A stretch of 64,000 bases of DNA from Schmidtea nova (lineage: Eukaryota). How positions within the stretch are numbered: the stretch's first letter is position 1; each line of letters starts with the position of its first letter. Location of the stretch: contig CM097883.1 in NCBI GenBank assembly GCA_044892505.1, positions 38,502,001-38,566,000 on the forward strand. Reading direction: 5' to 3'. The notes below the pieces were generated by a model. That model saw nothing but the letters and a program-made list of their open reading frames with translations, did not search any database and was not told the DNA's origin. A program made the position numbers and the translations under genes. This document shows, one piece after another, positions 1-64,000 of this stretch.

Positions 1-1079
1 TCCTTGCAGTTTTGTATTCAGATCATTCAAGTGATCTGTAATAGCAGTTAGAAAAGCAAGATTGCTGCGTGTTTGCGGCGCCTGATATATGGTGACTATA
101 AGCTGAGAATATCATAGCGACGAGAGAAAAAGCAATCGAGTATAATTATTCTATACAACTGGCAGTATAATTATTTGTCAAATAAATCAATAATTTAACT
201 TTGGCACAGGATAATTATAGCTCATACTAGGTTGGCGGTCAGAGTGTTAATTAAAATTAATTTTAATATGGACTAACAAGGACTTGAATTTTTTTTTAAT
301 TATTGAAAGAGATAATGGTTTTTCATAGACAACTCCTAGAAGGCTCAATGCCTATAAAATAAACATTAGTTAATTGATAAATTTGAATCTATTTCTTAAT
401 TTACTATGAATTTTATTCATTTTCAAGCATATTAATTGCCTTTATAAAAGAAAATATGTTGCTTCGTTTCCATGTTTAGAAGCCCTCGTCCATCTCTTAA
501 AGCAATACGAAAATTTAAAATAAAATAGAGAGAGAGAAAGAAAGAGAAAGTAATTAATTTAATAAAATAATAAAAACTAGTTGCTACCCGTGAAATATTC
601 ACGGAAGTAAAACAAATTTCACATTTTTGAAATACCGTGAAAATTTTCAAAAAGACAAGATTGAAAAAGATGTTCTAAGATAATATTTCACAAGGAATAG
701 GATGCATAACCCCCTCTGTACTCGATCCATTTACAGCATAAGTTTGTACATTCAATACAAGTTTTGTCATGTATTACCGAGACCTTCAAAATAAGCTATA
801 ATAATCATGTTCCGTCACGCTTTCAGCATGATGGTGATAATTTCGTGCTTTTCCTCATTAAACATTTTTTTATTTTTAACTATATATTGATTTAAAATTT
901 ATAATTTGTATTAATTTAATATTTAAATTGCATGTTTCTTCCTATTAATAATATGACTTAAAAATTAAATAATATTACTTTTGCCATGAAGCTTTAAAAT
1001 GCAATTTTTATAATCAATTTTGTCCATGTTTTATTTACTTTTCATTGAAAAACATAATTTTCAGAGCTGTTTTGAAAAT

Positions 1080-2081
1080 NNNNNNNNNNNNNNNNNNNNN
1101 NNNNNNNNNNNNNNNNNNNNNNNNNNNNNNNNNNNNNNNNNNNNNNNNNNNNNNNNNNNNNNNNNNNNNNNNNNNNNNNNNNNNNNNNNNNNNNNNNNNN
1201 NNNNNNNNNNNNNNNNNNNNACTATAGATCAAAATTTTTTTTTATAAACAATAACACAATATTTCGGCACAGCCTTTATCAAGTGTGAATTTCATAAATA
1301 CACACTTGATAAAGGCTGTGCCGAAATATTGTGTTATTGTTTATAAAAATATTTTGATCTATAGTCATTATGAGAATTATTGATAATAATAATAAAAAAA
1401 GATCNNNNNNNNNNNNNNNNNNNNNNNNNNNNNNNNNNNNNNNNNNNNNNNNNNNNNNNNNNNNNNNNNNNNNNNNNNNNNNNNNNNNNNNNNNNNNNNN
1501 NNNNNNNNNNNNNNNNNNNNNNNNNNNNNNNNNNNNNNNNNNNNNNNNNNNNNNNNNNNNNNNNNNNNNNNNNNNNNNNNNNNNNNNNNNNNNNNNNNNN
1601 NNNNNNNNNNNNNNNNNNNNNNNNNNNNNNNNNNNNNNNNNNNNNNNNNNNNNNNNNNNNATAATTTTATTAATGATATTAATTTTTTTTATTATTAATA
1701 TAATTATANNNNNNNNNNNNNNNNNNNNNNNNNNNNNNNNNNNNNNNNNNNNNNNNNNNNNNNNNNNNNNNNNNNNNNNNNNNNNNNNNNNNNNNNNNNN
1801 NNNNNNNNNNNNNNNNNNNNNNNNNNNNNNNNNNNNNNNNNNNNNNNNNNNNNNNNNNNNNNNNNNNNNNNNNNNNNNNNNNNNNNNNNNNNNNNNNNNN
1901 NNNNNNNNNNNNNNNNNNNNNNNNNNNNNNNNNNNNNNNNNNNNNNNNNNNNNNNNNNNNNNNNNNNNNNNNNNNNNNNNNNNNNNNNNNNNNNNNNNNN
2001 NNNNNNNNNNNNNNNNNNNNNNNNNNNNNNNNNNNNNNNNNNNNNNNNNNNNNNNNNNNNNNNNNNNNNNNNNNNNNNNNN
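1080..2081. other. N runs (1080-1220, 1405-1660, 1709-2081; also 61725-61857): assembly gaps or masking
   Basis: Direct reading. Confidence 0.99.
1221..1365. repeat. Long palindromic (foldback) MITE; internally deleted relative at 50281-50415
   Basis: About 65-bp near-perfect arms around a 13-nt loop; shared AGATCAAAAT..TTTATAAACAATAAC and TTTTGATCTATAGT. Confidence 0.8.
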
Positions 2082-2584
2082 AGGAAATGATTTACAAATT
2101 AATCCTGTTCCTGATTAGATTTTCATCCCAATAAATATATTTAGTGGTCGTTTGGAAAAGAAAATTTCACTTTCTGTATATGTGATGAAAGTTACGATTT
2201 TATATGGGCTATTTGTTGTCAACACTTCCAAACAGGCCTGAATTAATTATCCCAGAGATGCAATAAAACGGCTAAGAGTGATCTATCCACATAAAGTTGG
2301 CAATAAATTCTTGATACTGTTGCTCACTTCCTCACTCACAGAAGCAATTGATGAGGAGTCATAAAATATCAATATTAAAAAATTTTTTACTAGTTTCATA
2401 TAAATATTTTTTTTCCTCGAAAACATTGTTACAAATAGAAATATAATCAAAGTCTTTGATAAAAAAAAAGAAAAAATAATTCCCAATCTAAACTAAAATC
2501 ACAAAATTTATTTTTTTATCACAAATCTTAAACGGGATAAATGGTTTGCTCTTTACAAAAATCTTAATTCTAAAAATCGTCTCA

Positions 2585-3304
2585 TCAATCGATATAAGTG
2601 AAATCGGTGCTGTTGTAGAGATTCGTAGAGTCTGTGAGAGGTGATAATGTCAGTGAATCTTGATTATAGAATTCTGGAATCGGCTGCCAATAGGGAATCG
2701 GATAGTTTCTCGCTAAATCTTGATAGGAAAACAACGGTGGATAATAATAGTGATCACAGGCATTGTTCATGGGTGCAACTGGATAGGATTCGTGATTCCA
2801 CTCGTTTTGATCCATGGTTTCAGTAGACGCTGAAATGCTTTCCTTAGTTTCAATAGATGAACCGATGGATCGAGTATCATTCATGTCAGGTTTTGAGCGA
2901 TTTGATGAACGAGGAGATTTGTTGCGTTTTGCTCCGTCAATAAACTTTTTCTGGCGCCTCAACAAACCGCCGTTGGCAAACATTTTCTTTGCTCCTTCGT
3001 GAATCGTCCAGTAGTCTCCGCGATTTCCGGATTTCTGTTCATGGATCGGCAAAGATTTGTGACGGATACGAATGAAACAATCATTGAATGACAACGAATG
3101 TCGAATGGAATTCTGCCATTTCCGGTTATCCAACTGATAAAAGGGATAATTCGAGCTGATAAATTTATAAATGTCTGACAGTTGGCACATTCGACGGGGA
3201 GAGGAATTGATGGCAATGGTAATCATCGCAACGAAACTTAAGTTCGGTTTCTCCTCTGTTGACTGAGAATCGGTTTCATTATGGTTTCTGTTGTCGAAGG
3301 TCAT
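2585..3304 (-). CDS. Single-exon forkhead transcription factor, divergent FoxA-like (239 aa from first ATG; ORF track starts at TTG 3316)
   Basis: Winged-helix motifs KPNLSFVAMITIAINSS..LSDIYKFI..WQNSIRHSLSFNDCF..YWTIH..MFANGGLLRRQKKF. RHSLSFNDCF and RRQK are FoxA-type signatures; the subfamily is not certain. Confidence 0.88.
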   Translation of the reverse strand: MTFDNRNHNETDSQSTEEKPNLSFVAMITIAINSSPRRMCQLSDIYKFISSNYPFYQLDNRKWQNSIRHSLSFNDCFIRIRHKSLPIHEQKSGNRGDYWTIHEGAKKMFANGGLLRRQKKFIDGAKRNKSPRSSNRSKPDMNDTRSIGSSIETKESISASTETMDQNEWNHESYPVAPMNNACDHYYYPPLFSYQDLARNYPIPYWQPIPEFYNQDSLTLSPLTDSTNLYNSTDFTYID

Positions 3305-5752
3305 TTTCAAATTCAAATTCTGGAAACGGAACCGGAAAAAACGATATACTGAGATTTTGGTATCCGAGTTTCACAATTTATGTATGTTTGAGTGACCACC
3401 AATCGTTTTCAAACTGAAAATTTGATATTTCATTGGCTATTTGCAATTGCGTAATCTTTTTTGAAAAAGTACGCGTAACTGGTTCACTAGGCAAACATTG
3501 GAATTTTATAATCAAAATTGCCATGCGCATCCTAGACACCGAAATCACCAATAGAAATTCAGTTTGAGATCAAGTTTTTGTACCACCAGTCTAATTTTTA
3601 TCAAGCTTAACAATTTATTTTTCTTGAGTTTTCTATAATTAAATCTTATCTCTTAAAATCAGTAACTCCCTGATCACCAACCTTAATAAGGTAATACTTA
3701 ATGGGAGATAGGGTGTTGCTACTCCACAACGTTATTGATAATCTGATTACGTAATTGATAAATTGAGATATGGCCATAAAGGAATATTTTTTATTATCAC
3801 GCAACAATAATATTTCAATTATCGGATCAAATATAATTTAATAATTTTTATGTTGCTGTTTTTCAAATTTTCCTTATTTTTCAAAGTTACTTTTAATTTG
3901 TCAATAGCTAACAATCGATTTTTAAAATGTCTATTGAGAAGTATTTTTGAGTTAATTCTAAAACGATTTTGATTGGTTGCAAGCATATTGCATCCAATCC
4001 CCTCTATCGGACAAACCTGTGGAATTTGATTTGATTTCTTTTCTCTAAGTATTCACAGAAAAATTCAATAAATCTTATTTTCATAATTCTGTTTTAATTT
4101 TTAATTTTATTTGATAAAATTTTTTCTATAAAAAGCTAATTTTAATTTAAGAATTTAAATTAATTTTTCTTTATTATAAATTTCTTAATATGATTATTCT
4201 CAATTATTGTCAGAGATTAATGAATTAAAGACTAATTAAAGGAATCAAAATAATATATAAAATTGTTTCTTTTTTAAAAAAATCGAAATAATAATTTCAA
4301 AAGTAAGAAAAAAATTGAAATTAATAATAATAATGCAATAATAATATAATAAAGTTTAAAATTTTCTTTAAATTAAGTGTGAAAGTACCTAGTTCTATAA
4401 AACTCTAAATATTCCAAAAGAACTAAGATTAATTTCATTATAAAATTTAAATTTCTTCCTTATATAAATGTCTACAAAATAGGTGTAAATAGTCAAATGA
4501 ATAGGAAATTAGTTCATATGCCAAATATTTCATGTAGATGCACAGCTATGATTTGTCTATAAAGAGTTTAGGCACTGTGCCATTGAGAAATCAGAAACTT
4601 TGTTATTATCCAAAGGTAAGAAAATTTCTCTCAAAAAAGCAAAAATGAAAACATATTATTGCACTCAGTTTTCAAGTTTATAATAATCTGTTTGGCACAA
4701 ACAGAGGTCTAACCATATGGTAATGTTGCATTATTATCAAAGGTTTGGGAAGTCCGAGCCTAATAGAGCGGCACCCTCTAAAATTAGCCAGCAAGAAACT
4801 TTAGCGGAAACTCCCAAGTTTTATTGTGGAGTTTTACACTTTTTCTTCACAATACTTTCTAAACAATATATCGGAAAGTCATCGTATCGTCAGCGTAAAT
4901 TGTCTGATACTAATATATCCTTATGAAGTTAGTTTGAACCCAACAATTCTCCTTCACTTGGTTACTCTCCTGATTTCATGATAGACAGATGTTATGATTT
5001 GAAGTTTCGAAAAGTTTGATACCAATTTCAAATTTATGCTCTTCGTATAAACTTTTCAGAGGGGTTTATTTCATTTTCTAGTACTCGCCAAAATTTTCGT
5101 ATTTGAATAAAAAAATTACAGATAAATGAAGGAAAAATAAGAAAAAAATAGAAATAAAGACGAAATAAAAATTTGTAAAGGAATCCAGTGGAATGAGTAA
5201 TGACAAATTCGAAGAAACAAATAGCTGGGAAAGGATATAGAAAAACATAAAAACTATAGAATTGCCCTATGCTATAAAATCACCAGTAAAGTAGAATTCA
5301 AAGTGAGATAAACAAAATAGAAAGGAAAAAAAATTCCGGGACAGCATGGTAGATAATAAAGGAAGTAGAGAAAAACTAAAAAGTTGGTTTTCCTTGGCAG
5401 TTTACATTAAAATTTGTTATGCTAACTCACATTAAGGATTCGTTGAATTAAAAGAGTATAAAAATGCGGATAACCTCATGGGACTTCTTTCAAAGATAAA
5501 TAGCGAATGATCTTGCTTAGAAATAAACAAATGTGTATATAGATTATGAATAAGAGTGAAAAAGGAAAAATGGAAAAATAGTGCCTCGTTGCCAGGTTCA
5601 TTTTATAAAAAGAAATGTTAAAAATAAAAATGTGTTTAGGGCTCCGAAAATCTTCATTTTTCGGGAAATGAGTTGTGATATCACTACAATTGAGTTGTTG
5701 TTCGTCCCCCATCGGGCCAGTTGGTTTACTGTAGGTTTGATAAGTTAGAAAG

Positions 5753-5753
<1 letters not shown>

Positions 5754-5819
<66 letters not shown>
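5754..5819. repeat. (TA)n microsatellite (others at 50180-50258, 50413-50438, 53565-53623, 55666-55701)
   Basis: Direct reading. Confidence 0.98.
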
Positions 5820-5823
<4 letters not shown>

Positions 5824-5929
5824 AATTCGAGTATATGAAAATTTGAATAATTTATAATTTATACTTTATTGTCAAAAGTAATTTGCTTTGAATTTCAAAA
5901 AATAACTTTTTTGTTATTTTTGGAGGTGA

Positions 5930-6382
5930 TGCGGGCGTCACTAGGGTTGGTGTCACCCGGTGCGATAACTCATTGTGTCACCCCCGCCCTAACGACAAAT
6001 ACAAAACCACCAACATACAATGCAACGACAAAAAAGCGTTTTAAAGCACATGCAGTGGGTAAAACAAACACTATTGAAGGTTATGTTAGGCATGAACTAA
6101 CTAACTGTGCGAAAAAGCCGTAGTGGAGTGCCGGGAAGCCTATAGACGGTCAAAAAATCGATGTTTTTGACAGTTTTTAAGAGTATTGACATATTTCAAT
6201 AATATAATACATTTCTGTTGCTGGTCGCTGGGCAGGCCGGGCTGAAACAATGCATAAGAATAATTTTATGGAGTGACATAGAATCATAGGCATAAATATT
6301 TTGCATTTTGGTGTCACCCTTGTGATGGCGTCACCCGGTGCGGTCCGCAACCCACCCCCACACCTCCCTAGTAACGCCATTG
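5930..6382. mobile_element. Degenerate hAT-type MITE
   Basis: GGCGTCACTAGGG/CCCTAGTAACGCC termini with subterminal GTGTCACCC repeats; no TSD found. Confidence 0.45.
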
Positions 6383-6811
6383 CGTGGCCCAATTGGGTCC
6401 AATCGCCTAAAATCTGGGTCTGGTGGCGACTTGTTATTCTGCCTCGACATCACTTTATAAAGAATTGTCTCTAAAAATTTAAAATCGCGTAAATAATTAA
6501 ATTTACATTATATAATGGCAATTAAATTTTTTAATTAGATAAAAACGTTTTTTGCTTATACAACAGTAACAGTGTCAAAAATTCGCGTTAAATAGGGAAA
6601 CCAAATTTATGATCAATAGACTTTAAAATGAAAATGGGTGATTAACTGGGACCAGAAAAACACAAAGCAAACGAAAACCATGCAAAAAGAAACACACTTT
6701 TTCATATAAATACACAGAAAAGCAAATGATCGGTTCCAAAAGAAAATTTTTAATTTTTTGAAATAAAATCTATAGATATTAAAGCACTTTGTAAAACACA
6801 TTACTTTAACC

Positions 6812-7427
6812 CAGTGTTGTCCAGACTTTTTTGAGCCACGGCACACTTGGCTGAATTAAAAATTTTCGCGGCACACTTAAATTTGTTTTTGCTTTATTTG
6901 CAATTTTTTATTGCACTTTTAATAATCTTTTAATAAGAAATGAAAAACTCATTTACTTGAAATAAATTTAATGTAAAAAATTTTTAATTTAGAAAAATTA
7001 GTGAATGAAAAATTCATAAAACATAGTTAATGAGATTTATGTGCTTGATGTTCCGTACAAATAAGTTCCAATCGTGGTGGAATTTTTGACAAACAAACTC
7101 TTAATTCTTGATCAATGTTAACCATACGTTCCCGCTTCTTTGATTTAATTGTGGTAAGAGTTGAAAATCCCAGTTCATAGAGTATTTTAGTTCACAGTAT
7201 TTTAGATAGTCAATATTTCTAGTAAGAAATATAAATATGATTGTAAACAAATAAATTTCGCACTTAATTGACTGATTATCATTTAAATTTGAAATAACTG
7301 TTAAAATATCCACAATTCAATTTCCTTTTATTAAGTTGTTTGGAAAAACAGGGTTTTTTGACTTTTTAAAAAAAAATTTCACGGCACACCTGGGCACCCG
7401 CCGCGGCACACAGTTTGGACAACACTG
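6812..7427. mobile_element. hAT (Charlie-like) MITE, 616 bp
   Basis: TIR CAGTGTTGTCCA/TGGACAACACTG; perfect 8-bp TSD CTTTAACC. Confidence 0.9.
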
Positions 7428-10400
7428 CTTTAACCTGTTCCCAGTCTAGCCCAAGCGTGACTTTGGCAAGGAGTTGTGTATTGCATTGAAGAGCCTAAGT
7501 AGTACACGGGCAAATCATGTTACGACTTGTCTCTAGTGATTTGTTCGAGCAAAATATATGGATGTATTGGTTTTTATTGACTAACCCAAGCGGTGTTCGG
7601 GCAGTTTTGTTTCGACTTGTTGCTGACAATAATATTTATATTTACCAAATTTAGTTGATAGCATTTAGCCACTTTGTAACGTCATTGTGTCAGCGCATAT
7701 TCTAACTTCATATTTATATAATTTTTGTTCTCTTCTAAATCTGAACGTCGGTTCATAAAGATATTTATCATTATTTTTCATACTAAAAAAACTTAATAAA
7801 TAAATTATGATATTACTATTATTTGGTTGTTAAAAATTAAACTTTCATCAAACCCTTGGGTCTATTTCGACCCAAGGGAAATTTTTTCGTATTGAATTTA
7901 TATGGATATATATTGCATTTTAATAAAAATTCATATATGGGCCTATTTTTACCCAAATGACTTGAGTGTTACTTATTTTGAGGAATGGACGAAGGTTAAC
8001 CTTACGTTATGGTATTTGTATTTTGTTTGTCCTTTTTTCCAAAAAAAAATAATTTCAAAAAACAACCTGACAATTTATGAATGCACTTTCTCACCAAAAT
8101 TCAACTGTTAAGTAGTCAACAACAATGACGCAAATAACACAAAACCAGATCAAAGATGACAAAAATTAAAGATGTTAATGCTGGTTAAAAATTCATATTT
8201 ACTCTTCTTAAAATTTGCCATTATTTTCATAATATTTTTTAATAATTTACAATTTGTAAAAATCGGCATTTCATAAATTATTAAAAAGGAAACATTTATT
8301 ATTTATCATTGAAATCTCTTATCTTCATCGCCTTTGACCATTTTTTTAGTTTTAATTTATTTTTTTTTAGGCAATAGATTTATTTACTATTTAAATATTT
8401 ATTAAAATAATTAAAATATTTAGTTTTAAATTTGAAAAAAAGAGCGTCAATTAAAAAATTAAATATTATCCTAATAATAATTAAGCACGAAAAATGTTAA
8501 TAAATTCTTCGCATGCAAACCCTCCAAATCTGTAAATTTTCAGCTAATTTAATTTTTTTTAAATTAAAAATAATTATTTCTTTACTATTTTATGTGTTGT
8601 GCAAGTAATGATGACGGTCATATTGTCCGTGATCTTCTAAAACAATTATTTATGACCGTTATAATTTCCCGCCTCCCTCTAGCAGGAGGAAACCGTTATT
8701 GCATCCCATAAACAATTAAATATTTTTATTATTGTCTATTAGTTATTATTTTATCAGATCTTAAACTTTAGATTGAACTACTATCATGCCACTTTTGAGG
8801 ATTCAGACAATTTTGCTGGTTTTTGTCCCATAATTTATGTAAAATCGGGCCTGCGAGAATACGTTAGTGTGAAAAACAACAAACTTTGGTAATTCTTCCA
8901 TTTTATTTACCCAAAGTTGGATAATGTCCTTATTTTTGATAGATATTTCTTGTTTTTCAAACAAGTGCCTTTTAAATTTAAGAAGAATTAAGCTTTCTAT
9001 GTCACATTGGAGATAATTTAAGGGGGCCTGTTTAATAATGAAGATAAGATTGAAAGGGTCAAATTAAATAAAAATGAACACAAACGTAAATGGAAGCATC
9101 ATCCAAAGATCTAATGTCTTAATTTCGATCAAATAAAAAAGTTCACTTGTTAACATTTTTATCAGTTTACCTTATTTGACTTGAATAATTCCGTTAAGAG
9201 GAACATTTCAAGATAAATGGAACAATGATTTATGTAAATTAAATTTTTAAAAATTGAAATAAATTTTATATCAACCAATCAAAATCAACTAAAAATGATT
9301 TAAAATAATACAGCTTAACAACTAAATACAATTTTTGCCAAATTGGTACTTAATTTTGATTGGTTTCGACTATCTTATGAATTTATCACATATTTTCAGC
9401 AATCTCTTTTAATTACACTTAAAAAAGGCAGTGTCAAAAATTTGTGTTAAATTAAAAATAATCGGATCTATAGTTTAAAAAAGAAAATAAAAGTGGTTAA
9501 ATTATGTTTAAAAACTTTATTTTAAGAATTTATCAATAAACTTATTAGTAGTCCTGTTGGTATTGTCTAAATTAATGTGAAATAAACAAAAAGAGACTTA
9601 GAACTGTGTAAAATAATTAAAAATAAAAATTTACAATATTCAAAAAAATGAATTAAAGCGAAAAAAATATTTAAAAATGAAAAAAAACAAAATAAATATT
9701 TTTGTGGAGAAACGGGTAAAAACAGTATCAAATGAAAAAAATAACGAATTTAATAATTTTAAATCGAACGGGGTACTAATTAATTAATTGGTATAAACCA
9801 ATCAATTTAATAAACAAAATCTCGTGTAGTGACAGCTTTTTAAGTCGAAAAAAAATAATTTGATTTTGCTTAAATCTTTTCGGTTTCTTGTGACTTGATA
9901 ATCAAATTTGAAAAACGAAGGATGCCATGAGTCCTTTAAAAGGAGCAAACGAACTCAAATCATGATAGTACCAGGTGATGGAAGACGAATTCTTTTACAA
10001 AGAAGAATATAATAAAGTGTCAGGAGGCTAAATAAATAATTTATTGAAAGAGCTAATGACAGTTGTGCAGTTGGATCAATTTTGCAAATAGACGGTTGTC
10101 CGAGGGGTTACTTGCACTCATAGTGTAAAAGAGAGAAAGGCAGATTCTAAACAGAGTATTCTAATCAGTTCATTCTAATAAATTTTGATCAGATTGTATC
10201 AGATTTATGAATATATTCAAAAAATAAATTTTATTGCGTTTACATTTTATTTGTTATACATCAAAGATCATAATTTACGGGCAAGATAGACAAAAATTAA
10301 GGTTAATTATAAAAACAATTTAAATTATTTTAAGTAGATATGTATCTTTTTTCTATATATAAGTACAAAAATTAAGGACACAGTTCTAAATTTAGTGCAT

Positions 10401-10513
10401 TTACTATAGAAGAGCAAAAAAATTAATTTGGTTAGGAAAATAAATTATGAACACACATATACACACAACACACAACAATACTATAATAAAAATATACACA
10501 CATGGATATAAAT

Positions 10514-10800
10514 CACGGATGAGCAACCCTTTTTAGCGGTGGGCCACATACAAACACAATTTTCGCGAGGGTCACGTTTAAAAAAACATCGAAAAAAAGA
10601 GCATAAATTTTTTATTTTTTTTTAAAAATTGACTATTTTACATTTTAAATTCTATCTATATTTTTTTATTAAAATAAGACTATAAAATTCATAAAATAAT
10701 TAGAGCTTTTTTAAATCTGAGGATTTTTGCAATTTCGTTTCAAAAAAATGTTATTTTAAGGCAAAAAAAACTTCAGTGAGCCGCAGATTGCTCATCCCGG
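10514..10800. mobile_element. hAT MITE; a related truncated copy starts at 48011
   Basis: TIR CACGGATGAGCAA/TTGCTCATCCCGG; TSD ATATAAAT/ATAAAAAT (7/8). 48011-48180 shares the TIR and internal sequence. Confidence 0.7.
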
Positions 10801-13617
10801 ATAAAAATTAACAGCAAATTTGCTAATTACGGGCATTTAAAATTTAATAAAAATGATTTTTTGGAAATTTTCTGGATGCTTCTAATGTTATTAACGATGT
10901 GTTGAAGAAGCTCTTTGAAAGATATAATTATTATTTATATAAAATTTACACTAAAATAAACATTTTAAATATATTATCTTTTACAAATAATTTAGAAATA
11001 TTCGCAAATTTTTATAAAAAAAAAGCATAATAATATTTAATTTCAAAATGAATTTATATTATTATAGTATTAAAATATTTAATATAAAACAAAAACTTAC
11101 CAAATTACTGCCAACTGCCTTTGATATGTGTCTCATTTGCACGTAATAAGTGACATCTGGTGTAAAGAGCACGCGGAGTCAGTATTCTCTACCAACAGCT
11201 TACTAATTACCCAACAGTTCTCTAATCTGGACAGAATCGAAATTATTAGTAGAAAATTATGTAAAATCTTATTCACCACATTTCGACTATTTGTTATCTT
11301 TTTTTCCGTTTAAAAACAAATAATTTTAAAAAAATTTAACACAAATTTTCAACGCAGCCTTTCAAGTGTTAGAATAAAGTATTCCATTACATTTTATATA
11401 AATTTACTAAGGAATACTCCGATAAAATTGCTTCCTGAGCATCTGGTACAAAAGTCGCCCCAAGATAATTTTATTTTTTTTTTTTTGGGAATTTGGCGGT
11501 TAGAAAAATATTCACGTTGATGATTAATTTTTATTTCCTAATGACCGCAAATGCATGTGAAATACTCTAGAAATTGTTAGATTAATTTGTACATTTAAAA
11601 TCGGTTGGGAATTTCACAGCGACTGGGAAGCTCAGTGCTTGTTTAGCGCCGTCCCAGTCGAGTGGGTTTCCACAAAAACCGAAATGTTATTTATCCGATT
11701 TTCAACAGCCTCAAAGATTTGCTCGCTGTCTTGTCAATAACCGTATTATTATTATGACATTTTACCAGGTAAATTACACAGGGCATTTAATTGCTTTGAT
11801 TTATCATTTGAAAGCGCAATACTGTCAGTTTAGGAAAGATAATATCGAAATTACCCGTTTCCCTCTATTTGTTGTTGTTGTTGTTGTTGTTTATTTTCTC
11901 GTTGAATGTTTATTTGCAAATTTATTTCTATCAATTTCATTCGACTGTAAGCGATTTTCATTAACAAAATAATAATTTTCTAAAATAGTTCTCCGTTATT
12001 CAACCCGGGTCATTTTTTTATTTCGAATAGTTGGCGTCTTGTTCACCGGTCAGATGAAAAGATCAGTGACATAAAGCAAAGGTTCGTAAACTTTTTATAG
12101 TAACGACTCACCGAAATAAAAATCAAATTTTTTTCAGTTCCAAGGATTGTTTCCTTTAAACTGCACGCGTCAGTGGTCGCGTAACACTTTTGATACTACT
12201 GCGCGCAAGGCTTTGGGTTGCGCGCACGCCTAAACTATTGTTAAGATCAACAATATAAAAAAACACATGGAACAATTTTCCCAGGTAAAAAGTTATTCTT
12301 TTGCGAACGCTGTATTTGCGTCAAAATATATTTATTGGTGAATGAATCGTAATTACCAATTGGCGTGCACTTCCCAGGTATCTGCAAATGACAAATAGGT
12401 AAAGTGACCACGTGAACTTCTCTCAATGAGATAGAATAAAAGCAGAAAGCCCAGGTGAGCTCCAGATGGGAAACATCAAATTAGACCACACATTTACCAA
12501 ATTGGTACGCTTAACAACTTTTTTCCACGCACAGAATCAACTGACTTAAAAAGAACGTTGGTCCCCAGTCCTACATGATTTAATTTTTTTATAGAGAATA
12601 TCGATTTTTTTATCACTTTACTATTAAAACATAAATTCCATTTCTTATCAAATAAATTTAATCATAACTTTCCATAACATTCATAAAGACGTAAAAGGAA
12701 TTTGAAGAAAAATTTCTTTTGCATTTTTTGAAATCAAAAAAATATATCTTTTTCAAGATTTTTGAAATTTTTCACCGAAATAAAAAATTTAATTGAATTG
12801 ATAACATGTGTTTTTTTACAATATTTTTCGAATCCTTGGTTAAGAATCACTGATGTGTGTCGCACTAAATTCATTTTTGGATCATAGACAGAGATACCAT
12901 CTTTGAGATTTCAATATGCGGGACAAAAATATGCGGGACAAAATCTCGAAATTGAAATAAAGAAAAAAAACACATAATTTGAATATTTCAAATATTAAAT
13001 GTATATATATTATTATTATATTTATTATAGTCACAAATAATGAAAAAATAAAAAAGATTATAAAAAACTAAATAATAAAAAAATATATGCTTAATGAAAA
13101 ATAACCAAATTAACAAAACATAACGAAACAGAAAAAAATGAATACAACTGACGAATGTACTTTTAATGTGCATTAACAATATTTAATTAAATTTTTACCT
13201 ATTAAATGTTTACTTGAATACTTTTTTTTATCATTTGTCTTTGACCACAAGGTCGAGAATGACGAACTGTCATCACAATTCAAAAGTCCCAGTAGGCAAT
13301 TTGTACTGCACAAAATATCCCAACTCGTGAAATAAAAATCCAAATTAAAACAAACCCCACCAAACAAAATAAAGTGACAATTTTCGTTACAGGGCTTGTA
13401 TATTTTTAATTCAGACGTATAATTAATTTTGTTTTATGTGAAATTTTTTAAACTCGTTTTAGAGAGACGTGCGGGAAAATTAGTTTGCGTGTGGGACGCG
13501 GGAAATATCTTAGGTGTGTGGGGCAATCCCACCTAGGGCGGGACAGATGGTAACCCTGATCATAAGTTACCTACCAGTTTTAAATAGTGCGAATAATTAA
13601 AAATGAATAAATGATAG

Positions 13618-14052
13618 CAGAGCCGGATTTTATCTTGTGGGAGGCCAAGGATAAAAATCTTATGGTGCCATTTTATAATTTTTAAAAAAACGGTTAATTT
13701 GTTAATGCTATTTCGTCAGACTTTAAAAGCACAATCAGTAATCTGAAGCAATGATTTGATTTTAATGTTTTGTTTGTAAACGGTTGAAGAAAATCAAAGC
13801 CAACATTGTTTTTTTAAATAAAAATTTGAAAAAAATTGTACTTTTGTGAAATTTTTACTTTAGAAAAGTATTATATTAAATATAATATGTAATATAATTA
13901 AATACTTCTTTATTTTTATTACATAAATATAATAATCTGCAAGTAATTAAAAGATGTAATAAGTTTTTATAATAATAATACAAAATTTGAGGGCCTCGCC
14001 ACTCGGGGCCCTAGGCTTCAGCCTTGAAAGCCTAAGGGTAAATCCAAGTCTG
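13618..14052. mobile_element. Degenerate hAT MITE
   Basis: CAGAGCCGGATTT/AAATCCAAGTCTG; TSD AATGATAG/GGTGATAG (6/8). Confidence 0.5.
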
Positions 14053-17000
14053 GGTGATAGCAAAGCCATCGTGTGCTTTCTCATGGCCCCCTGCAGCATT
14101 TCGGAATGTGGCGCCTCAGACAAAAGTTATGTGTAGCCAGTTTTTGCTTATATTTTTTAAGAAAAAATAATATGGCGACAGAAACCATATAAATAAATGA
14201 CTTTCTGCATACTGTTTGACAGCTTGTGAAGTGGTATTCTCATATTAAAAGAAAGAATTCTCGAATGAAAAATAATTCCGATTTCGATGGCTTGATAGAA
14301 GATATTTGAATATGTTAACTAAGCTTAACATTTCGGTTCAAATAAAACAGATAGTCTCTTAAAAATTGAAAAAATAGCCTTTGGTTGCTACGATAGTAGG
14401 GCTTTCGATTGAGACCAGTCTAGTCTGCAGTGGGTTTACTGTATCCGCTTACAAATTGTGATCTCCATTTGTAGGACGTAAATAAACAGTACACTACCAG
14501 TACACCAACAGTCTGTAATTAAGGGCCACAAAGACACTTAATACAGGCAGTTGGTATTTATTATTACTTATTATTTACTTATTTTTTTAAAATTTTTAGC
14601 TATGTCTTTAAGCTATTTTAGAATATTTTAAATTTATTTAATATTTTAAGTTAAATACCAATTTATTTTATCTAGATATTTTTTAGATATTTATGAATTA
14701 CAGAAAAAAGTAAGTCTTTATAATTTTATCAGCTTTTCTTTTAAACATTTGGATATTGTTTTTGTGTATTCATTGCAGCTAATTGTATCCAAGAAGTTTT
14801 TCATTTCTTCCAAAGTAATCCAATAATTGTGGTCCACACAATCAATTCATTGTATTCCATTTTCTTCAATTATTAGGCTAACATTTTATCTGCCTCTTTT
14901 CCCTGCTGTAAGAATGCCAGTTTTTTCTACCTCGACACTATGTCTTTAATAATTTTAGGTTCAAAACCCATTTGCCTGCCGAATTTTTCATAATTTTCAC
15001 GCCGTTTCATTACTTCTTTTACTAATTTTTTGTCATGTTCAGATTATCTATAAAATTTTATGTTAAAACTTAAAAATTCAAATTTGTTGTACGTTTTTCG
15101 ATGTTTTCTTTCTACAGCTTCGGCAGTTTGAGGCATTATAGCTTCATTTTCTGCATTTCTAAAAATATTTTTTAAAATTTTTTTAATATAATTGTAAGTT
15201 TACATTTCTTTTTGATTCTCTCCAATAAATGGTACAGTTGATTCCAAGTAAGTTTCTGAAATATCTTCATAAATCATTATATTTGAAAATTTGAAAATCC
15301 CTTAATTAAAGACTGTCACTTAAATTATGTCCATGTGTTTGTATTTTTTATTATAGGTTTTTTGTGTGTTGTGTAAGTGTGTTTTTTGACCTAATTAATT
15401 TTTCTTATTTTCTATAGTGTAGGCCCGTAATTTATGACCGTGCTTTTTTTCTTTGTCCTAATCTGCAGTAGGTATGTATATTTTTTCTATATATAAAATA
15501 ATTTGTTATTATAGATACTTTAAATTTTGCCTGTCTGGCCCTTAATTTATGCGCTTTGGTGTATAACACCACAACTGTTTTGTGTGTTGTTTGAGGCCTG
15601 AATCCCTCTCTAAATTTTAATTCTGATTTCTTCTATACTTATAATTTATATAATATTTATAATTTACTCTAAAAAGGTGGATAAGCTTTCTCCTATCATA
15701 TTTATGAGGCCCCTGTAACCGCAGATGATACAGGCGGAGACGCGTCGGCTCTGCGTGGTTGTAAGTGAAGGGATCAGATAATATTAAAATCTGATTTAAG
15801 TAATTTATATTTAAAAATTATTTTTATTTTAAAATTTAAATAAATATTTTAAAAATATAAAAAATATAATTTTAATCATTATTTTTTTGAAGTCCAAATA
15901 TTAAAAGTTAGTATTGCATTAATAATATTTTTTTCAAAGTAAATCTTTTCAAAACTGCATATTTAGTTTGATTTCATTTTTTGACTTGTGAATATTATGA
16001 TGCAATATTTACTTTATTTATAACCTGAATCTTGTTATTTTATTTATAGTCTAAAGTTTTATTTTTAATTACAACCAGACATCACTGAACAAAAGTAAAT
16101 GTAAAGTTAGATAACGGACGGTATTCAAAACGCTGGACATGCAATGACCAAAATGCGGGACTGTCCCGCAATATGCGGGAAGAGTAGTCCGTGTACTCTA
16201 GTAACTAATAAAATGTGTACTTAGTGAAAACATTCTTTGATAATTATTTATGCAATAAATAGCTGTGTTATCCATTGTTATTGTATCATTAACCTGTTAA
16301 CCGGACTGGACGTATAATTACGTTCAAGCAAGAAGGAATATTACGCAATCAAAATATTTCTGCTGCGCCACTTCGGGTGAATATATAATAGAATTAACGT
16401 GCGCCGGAGAAGACAAAATAATACAATACAACTTACAGCAAATCTCCGCTGTAGTTACGTCCTTTTTGCGATTCAATTGTTTAAGTGTCCGGTTAATATC
16501 AAATTCAAGCCCGTTTTCATGCATTTCATAACCAAATCTAAAAATTTGTAGAAATTTTAAGGGTCAGTACAATAGAAACTTTAAAATGAAGGACTATTCT
16601 TCAGCTGCTAAAATCTTGTATCTTACAACCCTTATATCTGAATTATCTTTATCGAGGCTCAAATCTACTATAACCATTCTCCACTTCACTCCGCCATCAT
16701 TTACCCATTCAAGATTCAACAATTTAAATGATCTTGAATTTTAAATTATATAAATGGATCTAAATTATTTAACTGCTTTAAGATCAAATTTAATTTTCTC
16801 CAATCCAATACAAATTTTTGGCAATACCCTTTCAAGTGCTCATAAACACTTGACAAAGTATTGCGGAAAATGGATGTTGAATTGGAGAGATATAAAAATA
16901 AATAAAATCGAAAAGTGCTTAAAGGTGCAGAAAATTAAAAATGATTTGATTATATTGAAAATTTAGCAGAATTTTGAGAAAAATCCAAGTCGCAAAAAAT

Positions 17001-18429
17001 AAATTATACAAAACTTTATTAGCAATGATGCCAACAAGCCAGTTTTAAGGTTCCTGGTCTGTGTCAGGTCCGGGTTTCATAAAAATTATGAAATTATGCA
17101 TTTTTAACCCTATATAATGAACGGATGACTTAAACTTGACACTGATTAATGAAATATTTTCATACATAGGAGGCTAATATTTGTTAATGTGTGTGTGCAT
17201 AGTGAAATACATACATAGTGTTTGAAATCTTTACATTTTTAATTGAATTTGGATTTTTATTTACATTTGATATTATATCTTGTTTTCTTTATTAATACCT
17301 AATATGTAGCTACTTGTGCAATTGGTAAAAGTGATTTATAATAATAAACACTTATTTTCGTATTCCAAGGATTGTTTTTACCCAAATGTCCGGGTTAACA
17401 ATTTTCCAAAGGTGGTATCTCTGCTTATTAGAGTATGGCTTACATTATGCAGAACAATGGAAGGTTAAAGTCAGCTTGTCGGAGACAAATTCAAAAAAAG
17501 TCAGATGTTCAAAATTATTTGGAGAACATTCCAAACCTTTGATAATACTTTTGGGTATTAGGGATGTTTAGTCGATGCTGTTAGTCTGACTCCTCGGTGT
17601 TCTTTAAATTGGATTCAATTAAATAACTCAACACAGAAGAATTTATTTGCAACTATCACAATTTTCTAACACACCAAATCTCTGTTCAAATTTAACAATA
17701 ACTTTTATGAACTACTTCTCCGACTTTGCGTATGGATAAGTCTCCCAAAGGAAGATCTCCCTTTCTGGTACGCTAAAAGAAGGAATTTGATTTGGAACGC
17801 TTTAATTGTCGCTCTTAACTCTGCAACGGATTTTCTTGTTCTGACTTCACTAACGTTTTGCTTCGACCATTCTGGCAAACTTTAATATTTGTCTTTCCCT
17901 TTTATACTGCTTCTGATGATAGGTTTCCCACTCAACTGCAGCTGCCAAATGGTAGTTTCCGAATTTGATATTTTAACTTTCTATCTGTCGATTACTCTCC
18001 GGGTCTCTTCTAAAGTTAATTTTCTCAAGAATTATTACCTGTCATATTGCTTGTCCGGGTTTCCCACACTCTTCGGGTTCTCCATTGTCTCGGGTTTCCC
18101 ATTAACTCGGGCTTTCCATTAGACAATTAATTCTTAATTAATATTTCAATTTGTTAATTCTTTTCTTCTGGGCACCCCCATTAATTTTATATGCCAATAT
18201 CTGAATTCGTCTCCTCATTTGGAATCCTCCCATACCAATTTCCCCCTCTAAATCTTTATTTTTGAATTTTATAAATTTTTAATTAACGTTTGCATTTTAA
18301 TTAATTATTTTTCCAAATTTCGTATTTTATCGATTTGCACAAAGTTTTTGTGCTTTTTAATTTTAATTTTCTGTTTATTTACCAACCCCAACAATACAAA
18401 GATTTGACATCAAATAATTAAAAAGGATG

Positions 18430-18700
18430 TTATTGTGAAAGTTTGACAATTTTTGTTGAAACGTTTTCGGCTGTTATGGTTTTCAATAGAATTGCTTCAA
18501 ACCACGGATTCTTTCTGTCAATCATTGTCAACATATAGGTGTACCAATTATCTATTGGCAGTGGACCTACTTGGTCACTGTGTACAACATTAAACCAATT
18601 TCCAGTTGGGAAATTCATTATTGGTGTTTTAGTAATTTTACTGTTTTTATTATGCTGATAGAGTAGCCATTCTTTTGTTGGATTATTGGGTTGTTGGTTA
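18430..18700 (-). pseudogene. Degenerate Gypsy integrase core fragment of an older element
   Basis: VVHSDQVGPLPIDNWYTYMLTMIDR..WFEAILLKTITAENV matches the rve N-terminal pattern. Confidence 0.75.
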
Positions 18701-20070
18701 AATTTATAACTTACTAATCAACTGTCTGACTCCAATGCGTGCTTTATTAATCAATAAAATAAAAATTAACAATAAGAACTTTTATTGATATCACAACTGG
18801 TTTCACAATTTACACTGGTACAACCAATTAATAATATGAGACAATTATACAGTGCTTTATATGATACGTTTGTGAAGAATAACACTCGTGTATAATATCC
18901 GTCTAGCAATCACTAGCTACTGATTTATATTTGAAAATGGGTAACCAACTAATTGCTTTCTTTGCTTTGACTTGAAATTTGACCCAACAAACTTTTCTCA
19001 ATAAATCTCTCACAATTGTTTTCGCAACAAATTCCTGAATAAATTTCACTCAATAAATTCTCAATAAATTTCTCTCAATCATATTCTCAATCGATTTCTC
19101 AATAAATTTCTCTATAAATTTCTCTCGATAACACTTTTCTCAATAATATTTCTAATACTCTTTCCTCACACAAATTTTGTAATACCACTCGAATTTTAAT
19201 TCAACTGCGATGCTTTTTTTATAGCGCGTCAAAGTTTGCGGCACTTGAAACAAATTTGTTTTTATACTTTGCTTTTCGCCTTCTTCCACAGCTCTCGTCT
19301 TATCTCTGACAACTGTCGAAATATGCCTTGCTTTCCACTCTGTTGTTCCGACTTTTTCTCCTACCATTCCGATATCTCTGATAGGCTGTCAAAATATAAT
19401 TTTCTACCGGTTTTTTGTTTTTCGATTTCGGGATTCCTTTTGCCTTTGTACTTTTTAATTAGTGTTGGATCCACCATTTGGTCCACATTTAATATAAAAA
19501 ATAATAATAACAAGAAATAAATAAGAATAAATTAAATTAATATAATTACGAGAAGTTTCAGAAAGGATCAATTAAAAAGATAATAAAGAATATTAATTTT
19601 CTATAAAAATTTAGAAGAAAGTAAATAGGAAATGTAAAAGTGTTAAAGAAACAATGATATTTAATTGTATTTAAGGCAAAATAAAGAAATAATAAAGAAA
19701 AAGAATTACAGAATATTAAAAAGCAAAAACAACAAATTATTAGTAATTTAAAGCAAATCAATCGATTTGATTTTTAATGTAATTTATTTTTTGTGCTGAT
19801 CGGATGATCAGCTTCAAGCTGATTGGTCAGTGATCTGATCTGATCAGTATATATACTGATCCAGATTCAGATATTTTTAATGCATAAATTTTTTTCAGTG
19901 ACAAAAATTTTCTTTGTATTTGGTGAGAAGCTAATAGGTATGAGTATTTTTGTTTTATTGAATTTATAAATTTTATGATTATCTGTCATTGACCATTGTA
20001 GTTAATTGTTAATAAAATATTTTAAGATATATGATTTTTAAATTTTTGTCGAGTATAGAACTAAGCCAAG

Positions 20071-20355
20071 CTTCTTCCACTGTGAAATCAGTGGAAGGAG
20101 ATGACTCTATTTATATATATGATTTATCTTTTATTGAGCTTCTTCCATCGTGTAAGCGGTGGAAGGAGGCAACAGTATCAGTTTATATTAACAACTAACA
20201 AGTATAATTTTAGAAGTAATTATTGGGTCGAGCTTCTTCCACTGTGAAATCAGTGGAAGGAGGCAAATATATATTATCTATATACCGTATTTATAGTATA
20301 AAATTACGTATGATTTAAGGGGCTCCGTTCACCGTGCAATCGGGAACATGGAGGC
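20071..20355 (+). repeat. Four dispersed hairpin repeats in the LTR (also 44946-45230)
   Basis: CTTCTTCCACTG-TGAAAT-CAGTGGAAGGAG at 20071 and 20233; variant at 20139; degenerate copy at 20323. Confidence 0.85.
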
Positions 20356-21084
20356 ATACTGTGCCGAGTAGAAACGACTGCTCCGTACAGTTAGGCCGTC
20401 CGACCGGTGTGAAGCGCCGAGACGAGGGTAGGAATTTTATTTTTGATTTCTAACCTTATTTTTCACTGGATAGTATAGCCAGTTGAAGTTTTATTTTATA
20501 ATCGATTTAAATTTTTTGAGTTTATAGTTAAGTTGAGTTTTGATTTTAGTTTGAGACAGATATAGCTGTGATTTTATTAATCTGATTTTATATTGGAATT
20601 CTCCGAATGTTAATCTATATTTTTTGATTGTCACATCTGGGGTTTGTGGGCATAGAGCGGCAGATACACGTTTAAGAATTTGTACAAAATATAATTTTAA
20701 TAACAACATAAAAATCGATAACTCTAATAACGTAGTGATCTACTACGCAAGTAACATAGCAGCAATAGGCTATAGGTTCAAACATTCCACATAAATAATT
20801 AAATATAATTGCTTATCCTGAACCCTGTACATAGGGCAGTGGATCTTAGTTTATTTTAATAATTTTCTTATCCTGACTGCTGTATATAGCACAGGCGTAA
20901 CTGAATAAAATGCATTATGAAATAAATGTATCTGATCGCTGTACATAGCGACAGTGTTGAAAGCGTAATAGGTAAATCATTTTCTTTTCCTAAATTAACA
21001 ATTACCAATTGTCAAAAGCATGAGAATCGTTCAGATCAAGACGGTCAATTTCATGTGAATAAACCAATTTTGAATTTTAGAAAA

Positions 21085-21675
21085 ATGTCAGCCAACACAG
21101 CAACCAATCAAGCCGAATTAGACAAAACATGGAGGATAATTCGCAGCCTCGAAAAGGAAATGCTGCGAAAATCAGAGAGAATAAAAGAAGCCGATGGCAT
21201 AATCTCCAACCTAAAGAAAAGCTGGTTCAGTCCAGAACAAATGAAAACACAAATTACAAAAACTCAACGCTCACAGCGAGCTAACAGCGAATTGCAAATG
21301 GAATTAGACGCGACGAAGATGGAATTAAAGAAATGCCTAAAATCTGTAACGGCATCGTATCTAACTCAGGAGCTCAGCCAGCTCATTCGACCAATCACTT
21401 ACCAGCATTGGGCTGACGAAAAGGCGGGATGTACAAAGGGAACAAACACCGAGGAACCATCTCAGGTTCAAGCAACAACAATAGCCAGTACACCAAATAA
21501 CTCGATAAATCCAGAAGTCAAGAAGAAAAGGAAGAGCAAGATGGGAGCACGTCAGCGTCGCTGGAAGAAACAAGTTCTTCAGCAATTGGCTCAACAATCC
21601 AAAGAAATTCCAGAAATTGATTTGACCATGAATTTTGCAATATCAGATGAAGACATTACTAAATACTTTGAATAG
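21085..21675 (+). CDS. LTR-encoded ORF (196 aa from ATG 21085; track ORF from 20926): coiled coil, basic KKKRKSKMGARQRRWKK motif, acidic tail
   Basis: Open frame kept in both LTRs; ATG 21085 preceded by TTTTGAATTTTAG|AAAA. Confidence 0.6.
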   Translation: MSANTATNQAELDKTWRIIRSLEKEMLRKSERIKEADGIISNLKKSWFSPEQMKTQITKTQRSQRANSELQMELDATKMELKKCLKSVTASYLTQELSQLIRPITYQHWADEKAGCTKGTNTEEPSQVQATTIASTPNNSINPEVKKKRKSKMGARQRRWKKQVLQQLAQQSKEIPEIDLTMNFAISDEDITKYFE

Positions 21676-22290
21676 GAATTTTGTGATTTAGCTGTTTTCG
21701 CGTATTAAATAATTTTTGTTTTGTATTTATTTTATTGTAAAGTATAGAAAATAATGTGATTTATTAAAAATTTTAAAATAATTTAAAGAAAAATATAGAT
21801 TAAATTAAACTATACATTAGAATCAACAATAGGATTAACCTAAATCTAATAAACAATAGAAACATTAAAGAGATAATATATTGTAATTGATTAAAGATTA
21901 CTTGTTGACATTGTAAAGAAGGGGGCTGAAAGAAAAGTTGAGAGTTGAAAGATATTGTAAAGAAAGGGGGCTAAAGAAACATTGAAATGAAAGATAATGG
22001 ATGCGGATAGATTAAAGTTAAAGCGTAAGTCCTTCTATCGGCAGCGAGACGAACCCGTGAACATAAATAGGGAGTAGTTTTAGCAATAGAGCTCACCTGC
22101 CCATCATTGTTCAAACACCTTGCACATTTCCAACTCGATTATTACAGGGAAATGATCGAGGGTGCTCGTGTGATATGTAAGCATTTTATGTGAGGTTTTG
22201 GATGGAGGAATCCCTAGAGCGTTTAAAAATAATTATTAGTTTAATTTACTGTTTTTGTTTTAACCCAATCCGAAACCAACAACATAAATT

Positions 22291-22308
22291 TGGGGGCTCA
22301 GCCGGGAT
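22291..22308 (+). promoter_or_regulatory. Primer-binding site, tRNA-Pro-like
   Basis: TGGGGGCTCAGCCGGGAT matches the MLV-type tRNA-Pro PBS TGGGGGCTCGTCCGGGAT at 16/18 positions; it lies 9 nt downstream of the LTR end. Confidence 0.85.
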
Positions 22309-22520
22309 CAAATTGGTTTTTGTGCGGAAAATTGAATCCAACAATAACAAGGAGTTTTAAAGTACCCCTCAGCCGGGATCAAATTGGTTTTTGTGCGGAA
22401 AATTGAATCCAACAATAACAAGGAGTTTTAAAGTACCCCTCAGCCGGGATGAAAATGGTTTTTTGTGCGAAAAATTGAATCCAATAATAACCAGGAGTTT
22501 TAAAGTGCCCCTCAACCGAA
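22297..22520 (+). repeat. Three 71-72-bp tandem units beginning with the distal 12 nt of the PBS
   Basis: CTCAGCCGGGAT at 22297, 22368 and 22439; degenerate CTCAACCG at 22511. Confidence 0.9.
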
Positions 22521-22821
22521 AATGTAATTGATTTTTGTATAAAAGTGAAAACAATATCAACAGAGAATTTTGAAAAACAATTATTGAATAAATATAACAA
22601 CAGACGATTAATAATTGATATTAAAATAAAATAAATAAACATAAATAAATATGTCGGGACGACAATTTGATGAAGCAGGGAGAGGTTTAACATCAGAAAA
22701 CGAAATGTACCACTACTTTTGACCGACACAAATCAAACAAATAGAGAAACAAGATATTGAAATTTTTATTTTTTATACCAAATAAAACAGCAAACATATT
22801 AACAATATCAATTATTTAGCA

Positions 22822-23283
22822 ATGAACGATAAATTAAAAGAAATAGAAGAATTCTTAAACACGGAAAACAAAACATACGAGGAATTATGCGAGAAAATAA
22901 GTCGAATAAGAGAATCCGGATTCACAGAACCCATGACACAAACCGAAGAGACAACAGAGCTGATAAAAATAATGGAAAGAGTAGACAAAATAGATATAAC
23001 AACTAGATACAAGTGGTACCGAACGAGATTAGAAAATGCTGATGTAAACATAAAATGTAGACAGTTAGAACAACAATTAACTCCAACATACAACAAGTGG
23101 ACGATACAAGGAACTGAGACAGCTAAGAAATTTAAACTGTGTTACATATGTCGAGAAAGGGAGAATAAAATCATGTTTTTACCATGTGGACATTTCCGGT
23201 TTTGTGGAATCTGTGCAGCCAATTGCGACAAATGCCCGATGTGCAATCTTGAAATAGGCGAAAGAATTACTGTGTATTTATAA
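22822..23283 (+). CDS. Accessory RING-finger protein with C-terminal IAP/MDM2-type C3HC4 RING (153 aa, no BIR)
   Basis: CYICRERENKIMFLPCGHFRFCGICAANCDKCPMC..I..RITVYL at the extreme C-terminus parallels the XIAP/cIAP RING. Confidence 0.85.
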   Translation: MNDKLKEIEEFLNTENKTYEELCEKISRIRESGFTEPMTQTEETTELIKIMERVDKIDITTRYKWYRTRLENADVNIKCRQLEQQLTPTYNKWTIQGTETAKKFKLCYICRERENKIMFLPCGHFRFCGICAANCDKCPMCNLEIGERITVYL

Positions 23284-23911
23284 TAAATAAATGATGAATT
23301 TAGTAATATTATTCGTAATAAATAAAATATGAGAAAGGATAATGAGAATTAATATGATAATTCATAATGAGAATTAATATGAGAATTCATAAGGAGAATT
23401 AAAAAATGAAAATTGATAATGAGATTAATAATGAGAATTTAAAATGAGAGTTGATAATGGCAATGACAGAAATCATGATAACAATTGATATTTATAAATA
23501 ATTTTTGAGCTGCTCACGAGTAGTCCGTTAAGCACCCATTGGGAGGAACCAACTGATCAACTTACCCGAGATGTATAGAAAGGGGCCCATCGCGGAAATT
23601 GGAAAGCTTTTGTGATGTGACTGATCACCACATCTTGCATTAGTAGACCAATGCGATCTTTTTGTATGTTTTGGTTGGGGTGAAAGGTAGGAACCATCTA
23701 ATGAGGTTTAAGTACACACAAAAAATACCAATAAAAAAGAGAGAATAGAACACTGATCAGTGGAAGTCGAAAGAACATTAAGTGAATAAGTAGAATGAAA
23801 GTTAATGTGATAACTCTCATAACAATAGAGATAATTCAGCTGAATGATAACTAGCGAAGTGGATAATTGCGGTTAACCGGTTAAAGAGATTAGTTAAATA
23901 CCTTGTATAAA

Positions 23912-24232
23912 AAGGGTCAAGGGCAAATAAGCCATATTAGTTACTCTGAAAGAAGGGTCAAGGGCAAATAAGCCATATTAGTTACTCTGAAAGAAGGGTC
24001 AAGGGCCAACGAGCCGTATTAGTTAATTACTCTGAAAGAAGGGTCAAGGGCCAACGAGCCGTATTAGTTAATTACTCTGAAAGAAGGGTCAAGGGCCAAC
24101 GAGCCGTATTAGTTAATTACTCTGAAAGAAGGGTCAAGGGCCAACGAGCCGTATTAGTCAATTACTCTGAAAGAAGGGTCAAGGGCCAACGAGCCATATT
24201 AGTTAGTTACTCTGAAAGAAGGGTCAATGGCA
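23912..24232 (+). repeat. Tandem array, 2x41 bp plus 5x45 bp plus a partial unit, core AAGGGTCAAGGGC
   Basis: Unit starts at 23912, 23953, 23994, 24039, 24084, 24129, 24174, 24219. Confidence 0.92.
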
Positions 24233-24380
24233 ACATAAGAATTTGAACCTATGATTGCAATAGCGATAGCAACACAAGGAATGTGAACCTGTGATTGCGA
24301 TTATGGATAGCAACATAAGGAATGTGAACCTATGATTGCGATAGTTGATAGCAACGTAAGGAATATGAACCTAGAGTTGT
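24232..24380 (+). repeat. About 40-bp degenerate tandem repeat (GAATGTGAACCTATGATTGC..GATAGCAAC) x3-4
   Basis: Repeated GAAT(G/A/T)TGAACCT motif directly after the previous array. Confidence 0.75.
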
Positions 24381-24487
24381 AGTCGTCGACGACGTGAGAA
24401 TAGTGAGCATTAGAGTTTGAGTAATAAAAGTAAAGATGATTAAATAAACTAGAGATTCAGTATGCATACAAGTAGAAATAAGAATAG

Positions 24488-24720
24488 GAGAAATTAGAGT
24501 TGACCGGAAAAACCGGTAGAAATAGTGAAAATAATGAATAATGATGAGAAATTAGAGATGACTGGAAAAATTGATGGAAATAGTGAAAAAAATGAATAAT
24601 GATGAGAAATTAGAGATGACTGGAAAAATTGATAGAAATAGTGAGAATAATGAATAATGATGAGAAATTAGAGATGACTGGAAAATTTGATAGGAATAGT
24701 GAGAATAGTGAGTAATGATG
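24488..24720 (+). repeat. 58-bp tandem repeat x4
   Basis: GAGAAATTAGAG at 24488, 24546, 24604, 24662. Confidence 0.85.
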
Positions 24721-25152
24721 ATATAATGAATAGTGATAAAATGATAATTGAGTCAGGAGAACTCAAGGGAATTAAAGCGTTTGAGCGACAAATTAAATTG
24801 GGAGACTGAGGGAAAAGTAATGAATTTATTTGATAACGATAGATAATTATTACGACCATATAGATAATTGTTACCAGTGAATAGATAATTTAAATAGACT
24901 TAAATAAAGGGGAAACCGGGAATGGGGAAACAATGGAAACCCAATAATGAGGAATAAAAGCGCAACGATAACAATGATGTATCGTTGAAGTGACTTTTTA
25001 ATTTAGATATACGGAACAGAACAAGTCAAACAACCAACCAATCAATCAGAATACGATAACAGAGAAACAGAAAAATTGATAAATTAAAGAAAAGTAAACC
25101 GAGATCAAGAGCAGTTAAAAATCAAGAAGTTAATAATTCACAAAGAAATAAA

Positions 25153-28100
25153 TTGAGATCAAGAGCAGTTAGTGCTACAATCGAAAAAGTTGATAATTCA
25201 CAGAGAAATAAATCGAAACAAAGAGCAACCAGTGCTACAAAGAAAACAAATCCTAAAGGAAGTAAATCAAGAAGAGTAATAGTAGAAAAGTCAAAAGTCG
25301 AAAACAGTAAATTTTCTAAAACTAACGAAAGTGAAACAGAAGAAAGTGCAAGTGAAACCTACGATAATTATAATAATACGGAAGCATCAGATAACGAGTC
25401 AATAAACACAGAAGAAGTAGAAGCAGAAATTGATAATAATTCAAACGAAACGAATAACGAGCATACTAGTGAAACAAGAGGAAACGAGAGTAAAACGACA
25501 CAAGACAGCGGAATCGAAATGAACGAACATAAAGAGGAAATTAAAGATAAATTTACTGGAGAACCATTCAATGGAGATGCCAGCAAGTTAGAAACGTTTT
25601 TAAAAGAATTTGGTATATTTGTAGAAATGTGTAAATGGAAACCAGAAACGATAAGAAGCAGAATTCAGTTATATTTAAAAGACAGTGCGTTAGACTTATA
25701 TTTAGAAGCTAAAAATTCAGATGATCAACTTGATAGTTGGGAAAAGATAAAGAATTTTTTCCAGCAAACGTTTGGAATAAATAAAGTATTAAATGAAGCG
25801 TTTACAGAATTTTCAATGAGGAAACAAAAAGTTAATGAATCAAATGCAGCATATGCAAGTGAATTAAAGAAATTGGCTAAATTGGCATTTAATCAAAATA
25901 GTCCAATGAGTCCAGAATTAATGGCAGCAATTTTTGTGGGGGGATTGAGAAGACCCGATATAAGAGCACAAGTTGGATGCCAAGGTTGTAAAACAATAGA
26001 TGAAGCGTTGGAAATTGCTAACAGATTCGAATTACATATGATCGGAAGTGAAGGAAGAATTTACCTAGCAATGGATACGACACAAAACGAACAAGCAATA
26101 AAGATAAATAACCATATTCCGAACTCACAGCAATTAAATCGACCACCACCTCAAAGGAGAAATGAGGGAAATAAAATACAAAATTACGGAAACCAAAATA
26201 ATTATAGTACGCAAGGACAAACAAAGCAATGTCAAACCTGTGGAAAGTTAGGACATTGGCAACAAGAATGTTTCGCGAATTTAAATTGTAAAAAGTGTGG
26301 AAGAAAAGGACATGCAGAAAATAGATGTTACCAAAGATCATGTTATAACTGTGGACAATCAGGTCATATGGCGATGAACTGCCAACAACAAAACAACCAA
26401 CAAAGGAATTGGTCGAACAACGGAAATCGACAAAATTATACGAATCAACAGAGTAACGGAAACCGTCAGAATTTTGAAAATCAACAGAGTAATTATAACC
26501 AGAACAAAAGTACCACCAAAGAGATACATTTATTACAAGAAGTTCAGAGATTGACAGAGTTAATAAACAATACACCGAGAGGAAATCAACAAACGAATCA
26601 ACAACAAATGAATATGATGAGAAAAGTGGAAAGTGAAAATGAACGACTAAACCGAGAAAGTCAAGCACGACATGCTCAAGAATGGGCAAGAATACAAAGA
26701 GAAGACGAACAGAAACGACAAGAAAGAGAACGACAACCATTGAGAATTAATATGATGAGAGCAGCGAATCAAACAAGAGATAACAAGGAAGATATTGAAC
26801 CAGAAACAAATCAGATAAAACCAAATTTAGTAGATGAAGAAAACCAAAAAGAAATAATACAAGAAAACGAAGAAGTTATTAAACAAAAAAGGATGTTGGT
26901 AGTCATGCCAAACGATCATGTATTTCAATTTGAATATGATGAAAAAGAGGAAGTGGGAGTGTTAATTAATAAAGTAAACAAGACGATTCCGGGAACGACG
27001 AAACTACCCCGAGAAGCAATTTTACAGACGGAAGACGATGCAGCAATAAAATTGAAACCAACCGACATATGGAAAGATTTAGGAGTACCAAGGAATAAAA
27101 TGAAAGTCACAGTTATCCAAGAAATAGAAGAAAATAACGATGAAGAGAAATCAAAACCAGTAACAAAAGTCAAAAGTAGAGCATTGAAGATATTTGAAGA
27201 GAGAATCAAACAGAGAAAAGCAATGGAGATAGAAAAACGAAGAGGCCAAATAGAAGAATCAGAAAACAGTGACAAAAAAGAAGAGATACCACCAAAAAAT
27301 GTACCAGATAAAGTAGAACAGACAGCACATATAAATATGTTAAGAAACTTAACTAGAGAATTTTCAGATGTAGAAAGTGACAGTGATGTCAGTAGTTTAG
27401 CAGGGGATATGCTAAAAGAACCAGAAAAGGAAGACAACAAGATAGAAGTAGCGAAGATGCCAGAAAATGTACAAATAAAAGAAGATGAAATTCAGAAACT
27501 ATTAGATAATGCGTTAGAAGTGATTTATAACGAAGAATTTATTGATAAGAAGCGATATCGAAAATTTATAAGAGCAGTATTCCGAACGAACTATAAAGAA
27601 CGATTACAAAGTCGTGAAATAGAGATACTATCAGGATACGTCGTCAAACTATTAGATGAACCACTCCACGAATATATAATTTTAATAGAAATAAACGAAT
27701 GTTCACCAAGAATTTGGATCAAATCTCCATGCACGAACGAAATTTATCGATGGGTAGAAGACAGACTAGGAAGTTCGTATAAAAACAAATTTATATATTC
27801 AGGAAACGAACTTGTAAGACGAGCAACGCATTTGGTAGAAACAGGCATATGGCCAGGAGAGATAACAACATTATCAATATGCGACAATAAGAAAGAGGAA
27901 AATTTACAAGAAATCGCAAAGGAAGCAAATATGTGTTTTGAGATGAGAATTAAACCTCAGTTAGTAGAAAGGAAAGAAAGAATTCTTAGAGAAAATTTAA
28001 ATTCACTAATAGAACAAATTATTCAACAAATCGACAAGAATAGAGAAGAGTTAACAAAAACTGAATATGAGAAATTAAAACAATGCATCGAAAATATACG

Positions 28101-31100
28101 AGATACCAGCCATACGAGACATTCGTCATACAAGACTTGGAAAGTGATCGCGAAAATGGGAAAAGCGATGTTTAAACGAGGAGAAATAGGAGATTTGAAA
28201 ATCAAAGTGAAATTACCAAACGAGGACACAAAAGAAATTGAAGTAATCGCGGATTGCACAATAGAAGAATTAGTTGATGTTATCAATGAGACTTTATTAC
28301 AACGGGAAAAAGAAGACGAATTAGAAGACGATATCATCATAAAATATAATGAACACGTACTAGGGGATCATGATGAGAGACGATTATATAAAATCGGTAT
28401 ATGGGATAATTACCAAACAATTCACGTTATCAGAATGGATGATACGTCAAGAGAAACACCAAAAGACGAAAAAAGGAGACAAGAACGTCGAAGAGAAGTG
28501 ATGTACAAACTAAGACAAATAATAGAAATTTATCGAAGATGGCAGATACAGCCAGAAGGGGAAAATGTATTAGGAGAATTAAACTTCAACGAACGCCGAT
28601 TAACACCAGTAGAGAAACACTGGGATGTTAAAGAGAAATGCTGGAAAGCAAAAGGAGGTATATATGAAGAAGAATTTAGACCAGAAATGGAAGATAAATA
28701 TGAACCAGAAATCAGAAGAGTTTGTATGGTGACAAGAAAAGTCATGCCAACAGATTTGGATGGACCAGAAACCGCAGCAATATGGTTAGAAACGCAAAGA
28801 CGAAAAGCTGACGAACTTATTGAATTACTAAGAGGAAATGTACAAGGTAAAAGGCGAACGATCAAAGGATTAGCCGAATTCTTTGTAGCAGGCGGCGAAG
28901 ATATAATTAGTTTACGAAAAGTAGCAAAGGCAGTAACAGAATATAAACGAGTTAACGAGTGGTGCCCAGAACAATTAGACAATGTAATCAAGAAATGGAG
29001 AAACCAGGAAAACTCCCAAGAACCACCACAGAAAATACATTTAAGGATAATATATCCAGATCGAGAAAAAGAAGAACTTTGGGTAAGATTAACTGAAAAG
29101 ATTCGGGATGTTAAAAAGAGATTAAAATATGAACCACCATTTCATCTACAACATCAAGGACGATCACTAGAAAACGATATGGAAATTTGGATAACGCCAG
29201 CACAGTTAGAACTGGCAAATACGCTAACAGTAGACGCAATAGCAGGTCAACCATTAAAACTTAAAGAGAAAAGAGTAAGAGAAAGTGAAGATACTCAGAA
29301 TCTAAAGAAAACGATGCAGATAACGCCAGGAACAAGCGCAAGGCAGTACGAAACAACATCAATTAAAATCCAAGAGAGAACTCGACCACAACCATACGAT
29401 ACAGAAGAAATCCTAACAGACAGTGATGACATGCTAGAAGAATTAGCAAAATTGACAAAAGAAAAAGGCAATAATATTTTCGAAAGAGTACAAGAGTTAC
29501 CCACAACGTCACAAGCAATCAATACCCAAGATGAAGTTGAGCAAGAAATAGAAATAGAAGAAGTGAACGAAATCTCTGAAGAAGAAGCAAGAGGAGCAAA
29601 TACAGAAAACGAACGATTTACACAAGAAATGGAAAAATGGTGGGAACAGAGAAATAATGAACCAAGAGATGTTACAGAAGAAACTGGACGAGAAACCAGA
29701 TTAATTGAAACAGGTACAACAATGGATAGACGACCTAGAGGTAGACCAAAGACAGATCCAGCCAACGTAATCAACAAAACAAAAGAAGAAAGGAGACAAG
29801 AGAAATGGGAATTATGTTTAAAGAAACTCAACAAAATAGCAGAAGCAAAAGACCAGGAAATAACGCAAAAATGTCAAGGCGAAGGATGGATATCAAAAAC
29901 ACTAATGGAAATACTGGCGATAATTGATCCAGAATTGAAAAAATGGTGGAGAATAAACGAAATAAGCGACAAGGCTAAAGCATTACATAGCGCAATCGCA
30001 CCAATCTTACCCGAACTGATAAAAGAGAAGACAAAATCAAGCCATTTAGATTGGCAAGGGACCACAACGTTGATAAAGAGGTTAACTGAAGATGCAGAAA
30101 ACGATAATAAATATGTGATAGCAATTGCGTATACAATTTATAACTTATTAACATTGAGTAGAGGTAATCCAAAATCTATGGCAATAGAGAAACATATCAA
30201 AAATACGGCAAGCATCATAGCAAAAGAAATAGAACCATACGTCATCAGTAAAGGAGGATGGGAAACATTTGTTAAAACGAATCAAAGAAACAGTCAAGCA
30301 AAGAATATGAAAAAGAAATTTGAAGAAATTTTAGGAGAATTAGAAAAAGAAAAGTCAGGAACAGGAAGTGGAAAATCTTCACTAAACCTGAATTCAATCA
30401 TAATGATGATATTAATATGGCTAATTAGCGTTGAAGGAGCAACGGCGTTCGAAGTATTTGATTGCGACCAGATGGCATTAGGAGAAAAATATTCATTAAG
30501 AGGAACCGAACAATGCAAAGATGCAACTCCAACAGAATTAAAAGTATTACATAAAGAACAAATATACCACATATATCAGGAAGCCGACTTAATAAAGACA
30601 ACAGTTAATGAATGTAAAATATATAAAACAAGATTTGCTTTTTATTGTGGACATCGCCACTACTCTGCAATCGTAATGCCAGGAACGGAAAGAGAAGCGA
30701 TAATGTTACAAGGAGAAGATTGCAATAAATTGTTCAAACATGGAGAAGTCGAAACAAGAGATCGAATAAAGATAAGAGGAAAAGCTGGAGTAATACTACA
30801 ACAAACATATTATGTAGCAGGAGCTATCACAGGAGGAGAAGGTTACTGTCAAGGAGCAACATACCCAATATTTGGAGTACCAGCAACTAACATGGTAGTA
30901 ATCGACACATATACGGTAGAATTAAAAGCGTATGAAGCATATTTTGACCCAGCAACAGGAGAAATGAAGACGTTATCAATGTGCAAAATTGAAGCCAGTA
31001 CTTGTCAAACCGGTATGTCAACTTTAACATACAGAGCAAAAGCAAATGAATGCCAATTACAATTATTAAAGGAAGCAGAGTTCGACGAGGTACAAGGAAA

Positions 31101-34100
31101 AATCTTTCAGGAAGAAGATGATGATGAAGTAGCAAGAGGAAAACGTCTACAGGAGACAGTAAAAGGAGAGAAACCGTTCACAACTAAAGTACAAGAAAAA
31201 GAGGTGAGGATGAGAGAGACGCCAACAGTATTGGTTACATCAAACGCAAATATAGGAATGAGGTTTGTAAAAGGAAAACCGGCATTAAAATGTGGTGTTT
31301 CTATGTTAGAAACAAATTATCCAGGTATTTATGTATCAAGACAAGCAGCACCAAATGCAAAACCCAAGATAGACACTACAGACATCAAATTGCACGTATA
31401 TTTAAATAACAAATTGGATTTTTTATTTCATAAAGGTCAAGCATCAATGGAGAAAATATACTACGATCTCATTAACAACGATTGTATATTGAACAGAGAA
31501 ATATTAAAGACGAAATTAGCGGTAGCAATCACAAACCCGGATAGTGCTATGCCATTATTACCACTTAACGAAGGTCATTTTGGAAGAGTAGTTGGAGAAG
31601 TTATGTATGTATATATATGCCAAAAGACACAAGCAAACCTAGCAACAACGACCAGAATACGACAAGGACAATGTACCAACGAATTAGAAATTGAATATAA
31701 AGGGAAAATAAGATATGTACAACCAGTGACAAGAATCATTAACCCAGTTAGTTTTGAACCAAACCCTTTCAATTGCAGTAATGCATACGGACCATTATAT
31801 CAGAAACCAGACGGGAATTGGGTCATGTTTCCGTCAAGATCAGAAGTACAACCACCTAGAGAATTTGAATTGATGCAACTTTCAAAAGGACGAAAATTTT
31901 CCAATATAGATGTAATTAACGGAGGAATTTACAGTGCAAAAGATCTTGAAGCAGCACGACAAAATATATTATTTCCAGCTAGAAGAGAAGCAGTATTATC
32001 TAGCATTGTAACGATAACAGGAGGAACAAGTTATCAAGGAGGACCAAATTATGAATTATTACTGTCACCAGCACACTTTAGGAAAGCAACAGAGAATATG
32101 ATGAAAGCAATGTGGGGACGATTTTTAATTTTCGGACAAATGATGGCCGGAATATTAGGTGTAATTTTAATCATACAAATAATACGAGTGATAATCACAC
32201 AAATGCTAGCATGTTTCGATATTTATAAAAGAGAAAAGAAAGTTAATTGGAAATTAATAGCAGGATTTTTACCATTTTTAGCAAAAACGATGGTGTTACA
32301 TGGTCACTCCAAAGATATTCATAGAATAAAAAGATTATTAAAAATACTGGCAAAAATGAAAGGAACAGATGAAGACGTGGGAAGAAAATTCAAAAAGATA
32401 ATGACAGATGAACAAGCGAGATTACAATTAAAAAGCGAAAGAAAAGGATTATGGGAAAGAATAAGAGGAGATAAAACTCAAGATGATTCCAGTGATGACG
32501 ATGATAACAATGACGACTGTGAAGGAGGGCAAAGGTATAGAAACCAAGCACCGCAATATAGCGACAAGAATCCAACAGAAGCATGGAAATGTCACGCACC
32601 TCCACCAACAATGTACCAAGAACCATTACAGGTATCAGGACACAGAGCAATGCAAATGATGCCAATGACAACTTTATATCCAATTATACCAGAAGATTAT
32701 AAACTTAGACGATGTAGAAGTATGGATCCGCAAGACGATTCACTCACAATTGCAGTCATGTCATCAAATACAGGACCAGTATTAACTACAACCATAGAAA
32801 TAAATGGAAAAGAAATAGAAGCGATGATAGATACAGGAGCAAACATTTCGGCGATAGATATCAAATGGATACCGCAAGAACAAAGACAAGAAATTGAAAG
32901 AACAAATGTTCATGTAATAGCATGTAGTAAAGAGATTGTTGAAGTTGCAGGAAGATGGTGGGTGAAAATACGACACCAAAATATAGAAATCGAAACGTAT
33001 GTAGCCGTAATACCAGCTTTAAGCGTACCATGTATAATCGGAACAGATTTAATGCCAACACTACTTAAAGAAATAATCATCGATCTTGGAACAATGAGAT
33101 TAAAAGACAGAACAGGGAAAATATGTGCTATGGAAGCAAAAGTAATAAGCTCAAAACAAATGATAATACCAGCCAGAAAAGAGAAAATATGTTATGTCAA
33201 AATAGACCCTACAATAGAAGGAGACATGGTTTTCGAGCCAAGTAAGAGATTCGAGAAAAGGAAATCATTGCAAATGGCAAGAGGCTTAGTTAATATAAAC
33301 AACAACGGAGAAATCCCAGTAAATGTAATAAATTTTGATGAAGAAGATAAGATAATTTATGAAAACGAAAGATTAGGCAAACTAACTCCTATGATAGACA
33401 TCGAAATACCAACAAAAAGGGGAGAAAAAGCGGAAGAACCAATATGGAATATTGACAGTAAATTGTTAAATGAGGATCAAAAGAACCAATTAGAGAAACT
33501 TCTAACAGAATATAAAGATATATTCGCAGCATCTGATTTAGACCTAGGAACATGCGATGTTACAGTACACACGATACCACTATTAGACGAAACACCGATA
33601 GCATTGAGACCCTACAAATTGGCAGAAGCACAGAAAGCCGTAGCAGAGGCAGAAGTGCAGAAAATGTTAGACGCAGAAGTTATTGAACCCAGTTGTTCAC
33701 CGTGGCAATTTCCAGTGGTAATGGTGAAGAAGAAAGATGGAACGCAAAGATTTTGTATCGATTATAGAAGATTAAATGCAGTAACGAAACGAGATACATA
33801 CCCATTACCAGACATTAACGAGATGTTGTTGACATTACAAGGAGCAGCCTATTTCACATCATTAGATTTAAAAAGCGGTTACTGGCAAATAAAAGTAAAG
33901 GAGGAAGATAAGGAGAAAACTGCTTTTACTATTGGAAGAGACTTATATCAGTTCAGGAAAATGCCATTCGGATTAACCAATGCACCAGCATCATTTCAGC
34001 GATGTATGAATTTTGTGACGCATGGAATAAAACAGTGCATGGTTTACATTGATGACCTATTAATTTATTCAAGCACATTCGAACAACATATACAAGATAT

Positions 34101-37100
34101 GAGAGACGTATTCGTTAGACTCAGAGAATGGAAATTAAAACTAAAACCATCAAAATGCGATTGGGCAAAAGAAAAAGTAACTTTCTTAGGACACATAGTG
34201 TCGGCACAAGGGAAAGAACCCGATCCCAGAAATATTGAAAAGGTTAAAGAATGTCCAGCACCAAAAACGATAACACAAATACAAGAATTCCTTGGTTTAT
34301 GTGGATATTACAGGAAATTTATAAAGGATTATGCAGGAATTGCAAAACCCATGCAAGAATTAGTAAAGAAAGATGTAACGTTTATATGGGGACAAGAACA
34401 ACAAACAGCGTTTAAAACGCTAAGAGATAAATTGATAACCGCACCAATATTAGTTCATCCAGACTTCAAGAAACCATTTTTACTAGCAACAGACGCAAGT
34501 GGATACGCTGCAGGAGCAGTACTAGGACAATATGATGATGAAGGGAAAGAAAGAGTAATCGGATATTACAGTAGAACGTTTAAAAAGCATGAGAAGAATT
34601 ATTCAGTAACAGAAAGAGAAGCATTAGCAATAATATTGGCTATAAAACACTTCAAATATTTATTATGGGGACATGTAATATGTATAACTACAGACCATCA
34701 ACCGCTTGTATGGTTAGGACAGCATAAAGAAACATCCAGTAGACTAATGAGATGGGCAATGCAACTGCAAGAGTACTCACCAGATATAAAATTTAAATCA
34801 GGAAGAGCAAATTCAAACGCAGACTGTATGTCAAGATTAACTTTCCCAGAATTAATAGACCCAGAGGTACAAAGAATATGCGTATTGATAGCGGAAGATT
34901 TAGATTTCAGCGAATTAAAGAAGGACCAACAAGAAGACAAAGAATTAGGACTAATAATAGAATTTATGAAATCACGGAATTTAGACGTATTCAAAGATAA
35001 TGAGGAATTAACAGAACATGTGAAAAAATATCAGCATCGGTATATAATAGAGAAAGGATGGCTGTTAATACAAGATGGAGAAAAGAGGTTAATGTGCTTA
35101 CCAGAAAATAGACGAAAGGAAATAATAACGCAATATCACGATGGAAAACTCGGAGGACATATGTCAAGCCAGAAAACAATCAATCGTATGAGACAGAAAT
35201 ACCATTGGCCGACAATGGAAGAAGATGTTAAAGAATGGATAAAAAACTGTCTAACATGTGCAACTAGAAAAGATAGCGGTAAGAAATGGAAAAATCCTCT
35301 AAAACCTATGCCAATACCAGCAGAACCAATGACAACCATCGCGATGGATGTAATAGGACCGTTACCAGAAAGCTTGAACGGAAACCAATACATACTAGTA
35401 ATAACAGATTATTTAACGAAATTTCCAGAAGCATTCGCAATGGAAGACCAAAAAGCAAAAACAGTAGCAAAAATCTTGGTAGAAGAGATATGTTGTCGAT
35501 ACGGAACGCCTAAACAAATATTGACAGACCAAGGAACGAATTTCATGAGCGAAGTATTCGACGAAGTAACAAATTATTTTAGAATAGCGAAATTAAGAAC
35601 GTCACCCTATCACCCACAAACTAATGGACAAACAGAACGATTTAACGGCACATTGATTAGAATGCTATCGAATTACGTATGTAAACATCAGACTGATTGG
35701 GATGAGTATATAAAACTATGTCTAATGGCTTATAGAATGTCGATACATGCAGCCACAAAATTAAGCCCATTCAAACTAATGTATGGAAGAGAATGTAACA
35801 TACCTATTGATTTAGAATACCAACCACCATTGTCTCAATACATGGAAGAAGACGACTATGTTACCAAGTTCAAAGAGAGAATGCAGGAAATATGGAAGAC
35901 AGCGGAACTAAATATAAAATTTTACCAAGAAAGTTATAAAGATTTGCACGACCAAAAGAAAAACGTGAAGACAAACGATTTAAAACCAGGAGACTGGGTA
36001 ATGATTGAAACCCCAGAAATAATACCAGGAACAGTAAAGAAATTACAAAGACCGGGAAAAGGCCCGTATGAAGTGATATACAGAAACGAAGATAATGTCA
36101 AAGTAAAACTTGTAAATCGACCATTAGTACGACCAATATACGTGAATACATGTAGATGCAAGAAAGTGCCAAAAACAATAACAATGATACCGGAAGAGAG
36201 AATCATGACGAGATCACAAACCATCAGAATAAATATGCTCAGAGCGGAAGAAATTAACACAACTAGTCAAGTAGACAGTGAGAAAATAGATGTTGACAAA
36301 GAGATCGTACGAAAAGCCAAAGAAATAAACGAAAGATGGGAAATCAGACAAGAAAAAGACGTATTATGGGATATACGACAAATAATCAGTGATTACGCAC
36401 GAGGATGCCCAACCAAACCAATTATAATAGAATTACTAAAGAAAATACCAGAGATACTCGTATTACAAGATACAGGAGGTGCAACTGCACTACACAATGC
36501 CATAAGTTGGGGTAAAACGGAAAAGGTAAAAGAATTCTTGAAAATAGCAAAAGAAACGAATCAAAATCTAGACATTGTAAATCGAGAATTAGAAACGCCA
36601 ATGATGACAGCAACCCTAAGCTTAGCAGATAAAGAAATAGTAGATATGCTGATTAACGCAGAATTCAACTGGACAGCTCGAGATAGAAGAGGAAACACAG
36701 TTTTAAACCATGCAATAATGAGTGAAAATCAAATGATACTAAAACATATAACAACCAACCTCACATGGGAAATCGAAGAATTAATCAAAGGAGAAATTAT
36801 GAAAGAAGCGATTCGGAAGGGAAACACTAAAACAATATGGAAACTAATACAATGGAAATGGCCGAATAATAAAACATGGGTATTAGATATAAACAAAGAA
36901 TTTAGCGAAGGACAGAATGCACTATTGAGATACTTGTTAGAGTTTACGTGCGATCAGAGAACGATGTTAGCACTAATAAATAGAGGAAAAATAAATATTA
37001 GTAAAAACGAAGAGGAATATAAACTAGAAGTTGAAAAGAAAGCTTTATTCAGGAAAATTTGGGTATGGTGTCAAAAACAAATACGCAAAGACATAAGCTA

Positions 37101-40100
37101 CAAAAATATAAATGATTTCCAAGAAAAGTATAAGATAATAATAAAGGAATACAAGAAGCTAGTGGAGATATTAAACGATCCAGAAAAATTTAATCAAGCG
37201 ATAAATCAGAAAGAAGAAGAAAGTAAAAGGATACTCACACCATTGTTCAACGCGAAGATAGATTACCAAGAAAGATTGGATGCAATACACCAAAAAGCAA
37301 AGGAACTATTACCAGAATTCAAAAATACTAAATACGCCTTGGAAATACTTGGCGCGATAGTAGAGAAAGTACACGCGTACGCGAAAGGAATATATAATGG
37401 AAACGATATAATAATTATAAAAAGAGAAATGCCAGTTGCGTTCTTATTAACTAAAGAAAGAATAATGCCGATTCATAGAGCATTGAGAGCAGGAAAAGAC
37501 GGTAAAGTAATCGAAATCGCAAGAGTAATGCATCAATGTGGATGTGATATGAATATGATAGACGAAAAAGGAGACACCCTCATGGTATACGCAGCAAGAG
37601 CAAAAACAAAAGTCAAAGTATTAGAAGAATTATATAAAGCAGGCGCAGGATTAATCGGAAAAACTGTCAAAGACAACTCAATATTAGACGTGACATTATT
37701 AGGTCCAAACTGGGAAATGTTGAATTTCATTAAAACGATAACAAACCAGGAAGAGATAGACTATTTAACAGAAACCGTAAAAGGACCAAGCGTATTGACA
37801 ATGATGCAAAACATCAAATTGACAGAAGAAGTATTAAACTGGAAAATACCAAATACAAACAAACCAGCATTTAAAGTTAACAAGTTTATGGAGAATAATC
37901 GAAATTGGTGTATCCAAAGCGCACTAATAACTTATATATGGCCCGAAATTGTAGAAATTTTCATGAGAAGAGAAGATCTGAGATTTACAAACAAGCCCAA
38001 AGAAACGGAAAAGATGGTCAAATGGAAAGAATTGATGAAAACACACCTTCAAAGTTGGATAAAAGCCAAGAAAGAAATTATACAGTATCAATTAGACAAC
38101 AAAAAGATACCCGAAGATATAGAATTCCAAGAATTTGAAGCAAGTAACTTAACATCATTATATTATGCAAAACTAATAGAAACCAGTAATGTCGAGGACG
38201 ACATTTTTAACGAGCCAGGGAGAGATAATAATACTGACAATGATGATGACGATGAAGAAAACAATGACGACGAGAGAAATAAAGACGATGATGATGATGA
38301 AAACAGTCACGGAAATCCAGATAACCACGAACAAACCAATAAAGAAGACGAGAACCAAGAGAGAAATACAAAGAAACAAGAATCCAAAGAACCAAGAGAA
38401 GACAACCCTAAAAATAATCATGAAAAGAAAGGAACAAGTTACAGAAGGAATCCATTATTCAGACCAGAAGTATTAATGTTCGCAATAATCATAACACTTA
38501 TGGGACAATGTGAAGCAACGAAACAAGAGATATCAGTAGAAATGGAAGTACCAATACAAAAAGCATCAACACAGATAATGAATTCAAAGGATATTGAACA
38601 AGTATGTTGGGTCAAAGAGAACGAAATTCTCGGAGATAACAACCTATTACGATGTATAATACCAAACCCCGAGCGAAAAACTATAATAATAGACGAAATG
38701 GACATGGAAACATGGTACAGAATATGTACTATCAGAAAACCCAAGGACGAAAAATCACACAAAACAGTTACATGCCAAGTATACAAGACACCCAAAGTTC
38801 GATATGAGTTCGCCAATGGAATAGACCTTCCAGGACCATTTTATTTTAAAATAACAAGAGAACCAGCATCAAGAAAAGTCTTACAACAACTAAGAACCAA
38901 GATAACAACACCAAGTATAAGGAATACAACGGATAAACCAGAACCAAAAAGACGAACGAAACAAACCACAAGAGTAATCTATAATTCCAAGTTGTTATGT
39001 ATAGCACTTATTATGACAATACTGAAGCGATTGGAAGAAGGGATAGAAATGGATACAATGACATTAATAGACATGGAAGAGACACGAATGACAAATCAAA
39101 AATGTTGGGTTAGAAACGATGAAAAATTAGAATTAAAGGAATCAAGAGAAATTCAAAAATTGGAAGCGAGTAAAACGAACAAAGTAATCAAGATAATAAA
39201 GATAAAAACAGACAGAATTCATAAACTATGTTTATTGGAAAAAGAGAGAAACAAGAAAGGAATAACCAATTGTAAAACATTCCAAGCAGGGAAAATAATA
39301 ACGTTTGCAAGAAAAATGGGGAAAAGAAACAAACAAAATTTCCAGAAATTAACCATAACGTTAGAAATAACGGGAATAGAACAAAATGTAAACGGAGTAT
39401 GCTGGAGAAAATACGAGAAAGAAACGAATAAACATAAATCATCACAATGTCAAACAATCAGAGGAACAACTGCAGTGCAAATAAAAAGCTTAGAAAGAAA
39501 TCAAACGTATGAAATATGCCTAGTAAAGGAAAATGATCAAATAACGAAAGAAGATTTAGAATGCAGAATATACAAAGCACCGAACAGAGTAAAAACCATT
39601 AAAGCAATACGAAAGAATAAAAGACAACAAAAACCGAAGCATACCACTACCGAAAGTCAAACAGAACCAGAGAGGAAAACCTCAGCAACACTTATACTTT
39701 GGAAACTAGATGACAAAACAGTAGAAATATGTTGGACAATGATCAAGAAATATGAAGAAAGACAACCACAACAATGCGAAAAGATGAACAAAGAAGAGGA
39801 GATCAGAATTCAGAACCTACAATTGGACAAACAATACGAAATATGCGCAATAGAAAAGGCAGATAAATTTGGAAACCAGCAAGAGAAATGTGGAAACTAC
39901 TATACACCGACAAATACAACGATCAAAGGAAGAATCAAGAAACTAACTTTCGGAGAATTGAATCAAACAACGAAACAAATGGAAAACGAGGAAACAATAA
40001 TAGATTCTTATGCACAATGGAAACCAGAAAAAGTAATCCAGGAAGTCAAAAGGAAACAACAAGAACGACAACAATTGGAACTCAAATTGAAAGGACAATA

Positions 40101-40407
40101 TGGACCAATGATCAACCAAAGCAAATTCACCCAAATTAATATTAACAAGCAAAGAAGAGAACTAATTGGAGTAGGAATACTGGCAGTATGCGTACCAGTA
40201 ATAATAATACTATCAATAATATGGTTATGGGACATAATAAAAAAGAAACCAACCAGACAATGGCCAGATATAAAGATTATGAATTGTAAAATCAAGATAC
40301 CAGAAGAAGTGAAAAAAGAATTCCAAAGAAGAACCAAAGGCAAAGAATTTTGGAAGCGAATAGAAGACGAGGAGCGACACGATGAAAAAGCAGTGATGAT
40401 AGTATAG
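25153..40407 (+). CDS. Giant gag-accessory-env-pol-accessory polyprotein, 5,084 aa uninterrupted (track start is TTG; first ATG 25519)
   Basis: A 15.2-kb stop-free frame containing all domains listed below. Confidence 0.95.
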   Translation: MRSRAVSATIEKVDNSQRNKSKQRATSATKKTNPKGSKSRRVIVEKSKVENSKFSKTNESETEESASETYDNYNNTEASDNESINTEEVEAEIDNNSNETNNEHTSETRGNESKTTQDSGIEMNEHKEEIKDKFTGEPFNGDASKLETFLKEFGIFVEMCKWKPETIRSRIQLYLKDSALDLYLEAKNSDDQLDSWEKIKNFFQQTFGINKVLNEAFTEFSMRKQKVNESNAAYASELKKLAKLAFNQNSPMSPELMAAIFVGGLRRPDIRAQVGCQGCKTIDEALEIANRFELHMIGSEGRIYLAMDTTQNEQAIKINNHIPNSQQLNRPPPQRRNEGNKIQNYGNQNNYSTQGQTKQCQTCGKLGHWQQECFANLNCKKCGRKGHAENRCYQRSCYNCGQSGHMAMNCQQQNNQQRNWSNNGNRQNYTNQQSNGNRQNFENQQSNYNQNKSTTKEIHLLQEVQRLTELINNTPRGNQQTNQQQMNMMRKVESENERLNRESQARHAQEWARIQREDEQKRQERERQPLRINMMRAANQTRDNKEDIEPETNQIKPNLVDEENQKEIIQENEEVIKQKRMLVVMPNDHVFQFEYDEKEEVGVLINKVNKTIPGTTKLPREAILQTEDDAAIKLKPTDIWKDLGVPRNKMKVTVIQEIEENNDEEKSKPVTKVKSRALKIFEERIKQRKAMEIEKRRGQIEESENSDKKEEIPPKNVPDKVEQTAHINMLRNLTREFSDVESDSDVSSLAGDMLKEPEKEDNKIEVAKMPENVQIKEDEIQKLLDNALEVIYNEEFIDKKRYRKFIRAVFRTNYKERLQSREIEILSGYVVKLLDEPLHEYIILIEINECSPRIWIKSPCTNEIYRWVEDRLGSSYKNKFIYSGNELVRRATHLVETGIWPGEITTLSICDNKKEENLQEIAKEANMCFEMRIKPQLVERKERILRENLNSLIEQIIQQIDKNREELTKTEYEKLKQCIENIRDTSHTRHSSYKTWKVIAKMGKAMFKRGEIGDLKIKVKLPNEDTKEIEVIADCTIEELVDVINETLLQREKEDELEDDIIIKYNEHVLGDHDERRLYKIGIWDNYQTIHVIRMDDTSRETPKDEKRRQERRREVMYKLRQIIEIYRRWQIQPEGENVLGELNFNERRLTPVEKHWDVKEKCWKAKGGIYEEEFRPEMEDKYEPEIRRVCMVTRKVMPTDLDGPETAAIWLETQRRKADELIELLRGNVQGKRRTIKGLAEFFVAGGEDIISLRKVAKAVTEYKRVNEWCPEQLDNVIKKWRNQENSQEPPQKIHLRIIYPDREKEELWVRLTEKIRDVKKRLKYEPPFHLQHQGRSLENDMEIWITPAQLELANTLTVDAIAGQPLKLKEKRVRESEDTQNLKKTMQITPGTSARQYETTSIKIQERTRPQPYDTEEILTDSDDMLEELAKLTKEKGNNIFERVQELPTTSQAINTQDEVEQEIEIEEVNEISEEEARGANTENERFTQEMEKWWEQRNNEPRDVTEETGRETRLIETGTTMDRRPRGRPKTDPANVINKTKEERRQEKWELCLKKLNKIAEAKDQEITQKCQGEGWISKTLMEILAIIDPELKKWWRINEISDKAKALHSAIAPILPELIKEKTKSSHLDWQGTTTLIKRLTEDAENDNKYVIAIAYTIYNLLTLSRGNPKSMAIEKHIKNTASIIAKEIEPYVISKGGWETFVKTNQRNSQAKNMKKKFEEILGELEKEKSGTGSGKSSLNLNSIIMMILIWLISVEGATAFEVFDCDQMALGEKYSLRGTEQCKDATPTELKVLHKEQIYHIYQEADLIKTTVNECKIYKTRFAFYCGHRHYSAIVMPGTEREAIMLQGEDCNKLFKHGEVETRDRIKIRGKAGVILQQTYYVAGAITGGEGYCQGATYPIFGVPATNMVVIDTYTVELKAYEAYFDPATGEMKTLSMCKIEASTCQTGMSTLTYRAKANECQLQLLKEAEFDEVQGKIFQEEDDDEVARGKRLQETVKGEKPFTTKVQEKEVRMRETPTVLVTSNANIGMRFVKGKPALKCGVSMLETNYPGIYVSRQAAPNAKPKIDTTDIKLHVYLNNKLDFLFHKGQASMEKIYYDLINNDCILNREILKTKLAVAITNPDSAMPLLPLNEGHFGRVVGEVMYVYICQKTQANLATTTRIRQGQCTNELEIEYKGKIRYVQPVTRIINPVSFEPNPFNCSNAYGPLYQKPDGNWVMFPSRSEVQPPREFELMQLSKGRKFSNIDVINGGIYSAKDLEAARQNILFPARREAVLSSIVTITGGTSYQGGPNYELLLSPAHFRKATENMMKAMWGRFLIFGQMMAGILGVILIIQIIRVIITQMLACFDIYKREKKVNWKLIAGFLPFLAKTMVLHGHSKDIHRIKRLLKILAKMKGTDEDVGRKFKKIMTDEQARLQLKSERKGLWERIRGDKTQDDSSDDDDNNDDCEGGQRYRNQAPQYSDKNPTEAWKCHAPPPTMYQEPLQVSGHRAMQMMPMTTLYPIIPEDYKLRRCRSMDPQDDSLTIAVMSSNTGPVLTTTIEINGKEIEAMIDTGANISAIDIKWIPQEQRQEIERTNVHVIACSKEIVEVAGRWWVKIRHQNIEIETYVAVIPALSVPCIIGTDLMPTLLKEIIIDLGTMRLKDRTGKICAMEAKVISSKQMIIPARKEKICYVKIDPTIEGDMVFEPSKRFEKRKSLQMARGLVNINNNGEIPVNVINFDEEDKIIYENERLGKLTPMIDIEIPTKRGEKAEEPIWNIDSKLLNEDQKNQLEKLLTEYKDIFAASDLDLGTCDVTVHTIPLLDETPIALRPYKLAEAQKAVAEAEVQKMLDAEVIEPSCSPWQFPVVMVKKKDGTQRFCIDYRRLNAVTKRDTYPLPDINEMLLTLQGAAYFTSLDLKSGYWQIKVKEEDKEKTAFTIGRDLYQFRKMPFGLTNAPASFQRCMNFVTHGIKQCMVYIDDLLIYSSTFEQHIQDMRDVFVRLREWKLKLKPSKCDWAKEKVTFLGHIVSAQGKEPDPRNIEKVKECPAPKTITQIQEFLGLCGYYRKFIKDYAGIAKPMQELVKKDVTFIWGQEQQTAFKTLRDKLITAPILVHPDFKKPFLLATDASGYAAGAVLGQYDDEGKERVIGYYSRTFKKHEKNYSVTEREALAIILAIKHFKYLLWGHVICITTDHQPLVWLGQHKETSSRLMRWAMQLQEYSPDIKFKSGRANSNADCMSRLTFPELIDPEVQRICVLIAEDLDFSELKKDQQEDKELGLIIEFMKSRNLDVFKDNEELTEHVKKYQHRYIIEKGWLLIQDGEKRLMCLPENRRKEIITQYHDGKLGGHMSSQKTINRMRQKYHWPTMEEDVKEWIKNCLTCATRKDSGKKWKNPLKPMPIPAEPMTTIAMDVIGPLPESLNGNQYILVITDYLTKFPEAFAMEDQKAKTVAKILVEEICCRYGTPKQILTDQGTNFMSEVFDEVTNYFRIAKLRTSPYHPQTNGQTERFNGTLIRMLSNYVCKHQTDWDEYIKLCLMAYRMSIHAATKLSPFKLMYGRECNIPIDLEYQPPLSQYMEEDDYVTKFKERMQEIWKTAELNIKFYQESYKDLHDQKKNVKTNDLKPGDWVMIETPEIIPGTVKKLQRPGKGPYEVIYRNEDNVKVKLVNRPLVRPIYVNTCRCKKVPKTITMIPEERIMTRSQTIRINMLRAEEINTTSQVDSEKIDVDKEIVRKAKEINERWEIRQEKDVLWDIRQIISDYARGCPTKPIIIELLKKIPEILVLQDTGGATALHNAISWGKTEKVKEFLKIAKETNQNLDIVNRELETPMMTATLSLADKEIVDMLINAEFNWTARDRRGNTVLNHAIMSENQMILKHITTNLTWEIEELIKGEIMKEAIRKGNTKTIWKLIQWKWPNNKTWVLDINKEFSEGQNALLRYLLEFTCDQRTMLALINRGKINISKNEEEYKLEVEKKALFRKIWVWCQKQIRKDISYKNINDFQEKYKIIIKEYKKLVEILNDPEKFNQAINQKEEESKRILTPLFNAKIDYQERLDAIHQKAKELLPEFKNTKYALEILGAIVEKVHAYAKGIYNGNDIIIIKREMPVAFLLTKERIMPIHRALRAGKDGKVIEIARVMHQCGCDMNMIDEKGDTLMVYAARAKTKVKVLEELYKAGAGLIGKTVKDNSILDVTLLGPNWEMLNFIKTITNQEEIDYLTETVKGPSVLTMMQNIKLTEEVLNWKIPNTNKPAFKVNKFMENNRNWCIQSALITYIWPEIVEIFMRREDLRFTNKPKETEKMVKWKELMKTHLQSWIKAKKEIIQYQLDNKKIPEDIEFQEFEASNLTSLYYAKLIETSNVEDDIFNEPGRDNNTDNDDDDEENNDDERNKDDDDDENSHGNPDNHEQTNKEDENQERNTKKQESKEPREDNPKNNHEKKGTSYRRNPLFRPEVLMFAIIITLMGQCEATKQEISVEMEVPIQKASTQIMNSKDIEQVCWVKENEILGDNNLLRCIIPNPERKTIIIDEMDMETWYRICTIRKPKDEKSHKTVTCQVYKTPKVRYEFANGIDLPGPFYFKITREPASRKVLQQLRTKITTPSIRNTTDKPEPKRRTKQTTRVIYNSKLLCIALIMTILKRLEEGIEMDTMTLIDMEETRMTNQKCWVRNDEKLELKESREIQKLEASKTNKVIKIIKIKTDRIHKLCLLEKERNKKGITNCKTFQAGKIITFARKMGKRNKQNFQKLTITLEITGIEQNVNGVCWRKYEKETNKHKSSQCQTIRGTTAVQIKSLERNQTYEICLVKENDQITKEDLECRIYKAPNRVKTIKAIRKNKRQQKPKHTTTESQTEPERKTSATLILWKLDDKTVEICWTMIKKYEERQPQQCEKMNKEEEIRIQNLQLDKQYEICAIEKADKFGNQQEKCGNYYTPTNTTIKGRIKKLTFGELNQTTKQMENEETIIDSYAQWKPEKVIQEVKRKQQERQQLELKLKGQYGPMINQSKFTQININKQRRELIGVGILAVCVPVIIILSIIWLWDIIKKKPTRQWPDIKIMNCKIKIPEEVKKEFQRRTKGKEFWKRIEDEERHDEKAVMIV
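25552..26382 (+). other. Gag: capsid domain plus three CCHC zinc knuckles (26230-26382)
   Basis: F.G....L..FL..F / MHR-like QKVNESNAAYASELKKLA / FVGGL; knuckles CQTCGKLGHWQQEC, CKKCGRKGHAENRC, CYNCGQSGHMAMNC. Confidence 0.93.
26887..29241 (+). other. Three to four ubiquitin-like domains (26887-27120, 27670-27885 weaker, 28192-28434, 29032-29241)
   Basis: e.g. LKIKVKLPNEDTKEIEVIADCTIEELVDVI..IIIKYNEHVL..RLYKIGIWDNYQTIHVIR follows the ubiquitin beta-grasp pattern. None ends in di-Gly. Confidence 0.6.
29728..29751 (+). other. AT-hook motif (RRPRGRPK)
   Basis: Canonical PRGRP core flanked by basic residues. Confidence 0.6.
29788..30279 (+). other. Bcl-2-like helical domain
   Basis: IEPYVISKGGWETFVK closely parallels BH2 of Bcl-xL (LEPWIQENGGWDTFVE), preceded by a ~150-aa helical region. 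BH1 (NWGR) is not recognisable. Confidence 0.65.
30388..32304 (+). other. Env-like fusion glycoprotein, chuvirus/Monjiviricetes G-like (class III-like): signal 30388-30447, ectodomain from 30448, TM 32110-32217
   Basis: IIMMILIWLISVEGATA/FEVFDC, FYCGHRHYS, GEVMYVYICQ, CTNELEI..YVQPVTRII, GGIYSAKDLEAARQNILFP and MWGRFLIFG..AGILGVILII follow the motif and cysteine order I recognise from chuviral glycoproteins. Confidence 0.8.
32779..33060 (+). other. Aspartic protease
   Basis: IEAMIDTGANISAI (D at 32830) and CIIGTDL. Confidence 0.93.
33646..34836 (+). other. Reverse transcriptase (YIDD 34045-34056) and RNase H (34477-34836)
   Basis: RFCIDYRRLN, LDLKSGYWQI, MPFGLTNAPASFQR, YIDD; RNase H TDASG, EREALA, TDHQPL, NADCMSR. 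Confidence 0.97.
35089..36170 (+). other. Integrase (HHCC, DDE, GPY)
   Basis: H..GGH..CLTC; D35347, D35527, E35635 (D-35-E spacing); GPYEV at 36061. Confidence 0.96.
36463..37698 (+). other. Two clusters of ankyrin repeats (36463-36750 and 37459-37698)
   Basis: DTGGATALHNAISWGK, RDRRGNTVLNHAI, MPIHRALRAGK, IDEKGDTLMVYAA..VLEELYKAGA. Confidence 0.85.
38470..40230 (+). other. C-terminal type-I membrane module: signal-like peptide 38470-38517, four Cys-containing FN3-like repeats, TM 40162-40230
   Basis: VLMFAIIITLMGQCEA; repeats CW..C..I..L...Y.IC...C (about 38593, 39094, 39388, 39721); LIGVGILAVCVPVIIILSIIWLW followed by a basic tail. Confidence 0.65.
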
Positions 40408-40529
40408 AGGGTGGGATATGACTGTAAATAATATTGTAAATTACAAAGCATTACCGTATATAGTATGGGTATTAGTATTATAGAGTATATAAAAAGAGAA
40501 AAGAGAAAAATAATAATGTATTTTAGAAA

Positions 40530-40865
40530 ATGAATGTACAAGGAGAAACAACCGAAATGACTTTGACTATGCGATGGAAAGCACAATGTGAAACGTTAGT
40601 TCGATCAATTAATGCACTACAGAATCAATTGGTAGAGAAGCAAAATATATTAGCAGATTGTTACAACAATATCTTTGAGCAGTTACATAAAATAGAAGAG
40701 CAACAGAGAATAATAACAGAACTAACCAGAGAGAATCAAAGATTGAGACAAACGATGGAAATAAATCAACTAACAAGAAGAGATGAATCAGAAGGTCAAT
40801 GGCTAGATTGGGTAATAAATGGATTAGAGAATGGTATAGAACCAGATTCAACGAGCGAACCATAG
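40530..40865 (+). CDS. Accessory small coiled-coil protein (111 aa)
   Basis: ATG preceded by TATTTTAG|AAA; heptad-like composition. Confidence 0.6.
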   Translation: MNVQGETTEMTLTMRWKAQCETLVRSINALQNQLVEKQNILADCYNNIFEQLHKIEEQQRIITELTRENQRLRQTMEINQLTRRDESEGQWLDWVINGLENGIEPDSTSEP

Positions 40866-40961
40866 TCAAATTGTAGCGGAAAATTGTATATATGTAAAAA
40901 TAAAACTCTAGAAAAATCAAAAACAAAGAACAAATCAATGTATGTATATATTATTGTAGAA

Positions 40962-42296
40962 ATGGATAAAGAGGAACGAGCAGTCGAGATTTTGAGAGCA
41001 GCAAACAGAAATTGGAATAAGAGATTTGTATGTGGATATTGTAATAATTTATTACGGAAACCAAAGCAAACCGCCTGTGGATGTAGATTATGCACTAGAT
41101 GTGTACAAATGTTAGAGTTAAAAGGAATAACAGAATGTTCAGAATGTAAAGAAGGACAAATAGTATTAGACGAAACGAGACCAGATAGAGCAACTCAGAG
41201 AGAAATCATGAGCATATTAATTGAATGTATAAATCCACCGTGCATATGGCAAGGACAAATCAGCGAAATTGAAAATCATATAGAAAATTGTGAAGAAAAG
41301 AGAAGCGAATGTGAAAAGTGTAAAGAAACGATAATTTTAAAAGACAAAGAGAAACACAGAGATGAATGCAAAGAGGAAGAAATCGCATGTGAATATTGCG
41401 AAATTCGAGAAACAAGGAGAAAAATTGAAGAGGAGCACATCAATATAAAAGAAGAGAAAATATGCGAACAGTATGTAGGAGTGTTCCCAAACAAATGTGA
41501 AATTACCGAAGAAGTGAAATTACGAGAACATTGGGAAAAGTGTACAGAAATACCAAGAGAATGTCCTTACAACAGATATGGATGCAAAGAAAAGAAGTCT
41601 CAACAAACGATGAAACAACATTTAGAAACAGAAGCAATCAATCATATTGAAATGACAGACAGAACAATTCAGAAATTAGAAAAGGAAGTAGAATCTCATA
41701 AAATAATGATGAACCTATTATTAGAAACGAGAGAACAGGTTGAATTAACCCGAGGAAGGATGGAAAAGAAAATAATATATAACAAGTTAATATATAACAA
41801 GTTAATACAAGAAATTGATGAGAAAAAAGATTTACCAATAGCACCTTATGTATGGAAATTAACGGATTTCCGAAATAAATTGGAAGATGCACGAAGCTGC
41901 AAGAAAACTGCGGTACTAAGCCCACCATTTTACTTATGGAAAAACGGGGCTAAAGTGAGATTGAAAGTATATCCAAACGGAGATGGGAAAAGTAATGGAA
42001 AACACGTATCGATATTTTTTGCGTTTTGCAAAGGAGAATATGACGATTTAATCGATTGGCCGATAGGAGTAGGAGTAATGATAAAAATCAGGGGTTTAAA
42101 CGAAACCATAGAAAAGAGATTCACGACAGAAAAAGGAGCAGTTACCAGTAACAGACCAACAGAAGAATGTGGATTAGCAAGTGGAGAGCCACACTTTGTA
42201 TTACAAAGCAAGATATGGGGATTATTGTATGAGGACACCTTATACATAGAAATGGAAAGGAACGAGAAGGCAGATAGAAAAGGATGGTTGGCGTAG
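40962..42296 (+). CDS. Captured full-length TRAF-like protein (RING, TRAF Zn fingers, coiled coil, MATH); 444 aa from ATG 40962
   Basis: CGYC..KPKQTACGCRLCTRC..CSEC; CINPPCIWQG..ENHIENC; ECPYNRYGC; YVWKLTDF..LSPPFY..VYPNGDG..HVSIFF..KGEYDDLIDWP. Confidence 0.92.
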   Translation: MDKEERAVEILRAANRNWNKRFVCGYCNNLLRKPKQTACGCRLCTRCVQMLELKGITECSECKEGQIVLDETRPDRATQREIMSILIECINPPCIWQGQISEIENHIENCEEKRSECEKCKETIILKDKEKHRDECKEEEIACEYCEIRETRRKIEEEHINIKEEKICEQYVGVFPNKCEITEEVKLREHWEKCTEIPRECPYNRYGCKEKKSQQTMKQHLETEAINHIEMTDRTIQKLEKEVESHKIMMNLLLETREQVELTRGRMEKKIIYNKLIYNKLIQEIDEKKDLPIAPYVWKLTDFRNKLEDARSCKKTAVLSPPFYLWKNGAKVRLKVYPNGDGKSNGKHVSIFFAFCKGEYDDLIDWPIGVGVMIKIRGLNETIEKRFTTEKGAVTSNRPTEECGLASGEPHFVLQSKIWGLLYEDTLYIEMERNEKADRKGWLA

Positions 42297-42401
42297 CAAG
42301 AGAAAATGATCGTGTAAATAAACTGTACAAAACAATATAAAATGATAAATAAACAAAAATAATAAAAGTAGTTTGATTGAAAATATTTGTAATTATAGAA
42401 A

Positions 42402-43505
42402 ATGGGAAACGTCGAAATCAGTTTACAAGAAGTAACCGAACATCAAGATGAAGTTATTTGTGAGCATTTAGAACAAATTAAAAGTTGGATCCACGCATAT
42501 TACCACAAACAAAAAGAAGTAGAAAGACAAGCTGAACAAATAAAAGAAGACAAAAGATTAAAGCGATTAAGTCAAGATAAAATAGACGAATTATATGAAT
42601 TATTGGAGAAACAAAAAGAATATTATAAAAAGATGATGAAAGATCGACGAGAAGAAAGAGAGCGAGAACGAACAGAAATGGAACGGAAAATGTACTCCAT
42701 TACCGAGCAAGCAAGATATTGGAAAAAAGAAGCGAAAGAATCTTATACGAAAGCAAGAGAAATAATCGAAAGAACGGCGTACAGCGATGATTGGAAATTA
42801 TTTGAAGAAATCGATAAATTAAAAGAGGAATTAGAACAGAAAACCTATCAGGAAATATCGAACAAAAAATGGAATAAAAAGAGACAACAATTCATCAGAG
42901 AGCAAGCAGGAAAAATTAAACAACTTATGCACCAGATTGAAAGGTCGGAAAGAGAATTATATTTCAGTAAACAACAATCAGATGCAAACCTCAGAGCAGG
43001 GATGCAGAAAGAGGAAGATATGAAGCGCGATATTAATGGTTATCAAGGAGTAATCACTCAAAAGAAGATAGAGTTAAAGAAAACTAAAGAAAGATTAGAA
43101 GAAGCAAAACAAAGCTATGAAGAAAATTTATTAAAATTAGAAGAAGCAAAACAAAGCTATGAGGAAAATTTATTAAATCTAACCAAAGAAAATGAAGAGT
43201 GGAAACAAAAATTGACACAAAAATTAACACCACCAAAAGAGACAGATATCACCAAAGCAGTAATAAAAATGATGGAAGAGGAAGAGAAAAACAATAAAAT
43301 AACAGAATTAGAAAAACAGATCGAAGCGTTAACAGAACAATCAAATTATTTAGAATATCTGTTAGACGAAGAAATTCAATTATCACACTTCTATCGAGAC
43401 GAAGTAACAATGTGGAGAAACACGATAGTGTGGTTACCACCCCCTACAAACCAAGTGGAACCTCAAGATGAAGGTTTTCACGAACCCAACGAGTCGTTAG
43501 TTTAA
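42402..43505 (+). CDS. Accessory long coiled-coil protein (367 aa) with a tandem 14-aa duplication LEEAKQSYEENLLK (42 bp, 43095 and 43137)
   Basis: Long E/K/Q-rich open frame; ATG preceded by AATTATAG|AAA. Confidence 0.75.
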   Translation: MGNVEISLQEVTEHQDEVICEHLEQIKSWIHAYYHKQKEVERQAEQIKEDKRLKRLSQDKIDELYELLEKQKEYYKKMMKDRREERERERTEMERKMYSITEQARYWKKEAKESYTKAREIIERTAYSDDWKLFEEIDKLKEELEQKTYQEISNKKWNKKRQQFIREQAGKIKQLMHQIERSERELYFSKQQSDANLRAGMQKEEDMKRDINGYQGVITQKKIELKKTKERLEEAKQSYEENLLKLEEAKQSYEENLLNLTKENEEWKQKLTQKLTPPKETDITKAVIKMMEEEEKNNKITELEKQIEALTEQSNYLEYLLDEEIQLSHFYRDEVTMWRNTIVWLPPPTNQVEPQDEGFHEPNESLV

Positions 43506-43578
43506 AGAAGCGAAAAATTCGTTGTAAATATCTGTAAAATAACAATGTCAAACTGTATTGACAAATTTGTAAAGTGAA

Positions 43579-44143
43579 ATGAAGAAGCTCGCAATACTGA
43601 TAATCCTAAACGTAATCGAGATCACCCAACAAAGAGAAGACCGTCCGATATCAAAAGAAAACCTACAAGTCTTACCCGATAAAATCTATAAAGAAATAGA
43701 TAATCTATTTAAAAGAAACAGCTAAAGAAATATCTCAAATTCAATTGTCAACAGCACCTAACCCAGTATCAACGCAACAAACCCTGTGCAAAATCAATAA
43801 CAAATTAGAGAAGATTCGAAAAACCCTAAAAGAAAGTAAAGAAACTATAAAGAATTTACATCGAGCAGAAATTCAATACCAAGAAAGATGGATCGTTGCG
43901 ATTATAATCGTATTAACAATTAGTACAACAACCTGCGCAATTACCATTCTCATCGCAGTATATAGAATAAAGATCCTAAAACAAAAACAATCGATCATCA
44001 ATCAAACAACAGCATACGATGACAATGCCCGAAGACAAATGAGAAATCAGTTCAAAAGAATACGAACCCAATACGAGTTACCAGCAATTCCACAGAACCA
44101 GTCCAATCCAGTGCGAGTTATGAACTATTTGTATAAACCATAA
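43579..44143 (+). CDS. Small type-I membrane protein, split by a 1-nt frameshift in the A4 run at 43711-43714
   Basis: ATG 43579 gives MKKLAILIILNVIEITQQ..LFK. Removing one A joins it to ETAKEISQIQL and the track ORF 43745-44143, which has TM WIVAIIIVLTISTTTCAITILIAVY. Confidence 0.55.
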
Positions 44144-44337
44144 ATACTTGACAGAATATTTGATTAACAACTATCTGAATTCTCTTTATATTTTCTTCGT
44201 GATTATGAGTAGATAAAATCACCTTATGTGAATCTTTATGCTTATGTATCAAACGCAAAATATTTTTTTATGAATGTTGAGTATAAGTAATAGTGTATAA
44301 TTAATTGCGGGACGCAATTTTAGGGGTCCCCGAGTGA

Positions 44338-47156
44338 TGTTGGATCCACCATTTGGTCCACATTTAATATAAAAAATAATAATAACAAGAAATAAATAAG
44401 AATAAATTAAATTAATATAATTACGAGAAGTTTCAGAAAGGATCAATTAAAAAGATAATAAAGAATATTAATTTTCTATAAAAATTTAGAAGAAAGTAAA
44501 TAGGAAATGTAAAAGTGTTAAAGAAACAATGATATTTAATTGTATTTAAGGCAAAATAAAGAAATAATAAAGAAAAAGAATTACAGAATATTAAAAAGCA
44601 AAAACAACAAATTATTAGTAATTTAAAGCAAATCAATCGATTTGATTTTTAATGTAATTTATTTTTTGTGCTGATCGGATGATCAGCTTCAAGCTGATTG
44701 GTCAGTGATCTGATCTGATCAGTATATATACTGATCCAGATTCAGATATTTTTAATGCATAAATTTTTTTCAGTGACAAAAATTTTCTTTGTATTTGGTG
44801 AGAAGCTAATAGGTATGAGTATTTTTGTTTTATTGAATTTATAAATTTTATGATTATCTGTCATTGACCATTGTAGTTAATTGTTAATAAAATATTTTAA
44901 GATATATGATTTTTAAATTTTTGTCGAGTATAGAACTAAGCCAAGCTTCTTCCACTGTGAAATCAGTGGAAGGAGATGACTCTATTTATATATATGATTT
45001 ATCTTTTATTGAGCTTCTTCCATCGTGTAAGCGGTGGAAGGAGGCAACAGTATCAGTTTATATTAACAACTAACAAGTATAATTTTAGAAGTAATTATTG
45101 GGTCGAGCTTCTTCCACTGTGAAATCAGTGGAAGGAGGCAAATATATATTATCTATATACCGTATTTATAGTATAAAATTACGTATGATTTAAGGGGCTC
45201 CGTTCACCGTGCAATCGGGAACATGGAGGCATACTGTGCCGAGTAGAAACGACTGCTCCGTACAGTTAGGCCGTCCGACCGGTGTGAAGCGCCGAGACGA
45301 GGGTAGGAATTTTATTTTTGATTTCTAACCTTATTTTTCACTGGATAGTATAGCCAGTTGAAGTTTTATTTTATAATCGATTTAAATTTTTTGAGTTTAT
45401 AGTTAAGTTGAGTTTTGATTTTAGTTTGAGACAGATATAGCTGTGATTTTATTAATCTGATTTTATATTGGAATTCTCCGAATGTTAATCTATATTTTTT
45501 GATTGTCACATCTGGGGTTTGTGGGCATAGAGCGGCAGATACACGTTTAAGAATTTGTACAAAATATAATTTTAATAACAACATAAAAATCGATAACTCT
45601 AATAACGTAGTGATCTACTACGCAAGTAACATAGCAGCAATAGGCTATAGGTTCAAACATTCCACATAAATAATTAAATATAATTGCTTATCCTGAACCC
45701 TGTACATAGGGCAGTGGATCTTAGTTTATTTTAATAATTTTCTTATCCTGACTGCTGTATATAGCACAGGCGTAACTGAATAAAATGCATTATGAAATAA
45801 ATGTATCTGATCGCTGTACATAGCGACAGTGTTGAAAGCGTAATAGGTAAATCATTTTCTTTTCCTAAATTAACAATTACCAATTGTCAAAAGCATGAGA
45901 ATCGTTCAGATCAAGACGGTCAATTTCATGTGAATAAACCAATTTTGAATTTTAGAAAAATGTCAGCCAACACAGCAACCAATCAAGCCGAATTAGACAA
46001 AGCATGGAGGATAATTCGCAGCCTCGAAAAGGAAATGCTGCGAAAATCAGAGAGAATAAAAGAAGCCGATGGCATAATCTCCAACCTAAAGAAAAGCTGG
46101 TTCAGTCCAGAACAAATGAAAACACAAATTACAAAAACTCAACGCTCACAGCGAGCTAACAGCGAATTGCAAATGGAATTAGACGCGACGAAGATGGAAT
46201 TAAAGAAATGCCTAAAATCTGTAACGGCATCGTATCTAACTCAGGAGCTCAGCCAGCTCATTCGACCAATCACTTACCAGCATTGGGCTGACGAAAAGGC
46301 GGGATGTACAAAGGGAACAAACACCGAGGAACCATCTCAGGTTCAAGCAACAACAATAGCCAGTACACCAAATAACTCGATAAATCCAGAAGTCAAGAAG
46401 AAAAGGAAGAGCAAGATGGGAGCACGTCAGCGTCGCTGGAAGAAACAAGTTCTTCAGCAATTGGCTCAACAATCCAAAGAAATTCCAGAAATTGATTTGA
46501 CCATGAATTTTGCAATATCAGATGAAGACATTACTAAATACTTTGAATAGGAATTTTGTGATTTAGCTGTTTTCGCGTATTAAATAATTTTTGTTTTGTA
46601 TTTATTTTATTGTAAAGTATAGAAAATAATGTGATTTATTAAAAATTTTAAAATAATTTAAAGAAAAATATAGATTAAATTAAACTATACATTAGAATCA
46701 ACAATAGGATTAACCTAAATCTAATAAACAATAGAAACATTAAAGAGATAATATATTGTAATTGATTAAAGATTACTTGTTGACATTGTAAAGAAGGGGG
46801 CTGAAAGAAAAGTTGAGAGTTGAAAGATATTGTAAAGAAAGGGGGCTAAAGAAACATTGAAATGAAAGATAATGGATGCGGATAGATTAAAGTTAAAGCG
46901 TAAGTCCTTCTATCGGCAGCGAGACGAACCCGTGAACATAAATGGGGAGTAGTTTTAGCAATAGAGCTCACCTGCCCATCATTGTTCAAACACCTTGCAC
47001 ATTTCCAACTCGATTATTACAGGGAAATGATCGAGGGTGCTCGTGTGATATGTAAGCATTTTATGTGAGGTTTTGGATGGAGGAATCCCTAGAGCGTTTA
47101 AAAATAATTATTAGTTTAATTTACTGTTTTTGTTTTAACCCAATCCGAAACCAACA
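44338..47156 (+). repeat. 3' LTR (2,819 bp)
   Basis: Same termini and length as the 5' LTR. Two substitutions seen by eye: A21127/G46002 and A22069/G46944. Confidence 0.97.
45960..46550 (+). CDS. 3' LTR copy of the LTR-encoded ORF
   Basis: Identical to the 5' copy except T>A (KTW/KAW). Confidence 0.6.
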   Translation: MSANTATNQAELDKAWRIIRSLEKEMLRKSERIKEADGIISNLKKSWFSPEQMKTQITKTQRSQRANSELQMELDATKMELKKCLKSVTASYLTQELSQLIRPITYQHWADEKAGCTKGTNTEEPSQVQATTIASTPNNSINPEVKKKRKSKMGARQRRWKKQVLQQLAQQSKEIPEIDLTMNFAISDEDITKYFE

Positions 47157-47339
47157 TTAGTAATGACCTTTTTTGGTTATTTTTTAGATTTCCAAGTTTT
47201 ACTGCCATCTTGTTTCTCGATTTTTGTTCTTCAAACCTCCTTTTTCGTGTTTCTAAACATCATATTATTTACCCTGTTCCTTCCCCCCAATCATTTTATT
47301 TATTTGTGACAATATTTAGTTTATTATTTAGGTATCCTC

Positions 47340-47830
47340 AACATTTGTATATCTTTTCCCATACAAGGTCATACACCTATAGTTCGTAGAAATTAATAAG
47401 TCGATGATCAACCTGGGTGGTGTAAATCATGAATTGCCGAAAAAGCTGATTTCCGTAATTTTATTTCAAGTATAGGTCTTATGTGACCCAAAATTGAAGT
47501 TTCATAATCAGTTTTATCAAGATTAAGGTTGTACTATTTTAGCTCATCGACTCAAAGAAGTGAATGGTGATTTAAAGAATTTAAGGATTCGCTGTTCCAT
47601 TTAATTACTGAGTTATCTTTCTCATTTCTCTTTCTCATTACTGATGTTTTACAAACATCCATTGGATTTATTGGTATTTGGTAGGTCTATTGTCCAGAAT
47701 ATTTTGGCGTTCGGTAAACGACGTAGAACATCATTTATCAACGACATATGTTAAGAATCGCAGACTATAATGTTGCCGAACCTTCTGCAATCGCCACAAT
47801 GTCGTTAGGTATCATCCTTTTTGGGTACTA
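47340..47830 (-). pseudogene. Degenerate Gypsy RT and integrase Zn-domain fragments of an older element
   Basis: Manual minus-strand reading gives CGDCRRF..RLPNAKIFWTIDL (RT) and RPILEIKLRKSAFSAIHDLHHPG (IN HH), with stops. Confidence 0.6.
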
Positions 47831-49216
47831 AATTTATTTGTGATGCCCATTGTGATTGATACTTTCTAACGATTTCTTCTCTTTCGAATTCAGAAAATTC
47901 TTTTTGGACAAATTTTTATTTTTCTTTTGACAGTGGACGTATTTTTTCTGGCAAAGGCAGCGTTGAAGTTGTAACAATTGAATATTGCGAAACTTCAGTA
48001 TTCTTTACCGCAGGGATGAGCAACCCGCGGCCCATTTCATTTTTTTGCGGCCAGCCAAGATTTTTATTTGCCTTAAAATAACATTTTTTGAAACAAAATT
48101 ACAAAACATCCTCAGATTTTAAAAAAAGCTCTATTTATTTTATTAATTTTATAGATTCTTGTTTTAATAAAAAAAATATAGATAGAAACAAAATAAACTA
48201 AACTAAAATCTTAAAACTATATATTATTAAAAATAATAACAGGCTGCATGGTTGCTTGTTATTATTTGATGTGGTATTAAACTGTGCATAGCGCTGTTAG
48301 AAATAGGAAAAATAGTCAACTTATTTGAAATTAAAGTTGATTTATTTTATTTTACCGAGATGGACACAATTAATGATAAAATTTATGATTTTTGAAAGAA
48401 TATTTTGTTTTGAAAATAATTTATGTAAATTAATTTTTAACTATTTGGAAAATGGTTTATATTTTGATTTATATTTTAATATTTTAATTCAATAAAATAA
48501 ATAATAATAATTAAAATAAAATAAATAAATAATACTAATTGTTTAAATAAATTTATATAAATAAATTACTGTTTGTTTAAAATAATTATATTTATGACCT
48601 ACAAAAGTCAGAAAAATGAAATATAATTCCAAGGTTAAAAAACAATTCTGTTTTGAAAACTATTTTAATCAACTCAAGTAGAAAGATAACAAAGATTATT
48701 GGCAGATTAAGTGCCTTAAAATATAGAGTATAAACTGACTGATTTTCAATATAATCACCCATAAATCTTCGCTTAAGAAGAATTTCATAGTTCTTATCGA
48801 CTTTGAAAACCTAAACTAGAACATACAATATATTGAGCTTAGAACCGTATTCCGCATTACACGTTAAATATGTACCATATACACACAAATAAAAAACAAT
48901 TAAACTAGTGGATGTAAAGTTATTTTACTTGGGTAATTTTAATATTTATTTTAATCAAATAATATCTTTTTTCAAATCAGTGTTGACTTATTTATTTATA
49001 AAAGATCATCAAGTTGAGATTCTCGGAACCTCAGCAGTACAATCAGTCATTCTCAGTAGCTGAAAAAATGACCGTTATTTAATTATAGAGTTACATTGAT
49101 TATGTAAACGCAAATTTGTAATTTGCTTTCTACAATAATCGTTTATTTTAATCGGGATTGCAGTAAGTCTAAATTGCAACAAAAGAGTTAGACAAGTTCG
49201 TAAATAAATAAATTAA

Positions 49217-49446
49217 CCGTTTGTGGACATTAGGCCAGCAGTGCTGGCCTTAAATTGCTTATTCGGTTGCGAACGGTAGGCCAGCACTGCTGGCCACGGA
49301 TTTTGTTCCAGATGTTCAATAATGTATAATGGGCAGCTGGACTGGCCAAACTTAAAAATATCATACCACAATATCGGGCATTCGTATACTAAAACATTTT
49401 ATGCTAAAAAACAATACTTATTACAATTTATTCCGTTCGCAAATGG
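49217..49446. mobile_element. piggyBac-type MITE, 230 bp
   Basis: TTAA on both flanks; TIR CCGTTTGTGGAC/GTTCGCAAATGG. Confidence 0.7.
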
Positions 49447-50175
49447 TTAAATAACTATTCTTTAATATTTTTTTATAAAATAATCACCCATGCATTATTC
49501 AGAACGAATTTCAAAATGGAAAGTTTCGTCTAAGTGTAAAAAACTGTCATCATTTGGATTTGACAGCTGAATCAAAATATTTGAATCCAATAAACCTGAA
49601 GCTTGTTGGTCAGTTGAATAGGTTGCCCGTTTACGTCAGTTTATTGTTGATAAATATTCATAGAATAAAAGAGCCTGTTTTTCATTGCTAATATTTCATT
49701 TGTTTTTGATAATTTCACATGTGCTTTGTTTGAAATTTATGAAAGATTGAGCAGTATTTGAATTTTTATTTTCATTTTTAGAAATTTCGTTATTTCTTAT
49801 TTGTTCAATAAGAACTTTTCATCTTGACACCATTTGTAAAGATATTTAATTATATTTATTATTGTTGAGAAGTATGGGTGTTGTTAAGATAATATTATTG
49901 GTTACTAGGGATGACTGCAACCCATAAATGTTAAACTCTCTCATTCGTGCACTCATAGTTACTAAATAACTATGTTGATAATGTACACGGTGGCGAGAAT
50001 ATAGTAAGCAGATGAGTTTCGTTACCAAAACAACTTCTCACTATATTCTCTCTTTTGGGTTCCTGCTGCCGATAGAATGACATACGCATTTATTAACTTT
50101 ACGGTCCTGTCGCATGATTAAATCTAAGCTTTCTATCACCTCATCCTATCTTCGATTTTCACTTATTCATTTTTG

Positions 50176-50264
<89 letters not shown>

Positions 50265-50438
50265 TATCTTTTTTCACCTTTGATCTTTTTTATTATTATT
50301 ATCAATAATTTCCATAATAATCACTAAAGATCAAAATATTTTTTATAAACAATAACACTTATTGTTTATAAAAATATTTTGATCTATAGTCATCATTATG
50401 GGAATTATTGATAATATATATATATATATATATATATA

Positions 50439-53400
50439 TTAGGGTGGTCCTTAATTTTGAAAAGTTGAAATCCTGTGCTCCCACCTCATAGAATTGTTTG
50501 TTATTATGACAGGATGCTGTGCTAATTTTATTTTTATTTTTGGATGATGTTTAGAGGTCGCCCAAGCTTTGGAATTGGAAATTCATCAAAATCGCTGCAA
50601 ATGAGCTTCTAGAAACTATTTTTTATTTTCTCACTACTTATTTTGGTCAGTTCTGTTAGTTAGTTGATCCCAAACAATTAATTTAACCTCTAATCAATAT
50701 TCTTTGTTGATCAATAATACTGTCTGATTAGGAATATGCAGTTTTATTAAGTTTTCTATGAAATGGCGTCATCTTTTTGGTGAGTAAACTTTTTCATATG
50801 TTGTATGTTTTAGCTGCTGCTTTGCCATTCAGAACATTCAGTTATTATGCACTATTTGCCATTTTTTAGGCCAGAGAGTAAACATTCCACATGTAGACAC
50901 AGTGACACACCAGTGTTAGTGTAATATTGTATTGTATGATATGTTGTTGTTGTGATGTAGTGAAGAATTTGATATAACAACACGAAGTCAAACTGCAGTT
51001 TATCTACTGGGTCAACCCACTACTGTGCTTTCTACTCTCAGACTTGCATCAAATGGTGAAGCATTGGGTTTGTTTTTCCATCACCACCTAACCCATGGTC
51101 TGCAGACACGACAGGCATCAGCACATGTGATCGAACAGGTGACTGGAATTTGGAACAAGGCCCGCATACCGACATGTCGCAAAGACCATGCAATCACCAA
51201 GCTGGAGCAACTATTCAAAGATTGGACACAGCTAAAAAAGCACAAAGATCGCAAGACAGAGCTCCATGTTGCCAGAGAAGATGAGTTTTGCGCCAAAATG
51301 AAGAATCTTTTTGACATTGCACATGCCGACGCCCTAACGACTATGAAGATCGAGGAAGATAGAGAATTTCTGCTGGCACAGCGAGAACCAGGACGACGAG
51401 GTTACCTTGGATTAGTTGATAGAGCATTAGCTGAAAAGGAAGAGAGAAAAGCAGTCAGAATAAACTTGGAGAGGAAGAGACGTGAAAGAGCAGAAAGCGA
51501 GGCATCCGTTAGCACAATGGTTGCAGGATTTGGCAGCAGTAGTGAAGATGACAATAAACCTGAATCGGACACAGATAAGCCTGCTGAGTTCTCATCACCT
51601 CGCCGTAAGAAAAGCAGAGCAGCAACAAATGTGATTACCCCAAAGTTAGCAGCTGCCTTGGATCGTACCAAGTTGAGTGACAGAAAGGCTACGTTTGTCA
51701 TTGCTGCGGCAGCTCAGAGCCTTGGGCATGATATTGATGAACTCAATATAAATCGGAGTTCTATAAAGCGTCACCGCGAGAAATACAGAGCTGAAATGGC
51801 AGCTGCATTAAAGGAAGATTTGTCTAGTGATGTTCCTTTGGTGGTACATTGGGATGGCAAACTAATGGTCGATCTCACTGGGAAGGATCACGTTGATCGC
51901 CTCCCTATAATTGTGACCGGCTTTGGGGTGTGTCAGCTATTGAAGGTGAGCAAGATGTCTGGTGGAACAGGTGAGAACCAGTCATCTGCAGTGGTCCAGG
52001 CACTGAATGAGTGGAATGTGCAGGATCGTGTGGTAGGATTGTGCTTTGATACAACTAGTTCCAACACTGGTATCCACAACGGTGCCTGTGTTCTGATAGA
52101 ACAGAAGCTAGGCAAGGACTTACTACACTTTGCCTGTCGCCACCACATTATGGAACTGTTGGCAGGAGCCGCATTTACAGTAAGTCTTGCACCATCATCT
52201 GCTCCTGAAGTCCTTCTGTTCAAGAGATTTCAACAAAAGTGGTCATTCGTCGACCACAGTAACTACCAGACGGGAGCTAATTTGAATGAAATACCTGACG
52301 TGGTGAAGAACGAAGTAATGGAATTTGCACACAGGCAGCTGCTTCGTGACAACGTCCGAGATGACTACAGAGAATTCATTGAATTATCTATCATATTTCT
52401 TGGTGGCTTACCCCATCGTGGGATTCATTTTATGGCACCTGGTGCAATGCACCATGCGAGATGGATGTCGAAAGTGATCTACTCACGTAAAGTGTGGATG
52501 TTTCGCTCACAATTCAAGCTCACATCGTTCGAGGAGAAAGGACTTCTCCACATGTGCATCTTTGCAGTGGTTATATACCTCAAGGCCTGGTTCACTGCAC
52601 CACTGGCTTCCAGTGCGCCTCAAAATGATCTGCAACTGCTTCAAGATTTGCACAATTACAAGCGTTACAATGAGAAAATCTCTATCGCAACATCCAAAAA
52701 ACTTGAGCATCATCTTTGGTATTTGTCGGAAGATTTAGTGGGTCTTGCCTTCTTCGATCCCGATGTACCGGTCGATACAAAACGTCAAATGGTGAAAGCA
52801 CTGAATTACTGTAGCAAGGAAGCCGTCGACAAAGTACTTCCACCAAAAGGTCTGAAACGCATCACAATGTCTGCAAGCAGTGCATGCAACTACAGTTTGG
52901 AGGATTTCATAACTGTCAGATCTCAGGAATTCTTTGATAAGCTCCATATTTCTCAAGACTTCTTGAATTACGATCCTGACACTTGGGAAACTCGACAGGA
53001 GTACACAGATGGCATGTTGATCGTGTCTAAGCTACTAGTCACCAATGATAATGCAGAACGTGGAGTTGCCCTTGTTCAGGAGCTAAACAAGTGTATCACA
53101 TACGATGAGGACCAGTTTCAGTTTCTGCTGCAAGTTGTGGCAGACCATCGTCGTCATTATGCAACCTGTCAGAAGTCGTTATTACATTGACTTAGTTGCG
53201 GAATGCGGAGTGCGGACATCGTCTTTGGTTGGACCGACTGACACTGACAGTCTAGAACATTTATTCCTATAAATAAATCTTAACAATAGATTCTGTACAT
53301 TACGGAGTTTCATATTTCCTAGTCATTTAATAACATAATAAAACGTTACCAATTTCAGTTTAGTAATAAAAATACTATACTATGCTCAAGTCAAATTTTT

Positions 53401-53561
53401 TGGTCATTTTAATAAATTGTGAGCTGTTGGGCGACCTCTAAACATTATCTGATCATTAAAAAAATTTGCACAGTATCTTATGGCATCAAATGGAACATTT
53501 TAAAAGGGTGGGAGACATCCAATTGTGAGAAAAAAATATTACCATTGGTCTAAGGACCACC

Positions 53562-53565
<4 letters not shown>
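50439..53565 (+). mobile_element. Intact-looking hAT-superfamily (hATm-like) DNA transposon, 3.1 kb, inserted in (TA)n
   Basis: Perfect 15-bp TIR TTAGGGTGGTCCTTA/TAAGGACCACCCTAA; 18-bp subterminal inverted repeat at 50548-50565 and 53427-53444; (TA)n on both flanks. Confidence 0.9.
50763..53190 (+). CDS. DDE transposase; predicted exon 1 50763-50779, intron 50780-50960, exon 2 50961-53190
   Basis: HWDGK, CFDTTSSNTG, CRHH (CxxH), HHARW, NDNAERG. ATGGCGTCATCTTTTTG|GTGAGT..TGTAG|TGAAGAA splices in frame to MASSFCEEFDITTRSQTAVYLLG. Confidence 0.85.
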
Positions 53566-53624
<59 letters not shown>

Positions 53625-53639
53625 CCTCTCTTAACTCCC

Positions 53640-53960
53640 TCGGGTTTACTCCACACTTATGTTCTTAATTTGCCTTTCCTCCTCGTCCAAATTTTACTGT
53701 CAATATTTATTTTTGGTTGCACTCACCACGCCCACGGAACTCTGAAATATTCCCAGCAGTGTGACTATCACCCTCGCAGCCATAAAGCACAGAGGACGCA
53801 CCTATTTTTTTAGGAGCAGAGTTATATCGGAAATCCCTTAATCAAAACCAAACTTTGCCTCAAAGCCTTATTGCAAACATTACATAATGATTACTCAAAA
53901 AACCATTACTCCAAAGTAAACATAAAACATACTTCTGAAATCCACATGACTGACTGGCGA
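53640..53960 (-). pseudogene. Possible non-LTR retrotransposon RT 3' relic
   Basis: Minus-strand ASSVLYGCE resembles the LINE LLYGCE motif; heavily degraded. Confidence 0.3.
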
Positions 53961-55663
53961 AATCCAAAGTTTTCTCTCGATAAATTAATATTAAGTGTTT
54001 TTATAATGATTTTTCAGCGTCTAATTATACTAATTCTACTGACGCCCACAAATGTTGTTATTTAAAAAACGATATTAACGATTTAAATTTACTAATTAGT
54101 TTTAATAAGTGAGTATTTATTAATTTTGCATAAATTTAACTTTATAATTTGATTTATTTATTTTCTAAAATATTGGTATTCAATTCCATTAAATGATGTG
54201 TGTATCCATTGTTCTTTTGGGATCGATTGATTGAATAAAACAATCAAATTTAATTTCAAATTTTTTTTCATTCTTATCTATGTTATTTTTACGATATTTC
54301 AAAGAGGATTTTTCTATAATCTTTAATAAATTATTCTCTGATACCGATTTTATTCTTTGATCATGCTTTTCGTATTCACTATACAAGCACTGATCTTCCC
54401 AATTCAATTCTCGTGCGGTCCTTCGTATGTAAATCCAACCTGCACTCAAGCTGTGAGCTCTCTTCTGATATGACTGTTTTCTATCGTTTTAACCCTATCT
54501 CGACTGACTTATGAAATGCGGTTCGTATGACTATTATTTGTACTTTAATATTTTATAATCTTTTGTGTCGTTTTACTGTCGAACGCTTTGTCGTGCGTTT
54601 TTAATTCGTTTCTTTTTTTTATATATTTAATTTTTGATGAATTTAAACAAAATCTATTTTCGATTCCTCCAGCCCTACATTATGATTAAATAACAAATTA
54701 AATCAATTTCCTTATTTGCCAATCTATTTTTTATTTGTAATTCTTAACGATATTTTGTAACCTTATTTTAACCTTTAAAACAACTTAATCTAAAAATTTA
54801 ACTTTCCATGAAAAATATAATTTCAGTTTAACGAAAGAAATTTTAGATATCTCAAAATTATCGGTCTTTCCAATCATTATGTAGATTACACCAATAATTA
54901 TAAATATATTTACAAATAATTTTACCACATTCAATAGCAGCATCCAGATCATTTAGAAGGCGTAGAAGTCGCTGGTCTCAAAGAAAGTTCTCAAGAAAAA
55001 GCTGCACTTTATCCGCATTAATGAATGTTAGTCTCCTTCTTTTGTTCTACGTGCTTCGAAAAATTAAAGGGTCAAATAAATTCAAGGGGCTGGTGTGGGA
55101 TTTGAGCGATGTGATTGATTGCCAACAAGTTCTACAGTGTTCAAACGAGAATTGTCAGAAGATTCTGTCGGCATTGTTACTGTTGCAATCCATTCACATA
55201 CTTCATATAGAGATGTACACTCAATGTTTTTCCAGAACGCAGTACTTTATATTGGAAATTAACGCAAACTAATACGTGAAACTTATTGCCTGGGAGAATA
55301 TGACAAGGTTGTTGTGACCTATTACCAGCAGGATCTACCCAACCACAATGATTTTGTTTGAGTGGTGTTAAGGTTGAATAATTGTTATTATTACTTTTTT
55401 TTATATGGGTGTTTGGTTGTTGCCCCCCCCCCTCTTTTTTTGTTTATTTTGTGGCTTTATACGAAGTTTGGGAAAAATAATAAAACAGAAAATATTAATA
55501 AGTTTAAAAAATAAATCAATAATCCATGACAATTGGATATTGACAAAAAATATTATAACAAGAAAAATTAACGAGGGACTTGTAGTGCCTCCGTCATATT
55601 CATATTATAAATATTTATATATAAAGTAAATTAAATTAAATTAAATATTATATCATAATATAT

Positions 55664-55706
<43 letters not shown>

Positions 55707-55778
55707 TCAAATAAGAATTAATTATATAAAGGTTGTTTAAAAAAGCAAAAAGTAGGCAGAAATTCAAATCACAAGATA

Positions 55779-55960
55779 TGAGCACTTATTACAGAATGAA
55801 CGCAATTTTCTTCTTATTTCTAATCATTGTTATCACTACAGTTTCTGCAGCATATAAGGATTATCGATGCAAATGTGTTCGCAATTTACCAAACGATATG
55901 GAATTGAAATACTGCAACTCTCCATTCATCATGCCTGATTTTGATGAAAAGAAACGCATC
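55779..55960 (+). CDS. Possible first exon of a secreted or membrane protein (TMEM9-like N-terminus?)
   Basis: Signal peptide MNAIFFLFLIIVITTVSA followed by AYKDYRCKCV (cf. TMEM9 FEDVRCKCI); no downstream exons identified. Confidence 0.3.
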
Positions 55961-56744
55961 CAGCAACAATTCATTTTATATTTAATAAATATTTTTGGTT
56001 TATCTTTATTCGTTCAGTCACGATAAAACTATTTTATATAACTTGTTTATAAACCCAACAGAAAATCAAATTAGAAAATCCTAAATTACTTAATAAGTGT
56101 TCAGGAACAAAATAGAAAAAGACAATAATCCAAAATTCCTGAAGAAAATAGTTCTCGGAAAATTACAGCAGTGAATTGCAAAGCCAAAGAAAAGCAAATT
56201 TCCGAAGAAGACTATTATTTGAAAACTACAGTAATTGATTGTAGCCAAAGAAAATAAATTCCTGAAGAAAATAATTCTTGGAAAATTACCGCAATTAATT
56301 TAAAAGCCAAAGAAATTTTTGAAAATCAAACGAAACAGAATTACGTGAGTACGTGTAATTAACGTAATAAAAGTGTTTCTAAAAGTTTTTGGTTTTGTTC
56401 TCTTGTTATTAATTCGCATCAACTACATACACACAAAATACTCAACATTCACCCCAGCTGTCCCAAGACAGTTATTTTTATCGTAGACTCTGCTGGGCTC
56501 TACATATTTCCTTAACATCAAATATTAACACCTCTATTACATTTCAACAACATAACCCTCCATTGACTTTTACAACATTTTTAACACAAATACTAATTAA
56601 AAAATTATTTCCCGGGTATGTCATTTTAAATGTCCTGCACAACATCGCAACTGTGTTGCCTCACATTGTCTGTAAGTATGTGAAGTACCAACCTTGCGAG
56701 GACACAGTGTTTATGGAAATAATTTTCAGGATTCTTTGGACACA

Positions 56745-58888
56745 CACTGTACCGGAAGGGCCATCTAAACTTTAAAAACACGACCCCTAAATGAATTGCG
56801 TATTTTAATAGTACTATAGGCACAGATGTTGAAACAGTATATCTACAAAATCCTGATTGAGCTATTTAGGAGTAAAGCATAGAACGTTATAGTTTTAAGT
56901 TAATATAAGTTATACAATGACAGTTCTATATATATATATATGTATATATTACAGAGTAATGAAAATAATTTTCTATAGTTTTAGGCGGCGACACATTATT
57001 TAATATGTTTCAACGTCAGAATATAATGATATTATTGGGTATTAAGTAGTAAACTATTCGTTTGTTTTAAAGTTCAAGTTTGCGCGGTGGTGTGATCTAC
57101 AAGTCATTATTACAAAAATACGGTGGTAAGATTGAGTGTCATATTTTATTTCGTTTTTAAAGTAGGTATTTTGTAAAAGTTACTTTATTAGTGCAATGTT
57201 TTTTTCAAATATGATATTCATGTTTAGTATTCTAAAAATGAAACACTAACGTTTAAAATTTTCTTTTCAGATGCCACTTCATGAAACCCGTGCATTGAAT
57301 CATGAAGAAAACAGGAAGAAAGTATGCCTTATTTGCTTCAACAAATCAAACTGTAATATCACAGATGTCGTGTTAGCAAGAATTCGTCGTTACTTTATGC
57401 CAACTTACGAGATGACAAACCAAAATTTACCATGTGGAATTTGCAGCAGGTGTCGCTCTAATTTTCTAGACATTAGTGACGGAAAGAAGTCTACCAGCGT
57501 ATTACCGACACCTTTTGATTTCCGTGTGATAGCGCCATATACTACCGCAACTAGATCAGACCCGATTCCAGTTTGCGAGTTTCAAATTTGCGAAATAGCA
57601 AGGCAATCTGGGAAATCAATGTCAAAGGCAAAGAAAGGTCGCCCACGAAAAGACGAAAGTAAAGCCTGTGGCCCACCGGAAAAAATCATGACTGTGTGCA
57701 GTGCATGTCAGACTCGTTATGGGAGGGGCATTCGTCACAAGTGTACGGTACAGGCTTTACGAAAGAACATTGTAGAATTGTGTGTATCTACAGATAGAAG
57801 AACGCAAGAATTGGTTGCTACTTCAATGATAAAACGATCGAATGAAGGATAGAAAGTGTCAACCAAGGAGTTTTATTCTGGTGGTTCATGCCCTCTGCAA
57901 GTTCAAGTTGGCTCTAAAGAAAGTCCGTCCATTGTGCAAGTTAGTGTAGATGGTGTTACGAAACTTCAAAATGTATTGTCAGCGTCTAACAATGATCTGA
58001 AACGTAAAATTATACCCTTTGTTAGAAGCATGTTTGGCCGAACATCAGTAGAATCATTCATTGGAGAACAACTTCAACGACGTGACAAAACATGTGCTGA
58101 ATATTTTGATTGCCTTATCCACGATTTTGAATGCACCTCTACCAACAAAGGAGTTGATGCGACTGAATCCTATACAGTTGTTTACTGTAATGATGTTGTC
58201 GGACTGATAGACCTAGTCTGTGAGAAGAGAAATTTAAATAAAGAAAATGTTTCCAGCAAGATTGGAATTGATACAGGTGGAGATTTTTTTAAATTCTGTC
58301 TAAACATTAGCAATGCTGAAACCACCGAAAAACCCATCACTAATCCGTCAAAGAAACTTATTGAAAAAGCCATGCTCAATACAAGCGTGAAGAAGCTCAT
58401 TATCATCGCAATAGCCTATAAGGTTAAAGAAACATATGAGAATGTTCGTTACATTCTACAACTCTTAAAAATTGATCAAATAGACTTACAGTATGTTTAC
58501 GCGGTGGATCTGAAAATGGCAAACATATTATGTGGACTGCAATCACATTCCAGTGCGTATCCTTGTATGTTTTGCTATGCTGCCATTACATTATAATTAC
58601 CTTCCAGTCCATCTCCATCTTTACCCCGTTGTGTTTAACGAACTGTGCATCTGACAAGTCAACAATAAAGTGTACATATTATATGGATGGCTCATGTCAT
58701 TGTTCTCATGTGAAAAAAATGTGCGTACGGTTTAAATAGGGTTTACAGATTTCGTCAATTGCTCGTTATTAGCTCAATCAGGATTTTGTAGATATACTGT
58801 TTCAACATCTGTGCCTATAGTACTATTAAAAAACGCAATCCATTTAGGGGTCGTTTTTTTAAGTTTAGATGGCCCTTCCGTTACAGTG
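56745..58888 (+). mobile_element. CMC/Chapaev-like DNA transposon, internally truncated, about 120-bp TIRs starting CACTG
   Basis: 56745-56863 is the reverse complement of about 58770-58888; CACTGT...ACAGTG termini. Confidence 0.75.
57271..58596 (+). pseudogene. Broken transposase: Cys-rich N-terminus and AT-hook, in-frame TAG at 57850-57852, truncated C-terminus
   Basis: H..NRKKVCLIC..LPCGICSRC; KKGRPRK; GIDTGG; VDLKMANILCGLQSHSSAYPCMFC. The two track ORFs share a frame. Confidence 0.7.
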
Positions 58889-60718
58889 TCGACACTTGAC
58901 CGCGATAATGCAGCCGGGCATGCCAAGTCATACACAGAGATGTATGGATCATTCTCCACTACTTCTTTTAAGCGAACACAGTTCGTATCAGTTCTCGTCT
59001 GTCTCGAGATATATTGTCTTCTCTCTAAGACAAAAATCGACTCGTTCATCTTTGGAAACTCAGACATTTTTCTCTGAACTTAACGAAGACTAATTATGCT
59101 ATTATTACTCCAAGCAGTCACCAACAACTGATAAATATTACTTCCTTTGTAATCATTCTTTGTAAAAGTAGCTATGAAGAGGTTTACATGCTTTTCTTGG
59201 AATTGGTTAATTAGAAAATGACGTTGTAAACATTTAATACAACATAAAGATTGCTTTAAAATTAAACATGCAACAGAAATTTTTGTTGGGCTGTCGGAAT
59301 CAAAATAAGAAAACAATAAAAATAAAACATTGTAAAAGAAGAGCACAATTTAATTGCAGGTAGAATTTATATAATAATGAAAGAACATAACTAAAACACA
59401 AAAATTGTTCTAAAGATATAGAATAATTTAATTAGTATTATAATATAAATATATAAATATCCCAATATAAATATCAGTAAGATAACGGAAAAAATTGTAA
59501 TAAATTAAATCTGATTGCTTTAATCAGTCATTAATGCGCTATAACAAATAACAGCTCGTCATGATGAACACACATACCGTGATACGACGATTAATTAAAA
59601 TATGTTTCTGAAAAAAATAAAATATCTACGGATAAAGATAAATTCTAGAAAATAAAAAACCAAATTGAATTCTCAATTGAAGATATTCTAAACTTGAATA
59701 TTGATTACATAAAAAATGATAAATCAAGCAGACTAATGAAAATCAAGATAAATTCGGTTATTTATTATTATTACTTTATAGTAAATTGAAAATAAAAATT
59801 TTCTATCAAAAAATGTAACAAGAAATTAATATATTTACAAAACAAAAACCGATCACATTAACTCCATATCGATATCATCAATATCCATGAATTCATTGTC
59901 TGGAGTGCCTGAGATAAACCTTGAAAATTGATTAAATTAGAAATCATAATTAGAAAAAGTTTGATTTTACTGGTTTGATTTAATTGTATTATTGCCATGA
60001 CAATCCAATTGGTCTGTGTCATCTGATTGCTCGGTCATATTCCTATATACCGGCTTGTAGAGCACGAGGGCTTCATCATTTAAATTTGAATGCCTTAAAC
60101 ATCAGGATAATAATATGGGGAAAACATAAGAATAGAAAATACAATTTCCTCAGGATATCAAACGAGTTTTTTTTAAAGTACCTAATCATTTCTGGTGCTA
60201 ATATAATTTGATCTGGACCGCAGTAAAATTGTTGGAAAATAATAATAATGAAAAAACATGGGGAAATATAATTACTACGTTGATATTTGTGCTTGTGTCT
60301 GTGAGGAAATTACTTCAATATTTTCATCGATTTTGTCGTCACTGAGTTCTTCTATCAGAACGCCATTTGTTTTCGGTTGTTGTGGAAAAGGAACAAAGTT
60401 ATTTTCATCAGAAAAATCTGGAATCATTTCTTCATCTTGTTGACTTTCGATGCATTTTCTCCTTTTAGATTGGTAAATATCGATTACAAGCGACTTTCTT
60501 TTACGTTTCTGCTTTTTTATATCACTACAATAGCTATCGGTAATAACTTGTTGTAAAGACGATGATTTCATTTGAGATATTTGTTAATATGAATTAATGA
60601 TAATGACCTAGAGAAATTATTTAAACAAACTTTGAAAAATTTATTTTCTAGAAATGTTTTAGAAGGGAATAAATTAATATATTTATAATAATATAATTAT
60701 AAATTAATGGGAAAATTA

Positions 60719-61600
60719 TAAAAATAGCACTTTTTTTTTGAAAATAAAAAAATAGCACTTTTTTTGAATTAATAAAAAATATAGCACTTTTTTTGAATTA
60801 ATAAAAAATATAGCACTTTTTTTGAAATAATAAAAAATATAGCACTTTTTTTGAAATAATAAAAAATATAGCACTTTTTTTGAATTAATAAAAAATATAG
60901 CACTTTTTTTGAAATAATAAAAAATATAGCACTTTTTTTGAAATAATAAAAAATATAGCACTTTTTTTGAAATAATAAAGCACACTTTATTAAAGCACAC
61001 TTTATAAATAGCACACTTTATAAAACAATAAAATAAATAGCACACTTTATAAAACAATAAAATAAATAGCGCATTTTAAAAAAGATACAGAAAGGATATA
61101 TTTAACGAAGAAACTATTCTTAAAAAAGCCGAAAAATAAAGGTTTATTTCTATTTTTCTGCATATTCCCGGATTCTTTTAATTTTGGGTCTTTTCCCCGA
61201 CCTTTTTTCATTATAGGAGCTTTAAGATCCGATTTTTCAATGTTAAACGAACTCAAAGGTAAAATACTTTGGGAGTATTGTTTATAATAAGTTTCACTAA
61301 GATGAACATTATTTCAAAAAAAGTGCTATATTTTTTATTATTTCAAAAAAAGTGCTATATTTTTTATTAATTCAAAAAAAGTGCTATATTTTTTATTAAT
61401 TCAAAAAAAGTGCTATATTTTTTATTATTTCAAAAAAAGTGCTATATTTTTTATTATTTCAAAAAAAGTGCTATATTTTTTATTATTTCAAAAAAAGTGC
61501 TATATTTTTTATTATTTCAAAAAAAGTGCTATATTTTTTATTATTTCAAAAAAAGTGCTATTTTTTTTATTTTTAAGAAAAAAAGTGCTATTTTTTTTAA
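60719..61600. mobile_element. Foldback element: two inverted arrays of a 29-bp unit around a ~240-bp spacer
   Basis: TAGCACTTTTTTTGAAATAATAAAAAATA x9 (60725-60980) and its reverse complement x10 (61312-61595). Confidence 0.8.
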
Positions 61601-64000
61601 TGCCCCTAAATTAATATATATATTAAATTAATATATATATTATAAATTAATATATTTATAATATATTTATAAATTAATATATTTAATTTTAAATATTGTA
61701 TAATTAAATCTAAAAAAGATCTTTNNNNNNNNNNNNNNNNNNNNNNNNNNNNNNNNNNNNNNNNNNNNNNNNNNNNNNNNNNNNNNNNNNNNNNNNNNNN
61801 NNNNNNNNNNNNNNNNNNNNNNNNNNNNNNNNNNNNNNNNNNNNNNNNNNNNNNNNNAAAGTATCATAATGGTGTTGATGTACTATAGGTTATGGGTTTT
61901 GGTACAAAATTTCAAGTCTGACTCGTAGTTCCCTTTAATAACTTGACTTGTTTACCTCAAACCATCAAGAAACTTTAACAATAATCCTCGCTTGGGTACC
62001 CGAAACAACTCCTTGGTCATTTCGTCGGTATTGTACCTAATGGAATTGAGCGGTCGAGTAGATGAGCTCTGTCTCCAGAATAACTCCTCGAGCAGACTCT
62101 TTCTGGGTCTTGACTGTTTATAGAATTACTTACGTCAAGTATCGCTTATACTTCCTCTTGGGCCGTATCTGTAGTTACTCTATCGTTTATCCAATTTGCC
62201 TGAAACCGCTAATAACTCAAAATCATATTTACTCTTTAAAATAATGTATGATACTTGTACATTAATTTATTTTTCATGTGTATCTATTTTTAAAAAATGT
62301 TGTACCCGTTTGAAGATCTTTTAATATATTGGCGTTCCTGTCACAAAAGTTTTAAGGGGAAAATTTTCACTACGTTATCCTCATAATGCAACAGGAAAAT
62401 GCTACGAGAATTAGTACATAAACTGCTGTTGATTTGATCAAAATGTGACTTTTTACTCACTAAAACACTTTTCTACTCACTGGTGGGCTGTTGGCCGTCA
62501 ATATGACTTTGACGTTTCCATGGCTAATATCAACAACATAACACATAAAACATAATTTAACAATCTTTTTGCTTGCTACAATGTAACGTTGGTAATGCAA
62601 CAAATAGGTGAATTTTCGCAATCAGTGAGCGTCGAAAATTCGAAACTATGATCGAACGAACATCACAGTGGATTCAAGGGCGATCGATAGAAGTTTCTTT
62701 GCCAGTCTTTAGTCCCTTGGAATATCATAACTATGTCTGATTTATCGACAAAAATCACTTTAGCACGGTTATAACTTAATGATATTATTCGCTGTGAAAT
62801 TTGTTGTTTACTTTATCCCGAGCACAATTTATATATCGAAATTAATAGGCTTGATATATGAATATAAGTTAAATATTCAAGAGAAAAATGAAGAAAAGAC
62901 AAAAATCAATAAAGTAATATAATAAAATACGACAATTAAAACAAAATATTACATTGAGATTATTAGTACATATGAATATTATTATTCCCTTTTAGGCACA
63001 TAAATTTCACTATTAACCTGAAGACAACGAAAAGATCGGTTTAATCTAAAATCCATGTCACATAATGATAATAAATACATAATCCAAAAACAAGCATCAA
63101 AATCGTTTTTAACAAAAGTCAAATTTTTTTGTAAAGTTTTCGGAAAATCGGATCCCACTTTTCGCTTATTGTTTCCACGATTGAGGTTGCGGCCGAGTAT
63201 AGTAGTATCTCCGATGTTTTAAAGAGAAATCGACATAAATTTCAATCATTAAGATCCTAAATATTTACAAAAGATAAAATAGTTAAATTTTTTCAATCCA
63301 CCGCATCCGTTTAATCGGCTAAAATAACCACAAACAAAAGAAATTTTTCTGCATTCATTCCCTTTTTTAAGCATGCTTTTGCGACGACTCACTTCTTAAC
63401 GAATTGGGGGGTCTATATTTCAGCCTTATGGAAAAACTTAATTTCCCTGTAATAATATGATTTAATAATAATAATATATCCGTAATAAATAATGTGAAAT
63501 TCTGACGTTTTTTATTATAATTTTTCGTTAAAATCGATTTTCGGATTCTTTTCTTCAGAGTTTCCCATATTCACTTCTAAATTAGGGCTCATACAATAAA
63601 TTTTGGTGCATGAAATGTTATTTGTCATTGAAAACTTCAGTTTTAGGTTCGGATTTTCAAAAATTATCAACTTAGCGAGTTTGAAAACGCGAAAATCTAG
63701 TTTTCGATTGCATTTCAAGGGTTTTTGGCTCTTTACGCTTTTTAAATTCCATTTAACCGGCTTCAAACATTTTTCACTGGCATTTGGGTATACATTATCA
63801 AAAGATTATTCAAAAATTGCGATATTATGAGCAAGTTACGTTTAATAAATTGTGGGTTTTCCCCGTAATATTTCAACTTTTAGACGATAGATTTCGATGT
63901 TCGCCACTCGATTTGAGTAAATTTTCGAAATTCAAGATGCGTTTTGTGTTTTCGACGAGAGTGCATGGATATGTCATTATTTTTATAATCGAACCTTCAC

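Follow-up and report, generated by a model that had tools for sequence, protein, structure and literature searches.

A giant Burro-like retroelement of Schmidtea nova with a conserved leader donor and a splice-acceptor-like site before each gene, a probable basis for separate spliced messages

The window, the whole 64,000-nucleotide stretch of Schmidtea nova DNA analysed here, contains at positions 19463-47156 a gypsy LTR element of 27.7 kb (22.1 kb internal) that is Burro-like by architecture (Table 1). The element is giant, though smaller than the total of >30 kb given for Burro/GYPSM1 elements. It holds all five AG-before-ATG sites reported in a preliminary description of this DNA. Two of the five corresponding accessory ORFs are located 5' of the polyprotein, one of them inside the LTR. 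The primer-binding-site-like sequence downstream of the 5' LTR is presumably of the tRNA-Pro type. In the polyprotein, a fusion protein domain (PF24664, residues 1898-2252, E 1e-70) lies in frame between gag and pol, and ankyrin, MATH/TRAF and RING cargo were all detected in the element by Pfam. The 111-aa ORF shows 37% identity to ORF1 of sister family D, and the 367-aa ORF, which had no Pfam match, appears coiled-coil-like by eye. Two upstream in-frame ATGs were rejected as alternative starts: that at 20926 for the LTR ORF is present in 0 of 19 copies, and that at 40938 for the TRAF-like ORF is absent from 4 of 20 copies. An Rfam search of 19400-25600 gave no match above the gathering score.

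Table 1. Features of the element and its flanks (positions in the window; in donor sequences, the first slash marks the predicted splice position)
Feature	Position	Strand	Remarks
Target-site duplication TTAG	19459-19462 and 47157-47160		4 bp
5' LTR	19463..22281	+	TG...CA, 2819 bp; 2 mismatches vs 3' LTR
Predicted promoter	19822..19861	+	ATTGG (reverse CCAAT) + TATA-containing palindrome 19842-19861
Predicted leader exon	19878..19937	+	putative 5' end ~30 nt after TATA; hypervariable between copies
Donor-like TG/GTGAGA	19923..19928	+	subfamily-specific; 2/20 other copies
Major donor AG/GTATGA + T-rich tract	19938..19957	+	AG/GTATG(A/G) in 20/20 copies
AATAAA	20011..20016	+	65-80 nt after donor in 20/20 copies; candidate LTR poly(A) signal
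Acceptor (AG ends 21080) + LTR-borne ORF from ATG 21085	21075..21675	+	196 aa; gap 4 nt
LTR block	22013..22218	+	72-79% identity across families
Primer-binding-site-like sequence	22291..22308	+	common to families D and F
Acceptor (AG ends 22819) + RING-finger ORF from 22822	22815..23283	+	153 aa, PF13920; gap 2 nt
Sixth acceptor (AG ends 25006) + ATG-free stretch of 512 nt	24979..25518	+	kept in families F and D
Polyprotein	25519..40407	+	4962 aa; CCHC gag, mononegavirus-type fusion protein, PR, RT, RH, IN, ankyrin
122-nt spacer, acceptor (AG ends 40526), ORF from 40530	40408..40865	+	111 aa; gap 3 nt
96-nt TGTA-rich spacer, acceptor (AG ends 40959), TRAF-like ORF from 40962	40866..42296	+	zf-TRAF, MATH; gap 2 nt
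105-nt TGTA-rich spacer, acceptor (AG ends 42398), ORF from 42402	42297..43505	+	367 aa; gap 3 nt
3' LTR	44338..47156	+	second copies of promoter, donor (44813) and LTR ORF (45960-46550)

The TATA-containing palindrome that had been noted in the LTR proved to be perfect (GATCAGTATATATACTGATC), and related palindromes are found in the other LTR groups examined. The preliminary description had further read two donors, at 19923 and 19938, behind a short non-coding leader. Both donors are present as read, but only the second is conserved within the family, the first being confined to a subfamily. The leader is variable, with 17 distinct sequences among 20 own-family copies (3' LTRs) and a TATA-to-donor distance of 88-166 nt, and it is not strictly free of ATGs: 18 of the 20 copies carry short, closed uORFs, one carries an open uORF and one carries none. 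The uORF in the window's own leader is open through the donor. At the aligned site of the E/F LTRs, G/GTA is present in 21 of 26 rows and absent from 5 (26 of 29 rows were tallied, leaving out the window, the reversed match L028, and L031, the second LTR of L030), and the donor of the family D LTRs reads GTAAGG in 11 of 18 and GTTAGG in 7 of 18. These comparisons show that a single donor is conserved behind variable leaders in three LTR groups.

All five TAG acceptors listed in the preliminary description were confirmed; a sixth, which ends at 25006 upstream of the polyprotein, had been missed. We described such sites by a motif, YAG 1-6 nt before an ATG with at least two T in the 4 nt preceding it, that was defined after the sites had been seen. 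The motif is found at 5 of 5 accessory starts, whereas only 29 of the remaining 586 sense ATGs in the element carry it (4.9%), as do 5 of 108 non-coding ATGs. Shuffling gave rates of 0.02-0.07 per accessory site, with a product of 1e-7 for this post hoc motif. In other families of the same genome, the motif is present at 14 of 15 starts, some of which are mutually homologous. The family D orthologues of the RING, 111-aa, TRAF and 367-aa ORFs retain YAG 0-2 nt before the ATG despite protein identities of 27-37%, and TAG and CAG are interchanged at orthologous starts whose proteins are only 27-38% identical. Among relatives of the LTR ORF, TTYAG is constant five bases before the ATG, those five bases vary, and Y switches between C and T. 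Downstream of the acceptor at 25006, the 512 nt leading to the polyprotein contain no ATG where 7.7 are expected, a result reached by 1 of 2000 computed shuffles; at the site labelled D_gagAcc, AG is present in all 10 of 10 rows. The acceptor motif is more frequent than chance predicts, and it persists from family to family while TAG and CAG replace one another. It is hardly credible that the pattern arose by chance in AT-rich DNA: chance alone produces a match at ~5% of ATGs, and the motif was chosen post hoc, but this reading is contradicted by the 14 of 15 starts in other families, by the conservation at 27-38% protein identity and by the exact spliced copy described below.

Direct evidence of cis-splicing was found in family D. 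L141 and L142 are identical 1973-nt LTRs with the target-site duplication CTAC and represent one integrated copy of this sister family. In both LTRs, the leader is joined at the donor exactly to the first acceptor (GGAAT to CAATG) without microhomology, at the place where L130, L135 and L139 carry a GT...AG segment of 3515-3546 nt. Removal of this ~3.5-kb GT-AG intron is direct evidence for cis-splicing at that site.

The family D junction represents a single insertion event and concerns the LTR-proximal acceptor only. Among the 164 loci scanned (1.31 Mb, overlaps included), it is the sole leader-acceptor joint. Searches of the window element's own family gave no joined copy with an acceptor-side pattern for the LTR ORF and no match with leader-end-not-G patterns for three leader types; for one leader end, the next base is G in 51 of 51 copies, and the positive control of that pattern search recovered 51 copies, the other pattern searches having been run without a control. 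A deletion survey took 11 own-family copies whose LTRs are closely spaced; the large internal deletions mapped in them, ten joints in all, were microhomology joins, not GT-AG. No GT..AG was found among the 15 joints listed of 32 in four unlabelled runs over 40300-47200, a result that was given no weight. The earlier suggestion that an LTR leader is cis-spliced is supported by the donor conserved in three LTR groups and by the junction at the first acceptor of the sister family, although no junction was seen at the window element's own sites or at the three 3' acceptors.

The same junction bears on the possibility that the 3' sites are not spliced at all and that their ORFs are reached by reinitiation or internal entry on a long RNA, TAG-A(n)-ATG being an upstream stop with an A-rich start context. 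The spacers are indeed very A-rich, and a 3-nt gap makes the TAG an in-frame stop before the ATG at 2 of 5 sites here and in 18 of 19 LTR-ORF copies. However, orthologous sites use CAG, which is not a stop (D1, D_CC and the E/F LTR ORFs), gaps of 0-6 nt break the frame, and in the family D junction a site of this kind served as the acceptor, so that we regard this explanation as highly improbable.

The three 3' spacers had been described as AT-rich, ~100 nt long and in some cases carrying AATAAA. Their length (96-122 nt) and composition (18-24% GC) agree with this, but AATAAA is not above chance in the nine cassette spacers of two families (15 seen versus 16.8 expected), which are 95-255 nt long. 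Instead, TGTA occurs 6, 3 and 4 times per 100 nt after the cassette stops of the window, versus ~0.5 expected, and 4, 4, 4 and 5 times per 100 nt at four spacers of family D, which has seven tandem ORFs. It is absent after the single accessory ORFs of families A and B and is not enriched after the polyprotein, LTR-ORF and RING stops or after D1, D5 and D7.

These features bring in a mixed mode of expression, in which the LTR leader would serve the LTR-proximal genes in cis, and the 3' cassette would be a retroelement-borne operon of host-derived apoptosis/ubiquitin genes (TRAF, and IAP in family D) stacked ~100 nt apart. Each cistron would be cleaved at its 3' end and capped by trans-splicing of the host spliced leader (SL) to the same YAG sites. 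The distance of the 3' acceptors from the donor (20+ kb) and their ~100-nt TGTA-rich spacers give SL trans-splicing some weight there, but we consider it unlikely. In length, the spacers agree with those of flatworm operons, for which the peak is near 100 bp in Macrostomum and the limit was set at <=300 bp in parasites (PMC12582326, PMC8629364, PMC5832876), and SL acceptors match UUNYAG (PMC12582326). Whereas the TGTA enrichment after cassette stops and its absence after single A/B ORFs favour the mixed mode, its lack after the other stops listed above, like the chance level of AATAAA, counts against it. Seven tandem ORFs in family D might be easier to serve if upstream cleavage spares downstream expression; against this mode, there is a conserved upstream donor, which that family uses in cis. 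Flatworm SLs end in AUG (PMC12582326, PMC8629364, PMC5832876), yet only 8 of 19 YAG-to-ATG gaps are in frame, showing no bias toward a leader-supplied AUG in what is an uninformative test. The SL branch of the preliminary description thus received no positive evidence, there being no such frame bias and an unpaired donor upstream.

TATA-like words are present in 7 of the 9 cassette spacers (14 seen versus 8.7 expected), and in 5 of 5 copies of the smaller families A and B the ~400 nt downstream of pol contain ATTGG, TATATA, G/GTAATT and then TTTTAG-ATG. Both would suit a cassette with its own promoter and leader, spliced from a donor near the polyprotein end in the style of foamy viruses, which have an internal promoter (PMC7828637). 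This arrangement is improbable in the window element, however, where a scan found the module of CCAAT, TATA and strong donor only in the LTR (19848 and 19938) and none in the polyprotein or cassette. In addition, the first spacer (122 nt) lacks CCAAT, two spacers lack any G/GT(A/G), and promoters alone leave the conserved YAG unexplained.

Since a conserved splice site stands before each gene and one donor lies near the promoter, one message per gene, produced by splicing, is likely. Judging from these sequence comparisons, we assign a probability of roughly 0.6 to the reading that each gene has its own mRNA, formed when one short LTR leader is cis-spliced from the donor at 19938 to one of six acceptors (21080, 22819, 25006, 40526, 40959 and 42398). 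The transcript would start near 19878 from the LTR promoter. The polyprotein mRNA would also be spliced, its acceptor at 25006 being followed by the 512 ATG-free nt, and the three 3' acceptors would be used over a long range, 20-22 kb from the donor. The TGTA clusters after the cassette stops may be 3'-end or 3'-UTR signals that make the messages monocistronic, and unspliced RNA would serve as the genome. An unpaired upstream donor reportedly disfavours SL addition (PMC8629364, PMC5832876), and flatworm acceptors are often common to cis- and trans-splicing (PMC12582326).

Several observations count against the six-acceptor cis model. Nearer acceptors intervene between the donor and the 3' acceptors, ~100-nt spacers with TGTA clusters fit an operon too, most leaders carry short uORFs, and G/GTA is missing in 5 of 26 E/F LTRs.

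Burro-type elements are present in thousands of copies with TRAF, IAP and RING cargo, and the detailed account of them does not cover the expression of these genes (PMC6431247). BURRO1 RNA increases after RNAi of smedwi-2, in the piRNA pathway (PMC8532177). If one LTR leader feeds six to nine acceptors, polyprotein included, this would be regulation in the style of complex retroviruses in a gypsy-like lineage, and genomic and translated RNA would be separated. The design would also explain how new cargo is gained, since inserting an ORF together with a spacer and a YAG would suffice. Resolution of the 3' cassette by SL would instead make it a transposon operon, and the mobile element would then be organised around the SL machinery of its host. 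The exact junction coordinates given here are testable in existing planarian RNA data.

Burro1-4 and GYPSM1 are giant gypsy-like LTR elements of Dugesiidae planarians with ORF1 of 4873 and 5140 aa (PMC6431247). The window element resembles them in its single ORF1 of ~5000 aa (4962 here) with CCHC gag and PR-RT-RH-IN, in the mononegavirus-like fusion protein that is encoded in frame between gag and pol, and in its ankyrin, MATH/TRAF and RING cargo and tandem repeats (PMC6431247); BIR was found by Pfam in sister family D. It differs in its total length (27.7 kb versus >30 kb, with internal regions of up to 25 kb), in having TRAF as a downstream accessory ORF, and in giving no Pfam match to BIR, BCL2 or dUTPase, where the Burro account used HHpred (PMC6431247). 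Section 7 of that account is silent on how the accessory ORFs are expressed (PMC6431247), and no published account of splicing in Burro elements came up in our literature searches, which covered abstracts and article text; the supplement of Grohme 2018 may bear on novelty.

The 3' cassette and flatworm SL operons have in common that co-oriented genes follow one another at ~100 nt, with a UUNYAG-like acceptor in front of each (PMC12582326, PMC8629364, PMC5832876). In contrast, those operons consist of host genes, and here the acceptors, with spacers of 96-122 nt, have a conserved cis donor (19938) upstream, although flatworm sites may serve both modes (PMC12582326). Complex retroviruses of the HIV-1 type likewise serve their accessory genes through several alternative 3' splice sites that are joined to one leader at its major donor (PMC1697824, PMC7828637), and the donor conserved in 20/20 own-family, 21/26 E/F and 18/18 D LTRs, together with several conserved acceptors, one per gene, corresponds to this. 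Unlike these viruses, the window element is gypsy-like, none of its ORFs overlaps another, acceptor and ATG are 0-6 nt apart, the polyprotein has its own acceptor, and the donor is inside the LTR, ~2.3 kb upstream of the primer site. In foamy viruses, gag is translated from unspliced RNA. Unlike the reading preferred here, the accessory genes of these viruses come from an internal promoter (PMC7828637). The window element resembles foamy viruses in that its major donor is within the LTR and precedes a candidate poly(A) signal (PMC3694450) and, as predicted here, in expressing core replication genes from spliced mRNA (PMC3694450, PMC7828637).

The LTRs of the element, 2819 bp each, differ from one another at two positions and have TG...CA termini, and a TTAG duplication is present on both flanks. 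The long open reading frame (ORF) of 4962 aa is preceded by two ORFs (the LTR-borne ORF and the RING ORF) and followed by three (111 aa, TRAF-like and 367 aa), the last three being referred to as the 3' cassette. This architecture agrees in three features with the planarian elements Burro/GYPSM1, for which section 7 of PMC6431247 gives an account, and the element is probably of the Burro type; its host, too, is probably a planarian. A 701-nt probe detected 551 candidates in the genome searched (G000), the best 40 of which show 98-100% identity. Two large deletions recur in several fetched copies of the own family (L106-L119) that retain the accessory ORFs, and we read these copies as amplified non-autonomous derivatives.

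Features of the window and their coordinates
Feature	Position	Description
Forkhead ORF	2585-3304	Single exon, minus strand
LTR element	19463-47156	Burro-like, gypsy
TATA-containing palindrome	19842-19861	
Candidate R+U5	19878-22281	If transcription starts near 19878
Donor-like words	19923; 19938	TG·GTGAGA; AG·GTATGA (dot, predicted cut)
Units in LTR intron	20050-20430; 20820-20970	GC-rich, repeated, hairpin-like in appearance; no match in Rfam
Predicted acceptors, upstream ORFs	21080; 22819	AG ends
Conserved block	22013-22218	
Predicted sixth acceptor	25006	AG end, before polyprotein
Met-free polyprotein frame	25060-25518	153 codons ahead of first ATG
ATT codon	25075	A at -3, G at +4; close to frame start
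4962-aa ORF	25519-40407	CCHC gag, mononegavirus-type fusion protein, PR, RT, RH, IN, ankyrin repeats
Recurrent deletions	27300-32685; 33170-36173	Fusion region; RT-RH-IN
Predicted acceptors, 3' cassette	40526; 40959; 42398	AG ends
Two short ORFs	56772-58862	Enclosed by a 104-nt inverted repeat
Two 29-nt tandem arrays	60672-61648	Mutually inverted

The preliminary description held that the five accessory ORFs share an acceptor just before their ATG. It had placed the five AG sites correctly, and likewise the palindrome and the two donor-like words. The acceptor motif, defined after the sites were known, is present at all five accessory starts versus 29 of the 586 other ATGs of the element. Each of the three 3' sites is retained in 20 of 20 other insertions. 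Judged from the sequence, the ATGs nearer to the acceptors are likely the starts of the LTR ORF and TRAF, because the upstream in-frame ATG is present in none of 19 copies for the former and is missing in 4 of 20 for the latter.

Searching G000 by family, by protein and by pattern, together with the fetched stretches, yielded further families, in which 14 of 15 starts match the motif (some of these starts are homologous to one another). Sister family D has a 3' set of seven ORFs, among them TRAF and an IAP; YAG stands 1-5 nt upstream of the ATG in six of these and 17 nt upstream in the seventh. Its RING, ORF1, TRAF and long ORF are 27-37% identical to their orthologues in the element, and all four retain the acceptor site, as CAG in two cases. 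Exchange of TAG and CAG is permitted at a spliceosomal 3' site but not in a stop codon. Among relatives of the LTR ORF (58-100% identity to the query from stretch L016, about 34-38% to the element's own ORF), TTYAG is constant at five bases upstream of the ATG, while the intervening five bases vary. We conclude that the acceptor/leader feature is real and conserved.

As for the two proposed donors, that at 19938 is well supported, since AG·GTATG(A/G) and a T-rich tract are conserved in all 20 own-family LTRs despite 17 forms of the TATA-to-donor stretch (88-166 nt), whereas that at 19923 occurs in 2 of 20 and is abandoned. In families E and F, 21 of 26 LTRs show G·GTA in the corresponding alignment position, and the family-D donors (n = 18) are GTAAGG (11) or GTTAGG (7). 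All 20 own-family copies have an AATAAA 65-80 nt past the donor, an arrangement less regular in E/F; PMC3694450 reports the same order for foamy viruses, and a similar use may be supposed here by analogy. Closed uORFs of 3-14 codons are found in 18 of 20 own-family leaders (L061-L080), though their sequences diverge; in family D, none of the 11 leaders checked has an ATG ahead of its donor. Should transcription begin near 19878, R+U5 would be ~2.4 kb long and contain an intron and a gene, and strong-stop DNA would therefore be unusually long. Alternatively, genomic RNA may begin near the conserved block, which would place the 19878 promoter within U3; the spliced family-D copy described below fits both starts.

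Spliced genomic copies were sought as leader ends without the donor G next to them. Four pattern searches of G000 found none in the own family (a control for one of them found 51 copies), and that of family D gave four matches. Two of these (L143 and L144) were excluded as point variants. The remaining two, L141 and L142, form the LTR pair of a single insertion (TSD, CTAC). They are identical, each 1973 nt long, and in them GGAAT, the end of the leader, directly abuts CAATG of the LTR ORF; at the same place, L130, L135 and L139 contain a segment of 3515-3546 nt that starts with GTAAG and ends with TTTCTAG. The joint has no microhomology, unlike the mapped large deletions of the own family, which are microhomology joins. 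Both junction ends had been listed before the search; the left end was set by the search pattern, and the chance that the right end would coincide with any of the roughly ten acceptors predicted across >20 kb is, by rough arithmetic, near 1 in 2000. This joint demonstrates one event of cis-splicing in sister family D, at its first acceptor. The same insertion contains a second deletion of ~154 nt (L145, 8220-8250), from a spacer GTAAAT to a CAG 39 nt beyond the predicted acceptor; it is GT-AG compatible with 1-nt ambiguity and represents either a cryptic splice or chance.

Families F and D contain counterparts of the sixth acceptor, and no ATG occurs in the 512 nt after it, a result reproduced in 1 of 2000 shuffles; the polyprotein mRNA is therefore likely also spliced. 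Comparable Met-free frames of 174 and 176 codons precede the first ATG in L030 (6443-6964) and L147 (8485-9012), and a stop motif just ahead of the frame is common to the window and L030. Families A and B have a similar ATT codon and a conserved peptide upstream of the first ATG. Inspection by eye suggests that a non-AUG start of the polyprotein is possible.

These features suggest a model in which a single LTR promoter would yield a short leader, whose donor would join one of six acceptors to produce a separate mRNA for each gene, with unspliced RNA serving as the genome. We give this model a probability of roughly 0.6. Leader splicing is very probable for the 5' genes and is favoured with much less assurance for the 3' cassette, whose acceptors are 20-22 kb distant. 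The AATAAA words noted earlier in the 3' spacers occur at chance frequency; TGTA, which may be a CFIm or Pumilio-type motif, is enriched past three of six stops of the element and five of eight of family D. The other proposed route, resolution of the cassette by host spliced-leader (SL) trans-splicing, agrees with its ~100-nt TGTA-rich spacers, with operon spacing in flatworms and with the frequent sharing of acceptors by cis and trans modes there (parts of PMC12582326 and PMC8629364), but a donor is present upstream and no frame bias to the terminal AUG of the SL is seen (8 of 19 in frame), and we regard this route as unlikely. Still less probable is an internal promoter driving the cassette: families A and B provide a precedent in 5 of 5 copies, but no such module was found in the element's polyprotein or cassette. 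These families (L003, 4514-4790; L007, 4571-4847) are smaller and fusion-bearing, with one ORF after pol, which is exonuclease-like by eye without a match in Pfam and has an apparent internal promoter and a predicted 5'-UTR intron.

The literature searched, which did not extend to the primary Burro papers, contained no account of Burro accessory gene expression. With one leader donor serving several genes, the element would resemble a complex retrovirus in its working, as such viruses are portrayed in parts of PMC1697824 and PMC7828637.

Follow-up and report, generated by a model that had tools for sequence, protein, structure and literature searches.

The long terminal repeat (LTR) of a giant Burro-like gypsy element in Schmidtea nova carries two hairpin arrays, A and B, and an open reading frame (ORF) for a 196-aa protein. 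It is very probable that array A folds as sense-strand RNA with fixed UGNRA/GNRA-type loops and that the LTR ORF is expressed as an accessory gene. On balance, we favour a start of transcription near 19950, with both arrays in the 5' leader before the first splice acceptor and the row of cassettes cut into separate mRNAs. A clearly more tentative proposal is that the 196-aa protein, encoded by the first cassette, reads the hairpins and protects or exports the whole RNA, as a Rev-like RNA-fate switch. All coordinates are those of the window, which is the whole stretch of 64,000 nt analysed.

A giant Burro-like gypsy element

The element is an intact, very recent LTR insertion of retrovirus-like type. 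It is 27,694 bp long (27.7 kb), with an internal region of 22,056 bp, and is flanked by a target-site duplication of 4 bp, TTAG. The 5' LTR (19463–22281, + strand, with TG...CA ends) and the 3' LTR (44338–47156, + strand) are direct repeats of 2,819 bp which, by self-comparison, have 2 differences. The 3' copy contains the same arrays (A1 at 44946, array B at about 45690–45830) and the same ORF (45960–46550). A primer-binding-site-like sequence at 22291–22309 (+ strand), with a presumed likeness to tRNA-Pro, precedes tandem repeats of 71 bp in which its 3' part recurs; tandem repeats pervade the element, with 25 rows. No tRNA genes were detected.

A single ORF (25519–40407, + strand) encodes a polyprotein of 4,962 aa composed of Gag with CCHC motifs, Ubl-like, BCL2-like, Env, PR, dUTPase-like, RT, RH, IN and ankyrin segments. 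The Env fusion glycoprotein, of mononegavirus-like type (PF24664, E 1e-70), is N-terminal of PR, RT, RH and IN, and the ankyrin segment matches Ank_2 (E 1e-9). The Ubl-like (E 0.005) and dUTPase-like (E 0.09) segments are below the cut-offs and stand at the expected positions, as does the BCL2-like segment, for which all 37 PDB matches are Bcl-xL (E 0.08–0.26, below the cut-off). The accessory genes include an ORF for an IAP-type RING finger (22822–23283, + strand) and three ORFs at 40530–43505 (+ strand), of 111 aa, 444–452 aa (TRAF/MATH; MATH, E 1.5e-20) and 367 aa. There is no BIR domain in the nine element proteins scanned. Among 120 listed relatives, at least 13 Gag-Env-Pol proteins align over env and pol (47–52% in pol).

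The element is a Burro-like gypsy, a new member of a known group of giant elements. The likeness to Burro1-4 rests on layout and domain order, as described in PMC6431247. Shared with Burro/GYPSM1 are the giant single ORF (4,962 aa here, 4,873–5,140 aa in Burro), the position of env in frame between gag and protease, the order of the candidate Ubl-, BCL2- and dUTPase-like segments, the ankyrin, TRAF/MATH and RING functions, the accessory ORFs and the tandem repeats (PMC6431247), together with an internal region of more than 20 kb and one polyprotein in the range of about 4,900–5,100 aa. In contrast to Burro, the element described here measures 27.7 kb with 2.8-kb LTRs, its TRAF/MATH domain is encoded by a separate ORF downstream of the polyprotein, and its RING occurs without BIR. 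Since the BIR (B-IAP of Burro1) is absent, the element is not Burro1 itself, and assignment to the Burro-like kind still fits. The accessible part of PMC6431247 does not mention an LTR-encoded ORF, a hairpin array or cassette signals for Burro, and those of PMC8532177, PMC13465017 and PMC11410931 contain no description of them either; an earlier account of the LTR ORF may exist in the primary Burro papers, Grohme 2018 and Lee 2026.

Hairpin arrays of the LTR

Array A begins with three hairpins on the + strand: A1 (20071–20100, loop UGAAAU), A2 (20139–20168, loop UGUAAG) and A3 (20233–20262, identical in sequence to A1). Each has 12 contiguous pairs, including one G-U pair common to all three stems. 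The initial annotation had counted a fourth 12-bp stem at 20323; this hairpin, A4 (20323–20355, + strand, loop UGCAAU), is diverged and bulged, with 3+4+4 pairs and a folding z of -1.8. Two bulged hairpins 3' of it had been overlooked: A5 (20358–20391, + strand; 13 pairs with one mismatch and two to three G-U) and A6 (20395–20429, + strand). A5 and A6 form a G+C-rich structured block with z -3.7 on the + strand and -0.8 on the - strand. No further copies of the array A hairpin occur in the window beyond the six LTR copies.

The three 12-bp hairpins A1–A3 are real and beyond chance. They are the sole stems of at least 12 bp in the LTR, and dinucleotide shuffles of the LTR gave one such stem in 26 of 2000 cases and two in 0 of 2000, in a test that treats A1–A3 as independent, tandem duplication making the copies non-independent. 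The folding segment with A1–A2 has the lowest z among 248 across the element, and the region 20040–20440 reaches z -6.6 on the + strand and -4.8 on the - strand. The difference between + and - folding exceeds that of shuffled sequences, both for 20060–20440 and for 20318–20440 (2 of 100 shuffles each). All non-Watson-Crick pairs in the stems of A1–A3 are G-U on the + strand. In a context of 1.15 kb the hairpins are predicted to form with open loops (closing-pair P 0.77–1.00).

The loops of A1–A4 (UGAAA, UGUAA, UGAAA and UGCAA) vary only at the N of UGNRA/GNRA, and by sequence match all four place a UGNRA loop on a G-C-closed stem. UGNRA is the consensus of the lone-pair triloop or T-loop motif (PMC2258182), and GNRA-like loops are targets of the arginine-rich N peptides (PMC12550061).

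Covariation, to which the earlier reading appealed, is weak in array A. A2 does hold the changes described, a two-sided one (U-A to C-G) and a wobble (C-G to U-G), relative to A1 and A3. Since A1 and A3 share the same 30-mer, covariation comes down to A2 and to a single pair of events. The probability that three stem substitutions all preserve pairing by chance is 0.015–0.23, the value being set by the transition bias. In a shuffle test the covariation score was reached in 16 of 500 cases and the count of two-sided pairs in 113 of 500. The claim of structure at the RNA level is borne out for the sense strand, chiefly by the G-U strand bias and the loop sequence and less by covariation.

A neutral origin would see in the array a chance palindrome multiplied by tandem duplication during reverse transcription. 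The abundance of tandem repeats in the element and the identity of A1 and A3 suit such an origin, as does a comparison that covers one family copy. We regard it as very unlikely: hairpin cores are retained while spacers have diverged, loops vary only at free positions, and two independent arrays, together with A5–A6, have pair-preserving structure.

At the gathering score, Rfam covariance models had no match in the window; relaxing the limit to E 10 brought two, both at chance level. The hairpins were judged by eye as possible ribozyme, IRE or snRNA structures; these readings have no support from Rfam and were rejected. Bacterial or archaeal relatives of the hairpin were also rejected, the 17 single matches to a degenerate pattern (about 4 expected at uniform composition) not extending beyond 29 nt and being attributable to chance.

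Array B, which had also been overlooked, is composed of three bulged hairpins (20816–20954, + strand) with a CUG/CAG base, an upper stem of 4–5 bp and a GUAYAU loop. In the upper stem, both partners are replaced in two of the four pairs, and all 12 cells pair. The compensatory changes between B1 and B2 have P 0.01–0.02 in simulation, and the covariation score is matched in 46 of 500 shuffles. Taken singly, the hairpins have z of only -0.8 to -1.7, and their folding is strand-neutral (79 of 100 shuffles).

All three array B hairpins include UGUAYAUA, the Pumilio-element consensus. Within the window the 10-mer core is confined to the two LTRs, with 6 matches against 0.12 expected. The published Pumilio response element is UGUANAUW (PMC5758885); here an exact UGUANAUA occurs in each of the three B hairpins as well as downstream of four stops. 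The array B copies differ from that element in lying upstream of an ORF and in being partly caged in a compensatory stem, the 8-mer being about 45% paired in the predicted fold. Judging from these motifs, a host Pumilio protein probably reads array B.

Candidate transcription start, cassettes and proposed RNA processing

A strand-symmetric cluster of CTGAT/ATCAG palindromes at 19796–19870 is a candidate promoter or enhancer at the DNA level. The density of these 5-mers is 7 per 100 nt, where the mean is 0.21, and the two strands fold as DNA with z of -6.2 and -6.6. The cluster includes what we take to be a CCAAT box at 19822 and a TATA-like run at 19848. Downstream, a candidate initiator (Inr) and an AATAAA at 20011 with a U-rich tail span 19949–20016 (+ strand), and are weak candidates for the start and the R region. 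With the planarian Inr matrix of PMC10558129, for which the background is about 1 match per 2 kb, the match at 19949 scores 9.3 of 14.7 bits; its occurrence is at background frequency. The + strand matches of at least 5 bits in the LTR are at 19949, 22218 and 22254, and only that at 19949 has a poly(A) signal after it within the LTR, either AATAAA at 20011 or ATTAAA at 21704.

These two are the sole poly(A) signals of the LTR with U-rich tails. The second (21704–21750, + strand) may be where the LTR ORF is polyadenylated, or else an alternative end of R. As judged with the planarian signal variants (PMC5068929), the LTR has no poly(A) signal of this type beyond 22085, so a late start would leave no R region. 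We lean towards a start near 19950, from which the hairpins would lie in R or in a long U5, about 120–1000 nt downstream. If R extends to 21704, or if the start is late, the hairpins would also, or only, be at the 3' ends of transcripts.

The arrays might instead act at the DNA level, as inverted repeats in U3 bound by a dimeric factor, perhaps the LTR protein itself as a transactivator resembling foamy-virus Tas, with an acidic tail. The strand-neutral folding of array B agrees with this, as do the further Inr matches late in the LTR (22218, 22254), and the coiled helices, basic region and acidic C-terminal helix modelled for the protein would also suit a transcription factor. Perfect palindromes can, moreover, arise through template switching, without selection on RNA. 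We nevertheless consider DNA-level sites unlikely, given the G-U strand bias of array A and the missing poly(A) signal after 22085; the changes in the array B stems alter the sequence yet preserve pairing, whereas a protein that reads sequence needs no pairing.

Flatworms use cis-splicing or spliced-leader trans-splicing, with the acceptor motif UUNYAG (PMC12582326). The LTR ORF has such a motif, TTTTAG, at 21075–21080 (+ strand), 4 nt before its ATG. Acceptor and Pumilio statistics were computed with published motifs. UUNYAG stands 2–4 nt before the first or second ATG in four of the five accessory ORFs, the LTR ORF included, whereas outside the element 12 of 534 ATGs have it (P ~2e-5); the RING ORF has a one-base variant that fails this test. 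A Pumilio element follows four of seven stops at 16–20 nt (P ~8e-7). Both signals occur in each of the three ORFs of 40530–43505, the acceptor motif ahead of the ATG and the Pumilio-type 8-mer 17–20 nt past the stop. The 8-mers after stops are not in hairpins (folding z +1.5 to -0.7). We rejected the idea that UGUA serves as the CFIm poly(A) signal: planarians do without this signal (PMC5068929), so a PUF protein is the likelier reader. The accessory genes look like an operon-like row that would be resolved by cis- or trans-splicing.

Reading by the host could extend to both arrays, with Pumilio on array B, an unknown host protein or a steric structure on array A that controls splicing, the AATAAA at 20011 or translation, and the LTR protein as an unrelated, NLS-bearing nuclear effector. 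The exact Pumilio elements of array B, their recurrence after four of seven stops and the likelier PUF reader in planarians (PMC5068929) favour this explanation. So do the distance of 60 nt from the AATAAA to the start of A1 and the RING, TRAF and BCL2-like accessory proteins, which aim at host pathways. Against it are the absence of Rfam family matches, the partial pairing of the array B 8-mer, which would hinder Pumilio, and the Arg-Trp second half of the basic motif of the LTR protein, which it leaves without explanation. Reading by host proteins throughout is possible, at a rather low probability.

Arrays A and B are both upstream of the first acceptor (21080), so processing would strip the hairpins from the 5' end. 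This would also be expected of a packaging or dimerisation signal (psi-like), in which array A is read by the zinc knuckles of Gag or through RNA-RNA loop-receptor contacts while the LTR protein acts elsewhere. Retroviral psi typically contains stable hairpins in tandem, with loops rich in purines, and usually lies downstream of the primer site. Here the array is inside the LTR, about 1.9–2.2 kb upstream of that site, and the A1–A3 loops have no self-complementarity, two features that speak against a psi-like role. The CCHC knuckles of Gag are present, and tertiary RNA contacts are frequent for UGNRA/GNRA loops (PMC2258182, PMC12550061). We hold this explanation to be doubtful as a whole, even if, in terms of anatomy, a packaging signal and reading by host proteins are about as good a fit as a Rev/RRE-like system. 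Owing to the predicted 5' stripping by processing, an RRE- or psi-like signal fits better than TAR.

The LTR-encoded protein and its possible role

The 196-aa ORF announced inside the LTR is real. It extends over 21085–21675 (+ strand) within a frame of 249 codons that is open from 20926, and its length was reached in 0 of 300 LTR shuffles. The alternative start at 20926, giving 249 aa, has no acceptor motif and T-rich third positions and overlaps hairpin B3; 21085 is favoured.

The protein is not, as had been proposed, Arg-rich: Arg makes up 11 of its 196 residues (5.6%), against 5.9% in the polyprotein. Its basic motif, KKKRKSKMGARQRRWKK (residues 146–162, encoded at 21520–21570, + strand), contains 7 Lys and 4 Arg, arranged as an NLS-type cluster and a short Arg cluster. 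With a net charge of +11 it is the most basic 17-mer among the element ORFs, the next having +8. Its first half fits a monopartite NLS pattern, which in KKKRKSKMGARQRRWKK we take to be a plain one. A single-sequence model (mean pLDDT 69, pTM 0.24) predicts helices at residues 3–45 and 50–115 (pLDDT 70–97), disorder at 115–147, a basic segment (146–162) running into a helix at 153–173 that bears the Arg-Trp half, and an acidic C-terminal helix at 188–195. Helix 1 is hydrophobic at 8 of 12 a/d positions. Residues 175–184 match what we take to be NES class 1d, such matches occurring by chance 6.2 times per 196 aa in the polyprotein.

No homologue of the protein was found among 340 candidates of similar length and 3,792 longer ones. 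Two matches in a search of 1.84 billion representatives (E 3e-4 and 6e-4) were rejected as repetitive proteins aligned to the low-complexity linker only. There is no Pfam match, no PDB sequence match and no paralogue among the element ORFs or 122 further proteins. A fold search of BFVD and PDB gave 0 matches at E up to 0.001 with a weak query model (pTM 0.24). The basic peptide searched against PDB retrieved no Rev, Tat or N peptide, the best match being a ribosomal protein at E 0.23. The resemblance to the Rev ARM noted earlier is thus superficial, the motif being Lys-rich, containing a plain NLS and matching nothing in Pfam, PDB or sequence searches; sequence comparison places the protein outside the Rev and Tat families. 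It is probably nuclear, to judge from the NLS-type cluster. A role as a nucleic-acid-binding regulator is plausible from the model, in which long helices at the N-terminus are followed by a basic helix and then by a tail that is NES-like or acidic, in the same order as in Rev. This order of helices, basic motif and tail is common among nuclear proteins.

The initial annotation had presented the LTR as a candidate switch of either the Tat/TAR or the Rev/RRE type, and its second half, concerned with RNA fate, fits better. Tat has a Cys-rich activation domain, and TAR is a single bulged hairpin at the capped 5' end. A system of this type, in which the protein would act on a nascent promoter-proximal hairpin and free paused polymerase, shares with the LTR a basic motif, an acidic tail, hairpins that may be transcribed early and, in array B, a TAR-like outline of bulge, stem and hexaloop. 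It is highly improbable, however: the LTR protein holds 2 Cys in 196 aa, with no Cys-rich domain and no Tat or other Pfam match, and its gene is in the LTR, while A1–A3 are unbulged, repeated and away from the cap, the candidate start being about 120 nt from A1 and about 870 nt from array B.

The likeness to HIV Rev/RRE, HERV-K Rec/RcRE, MMTV Rem and HTLV Rex/RxRE (PMC5568270, PMC10746203) is closer in layout, the small accessory protein here being probably made from processed RNA. The modelled order of coiled helices for a putative oligomer region, basic motif and C-terminal NES-like match at chance frequency points in the same direction (PMC5568270), as does an RNA in the LTR that is structured over about 360 nt and comparable to a response element by position and folding. 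Unlike these systems, the LTR protein has no homology to Rev, Rex, Rec or Rem by Pfam, PDB sequence or fold, its motif is Lys-rich, its putative target is a row of simple capped hairpins and not a branched structure with internal loops, and the host element is a gypsy and not a retrovirus, export being a prediction by analogy. With the phage N peptide/boxB system (PMC12550061) the LTR has in common short hairpins whose loops are GNRA-like, and a basic peptide that is a candidate helix; it differs in the eukaryotic setting, the internal Lys-rich motif and the lack of a sequence match. The zinc knuckles of Gag and a basic frame upstream of Gag are alternative readers, and as such count against the LTR protein in this role.

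The mechanism that we propose for the Rev-like switch begins with transcription near 19950, which would place arrays A and B in the 5' leader before the acceptor at 21080. The cassettes, each formed by an acceptor, an ATG, an ORF, a stop and a Pumilio element, would be split into mRNAs by cis-splicing or spliced-leader trans-splicing. As processing would take away the 5' hairpin copy, the hairpins would label the unprocessed, genome-length RNA; an RNA of 25 kb with many acceptors must stay whole, and the strippable hairpins are so placed as to mark it. The first cassette would yield the 196-aa nuclear protein, which would oligomerize through its long helices and bind the repeated hairpins by its basic helix. 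Its C-terminal tail would then shield the RNA from splicing and early polyadenylation or route it to export, array B being read by a host Pumilio protein. The outcome would be an early-to-late switch, Rev/RRE-like in its working and aimed at hairpins that resemble boxB, with homology to neither system. That a gypsy-lineage endogenous invertebrate virus has independently evolved the regulation of a complex retrovirus, with (trans-)spliced cassettes and an orphan protein that acts on a boxB/T-loop-like array to protect and export the genome RNA, is a still more speculative conclusion and, at present, an improbable one.

Planarian genomes are rich in Burro-like elements, of which one has been reported to aid regeneration (cited in PMC13465017). 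In the accessible literature we found no account of how a 25-kb RNA with at least six internal acceptors and many poly(A)-like signals stays full-length yet yields accessory mRNAs. The LTR described here offers testable parts for such an account in its two hairpin arrays, its cassette grammar and the basic orphan protein. By analogy with HIV Rev, the arrays and the LTR protein may govern the processing of the element RNA. Rev-like analogues outside retroviruses are rare (PMC10746203); if the protein does read the hairpins, this would be a convergent Rev-like switch in a gypsy element, outside Retroviridae. If it does not, the cassette and Pumilio signals would still describe how the element expresses its anti-apoptotic cargo.

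Repeat unit of array A and other features of the LTR

The motif TATRATTT is found at 20030, 20118, 20203 and 20309, once for each of the four hairpins of array A in the 5′ LTR (A1–A4, at 20071, 20139, 20233 and 20323) and 14–41 nt 5′ of it. Because it stands before every one of them, the repeat unit of the array is larger than the hairpin alone. Further upstream, a dense, strand-symmetric cluster of CTGAT/ATCAG palindromes with a CCAAT box (19796–19870; also 44671–44745) is a candidate enhancer or promoter. Splice-like sites are present near 19899–19955 (acceptor-like TTTTCAG at 19893, donor-like sites at 19922 and 19938) together with a U-rich stretch, and this interval may contain a leader exon of 40 nt, which splicing might link to the acceptors of the accessory cassettes.

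The 5′ and 3′ LTRs differ only at 21127 and 22069. The first difference alters residue 15 of the 196-aa protein predicted from the LTR ORF (21085–21675), which is Thr in the 5′ copy and Ala in the 3′ copy. The frequency of A at third codon positions is 0.41 in this ORF, against 0.52–0.55 in the other ORFs of the element, a lower value that may reflect a separate origin or another kind of constraint.

Internal region and related polyproteins

Three 71-bp tandem repeats occupy 22297–22518, and every copy opens with the 3′ portion of the sequence that resembles a primer-binding site; this site itself lies 9 nt away from the LTR end. The Gag frame has no stop for 153 codons 5′ of its first ATG (25060–25518); this open stretch, basic and then acidic, contains 60-nt repeats. 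Among the 120 relatives listed, 13 polyproteins share the env-before-pol layout (P0059, P0060, P0063, P0065–P0069, P0071, P0072 and P0074–P0076; 2800–4100 aa, pol identity 47–52%), and the relatives of this architecture therefore extend beyond the named Burro families.

Upstream of the 3′ LTR, two partial, overlapping frames are located at 43579–44143: one starts with a hydrophobic leader and the other (147 codons) includes a membrane-spanning stretch. Neither has a Pfam match above the cut-off. The region is possibly a broken gene for a small membrane protein.

Sequences outside the element

A single-exon forkhead-domain ORF (2585–3304, minus strand; PF00250, E = 6e-29) lies 16 kb from the element. 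On the plus strand, a frame of 744 codons (50956–53190) and two frames of 200 and 247 codons with a single stop between them (57250–58596) are G+C-rich for the window and have no match in Pfam; our guess is that they are probably DNA-transposon genes. A large block of inverted and tandem repeats (60617–61707) is close to an assembly gap.

Cassette layout of the accessory ORFs

The accessory ORFs of the element form operon-like cassettes (21075–43530), in which a splice-acceptor motif precedes the ATG by 2–4 nt and a Pumilio-type 8-mer follows 16–20 nt 3′ of the stop. This organization is perhaps the sturdier novelty of the element.

Follow-up and report, generated by a model that had tools for sequence, protein, structure and literature searches.

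Giant Ty3/gypsy elements, namely Burro1-4 and GYPSM1, are described in the Burro section of PMC6431247 as being about 28 kb long and as encoding one polyprotein of close to 5000 amino acids with gag knuckles, a BCL2-like region, an env located between gag and protease, reverse transcriptase (RT), RNase H, integrase and ankyrins, together with MATH/TRAF domains and accessory ORFs. The Burro cargo listed there comprises MATH/TRAF, BIR, ankyrin and BCL2-like modules, and a meddling of this cargo with apoptosis and ubiquitination has already been proposed in the same section. In addition, the B-IAP of Burro1, which combines a BIR with a RING, protects planarian stem cells (Lee et al. 2026, Dev Cell, as cited in the pertinent passage of PMC13465017). 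We have analyzed a window of 64,000 nucleotides of Schmidtea nova (GCA_044892505.1, contig CM097883.1, positions 38,502,001 to 38,566,000 of the forward strand), in which an LTR element at positions 19463-47156 of the window (27,694 bp, 27.7 kb) shares the features named above for Burro1-4 and GYPSM1, with a putative, degenerate form of the BCL2-like region. Its domain layout, that of an LTR element near 30 kb with a polyprotein near 5000 aa, an env-like glycoprotein and ankyrin and MATH/TRAF cargo, matches the description in that section of PMC6431247, by which we assign it to the Burro type. The TRAF forms a separate 3' ORF here, whereas it resides inside ORF1 in S. mediterranea and upstream in D. 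tigrina (PMC6431247, Burro section), and, unlike the Burro1-4 cargo listed there, the family represented in the window lacks a BIR. A leader gene for a BIR-less RING, which is the subject of this study, has no account in that section, and the label 'AIR1 RING' used there probably refers to the gag knuckles. Within the literature searched, neither a BIR-less Burro leader RING, as a gene family of its own beside B-IAP, nor any precedent for a BIR-less IAP-RING was found, and the texts or supplements of Lee 2026, Grohme 2018 and Silke 2005 may already annotate the ORF; the cargo theme, and with it the idea of a toolkit, is in print and not new.

The carrier element is young and intact. Its 5' LTR (19463-22281, +; 2819 bp, TG...CA) and the paired 3' LTR (44338-47156, +) differ by 2 mismatches across 2819 bp, and a TTAG target-site duplication flanks the element outside both LTRs. 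The motif following the 5' LTR (22291-22308, +), which we take to resemble a tRNA-Pro primer-binding site (PBS), is also present after the LTR at loci L085, L087, L090, L105, L109, L113 and L117. A single ORF with its ATG at 25519 encodes a polyprotein of 4962 aa (25519-40407, +), along which CCHC knuckles, a Bcl-2-like region, a fusion glycoprotein, protease, RT, RNase H, integrase and ankyrins are arranged in this order; the fusion glycoprotein is of the mononegavirus type (Monjiviricetes_fusion, E 1.4e-70) and is located in frame before the RVP domain. A TRAF-like gene with RING-like, zf-TRAF and MATH domains (40938-42296, +) resides 3' of the polyprotein. Two more 3' accessory ORFs (40530-40865 and 42402-43505) are kept across families, and a YAG occurs shortly 5' of both of them and of the second TRAF ATG (40962) and is absent at the polyprotein ATG. 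Each LTR further contains an ORF of 249 aa (20926-21675 and 45801-46550) without a confident family, which has about 40% identical counterparts in the LTRs of sister subfamilies, and the leader harbors tandem repeats at 22297-22510, 23909-24390 and 24488-24777 with units of 71, 41/45 and 58 bp, the 71-bp unit beginning within the PBS. Elsewhere in the window, we observed a single-exon forkhead gene (2585-3304, -; Pfam E 6e-29), a 630-aa ORF without Pfam match that is transposase-like by eye only (51298-53190), a 2.1-kb segment with 104-bp inverted ends (56772-58862) and a 29-bp repeat in inverted arrays (60700-61613).

Between the PBS and the polyprotein ATG, the leader gene (22822-23283, +; ATG at 22822, TAA at 23281-23283) encodes a protein of 153 aa, in which a helical N-terminal region (about residues 1-104; 22822-23133, +) precedes a C-terminal C3HC4 RING (23140-23280, +). 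The initial annotation had placed a C-terminal IAP-like RING without a BIR between PBS and gag, and the HMM search it had suggested bears this out: zf-C3HC4_3 is matched at E 2e-11 with 44 bits against a cut-off of 27, and the best solved structures are the RINGs of XIAP, cIAP2, cIAP1 and BIRC7, followed by that of MYLIP. The zinc ligands follow the pattern C107/C110, C122/H124, C128/C131 and C138/C141, and the domain, of the XIAP/IDOL class, has a tail aromatic, Y152, eleven residues behind the last cysteine and an Asn at the linchpin position. The BIR profile found no match at E<=1 in the leader ORF or in any frame of the window, while it recovered B-IAP, the positive control, at E 1.9e-14. 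Thus, of the features defining the IAP (BIRC) proteins, the leader protein has the C-terminal C3HC4 RING with its tail aromatic and lacks the BIR domain, of which at least one is called for. HHalign comparisons of its N-terminus with IAP regions gave 0.2-0.5% (0.2% with the pre-RING profiles, which bear on a possible UBA), the B-IAP positive control being itself weak at only 4.5%, and no BIR, UBA, CARD or FERM match was obtained for the leader protein.

The gene is present in many copies and is conserved among them. Conservation of the frame goes far beyond what chance would leave: only 5 of the 150 genome matches scored, out of 150 taken, had internal stops, a count biased towards intact copies because these were the best of 9317 candidates; 98 share 85-100% and 52 share 66-71% identity with the window gene. 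A sample of 50 copies from the window's own family (family A), composed of the 30 best matches and 20 of the 52 divergent ones, falls into three subfamilies and is open over 153 aa in 50/50 cases. Omega over the whole ORF ranged from 0.08 to 0.15 in 7/7 pairs, for most of which dS was close to saturation; constraint is as strong on the N-terminal half as on the RING, both halves being under purifying selection (omega about 0.1) where this was computable. Measured against two sister elements, omega was 0.09-0.10 for the leader gene, 0.12-0.13 for the ankyrins, 0.16-0.17 for TRAF, 0.07-0.08 for the Bcl-2-like region and 0.01 for RT, so that constraint on the leader gene is akin to that on TRAF and ankyrins and weaker than that on RT. 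By these evolutionary criteria, we consider the leader gene to be real and functional. A homologue search with the single leader protein as query returned 0/12 candidates.

All eight zinc ligands of the cross-brace, the aromatic at the last Cys +11 and a stop at most two residues further on were found in 50/50 family-A copies. The tail aromatic (Tyr or Phe) recurs at the same offset in the sister family carrying B-IAP (family B) and in the proteins P0002, P0151 and P0152, and the first-loop Ile is invariant in the leader RINGs. Other positions vary: family A has Asn at the linchpin, family B Lys and P0002 Asp, the Arg that cIAP1 has at Cys+9 is missing, and the loop-2 Pro is gone in family B and P0002. 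Thus, the leader RING has the eight ligands of dimeric RING E3s and lacks the linchpin Arg, which is usual and not obligatory among them. In dimeric RING E3s the tail aromatic acts in trans on the donor ubiquitin, and loss of F616, which has the same offset in cIAP1 as the leader aromatic, disables ubiquitin transfer (PMC6349121, in the passages on this residue), while linchpins other than Arg lower activity to varying degrees, XIAP working with Tyr (PMC12326332, in the part on linchpins). Since the linchpin is not Arg, E3 activity of the leader protein is expected to be modest.

On this basis we favor, with the reserve due to a reading that falls a little short of an even chance, that the leader gene is a conserved Burro accessory gene separate from B-IAP, which likely encodes a stand-alone dimeric RING E3 with a helical N-terminal region that would serve to recruit a target in the host. 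The protein would be translated from a spliced subgenomic RNA via the acceptor in front of its ATG, its RING would dimerise by way of the helix preceding it and of the tail aromatic, as do those of cIAP1, XIAP and BIRC7, and the N-terminal region would bind a host protein for ubiquitination. The target might be sought among host defence or cell-death regulators, with a benefit for the element, a class that we infer from the genes accompanying the leader gene.

The N-terminal region belongs to no known family and is common to leader genes only. Those of family A and of family B/P0002 match each other in HHalign with a probability of 92.6% (E 4.4e-7), and after removal of the RING the leader N-termini still match one another at a score reached by 0/1000 shuffles, compared to 80-514 of 1000 shuffles when they are set against the pre-RING region of B-IAP. 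The predicted structure, of modest confidence (pLDDT 69, pTM 0.37), consists of short helices and one long helix leading into the RING; this long helix is without a clean heptad pattern. Fold matches of this model were the RINGs of IDOL (top), XIAP, cIAP and BIRC7, the matching part being the RING only, and an atlas search with residues 1-102 yielded no usable match. Among the best 150 hits in 1.84 billion representatives, P0002 is the only full-length match. P0002, P0151 and P0152 share 26-36% identity with families A and B, and the best match of P0002 in the S. nova genome reaches only 40%, so that the leader gene family, including a full-length member, is present outside this genome as well.

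With regard to expression, a 3' splice acceptor, TTATTTAG (22812-22819, +), is predicted two bases 5' of the leader ATG. A YAG lies within 5 nt of this ATG in 50/50 family-A copies and in the 3/3 family-B copies shown, against a background of 125/630 element ATGs, counts that amount to about four independent cases since the copies are kin. The stretch from the LTR to the leader ATG contains six short upstream ORFs. Four contig sets of unrecorded type, uninformative on expression, gave no GT-AG joint to the acceptor among the 15 joints listed out of 18. A spliced retrocopy was present in none of 49 aligned loci; the single exact-pattern match was rejected as a chance match, the pattern being so narrow that even the unspliced form matches just 25 copies.

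The relation of the leader gene to B-IAP could be addressed within the same genome. A BIR search revealed an intronless gene, present in high copy number, which encodes about 389 aa with a BIR and a C-terminal RING, is located 3' of TRAF and represents the B-IAP counterpart. The elements carrying it also hold an ORF of 160 aa after the PBS, which aligns with the window gene from end to end at about 27% identity and occupies the same position, so that family B combines a full-length leader orthologue with a BIR-RING B-IAP that forms a gene of its own about 8 kb further downstream. Leader RING, TRAF and B-IAP occur within one 10-kb stretch at 5/5 loci, which were selected for the proximity of both hits and hence demonstrate coexistence and not frequency, and also at L081/L082. 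In family A, no B-IAP follows TRAF in 3/3 elements examined. The leader gene does not combine BIR and RING in one orthologous ORF, as Burro B-IAP does, and is distinct from B-IAP, with which it coexists in the sister family. Its interpretation as a truncated B-IAP was rejected, as both genes occur in one element and their N-termini were unrelated by the tests run; a full-length BLAST match between the family-B leader and the B-IAP C-terminus (27%, E 5.6e-12) was lost without the RING (149/1000 shuffles). The family-B copies examined (L081/L082, L105-L114, L181-L185) are non-autonomous, with PBS, leader RING, a short polyprotein of protease and ankyrins and 3' cargo; they gave no gag, env, RT or integrase match, and some also lack TRAF and B-IAP. 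The family-B leader gene has at least 150 close copies, and in one family-B copy a weak double-jelly-roll match (L118:6626-7846) suggests a nested Polinton-like insertion that would explain the 25-kb spacing there.

This coexistence is one reason to consider that the BIR-less RING forms heterodimers with that of a host IAP or of B-IAP and thereby alters the stability or activity of the partner, which we regard as unlikely. By forming homo- and heterodimers, IAP RINGs do regulate the stability of IAPs (PMC3972657, in the section concerned), and the leader RING has retained the tail aromatic while catalytic helper residues vary. Such an activity could promote death or serve as feedback control, contrary to the protective role envisaged in the initial annotation. 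However, family A selects for the leader gene with no B-IAP in 3/3 elements examined, so that only a host IAP, or a B-IAP acting in trans, could serve as the partner, and heterodimerisation leaves the constraint on the N-terminal half, equal to that on the RING, unexplained.

The initial annotation had proposed that the RING and the element's TRAF act like cIAP and TRAF2 and, together with ankyrins and Bcl-2, converge on one death/NF-kB pathway. Among the companions, TRAF (MATH E 1.5e-20, zf-TRAF) and ankyrins (36100-37800, +, behind the integrase; Ank_2 E 1.4e-13) were confirmed, while the evidence for Bcl-2 is weak. The region in question (29800-30360, +), situated before env as expected for the BCL2-like domain of Burro elements, displays a BH2-like motif only, gave no Pfam match, found Bcl-xL on top of a PDB profile search at E 0.31, reached 7% in HHalign, and a low-depth model from a 3-sequence alignment had no significant fold match. 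As its position agrees with that of a Pfam Bcl-2 match in a related family, a degenerate Bcl-2 is plausible, with weak support for this identity in the window family. The selection postulated for the modules was recovered between subfamilies, at omega 0.07-0.17 for RING, TRAF, ankyrins and the Bcl-2-like region (about 0.07 for the latter, degenerate as it is), a pattern which fits a host-facing role of all four. As a coherent set, the modules did not hold up, as they assort among families: leader RING and ankyrins are retained with neither TRAF nor B-IAP in 3/3 family-B copies of one examined set, and a third family (two elements) has a Pfam Bcl-2 with no match to the leader RING, TRAF or ankyrins in the DNA fetched. 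Convergence on a single pathway is thus unproven. The third, Burro-like family (L142/L143, L146/L147) has an ORF near 3070 aa, in which the Pfam Bcl-2 immediately precedes env and protease, RT and integrase come next; an unassigned frame of 898 aa follows.

The proposed partnership with TRAF, in which the N-terminal helix would take the place of BIR1, is in our estimation improbable. RING and TRAF genes are both under selection in 3/3 family-A elements and in many family-B copies. However, cIAPs bind TRAF2 via BIR1 (PMC3972657, in the section concerned), and the cIAP-TRAF2 mechanism is not transferable to a leader protein that lacks this domain; in addition, the element's TRAF has a RING-like domain of its own, the Bcl-2 region is degenerate, and the leader RING persists in the family-B copies devoid of TRAF, even if deletion derivatives need not be selected. 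Nor does the designation 'IAP-type' imply a death pathway, since the RING class is common to MYLIP/IDOL, MIB1, MEX3C and others, IDOL being the top fold match. A BIR was present in 11 of 32 chosen database hits; in the remainder, this RING class was combined with different domains or occurred without any.

Quite improbable, too, is a role in replication unrelated to host death, in which the E3 would ubiquitinate or turn over products of the element's own polyprotein during budding or clearance. Retroviral budding uses ubiquitin, the leader gene is the first after the PBS, and the element has an env-like fusion glycoprotein; against this stand family-B copies in which the leader ORF has stayed open although gag, RT, integrase and env are missing, and a related autonomous family with no leader-gene match in the DNA fetched. 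That a catalytically weak RING acts as a decoy, blocking E2~ubiquitin or a host ligase by binding to it, as the linchpin Asn/Lys/Asp and the loss of the loop-2 Pro in two lineages might suggest, is very unlikely given the invariant first-loop Ile, zinc ligands and tail aromatic and the activity of XIAP without a linchpin Arg (PMC12326332, in the part on linchpins).

As to the origin of the stand-alone E3 that we favor, a RING tree, short (56 residues) and weakly supported, joins B-IAP with three RING exons of its own genome (0.84) and sets the leader RINGs apart (0.87), although the L108 RING, which has an unrelated N-terminus, falls on a long branch within the leader clade. Upstream of one of the three exons lies a BIR exon close to that of B-IAP. 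Side observations in the same genome are a probable intron-containing cluster of host IAP genes (L220:6935-7303 (-), L186, L188, L189), with BIR and RING near those of B-IAP and thus a candidate donor lineage, and another repeated frame of 171 aa with a helical part and C-terminal RING, whose N-terminus is unrelated to the leader gene (L107:6416-6928 (-), L108:3604-4116 (+), L144). With low to moderate confidence, we infer two separate RING captures by Burro elements; the RINGs of family B and P0002 score alike to B-IAP and to family A, so that an ancient duplication from an IAP is possible. It might be speculated, though we consider it doubtful, that an old capture founded a novel E3 family with a helical substrate-binding domain of its own, which both autonomous and non-autonomous families as well as other organisms have kept and which destroys a specific host restriction or death factor, and that a later capture of a host IAP produced B-IAP. 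If so, the older E3 would act like retroviral accessory proteins, but with a catalytic domain of its own, and families without B-IAP would display what Burro elements need in the absence of the published mutualistic gene.

As the window family, devoid of B-IAP, and the B-IAP carriers both keep the leader RING, they offer a natural comparison between families; knock-down of whole-element RNA may hit two ligases, and the leader N-terminal domain provides a compact handle for finding host defences against Burro elements. Compared to known proteins, the leader protein shares with XIAP, cIAP1/2, BIRC7 and MYLIP/IDOL the ligand spacing, the pre-RING helix, the aromatic at the last Cys +11 and an end at most two residues later, and differs from them in that it has no BIR, UBA, CARD or FERM match, a linchpin other than Arg and an N-terminus of no known family. 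The small helical and RING proteins of ascoviruses, iridoviruses and marseilleviruses and the baculovirus IAPs have the same class of RING, some at a similar size, but the whole-chain rmsd to these proteins of large DNA viruses is high and the match is confined to the RING. Finally, the C-terminal RING of Burro1 B-IAP, as presented in the pertinent passage of PMC13465017, is of the same Pfam class, to which B-IAP adds a BIR; as the putative leader ligase is distinct from this described cell-death blocker, it would probably be an extra tool by which Burro elements steer host proteins.

Follow-up and report, generated by a model that had tools for sequence, protein, structure and literature searches.

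A Burro-type LTR retrotransposon of Schmidtea nova encodes a Gag-Env-Pol polyprotein predicted to be threaded through the membrane by two internal cassettes

The window analysed here, a 64,000-nucleotide stretch of Schmidtea nova contig CM097883.1, carries a Burro-type Gypsy LTR retrotransposon of the known planarian kind, in which Gag, Env and Pol are encoded in one frame. Read from its sequence, the product is probably an ER-threaded polyprotein with two internal signal-plus-anchor cassettes. The membrane threading step in itself is predicted with good confidence, and the proposed placement of Gag, Env and Pol probably holds, with less assurance at the hydrophobic segment H5. For the packaging of Pol via the Env tail the chances appear about even.

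In the proposed mechanism, six hydrophobic segments (H1 to H6, Table 1) would divide the chain. Gag and the Bcl-2-like domain would be synthesised in the cytosol, after which H1 would start translocation and be cut by signal peptidase at ATA/FEV. Env would then enter the lumen, and H2 would act as its stop-transfer sequence, leaving H3, the Env tail, the enzymes (PR-RT-RH-IN) and the ankyrins in the cytosol. H4 would restart translocation, with a cut at CEA/TKQ, and the FN3-like domains would pass into the lumen together with H5, which would be co-transported without spanning, until H6 anchors the end of the chain. After the host cuts, three products would remain attached to the membrane as precursors: Gag-Bcl-2 by way of the H1 stub, Env-Pol-ankyrin through H2 at one end and the H4 stub at the other, and the FN3 protein. 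The enzymes would later be freed by the element protease. Since Gag and Pol would already be parted by the first cut, the Env tail, with its late-domain-like words, is the likely carrier that would bring Pol into the particle.

The LTR element totals 27.7 kb and has the 4-bp target-site duplication TTAG on each outer flank. A tRNA-Pro-like word, a possible primer-binding site (PBS), lies 9 nt downstream of the 5' LTR; no tRNA gene was found within the 64-kb window, and no clear purine run (PPT) was found 5' of the 3' LTR. All 40 of the genome DNA matches to the element that were scored have 97-100% identity. With Burro elements it shares its total length, multi-kb LTRs, an ORF of about 5,000 aa, the succession of BCL2-like domain, Env and protease in one frame, and the ankyrins; with the GAG-ENV-POL errantiviruses of HSV/gB type it shares a gB-like ectodomain with conserved Cys and multiple near-identical copies. 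Paired LTRs around an internal region and the Pol order PR-RT-RH-IN (Pfam) are metaviral features, but Env lies upstream of the protease by Pfam, and not after the integrase as in the ICTV profile of the family (PMC7879559), an exception that is already in the literature.

The preliminary description of this DNA had placed the frame at 25153-40407. That interval is open, but 25153 is a TTG codon, and the first in-frame ATG, at 25519, gives a protein of 4,962 aa; residue numbers (translation P0001) nevertheless count from 25153. Frames of more than 5,000 codons are present in 31 of the 63 rows of sister family B. Pfam matches follow one another in the frame as CCHC knuckles, Monjiviricetes fusion glycoprotein, protease, RT, RNase H, integrase and ankyrins. 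In the window protein Pfam found the three CCHC knuckles and no Gag capsid domain, and it found no FN3, Bcl-2 or clear ubiquitin-like domain; a single-sequence search for the Bcl-2-like domain gives E 0.07-0.4.

Table 1. Features of the element, with positions in the window
Feature	Positions	Strand	Remarks
5' LTR	19463..22281	+	2,819 nt, TG...CA, 99.93% identity to 3' LTR (2 mismatches)
Accessory ORF, C3HC4 RING finger	22786..23283	+	PF13920 E 2e-11
Single polyprotein frame	25060..40407	+	5,115 codons, stop to stop
Gag region, its C-terminal end formed by three CCHC knuckles (26230-26388)	25519..26388	+	PF00098; CCHC at aa 360, 379, 397
Bcl-2-like domain, adjoining H1 on the 5' side	29860..30282	+	profile A2 matches Bcl-xL chains, E 0.0012 and above
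H1, internal signal-like segment, predicted cut ATA/FEVFDC	30388..30447	+	aa 1746-1765
Env ectodomain, chuvirus-type, gB-like class III fold	30448..32109	+	PF24664 E 1e-71
H2, predicted membrane-proximal helix and TM anchor of Env	32110..32217	+	aa 2320-2355
H3, conserved weakly hydrophobic helix, likely at the cytosolic membrane face	32248..32304	+	aa 2366-2384
Env tail, linker to protease, with late-domain-like words	32308..32766	+	here non-canonical APPPTMY and LYPII only
Aspartic protease	32788..33060	+	PF00077 E 2e-8
Possible dUTPase-like domain (weak)	33145..33384	+	PF00692 E 0.076, below cut-off
Reverse transcriptase and RNase H	33724..34776	+	PF00078 E 2e-37, PF17917 E 2e-39
Integrase (H2C2, core, GPY)	35101..36162	+	PF17921, PF00665; GPY at aa 3637
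Ankyrin-repeat region	36370..38052	+	PF12796 E 5e-11, 2 stretches; outer limits approximate
H4, second internal signal-like segment, predicted cut CEA/TKQ	38470..38517	+	aa 4440-4455
FN3-like domain 1, four Cys	38560..38802	+	structure model
H5, conserved 11-residue hydrophobic segment	38992..39024	+	aa 4614-4624
FN3-like domains 2-4 (domain 2 divergent, poorly modelled)	39055..39912	+	structure model, VIA, ESM Atlas
H6, predicted C-terminal TM anchor, then 58-aa tail	40162..40230	+	aa 5004-5026; most hydrophobic segment
Accessory TRAF-like ORF (zinc fingers, MATH)	40866..42296	+	PF22486 E 1e-20, PF02176
Accessory ORF, coiled-coil-like by eye	42399..43505	+	without Pfam match
3' LTR	44338..47156	+	matched against 5' LTR

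The six segments had been listed in the preliminary description, and all of them, in one frame, were recovered at the positions given in Table 1, as were the words ATA/FEVFDC and CEA/TKQEISV in the translation. Topology was scored with the Kyte-Doolittle scale and an approximate scale of membrane insertion. H1, H2, H4, H5 and H6 are the top five 11-residue hydrophobic windows of the protein (Kyte-Doolittle 2.93-3.37). At a threshold of 2.9, chosen post hoc, 300 shuffles contained a mean of 0.29 such segments and a maximum of 3, and none of them reached five. The excess is smaller with 19-residue windows, where three were observed and one of the 300 shuffles reached that number. H3, at 1.75, scores below two soluble stretches in the protease and RNase H (2.36 and 2.02). 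Measured against the sister families, pN/pS is 0.02-0.03 for H2, 0.05-0.11 for H3 and 0.19-0.29 for H5, the last being more constrained than its flanking domains (0.38-0.47), all of these values being rough as synonymous sites are near saturation.

Relatives were compared in a set in which the window represents family A, families B, E, C and D come from the same genome, and four proteins (P0002-P0005) come from metagenomes. Env identity to the window is 79-85% for B and E, 34% for C and D, and 31-41% for the metagenome proteins. The nine sequences make up about six lineages, and in four of these the sequence is long enough for the full layout. Protein searches with Env returned only the four relatives P0002-P0005, and for this reason the alignment holds no free-standing chuvirus glycoprotein.

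Each of the seven sequences that extend past the integrase has, behind it, a signal-like run followed by an ectodomain and a C-terminal anchor; in families C and D this second signal lay below the scan threshold and was identified by eye. This comparison supports the earlier proposal of a second signal in front of FN3-like domains. The FN3-like character itself comes from structure: the model of the C-terminal module has a mean pLDDT of 48.7, with about 70 in domains 1, 3 and 4, and its best Foldseek match is fibronectin; ESM Atlas gives fn3 features at 0.93 for the module; and domain 4 has a middling VIA Z of about 7, with rmsd 2.6-3.1 over 70-84 residues. No match to the module was found among 1.84 billion representative sequences. 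In family E the entire H4-to-H6 cassette is present as a tandem duplicate, and for like domains of the two cassettes to lie on the same side, each cassette needs even parity.

That parity depends on H5, which lies between FN3-like domains 1 and 2 and is present in all nine covering rows of alignment A1. With H4 as signal and H6 as anchor the FN3 module would be luminal, as proposed earlier, but the conserved H5, listed in the preliminary description and left uncounted there, breaks parity if it spans: with H4, H5 and H6 all spanning, the module would not be wholly luminal. A spanning H5 would leave domain 1 in the lumen and domains 2-4 in the cytosol; alternatively, H4 would often be skipped and H5 would be the working signal. 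The segment is hydrophobic (3.11, comparable to H4, and 3.79 in family E), is conserved in each covering cassette, is followed by KR and resembles a duplicate of H4, and it could act as a stop-transfer sequence. Its length, on the other hand, is just 11-12 residues, the domains on either side of it have a common Cys pattern, the -3 residue of the likely cut after it is Glu, and in family E a spanning H5 would invert the second cassette relative to the first. Furthermore, no second strong segment was found inside the ectodomains of families C and D and of P0002, although P0003 has one (2.67). Sequons stand at aa 2207, in Env, and at aa 4591, 4783 and 4921, to both sides of H5. On balance we favour a non-spanning H5 with some assurance, and consider either form of the rival unlikely, at roughly one chance in five.

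In all nine sequences, at 31-85% Env identity, a hydrophobic run corresponding to H1 ends at a fixed distance before the word xxx[FYW]DC, in line with the earlier prediction that H1 is an internal signal. With the cut position placed by aligning to the [FYW]DC word, residue -1 is Ala, Ser or Gly in 9/9 sequences and residue -3 is small in 8/9. The earlier assignment of Env to the lumen agrees with the ectodomain, in which 14 of 14 Cys are invariant across the nine sequences and whose model (mean pLDDT 61.4) has HSV-1 gB as its best Foldseek match (5v2s, E 4e-13), with low TM-scores. In the accessible text of PMC13524379, gB-type ectodomains are flanked either by a signal and a TM or by two TMs, which permits an H1 that is left uncleaved. 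As such a signal-anchor, H1 would hold Env at both ends, and Gag-Env-Pol would stay one chain until the element protease acts, with no special tether needed. The position of H1 would suit this as well, since H1, with 39-69 residues from a BH2-like GG[WL] word to the predicted cut in seven sequences, is located where a Bcl-2 tail anchor would be expected. The small residues at -1 and -3 and the fixed spacing to [FYW]DC, kept while the rest of H1 diverges among relatives, argue against an uncleaved H1, which we regard as improbable.

Classical env genes are expressed from spliced RNA. The Env and FN3 proteins could likewise come mostly from spliced subgenomic RNAs, so that H1 and H4 would be ordinary N-terminal signals and the full chain would seldom thread; a Met shortly 5' of H1 in most relatives, noted by eye, would fit. 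No acceptor-like site was found within 600 nt upstream of H1, H4 or H5 in the window, and the relatives have 0-2 relaxed acceptor sites at unmatched positions, approximately the background of 0.6 per 600 nt. Moreover, Pol lacks a separate frame, so that any ribosome making it after a start at Gag traverses H1 and H2. We give the spliced origin about one chance in ten.

A last alternative, that H3 is a second TM of Env and places Pol in the lumen, is strongly conserved H3 notwithstanding very improbable, as H3 is weak in 8/8 sequences (KD19 0.70-1.49) and polar in P0003, late-domain-like words are located behind it, and RT and IN must get to the cytosol and nucleus in families that are multiplying and have near-identical LTRs. 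H2 exceeds H3 in hydrophobicity in each relative, although H2 of P0003 is marginal (KD19 1.53). The preliminary description had itself named a spanning H3 as one case that would overturn its topology; given the weak H3 in 8/8, H3 is likely not spanning, and Pol and the ankyrins are likely cytosolic. A membrane-binding amphipathic helix is known from the cytoplasmic tail of gB (PMC12607583, in its accessible part).

The tethering of Pol to the Env tail, as claimed earlier, is implied by the frame, and the late-domain-like words in that tail lend it some support; the absence of a gag-pol frameshift, which the same claim invoked, is in itself ordinary, a single gag-pol gene without frameshift being usual in Metaviridae (PMC7879559). 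Among the Env tails of eight sequences, PTAP occurs in three, PPxY in one and YPxL in one, and the window's own Env tail contains no canonical late motif. A word of a hydrophobic residue followed by Y-P is present in 8/8 tails, each with a 5-20% chance by shuffle, the word having been picked post hoc. Late-domain words act in the cytosol. A putative word for the element protease has six matches in P0001, all in predicted cytosolic parts, including after the integrase, a distribution that is not significant for six sites with about 78% of the chain cytosolic. The word was not found at the corresponding borders in families C, P0002 and P0003.

In many copies of family A an in-frame deletion takes out about 3.02 kb, extending from the dUTPase-like region to the integrase inclusive (6/6 fetched), and the junction word of these Pol-less copies has 46 exact matches in this genome. 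They retain the protease and both membrane cassettes. The possibility that this derivative is a retro-copied spliced RNA was rejected, as the two sides of the junction resemble each other over about 17 nt and GT-AG ends are absent (6/6). The Pol-less copies must be copied by Pol of other copies, and that their frame is open may be due to their young age and not to selection. As a side observation, contigs of three runs from one study show 0 GT-AG among 15 of 25 joints, which has no bearing on splicing, and in the same three runs the contigs cover Env about 3-4 times more deeply than RT-IN, a hint that is weak and may not be independent.

The in-frame Gag-Env-Pol order has already been published, as can be seen in the accessible parts of PMC6431247 and PMC13524379. 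For Burro / GYPSM1, the accessible text of PMC6431247 describes an ORF of about 5,000 aa with Gag, CCHC, BCL2-like domain, Env between BCL2 and protease, PR-RT-RH-IN and ankyrins, as well as multi-kb LTRs and RING and TRAF cargo, and in all of these the window element is alike. In contrast, that text contains no signal sequences, topology, FN3-like C-terminal protein or Pol-less derivative. TRAF is a separate downstream ORF here, unlike in Burro, and beside the TRAF and RING ORFs the Pfam scan of 12 proteins found no BIR domain. Burro1 is expressed and PIWI-controlled, according to the accessible part of PMC8532177. GAG-ENV-POL elements with gB-type Env are found in nematodes, bryozoans and flatworms, and the HSV/gB-type errantiviruses of Platyhelminthes have the same Gag-Env-Pol order and type of Env as the window element (PMC13524379, accessible text). 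By eye, the window Env is closest to Smed_errantivirus_5 and those of families C and D to Smed_errantivirus_1 in the accessible lists of that paper. In its main text, to the extent accessible, the words 'polyprotein', 'in-frame', 'fused' and 'frameshift' do not occur once, and polyprotein topology, processing and a second cassette are not treated. Atlas virus of hookworm (Belpaoviridae) also has one uninterrupted Gag/Pol/Env ORF, but its Env is last and of class II, and its Pol is not between membrane segments (PMC9094657, accessible part).

The preliminary description had called the topology flavivirus-like. Flaviviruses and hepaciviruses have a capsid with a terminal internal signal, a luminal glycoprotein and cytosolic enzymes, processed by host signal peptidase and a viral protease. 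The likeness would hold as an analogy of processing logic, but there is no homology: the glycoprotein here is gB-like and of class III, not class II, the element uses reverse transcription and integration, and its enzymes would stand between two luminal cassettes. The class II envelope and RNA-dependent RNA polymerase of Flaviviridae are replaced here by a gB-like Env, RT and integrase. In the literature searched, which some key papers fall outside, no paper was found that deals with how such a polyprotein is placed in the membrane or with a two-cassette reading. Known gene order limits the surprise; what is added to it are two predictions, the two-cassette threading and the tether formed by an Env tail that bears budding words, together with the Pol-less derivative.

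In retroviruses and Gypsy elements, fusion to Gag is what carries the enzymes into the particle. A signal-peptidase cut between Gag and Env would close that Gag-Pol route, and Pol would need another delivery, for which the Env tail is the obvious candidate. Tentatively, and with the balance somewhat against it, this could be extended to an Env-Pol fusion in place of Gag-Pol across a widespread Gag-Env-Pol lineage, with Gag anchored in the membrane, the cytoplasmic tail of Env bearing the budding signals together with all of Pol, the FN3 protein possibly serving attachment in a two-protein entry set, the signal stubs acting as tail anchors for Bcl-2-like and ankyrin cargo, and the Pol-less copies, which retain both membrane cassettes, spreading by borrowing Env-tethered Pol. 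Related elements are abundant in the animal model and reported to aid stem cells (PMC13465017, in its accessible part), and the reading supplies exact peptides to seek there. Delivery of Pol on the Env tail, if true, would be another way of assembly for a reverse-transcribing element, one in which Gag:Env:Pol is fixed at 1:1:1.

All six fetched copies with frames of 4,118-4,140 codons from the searched genome (G000) are missing about 3.02 kb in frame, and in each of them one ORF still holds Gag, Env, the protease, the ankyrins and the FN3 cassette. Frames of 4,108-4,140 codons occur in 15 of the 53 rows of family A, the family of the window's element. Exact matches to the deletion-junction word numbered 46, against 4 for the intact border word of the window, a figure that undercounts intact copies because copy L009 is without that word. 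Frame lengths of 2,322-2,345 and 3,329-3,343 codons also recur among family-A copies, which suggests additional derivatives common to several of them.

Features of the window's element and of the Pol-less derivative of family A (window positions)
Feature	Position or copies	Remark
Pol-less copies fetched	L001, L003, L005, L007, L011, L017	frames of 4,118-4,140 codons
Segment absent from Pol-less derivative	equivalent of ~33171-36191	dUTPase-like, RT, RNase H, integrase
249-codon ORF	20926-21675	in 5' LTR; without clear family
249-codon ORF	45801-46550	in 3' LTR; without clear family
Tandem repeats	22297-22510 and 23909-24777	5' leader; units of 71, 41-45 and 58 nt
Signal-like start	43579	frame differs from that of the hydrophobic segment in 43700-44143
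Hydrophobic segment	within frame 43700-44143	frame differs from that of the signal-like start

The 71-nt unit of the leader repeats starts at the PBS-like word, and the region 43579-44143 possibly represents a third membrane protein, split in two pieces in the window's copy. Beyond the element, a 744-codon ORF at 50956-53190 gave no match in a Pfam scan. Inverted repeats of 104 nt enclose the ORFs at 57250-58596, and the region they delimit (56772-58862) may be a DNA transposon. Further along, a 29-nt unit forms two inverted arrays (60700-61641) that resemble the termini of DNA transposons of the foldback type.

Two related metagenome proteins recovered by the Env searches, P0002 and P0004, carry a tandem pair of aspartic-protease-like domains behind the Env tail, and in sister family E the signal-FN3-anchor cassette is doubled in tandem (L036:5747-9220; L040:4616-8080), the second copy being without domain 4. 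In ankyrin-free relatives, namely the metagenome protein P0003 (at about residue 2845) and the loci L022 and L024, the second signal lies close behind the integrase end; as judged from this arrangement, their integrase would therefore remain tethered to the membrane unless cut free.

Follow-up and report, generated by a model that had tools for sequence, protein, structure and literature searches.

An env in frame between a BCL2-like domain and the protease was described for the Burro elements in 2019 (PMC6431247). According to that account, Burro-1 to -4/GYPSM1 encode a ~5,000-aa ORF in which Gag, a ubiquitin-like (Ubl) domain, a BCL2-like domain and env precede the protease (PR), followed by reverse transcriptase (RT), RNase H (RH), integrase (IN) and ankyrin repeats, with MATH/TRAF domains as further cargo; the env, called gypsy-Env-like, matches glycoproteins of arthropod and fish mononegaviruses (PMC6431247). 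In 2026, GAG-ENV-POL errantiviruses with an HSV/gB-type ENV were reported from Platyhelminthes, Nematoda and Bryozoa, including Schmidtea elements present in many copies (PMC13524379). The mosquito BEL/Pao element Anakin likewise carries a chuvirus-related glycoprotein on an LTR element (PMC7642597). According to a report cited in PMC13465017, Burro1 aids planarian stem cells, and any passage of such elements between cells would therefore matter to the planarian field; for Burro env, no infectivity, processing or fusion data were found in the literature examined.

We analysed a 64,000-nt window of the Schmidtea nova genome, which holds a young 27.7-kb LTR element of Burro type (positions are those of the window; all features lie on the + strand). 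The 5′ LTR (19463..22281; 2,819 nt, with a TG start and a CA end) differs by two mismatches from the 3′ LTR (44338..47156) and contains a 249-codon ORF (20926-21675); the element is flanked by a 4-bp target-site duplication, TTAG. A single stop-free polyprotein frame (25060..40407; 5,115 codons, first Met at 25519) encodes, in order, gag, Ubl, a Bcl-2-like domain, signal, ectodomain, transmembrane (TM) helix, PR, RT, RH, IN, ankyrins and a second membrane protein, which bears out an earlier sequence-only reading that a fusion glycoprotein lies in frame upstream of a DTG protease. Backbone Pfam matches are of Ty3/gypsy type (PF17917, PF17919, PF17921), and at E 0.1 the element has no match to the Pfam families that we take to mark Pao, and hence no BEL/Pao backbone by this measure. 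The element is a Burro-type giant Ty3/gypsy element, with a different backbone from the Pao-type Anakin (PMC7642597). The gag-env-pol layout with an in-frame env is real and confirmed; having been in print since 2019 (PMC6431247), it is ordinary as a discovery.

The element resembles Burro-1 to -4/GYPSM1 in its long ORF and domain order, in its ankyrin (here PF12796) and MATH/TRAF (here PF22486) cargo (PMC6431247), and in having multi-kb LTRs. It differs in being shorter than published Burro elements (>30 kb), in carrying TRAF as a downstream accessory ORF, and in having no BIR domain found by Pfam. Gag, with capsid and three CCHC knuckles, occupies 25519..26394 (PF00098, E 3e-8; Retrotrans_gag in a sister family). 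It is followed by a probable ubiquitin/SUMO-like domain at 28192..28434, weakly matched (PF21403, E 0.077, below cut-off) and of a kind described for Burro (PMC6431247), and by a Bcl-2-like domain at 29812..30294 with a C-terminal GGW (BH2-like) motif, for which a four-row profile searched against the PDB matched Bcl-xL (E 2e-4); in the sister family, this region matches PF00452 at E 0.0017, below cut-off. The sequence-only reading had placed env between gag and protease, and this order holds, although it is the Bcl-2-like domain rather than gag that adjoins env.

Downstream of env are an aspartic protease (32788..33060; PF00077, E 1.5e-8; DTGA at 32830) and Pfam-assigned RT (33724-34200, YIDD at 34045), RNase H (34387-34776) and integrase (35101-35616), with the first ankyrin-repeat cluster 3′ of integrase (36442..36729; PF12796, E 1e-13). 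The C-terminal end of the polyprotein is a second predicted membrane protein (38455..40221), for which hydropathy indicates a signal-like stretch, Cys-containing repeats and a TM segment (40165-40221); the sister family shares this layout, and a PDB sequence search with this protein gave no match. Of the further Burro domains, neither a dUTPase-like nor a BIR domain was matched by Pfam at E 0.1 in the element. Accessory ORFs encode a RING finger (22786..23283; PF13920, E 2e-11), with an acceptor-like site directly 5′ of its ATG; a TRAF protein with zinc fingers and MATH (40866..42296; PF22486, E 1e-20; PF02176, E 8e-7); and a protein of 368 codons (42399..43505), of equal length in most copies and without a Pfam match.

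The env region begins with a predicted internal signal sequence (30385..30447). Its hydrophobic stretch (aa 1779-1797, nt 30394-30450) has a Kyte-Doolittle (KD) value of 1.97, and among the 15 sequences listed the start x-x-[AV][YF]DC is preceded by a hydrophobic stretch and small residues; the signal peptide of the sequence-only reading therefore stands as a hydrophobic stretch, on hydropathy and alignment, although its position is internal to a polyprotein. The Cys-rich ectodomain and TM helix named in that reading were both recovered: the ectodomain (30448..32121), of predicted class III (gB/chuvirus-G) type, has ~560 aa, 14 conserved Cys and one N-glycosylation sequon, and the TM helix (32140-32196, aa 2361-2379) has KD 2.57. 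A weaker, conserved hydrophobic segment at 32242-32298 (KD 1.28) is probably cytosolic and amphipathic.

Bases 30388-32304 match the Pfam family Monjiviricetes_fusion (PF24664) at 248.6 bits (E 1.2e-73; cut-off 27 bits). An AlphaFold model of env (pLDDT 88) predicts a gB-like ectodomain that includes a long central helix, and it matches chuvirus G in BFVD and herpesvirus gB in the PDB, with modest TM-scores against gB (0.33-0.41 in most rows). A class III-like fold, as had been proposed, is therefore supported at the level of prediction, whereas PMC6431247 refers to Burro env as gypsy-Env-like. Chuvirus G (Tacheng tick virus 4, Wufeng shrew chuvirus 2) shares PF24664, the 14-Cys pattern and the predicted class III fold with the window env, and herpesvirus gB the predicted fold; both are, however, products of stand-alone genes, with identities to the window env of ~20-28% (chuvirus) and 9-15% (gB). 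In gene order, gB-type fold, conserved Cys, flanking signal and TM, and an inconstant furin site, the env resembles those of the errantiviruses of PMC13524379.

Env is stop-free in 62 of 69 genomic matches, and the frame is open from env start through protease in 45 of 56 fetched copies. PF24664 followed by an in-frame protease domain also occurs in two further element families of the Schmidtea nova genome and in 9 of the 11 public polyproteins scanned. Cys residues and TM are conserved among element copies, a check that the sequence-only reading had named. A furin-like RGKR is present in all subfamily-A copies (43/43), is RGKI in subfamily B, and is missing from other families, such that furin priming is unsupported.

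Two classes of in-frame deletion were found among genomic copies. The RT-RNase H-integrase block (33171..36191) is missing from most sampled subfamily-A copies (37 of 44), through one deletion whose ends share a short repeat (microhomology) and are not GT-AG; no such copy was found in subfamily B (0/12). These pol-less copies, of ~4,100 codons, retain gag, env and protease, and their copying continues; no earlier account of them was found in the literature searched. The Ubl, Bcl-2-like and env block (27300..32684) is missing from five other copies, two of which are gag-PR-RT. Together they form a series of module deletions that leave copies without pol, without env or without both, and the env-less copies indicate that env is unnecessary in cis.

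We infer, with a probability of roughly 70%, that the predicted class III glycoprotein, in frame between Gag-Bcl-2 and protease, is freed by ER signal peptidase and mediates the entry of enveloped particles. The internal signal would direct the ectodomain across the ER membrane into the lumen, with signal-peptidase cleavage directly before the conserved x-x-[AV][YF]DC; the hydrophobic stretch would likely stay attached to the Bcl-2-like domain, serving as its tail anchor and also tying Gag to the membrane. The TM helix would bring the chain back to the cytosol, leaving Pol hanging on the Env tail until the element protease frees it; if the segment at 32242-32298 instead spanned the membrane, the protease would end up in the lumen and the proposed topology would fail. 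A single membrane would bring Gag, Env and Pol together with no need for frameshifting or a spliced env RNA, particles would bud with Env and enter other host cells, and the pol-less subfamily-A copies would have to be copied in trans. Signal-peptidase processing, a second membrane protein and deletion derivatives go unmentioned in the Burro section of PMC6431247, and polyprotein processing, Bcl-2/ankyrin cargo and pol-less or env-less derivatives are not treated in the relevant passages of PMC13524379. The window element yields testable predictions for the cut site, the topology and the Bcl-2 tail anchor.

Alternatively, splicing could set the protein ratios: env would be translated from its own subgenomic RNA or left out to produce Gag-Pol, with the open frame doing no more than tolerate read-through. 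The accessory ORFs look spliced, a crude pattern scan having placed acceptor-like sites 1-3 nt upstream of four ATGs; the scan placed another at 30334, upstream of two Met codons at 30403-30408. However, subfamily B lacks the sites at 30334 and ahead of the protease, an upstream Met is missing from 2 of 15 homologues, and neither deletion class resembles copies of spliced RNA, since neither has GT-AG ends; we regard this explanation as quite improbable. It is also unlikely, in our view, that env keeps its fold without being an entry fusogen, acting as a membrane scaffold that unites Gag and Pol, or in cell-cell contact or receptor blocking. Such a role would accord with the copying of env-less elements, with the inconstant furin site and single sequon, and with the stronger constraint on TM and tail (32140..32298; 97% identity between subfamilies, dN/dS 0.013) than on the ectodomain. 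Yet the ectodomain itself has a dN/dS of 0.076, all 14 Cys and the whole predicted fold are retained across families at 31-40% identity, and Env can be provided in trans to copies that lack it.

The sequence-only reading further took env to be a capture from a negative-strand RNA virus, which is possible but less likely than not. In an unrooted tree of 118 rows, a long branch (SH-aLRT 99) has all 18 polyprotein envs on one side, and the two named chuviruses included fall outside this clade; the Anakin glycoprotein, by comparison, groups with chuvirus-derived sequences (PMC7642597). Direct acquisition by a Burro ancestor from a chuvirus or related virus, as proposed for Anakin, accords with the identity of the nearest named stand-alone relatives, the G proteins of Wufeng shrew chuvirus 2 (E 2e-37) and Tacheng tick virus 4, in which the same 14 Cys recur. 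We consider it doubtful, because the polyprotein envs are not nested beside the named chuviruses, with which identity is ~20-25%, the other stand-alone matches are insect-genome proteins, and gB-type env is reported to span ancient phyla and to be ancient in retroelements, which has been used to argue against recent capture (PMC13524379). With the tree unrooted and 98 of the 118 rows in no labelled group, the data fit equally well with transfer from a retroelement to a virus or with an ancient source common to both.

The entry-protein reading also bears on protein ratios. A full-length RNA would give Gag:Env:Pol at 1:1:1, and to this extent the equimolar output proposed in the sequence-only reading stands; it does not extend to the family, since most sampled close copies are without RT-RH-IN. 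The module-deletion series bears on how ratios are set in a one-frame Gag-Env-Pol element. We tentatively suggest, while thinking it rather unlikely, a distributed multipartite retrovirus-like family, in which, as a frameshift-free polyprotein of this kind cannot overproduce structural protein, the abundant in-frame pol-less copies provide extra Gag, Env and protease in trans, the env signal doubles as a Bcl-2-like tail anchor tethering Gag, and the Env tail recruits Pol; if true, this would be a population-level counterpart of retroviral frameshifting and env splicing. We lean towards the pol-less copies being simple parasites whose shorter RNAs outpace their helper in replication, with the frame open through youth, or through a requirement for translation in RNA stability or packaging, rather than through use of their Gag and Env. 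The single shared microhomology junction, which suggests one founder, is consistent with parasitism, as is the success of subfamily B without pol-less copies. Gag-only non-autonomous elements are also known from plants: TR-GAG similarly keeps structural genes, lacks RT and integrase and transposes in trans, although it has a single gag ORF whereas the pol-less copies include env, protease and host-like cargo, and it has been discussed as a possible source of Gag (PMC8704663). Against parasitism, each class of deletion preserves the frame and excises whole modules between putative protease sites, and comparison of the window copy with two pol-less copies gives an env dN/dS of 0.06-0.09, on few changes.

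The env region (30388-32304) is part of a 5,115-codon frame that no stop interrupts (25060-40407). The region begins with a hydrophobic stretch and ends with a TM helix, with 14 cysteines over ~560 residues. Pfam matches this region to Monjiviricetes_fusion (248.6 bits, E 1.2e-73) and identifies protease, RT, RNase H, integrase, and ankyrins in that order after env; the protease (DTGA) is downstream of the env TM helix in the same frame. This confirms the sequence-only reading of a signal-like stretch, Cys-rich ectodomain, and TM preceding the DTG protease in one frame. Immediately 5' of env is a Bcl-2-like domain (match to Bcl-xL at E 2e-4, four-row profile). The frame is flanked by 2,819-nt LTRs, and the whole element spans 27.7 kb, with accessory ORFs for RING, TRAF, and others without assignment. 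The LTR pair differs at 2 places and the element has a 4-bp target-site duplication, and thus the insertion is recent. Directly 3' of the 5' LTR (within 22290-22510) is a primer-binding-site-like motif, which resembles the tRNA-Pro type and is partly repeated in three 71-nt repeats; tandem repeats of 45 nt and 58 nt occupy the leader 5' of gag (23933-24777). Each LTR contains an open frame of 249 codons (20926-21675 and 45801-46550), with a weak, probably spurious Pfam match.

The gag-env-pol layout with an in-frame env is real, well supported, and already known. Burro is described with Gag, Ubl, BCL2, env, protease, RT, RNase H, integrase, ankyrin, and MATH/TRAF domains, of which Gag, BCL2, the series from env to ankyrin, and TRAF are common to the window element (PMC6431247). 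GAG-ENV-POL elements that carry a gB-type env are listed for flatworms (Schmidtea among them), nematodes, and bryozoans, and an ancient origin is argued for this env (PMC13524379). A Pao/chuvirus glycoprotein case is also described (PMC7642597), and BURRO1 RNA increases after PIWI knock-down (PMC8532177). The value left is in a testable processing model and a series of module deletions; no account of deletion derivatives or polyprotein processing was found in the literature searched, which covers the key papers incompletely.

The kinship of the predicted env with chuvirus G is clear, and a non-fusogenic role for env is unlikely. In a quick IQ-TREE phylogeny (LG+G4; 118 mostly unnamed rows, comprising 112 of 115 alignment rows and 6 env parts), a branch with SH-aLRT 99 separates the 18 polyprotein envs from the two named chuviruses. 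The unrooted tree does not give the direction of transfer, and the proposed capture from a negative-strand RNA virus is one possible origin.

The modules run in the order signal, ectodomain, TM, cytosolic enzymes, and then a second signal, ectodomain, and TM. With this order, the polyprotein is most likely threaded through the ER membrane, with cleavage by signal peptidase, a model to which we assign a probability of about 0.7. Flavivirus-type polyproteins are threaded through the ER and cleaved by signal peptidase, and processing of the window element would be alike. The env signal appears to be internal, because in 2 of 15 homologues the 40 residues before the mature env start contain no Met. 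This signal would thread the env ectodomain into the ER, and cleavage by signal peptidase would leave the hydrophobic stretch attached to the Bcl-2-like domain; cellular Bcl-2 proteins have a tail anchor at the corresponding place. Pol would stay joined to the Env tail until freed by the protease. The second predicted membrane protein, at the C-terminal end of the polyprotein (38455-40221), has a signal-like stretch, Cys-containing repeats, and TM, a layout also found in sister families; it has no sequence match in PDB and a weak match to DUF7062 (E 0.011). Env output could instead be controlled by splicing: acceptor-like T-rich TAG sites are located 1-3 nt 5' of four accessory ATGs (22822, 40531, 40962, and 42402), suggesting spliced subgenomic RNAs for the accessory ORFs. 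However, subfamily B does not keep the acceptor-like sites 5' of env and of the protease, and splice control of env is unlikely. A short ORF of about 110 codons starts at 40532.

The genome search (69 scored of 3,781 candidates) recovered 45 subfamily A matches (91-100% identity, including the window copy) and 24 subfamily B matches (85%); env is without a stop in 62 of the 69. The other 44 copies of subfamily A and 12 of the 24 of subfamily B were fetched; of the 12 B copies that were not, 10 have full-length frames. Two related families (L031-L042; frames of 3,393-3,401 codons, ~36% identity) share the Bcl-2-env-pol order and the four main hydrophobic segments, and have four CCHC knuckles and a downstream ORF of 469-483 codons; an ankyrin match is absent from the copy scanned of these smaller families. 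Related public polyproteins (P0002, P0003, P0004, P0006, P0152, and P0157) have 2-4 aspartic-protease domains 3' of env.

An in-frame jump from just past the protease to just past the integrase occurs in 37 of the 44 fetched subfamily A copies (among L002-L073); five keep the RT-RNase H-integrase block and two end before the junction. The pol-less copies share one deletion (33171-36191), many retaining ~4,100 open codons, and it is found in none of the 12 fetched subfamily B copies. Exact junction patterns, which differ in sensitivity, number 28 deleted vs 4 undeleted. Higher read depth over env (184-255) than pol (50-81) on long contigs, in four runs from one study (possibly the source sample), lends weak support to the abundance of pol-less copies, depth not being equal to copy number. 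LTR pairs are 99.8-100% identical in eight pol-less copies, and all seven checkable ones have their own 4-bp duplication; therefore, they are recent, separate insertions. The expected equimolarity of Env with Gag and Pol thus holds in the ER-threading model for one full-length RNA, which would yield the three at 1:1:1, but not across the family, where output may be Gag- and Env-rich if pol-less copies are expressed.

A second in-frame deletion, removing Ubl, Bcl-2, and env (27300-32684), is present in five copies (L083-L087), of which two continue into RT as env-less gag-pol and three additionally lack pol. Both deletions remove whole modules, near a recurring putative protease-site motif. Their junctions sit within short shared repeats with ends that are not GT-AG, and template switching is therefore a more probable source than splicing. 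Outside the element, the window contains a 744-codon open frame without a Pfam match in a GC-richer patch (about 45%; 50956-53190), and 29-nt tandem arrays (60702-61641).

Follow-up and report, generated by a model that had tools for sequence, protein, structure and literature searches.

Architecture of the element

The window analysed here, a 64,000-nucleotide stretch of Schmidtea nova DNA (contig CM097883.1, positions 38,502,001 to 38,566,000 of the forward strand), contains a Burro-type giant LTR retroelement of 27,694 bp (27.7 kb) at window positions 19463-47156, whose LTRs and ORFs all lie on the + strand. The 5' LTR (19463..22281) is 2,819 bp long, has TG...CA termini and shows two mismatches to the 3' LTR (44338..47156), and a 4-bp target-site duplication is found at both ends of the element. 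Because the LTRs differ at 2 of 2,819 positions, the insertion is young. Each LTR holds an internal ORF of 249 codons (20926..21675, second copy 45801-46550), and the LTRs of lineages B and C contain homologues of it (see “Copies and lineages”). About 9 nt past the LTR end lies a primer-binding-site-like stretch (22291-22308), with three repeats in 71-nt units, that resembles the complement of the 3' end of tRNA-Pro.

An upstream accessory ORF of 153 aa (22822..23283) encodes an IAP-type C-terminal RING (zf-C3HC4_3, E 2e-11), its best PDB matches being the RINGs of XIAP and cIAP (E 7e-10); no BIR domain was found in the element ORFs scanned with Pfam. The polyprotein follows as a single frame of 5,115 codons (25060..40407, first Met 25519), in the order gag, CCHC, ubiquitin-like, weak Bcl-2-like, Monjiviricetes-type fusion glycoprotein, protease, weak dUTPase, RT, RNase H, integrase, ankyrin and a C-terminal hydrophobic segment. 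The env thus sits in frame between gag and protease (Monjiviricetes_fusion, E 9.5e-72). The ubiquitin-like segments and the dUTPase-like and Bcl-2-like matches are all weak (E 0.007, 0.07 and 0.1, respectively) and occur in the order expected for Burro. Short motifs resembling protease cleavage sites recur in the polyprotein between 26524 and 36229.

Downstream of the polyprotein, accessory ORF1 (40530..40865; 111 aa, a 112-codon ORF, coiled-coil-like) precedes a TRAF gene and is its upstream neighbour in all six element lineages. Beyond the TRAF lie ORF3 (42402..43505), encoding 367 aa rich in coiled coil and with no Pfam family, and ORF4 (43575..44143), with a hydrophobic segment. ORF4 has 189 codons in most sister copies and is frameshifted in the window copy by an indel relative to 37 of 37 copies compared.

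The TRAF gene

TRAFs belong to cell-survival and immune signalling. As the preliminary description of this DNA had claimed, a full-length TRAF stands downstream of pol: 555 nt past the polyprotein stop (40407) begins one stop-free 444-codon frame (40962..42296; ATG 40962, TAG 42296) with RING, zinc fingers, coiled coil and MATH, giving 444 aa here and 451 in most sister copies. The RING (41031..41147; C24-C62) has eight Cys ligands and is followed by a linker helix with a basic residue; TRAF-type zinc fingers occupy residues 89-223 (41226..41630), a coiled coil the helix 225-285 (41634..41816), and the MATH/TRAF-C domain 41847..42260. Pfam recovers MATH_2 (E 1.5e-20) and zf-TRAF (E 2.6e-6), and the RING falls under Pfam cut-offs (TRAF3_RING, E 0.012) while aligning to RING-ZF1 structures of TRAF5, TRAF6 and TRAF2 with E 2e-13 to 1e-11. 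The His of C3HC4 is a Cys in each of the six element lineages, a substitution also found in host TRAFs. Each lineage retains the eight Cys of the RING, a basic residue following the third ligand pair, and an Arg or Lys in the linker helix. In an AlphaFold model built from 58 sequences (mean pLDDT 91), a 61-residue helix (225-285) precedes the MATH sandwich, and the top Foldseek matches of this model are TRAF3, TRAF1 and TRAF2. The protein therefore has the features of the TRAF family, namely a C-terminal MATH/TRAF-C domain, a coiled coil (from the model) and an N-terminal RING with zinc fingers in the His-to-Cys variant.

These domains had been described as all intact, and all are indeed present, but the window copy has lost 7 codons at the coiled-coil/MATH junction, at the end of the coiled coil, relative to two sister copies, and one of its zinc-ligand positions, occupied by Cys in five other lineages and the host gene, has a different residue. 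The damage consists of these two small lesions, private to this copy. Frameshifts flagged in eight TRAF copies were dismissed as alignment artefacts at the window's own indel, the frames being whole. The A-rich codon style said to be shared with the polyprotein is borne out by the frequency of A at third positions, which is 0.52 in the TRAF and 0.54 in the polyprotein, against 0.30-0.35 in seven host TRAF frames.

Copies and lineages

Exact 20-mer searches found 92 matches for the window's own lineage (A), 90 for A2, 119 for B and 12 for D, with none for the reversed controls, as well as eight for lineage C, in which MATH lies inside the polyprotein. Larger candidate numbers from a first look (636, 670, 2,419 and 2,761) were discarded as copy counts, since exact patterns gave 92 and 119. 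An element-type MATH motif common to four lineages, which may miss decayed copies, matches 1,709 loci (control 0). The preliminary description had raised multi-copy TRAFs as a possibility and had named a TRAF confined to this copy as an outcome that would refute it; these counts show the TRAF to be multi-copy. To characterize the motif loci, we sampled 20 of the first 100 listed among the 1,709, choosing sequence types that had not come up before. Every one is an element TRAF flanked by its cassette neighbours: 15 belong to lineage E and four to F, and one is decayed. E-type loci make up about 71 of the first 100 matches listed.

All 91 other lineage A copies were fetched and inspected. A whole TRAF frame of 440-460 aa is present in 63 of them, ORF1 lies beside the TRAF in 90 and ORF3 in 83, and 37 of the first 39 continue into the 3' LTR; A2, B and D carry the same cassette. 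Most copies retain the TRAF while missing RT-RNaseH-integrase: integrase stands at the expected place in only 14 of the 91, and no more than 16 loci match the window RT at 95% or above. One in-frame deletion of the dUTPase-like domain, RT, RNase H and integrase, equivalent to window 33170-36173, is shared by 54 of the 91 copies and leaves the polyprotein frame open in most. Its joint lies at short homology, which rules out a splice product. On the TRAF tree, deleted (pol-less) lineage A copies are interspersed with pol-bearing ones, a pattern suggestive of frequent recombination. In lineage E, no RT match was obtained in any stretch (L152-L171), and the protease abuts the ankyrin in the 14 stretches with polyprotein matches.

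Lineage E also has about 2.3 kb extra between the TRAF and ORF3, and one of its copies (L158) shows a weak RING-like match at ~8041-8178 in element orientation. A deletion copy of lineage B (L099, G000:C2:167487527-167497526) has the polyprotein fused in frame to the TRAF MATH in a 1,304-codon frame; such a fusion is a possible route to the Burro1 layout.

Origin of the element TRAFs and their host relatives

The TRAFs of the six element lineages are 35-78% identical and form one clade (100/98; 100/99 in a four-lineage tree), and a quick tree agrees on their monophyly. Placed in phylogeny with host TRAFs, as the preliminary description had advised, this clade groups with triclad host TRAFs (93/93 and 91/91), in trees built without a mixture model and flagged for long branches and A-rich composition. 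Grouping with non-flatworm TRAF3/5 is weakly rejected (p-AU 0.04), and a tree that joins the element TRAFs to the TRAF-2A/B group is compatible with the data without being demonstrated (p-AU 0.34). In a MATH tree, lineage C joins the downstream TRAFs weakly (86/61). A word-based homologue search with the window TRAF or an element-only alignment returned nothing at E <= 0.001, and it missed vertebrate TRAF3 too. Because six lineages form one clade in the same cassette, a single ancient capture, probably of a flatworm host TRAF, is the likely source of the gene. The pattern supports the long residence in the element proposed earlier. Capture from an mRNA, which had been read from the lack of introns, does not follow: 7 of the 27 host TRAF loci fetched likewise hold RING to MATH in a single exon, so an intronless ORF cannot show it, and capture at the DNA level or from pre-mRNA would give the same intronless look.

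The genome has two separate sources of TRAFs, the ~1,700 element-borne loci and a host tandem array. The latter consists of two-exon TRAFs at ~405-455 Mb of G000:C2 (L048-L052, L087-L097), which form a clade of their own (100/97). Host-like loci, assigned by position and frame length and mostly in the tandem array, account for 73 of the best 150 MATH matches, a lower bound, and one host locus is 70% identical to D. japonica TRAF-2A. Of the 22 host rows in the MATH tree, none places a host-context gene within the element clade. The preliminary description had warned that element copies could inflate host TRAF counts. In DNA they do far outnumber host loci, but there is also a separate host expansion in tandem. 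Since the element copies comprise only about six sequence types, the inflation would be smaller in transcriptome counts than in counts from the genome.

The TRAF gene expansion of planarians is called unresolved in passages of three papers (PMC8807557, PMC6109357, PMC7586133), which draw no link to Burro elements. Knock-down of host TRAF-2A/B is described as increasing cell death, the gene being needed for cell survival (PMC7586133). Planarian TBK1 is reported to limit the expression of transgenes or foreign DNA and to induce TRAFs, which are also induced by infection and wounding (PMC13563047). The same source describes only divergent RHD genes in S. mediterranea, where clear NF-kB homologues are hard to find, which makes NF-kB a doubtful read-out for an element TRAF. 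A search for the RHD family gave no match, and its controls were silent too. Piwi-targeted ‘traf’ mRNAs are listed for S. mediterranea in PMC6824462; none could be linked to an element, and the closeness of the few gene ids examined suits a host array.

Selection on the TRAF

Selection was assessed on 84 lineage A rows covering at least 90% of the gene at no less than 88% identity (8 of 92 dropped), with pN/pS taken from allele counts rather than a branch model. TRAF variants private to one copy comprise 156 nonsynonymous (N) and 73 synonymous (S) changes and 16 stops (pN/pS 0.64-0.76), whereas variants found in at least four copies comprise 51 N, 64 S and no stops (pN/pS 0.24-0.28, p <= 2e-11); the two classes differ with a Fisher p of 2.6e-5. 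Private variants hence drift while shared ones are constrained, which places selection in the replicating lineages, before insertion, with resident copies left to decay. The preliminary description had also named neutral evolution among copies as an outcome that would undo its view; shared variants instead give a pN/pS of about 0.25.

Among TRAF variants shared by lineage A copies, constraint is strong in the RING (pN/pS 0.13-0.15) and zinc fingers (0.13-0.16). It is weakest in MATH, whose pN/pS of 0.50-0.58 (p 0.035-0.08) is only marginally below neutral, a weakness that fits a drifting surface and a host-adapting one alike. For variants in at least four copies, ORF1 (0.21-0.25) and ORF3 (0.17-0.21) are also constrained. 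Overall, TRAF constraint equals that of ORF3 and the polyprotein tail, and is lower than that of the ankyrins (p 0.006) and the integrase, which has no shared amino-acid change. Selection extends to copies without RT: lineage E TRAFs show 14 N and 29 S (pN/pS 0.16, p 7e-9, 14 rows), and variants exclusive to pol-less lineage A copies 14 N and 14 S (pN/pS 0.33, p 0.004).

Expression signals

All six lineages have a YAG 1-3 nt before the TRAF ATG, as do 85 of the 91 other copies of lineage A, and most other accessory ORFs are likewise preceded by one. In the window, this splice-acceptor-like YAG lies two bases before the ATG, with the putative acceptor at 40959, at the end of a TGTA-rich spacer of 96 nt (40866..40961). 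From its position we infer that the YAG may be used as a splice acceptor. A leader joined to the TRAF acceptor was seen in none of the 91 lineage A copies, whose listed deletion joints are of short homology or non-GT-AG. Four sequencing runs, apparently of DNA, contained no splice joint.

Four spacers of 95-122 nt (40408-40529, 40866-40961, 42297-42401 and 43506-43600) separate the accessory ORFs. TGTA reaches 38 per kb in the spacers vs 3.4 in the ORFs, TGTAnATA occurs five times in the spacers (never in the ORFs) and AATAAA four times; these motifs resemble 3'-end or Pumilio signals. The spacing of the accessory ORFs resembles that of an operon, and flatworm operons are described as resolved by trans-splicing (PMC12582326, in part).

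A proposed role for the element TRAF

The explanation we favour, and hold to be reasonably probable, is that the whole TRAF is a selected accessory gene of Burro-type elements, derived from a single old flatworm capture, likely spliced, and acting on host TRAF signalling. The protein would be made from a spliced mRNA. Its coiled coil and MATH would let it form trimers, and its RING dimers, together with host TRAFs or at receptor tails. In cells that produce element RNA and particles, this would tip ubiquitin signalling in favour of survival, or against a response to foreign nucleic acid, and the TRAF would have the IAP-type RING ORF and the Bcl-2-like domain of the element as partners in this task. 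A bare MATH decoy is hard to square with the strong constraint seen in the RING and the zinc fingers. In vertebrates, TRAF RING heterodimers are reported to be active, and the priming of ubiquitin within TRAF dimers is ascribed to a linker Arg (PMC5702613).

The main rival to a modulator of host signalling is a ubiquitin role internal to the element, in which the TRAF is selected as a ligase or adaptor for Gag, for polyprotein turnover or for particle release, and the host is not retuned. The tighter constraint on RING and zinc fingers than on MATH speaks for it, as do the ubiquitin-like segments of the polyprotein (E 0.007) and the selection in RT-less copies (0.33 in pol-less copies, 0.16 in lineage E), which would suit a TRAF that works in cis or inside the producing cell. 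Pol-bearing and pol-less copies are mixed on the tree, however, so exchange with full copies can account for the selection seen where pol is deleted; moreover, the whole signalling architecture has been retained, including the coiled coil and MATH core motifs, and the companion cargo is apoptosis-related. We regard this role as rather unlikely.

Two further readings differ in whom, if anyone, the gene serves. A dispersed, domesticated pool of TRAFs kept for the host's benefit could draw on the ~1,700 loci, on the whole frames in 63 of 91 lineage A copies and on the induction of planarian TRAFs by infection and wounding (PMC13563047). It is disfavoured, and we give it little credence, because constraint marks the shared variants but not the private ones, which drift (0.64-0.76, 16 stops), so that selection precedes insertion, and because no host-context gene is nested in the element clade (22 host rows). 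That the TRAF is a recent neutral passenger of this copy or family might be argued from the youth of the insertion (2 of 2,819 LTR mismatches), given that an open frame alone proves nothing. Against it stand the single clade formed by six lineages (35-78% identity), the polyprotein-like codon style and purifying selection in lineages A and E. This reading is scarcely credible; the six-lineage clade and purifying selection refute it.

A wider and more tentative scenario, which we would not bet on, is that Burro elements are endogenous flatworm viruses with a coordinated counter-immunity module (whole TRAF, IAP-type RING protein and Bcl-2-like domain) and with processed sub-genomic RNAs for the separate ORFs, in which RT-less copies, as most of the TRAF loci, flood TRAF signalling when piRNA silencing relaxes. 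If so, part of the planarian ‘TRAF expansion’ and of the piwi knock-down phenotypes would be element-derived.

Relation to known systems

The closest known systems are the Burro/GYPSM1 gypsy elements of Schmidtea mediterranea and Dugesia tigrina, as described in parts of PMC6431247. Like the window element, these are 25-30 kb long, with LTRs of several kb and a polyprotein of ~5,000 aa that contains gag with CCHC, an in-frame env before the protease, PR-RT-RH-IN and ankyrin, the env being related to mononegavirus fusion proteins in both. Ubiquitin-like, Bcl-2-like and dUTPase-like domains are also reported for Burro (PMC6431247), the window element's matches to them being weak. RING and MATH_TRAF cargo is common to both, and MATH_TRAF cargo in Burro is already published (PMC6431247). 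That source places MATH_TRAF_C inside ORF1 in Burro1 and on an upstream accessory ORF in D. tigrina, whereas the window element has a whole RING-zinc finger-coiled coil-MATH gene downstream of the polyprotein; the Burro1 layout, with MATH in the polyprotein, also occurs in this genome as lineage C. A BIR is reported for Burro1-4 (PMC6431247) and none was found in the window element, which is thus a Burro-like relative and not Burro1.

The planarian host TRAF-2A/B group, comprising Dugesia japonica TRAF-2-like A (P0004), Dendrocoelum ‘TRAF-4’ (P0002) and host loci L040-L044, shares with the element TRAF its domain order, length, Cys-for-His RING and, here, single coding exon. It differs in its host context, ~30% identity, third-position A (0.30-0.35 vs 0.52) and separate clade. 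Vertebrate TRAF2/3/5 (PDB 1kzz, 1ca9, 7l3l, 3knv) have the same MATH fold and core motifs, and a RING-ZF1 with the linker-helix basic residue; at ~26% identity to them, the element TRAF has fewer zinc fingers, an altered serine-rich groove motif and Cys for the RING His. Viral mimics or binders of this kind include baculovirus IAP, herpesvirus vBcl-2 and the TRAF binder LMP1, and the LMP1-TRAF2 complex is among the Foldseek matches of the TRAF model. In these, as with the element TRAF, a parasite carries or engages parts of host survival signalling, but they bind or mimic other components.

A whole TRAF is not known to be encoded by any virus or, this element aside, by any retroelement. On retroelement- or virus-encoded TRAFs, the Burro review (PMC6431247, in part) was the only publication found to be on point. 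The literature searched yielded no report of a whole downstream TRAF (the Burro-2/3/4 maps of Grohme 2018 may already show one), none of selection on an element TRAF and none that ties such elements to the TRAF expansion of planarians. It is unusual for selection to preserve a complete signalling adaptor in a retroelement, including in lineages that have no reverse transcriptase of their own. The element TRAF turns the Burro review's untested idea of meddling with apoptosis and ubiquitination (PMC6431247) into a testable protein, and the presence of two TRAF sources in this genome is a practical warning for gene counts and the design of RNAi probes.

Elsewhere in the window, a transposase-like frame of 744 codons with no Pfam match (50956-53190) and a 2-kb element with 104-nt inverted repeats (56772-58862) are probably unrelated DNA transposons.
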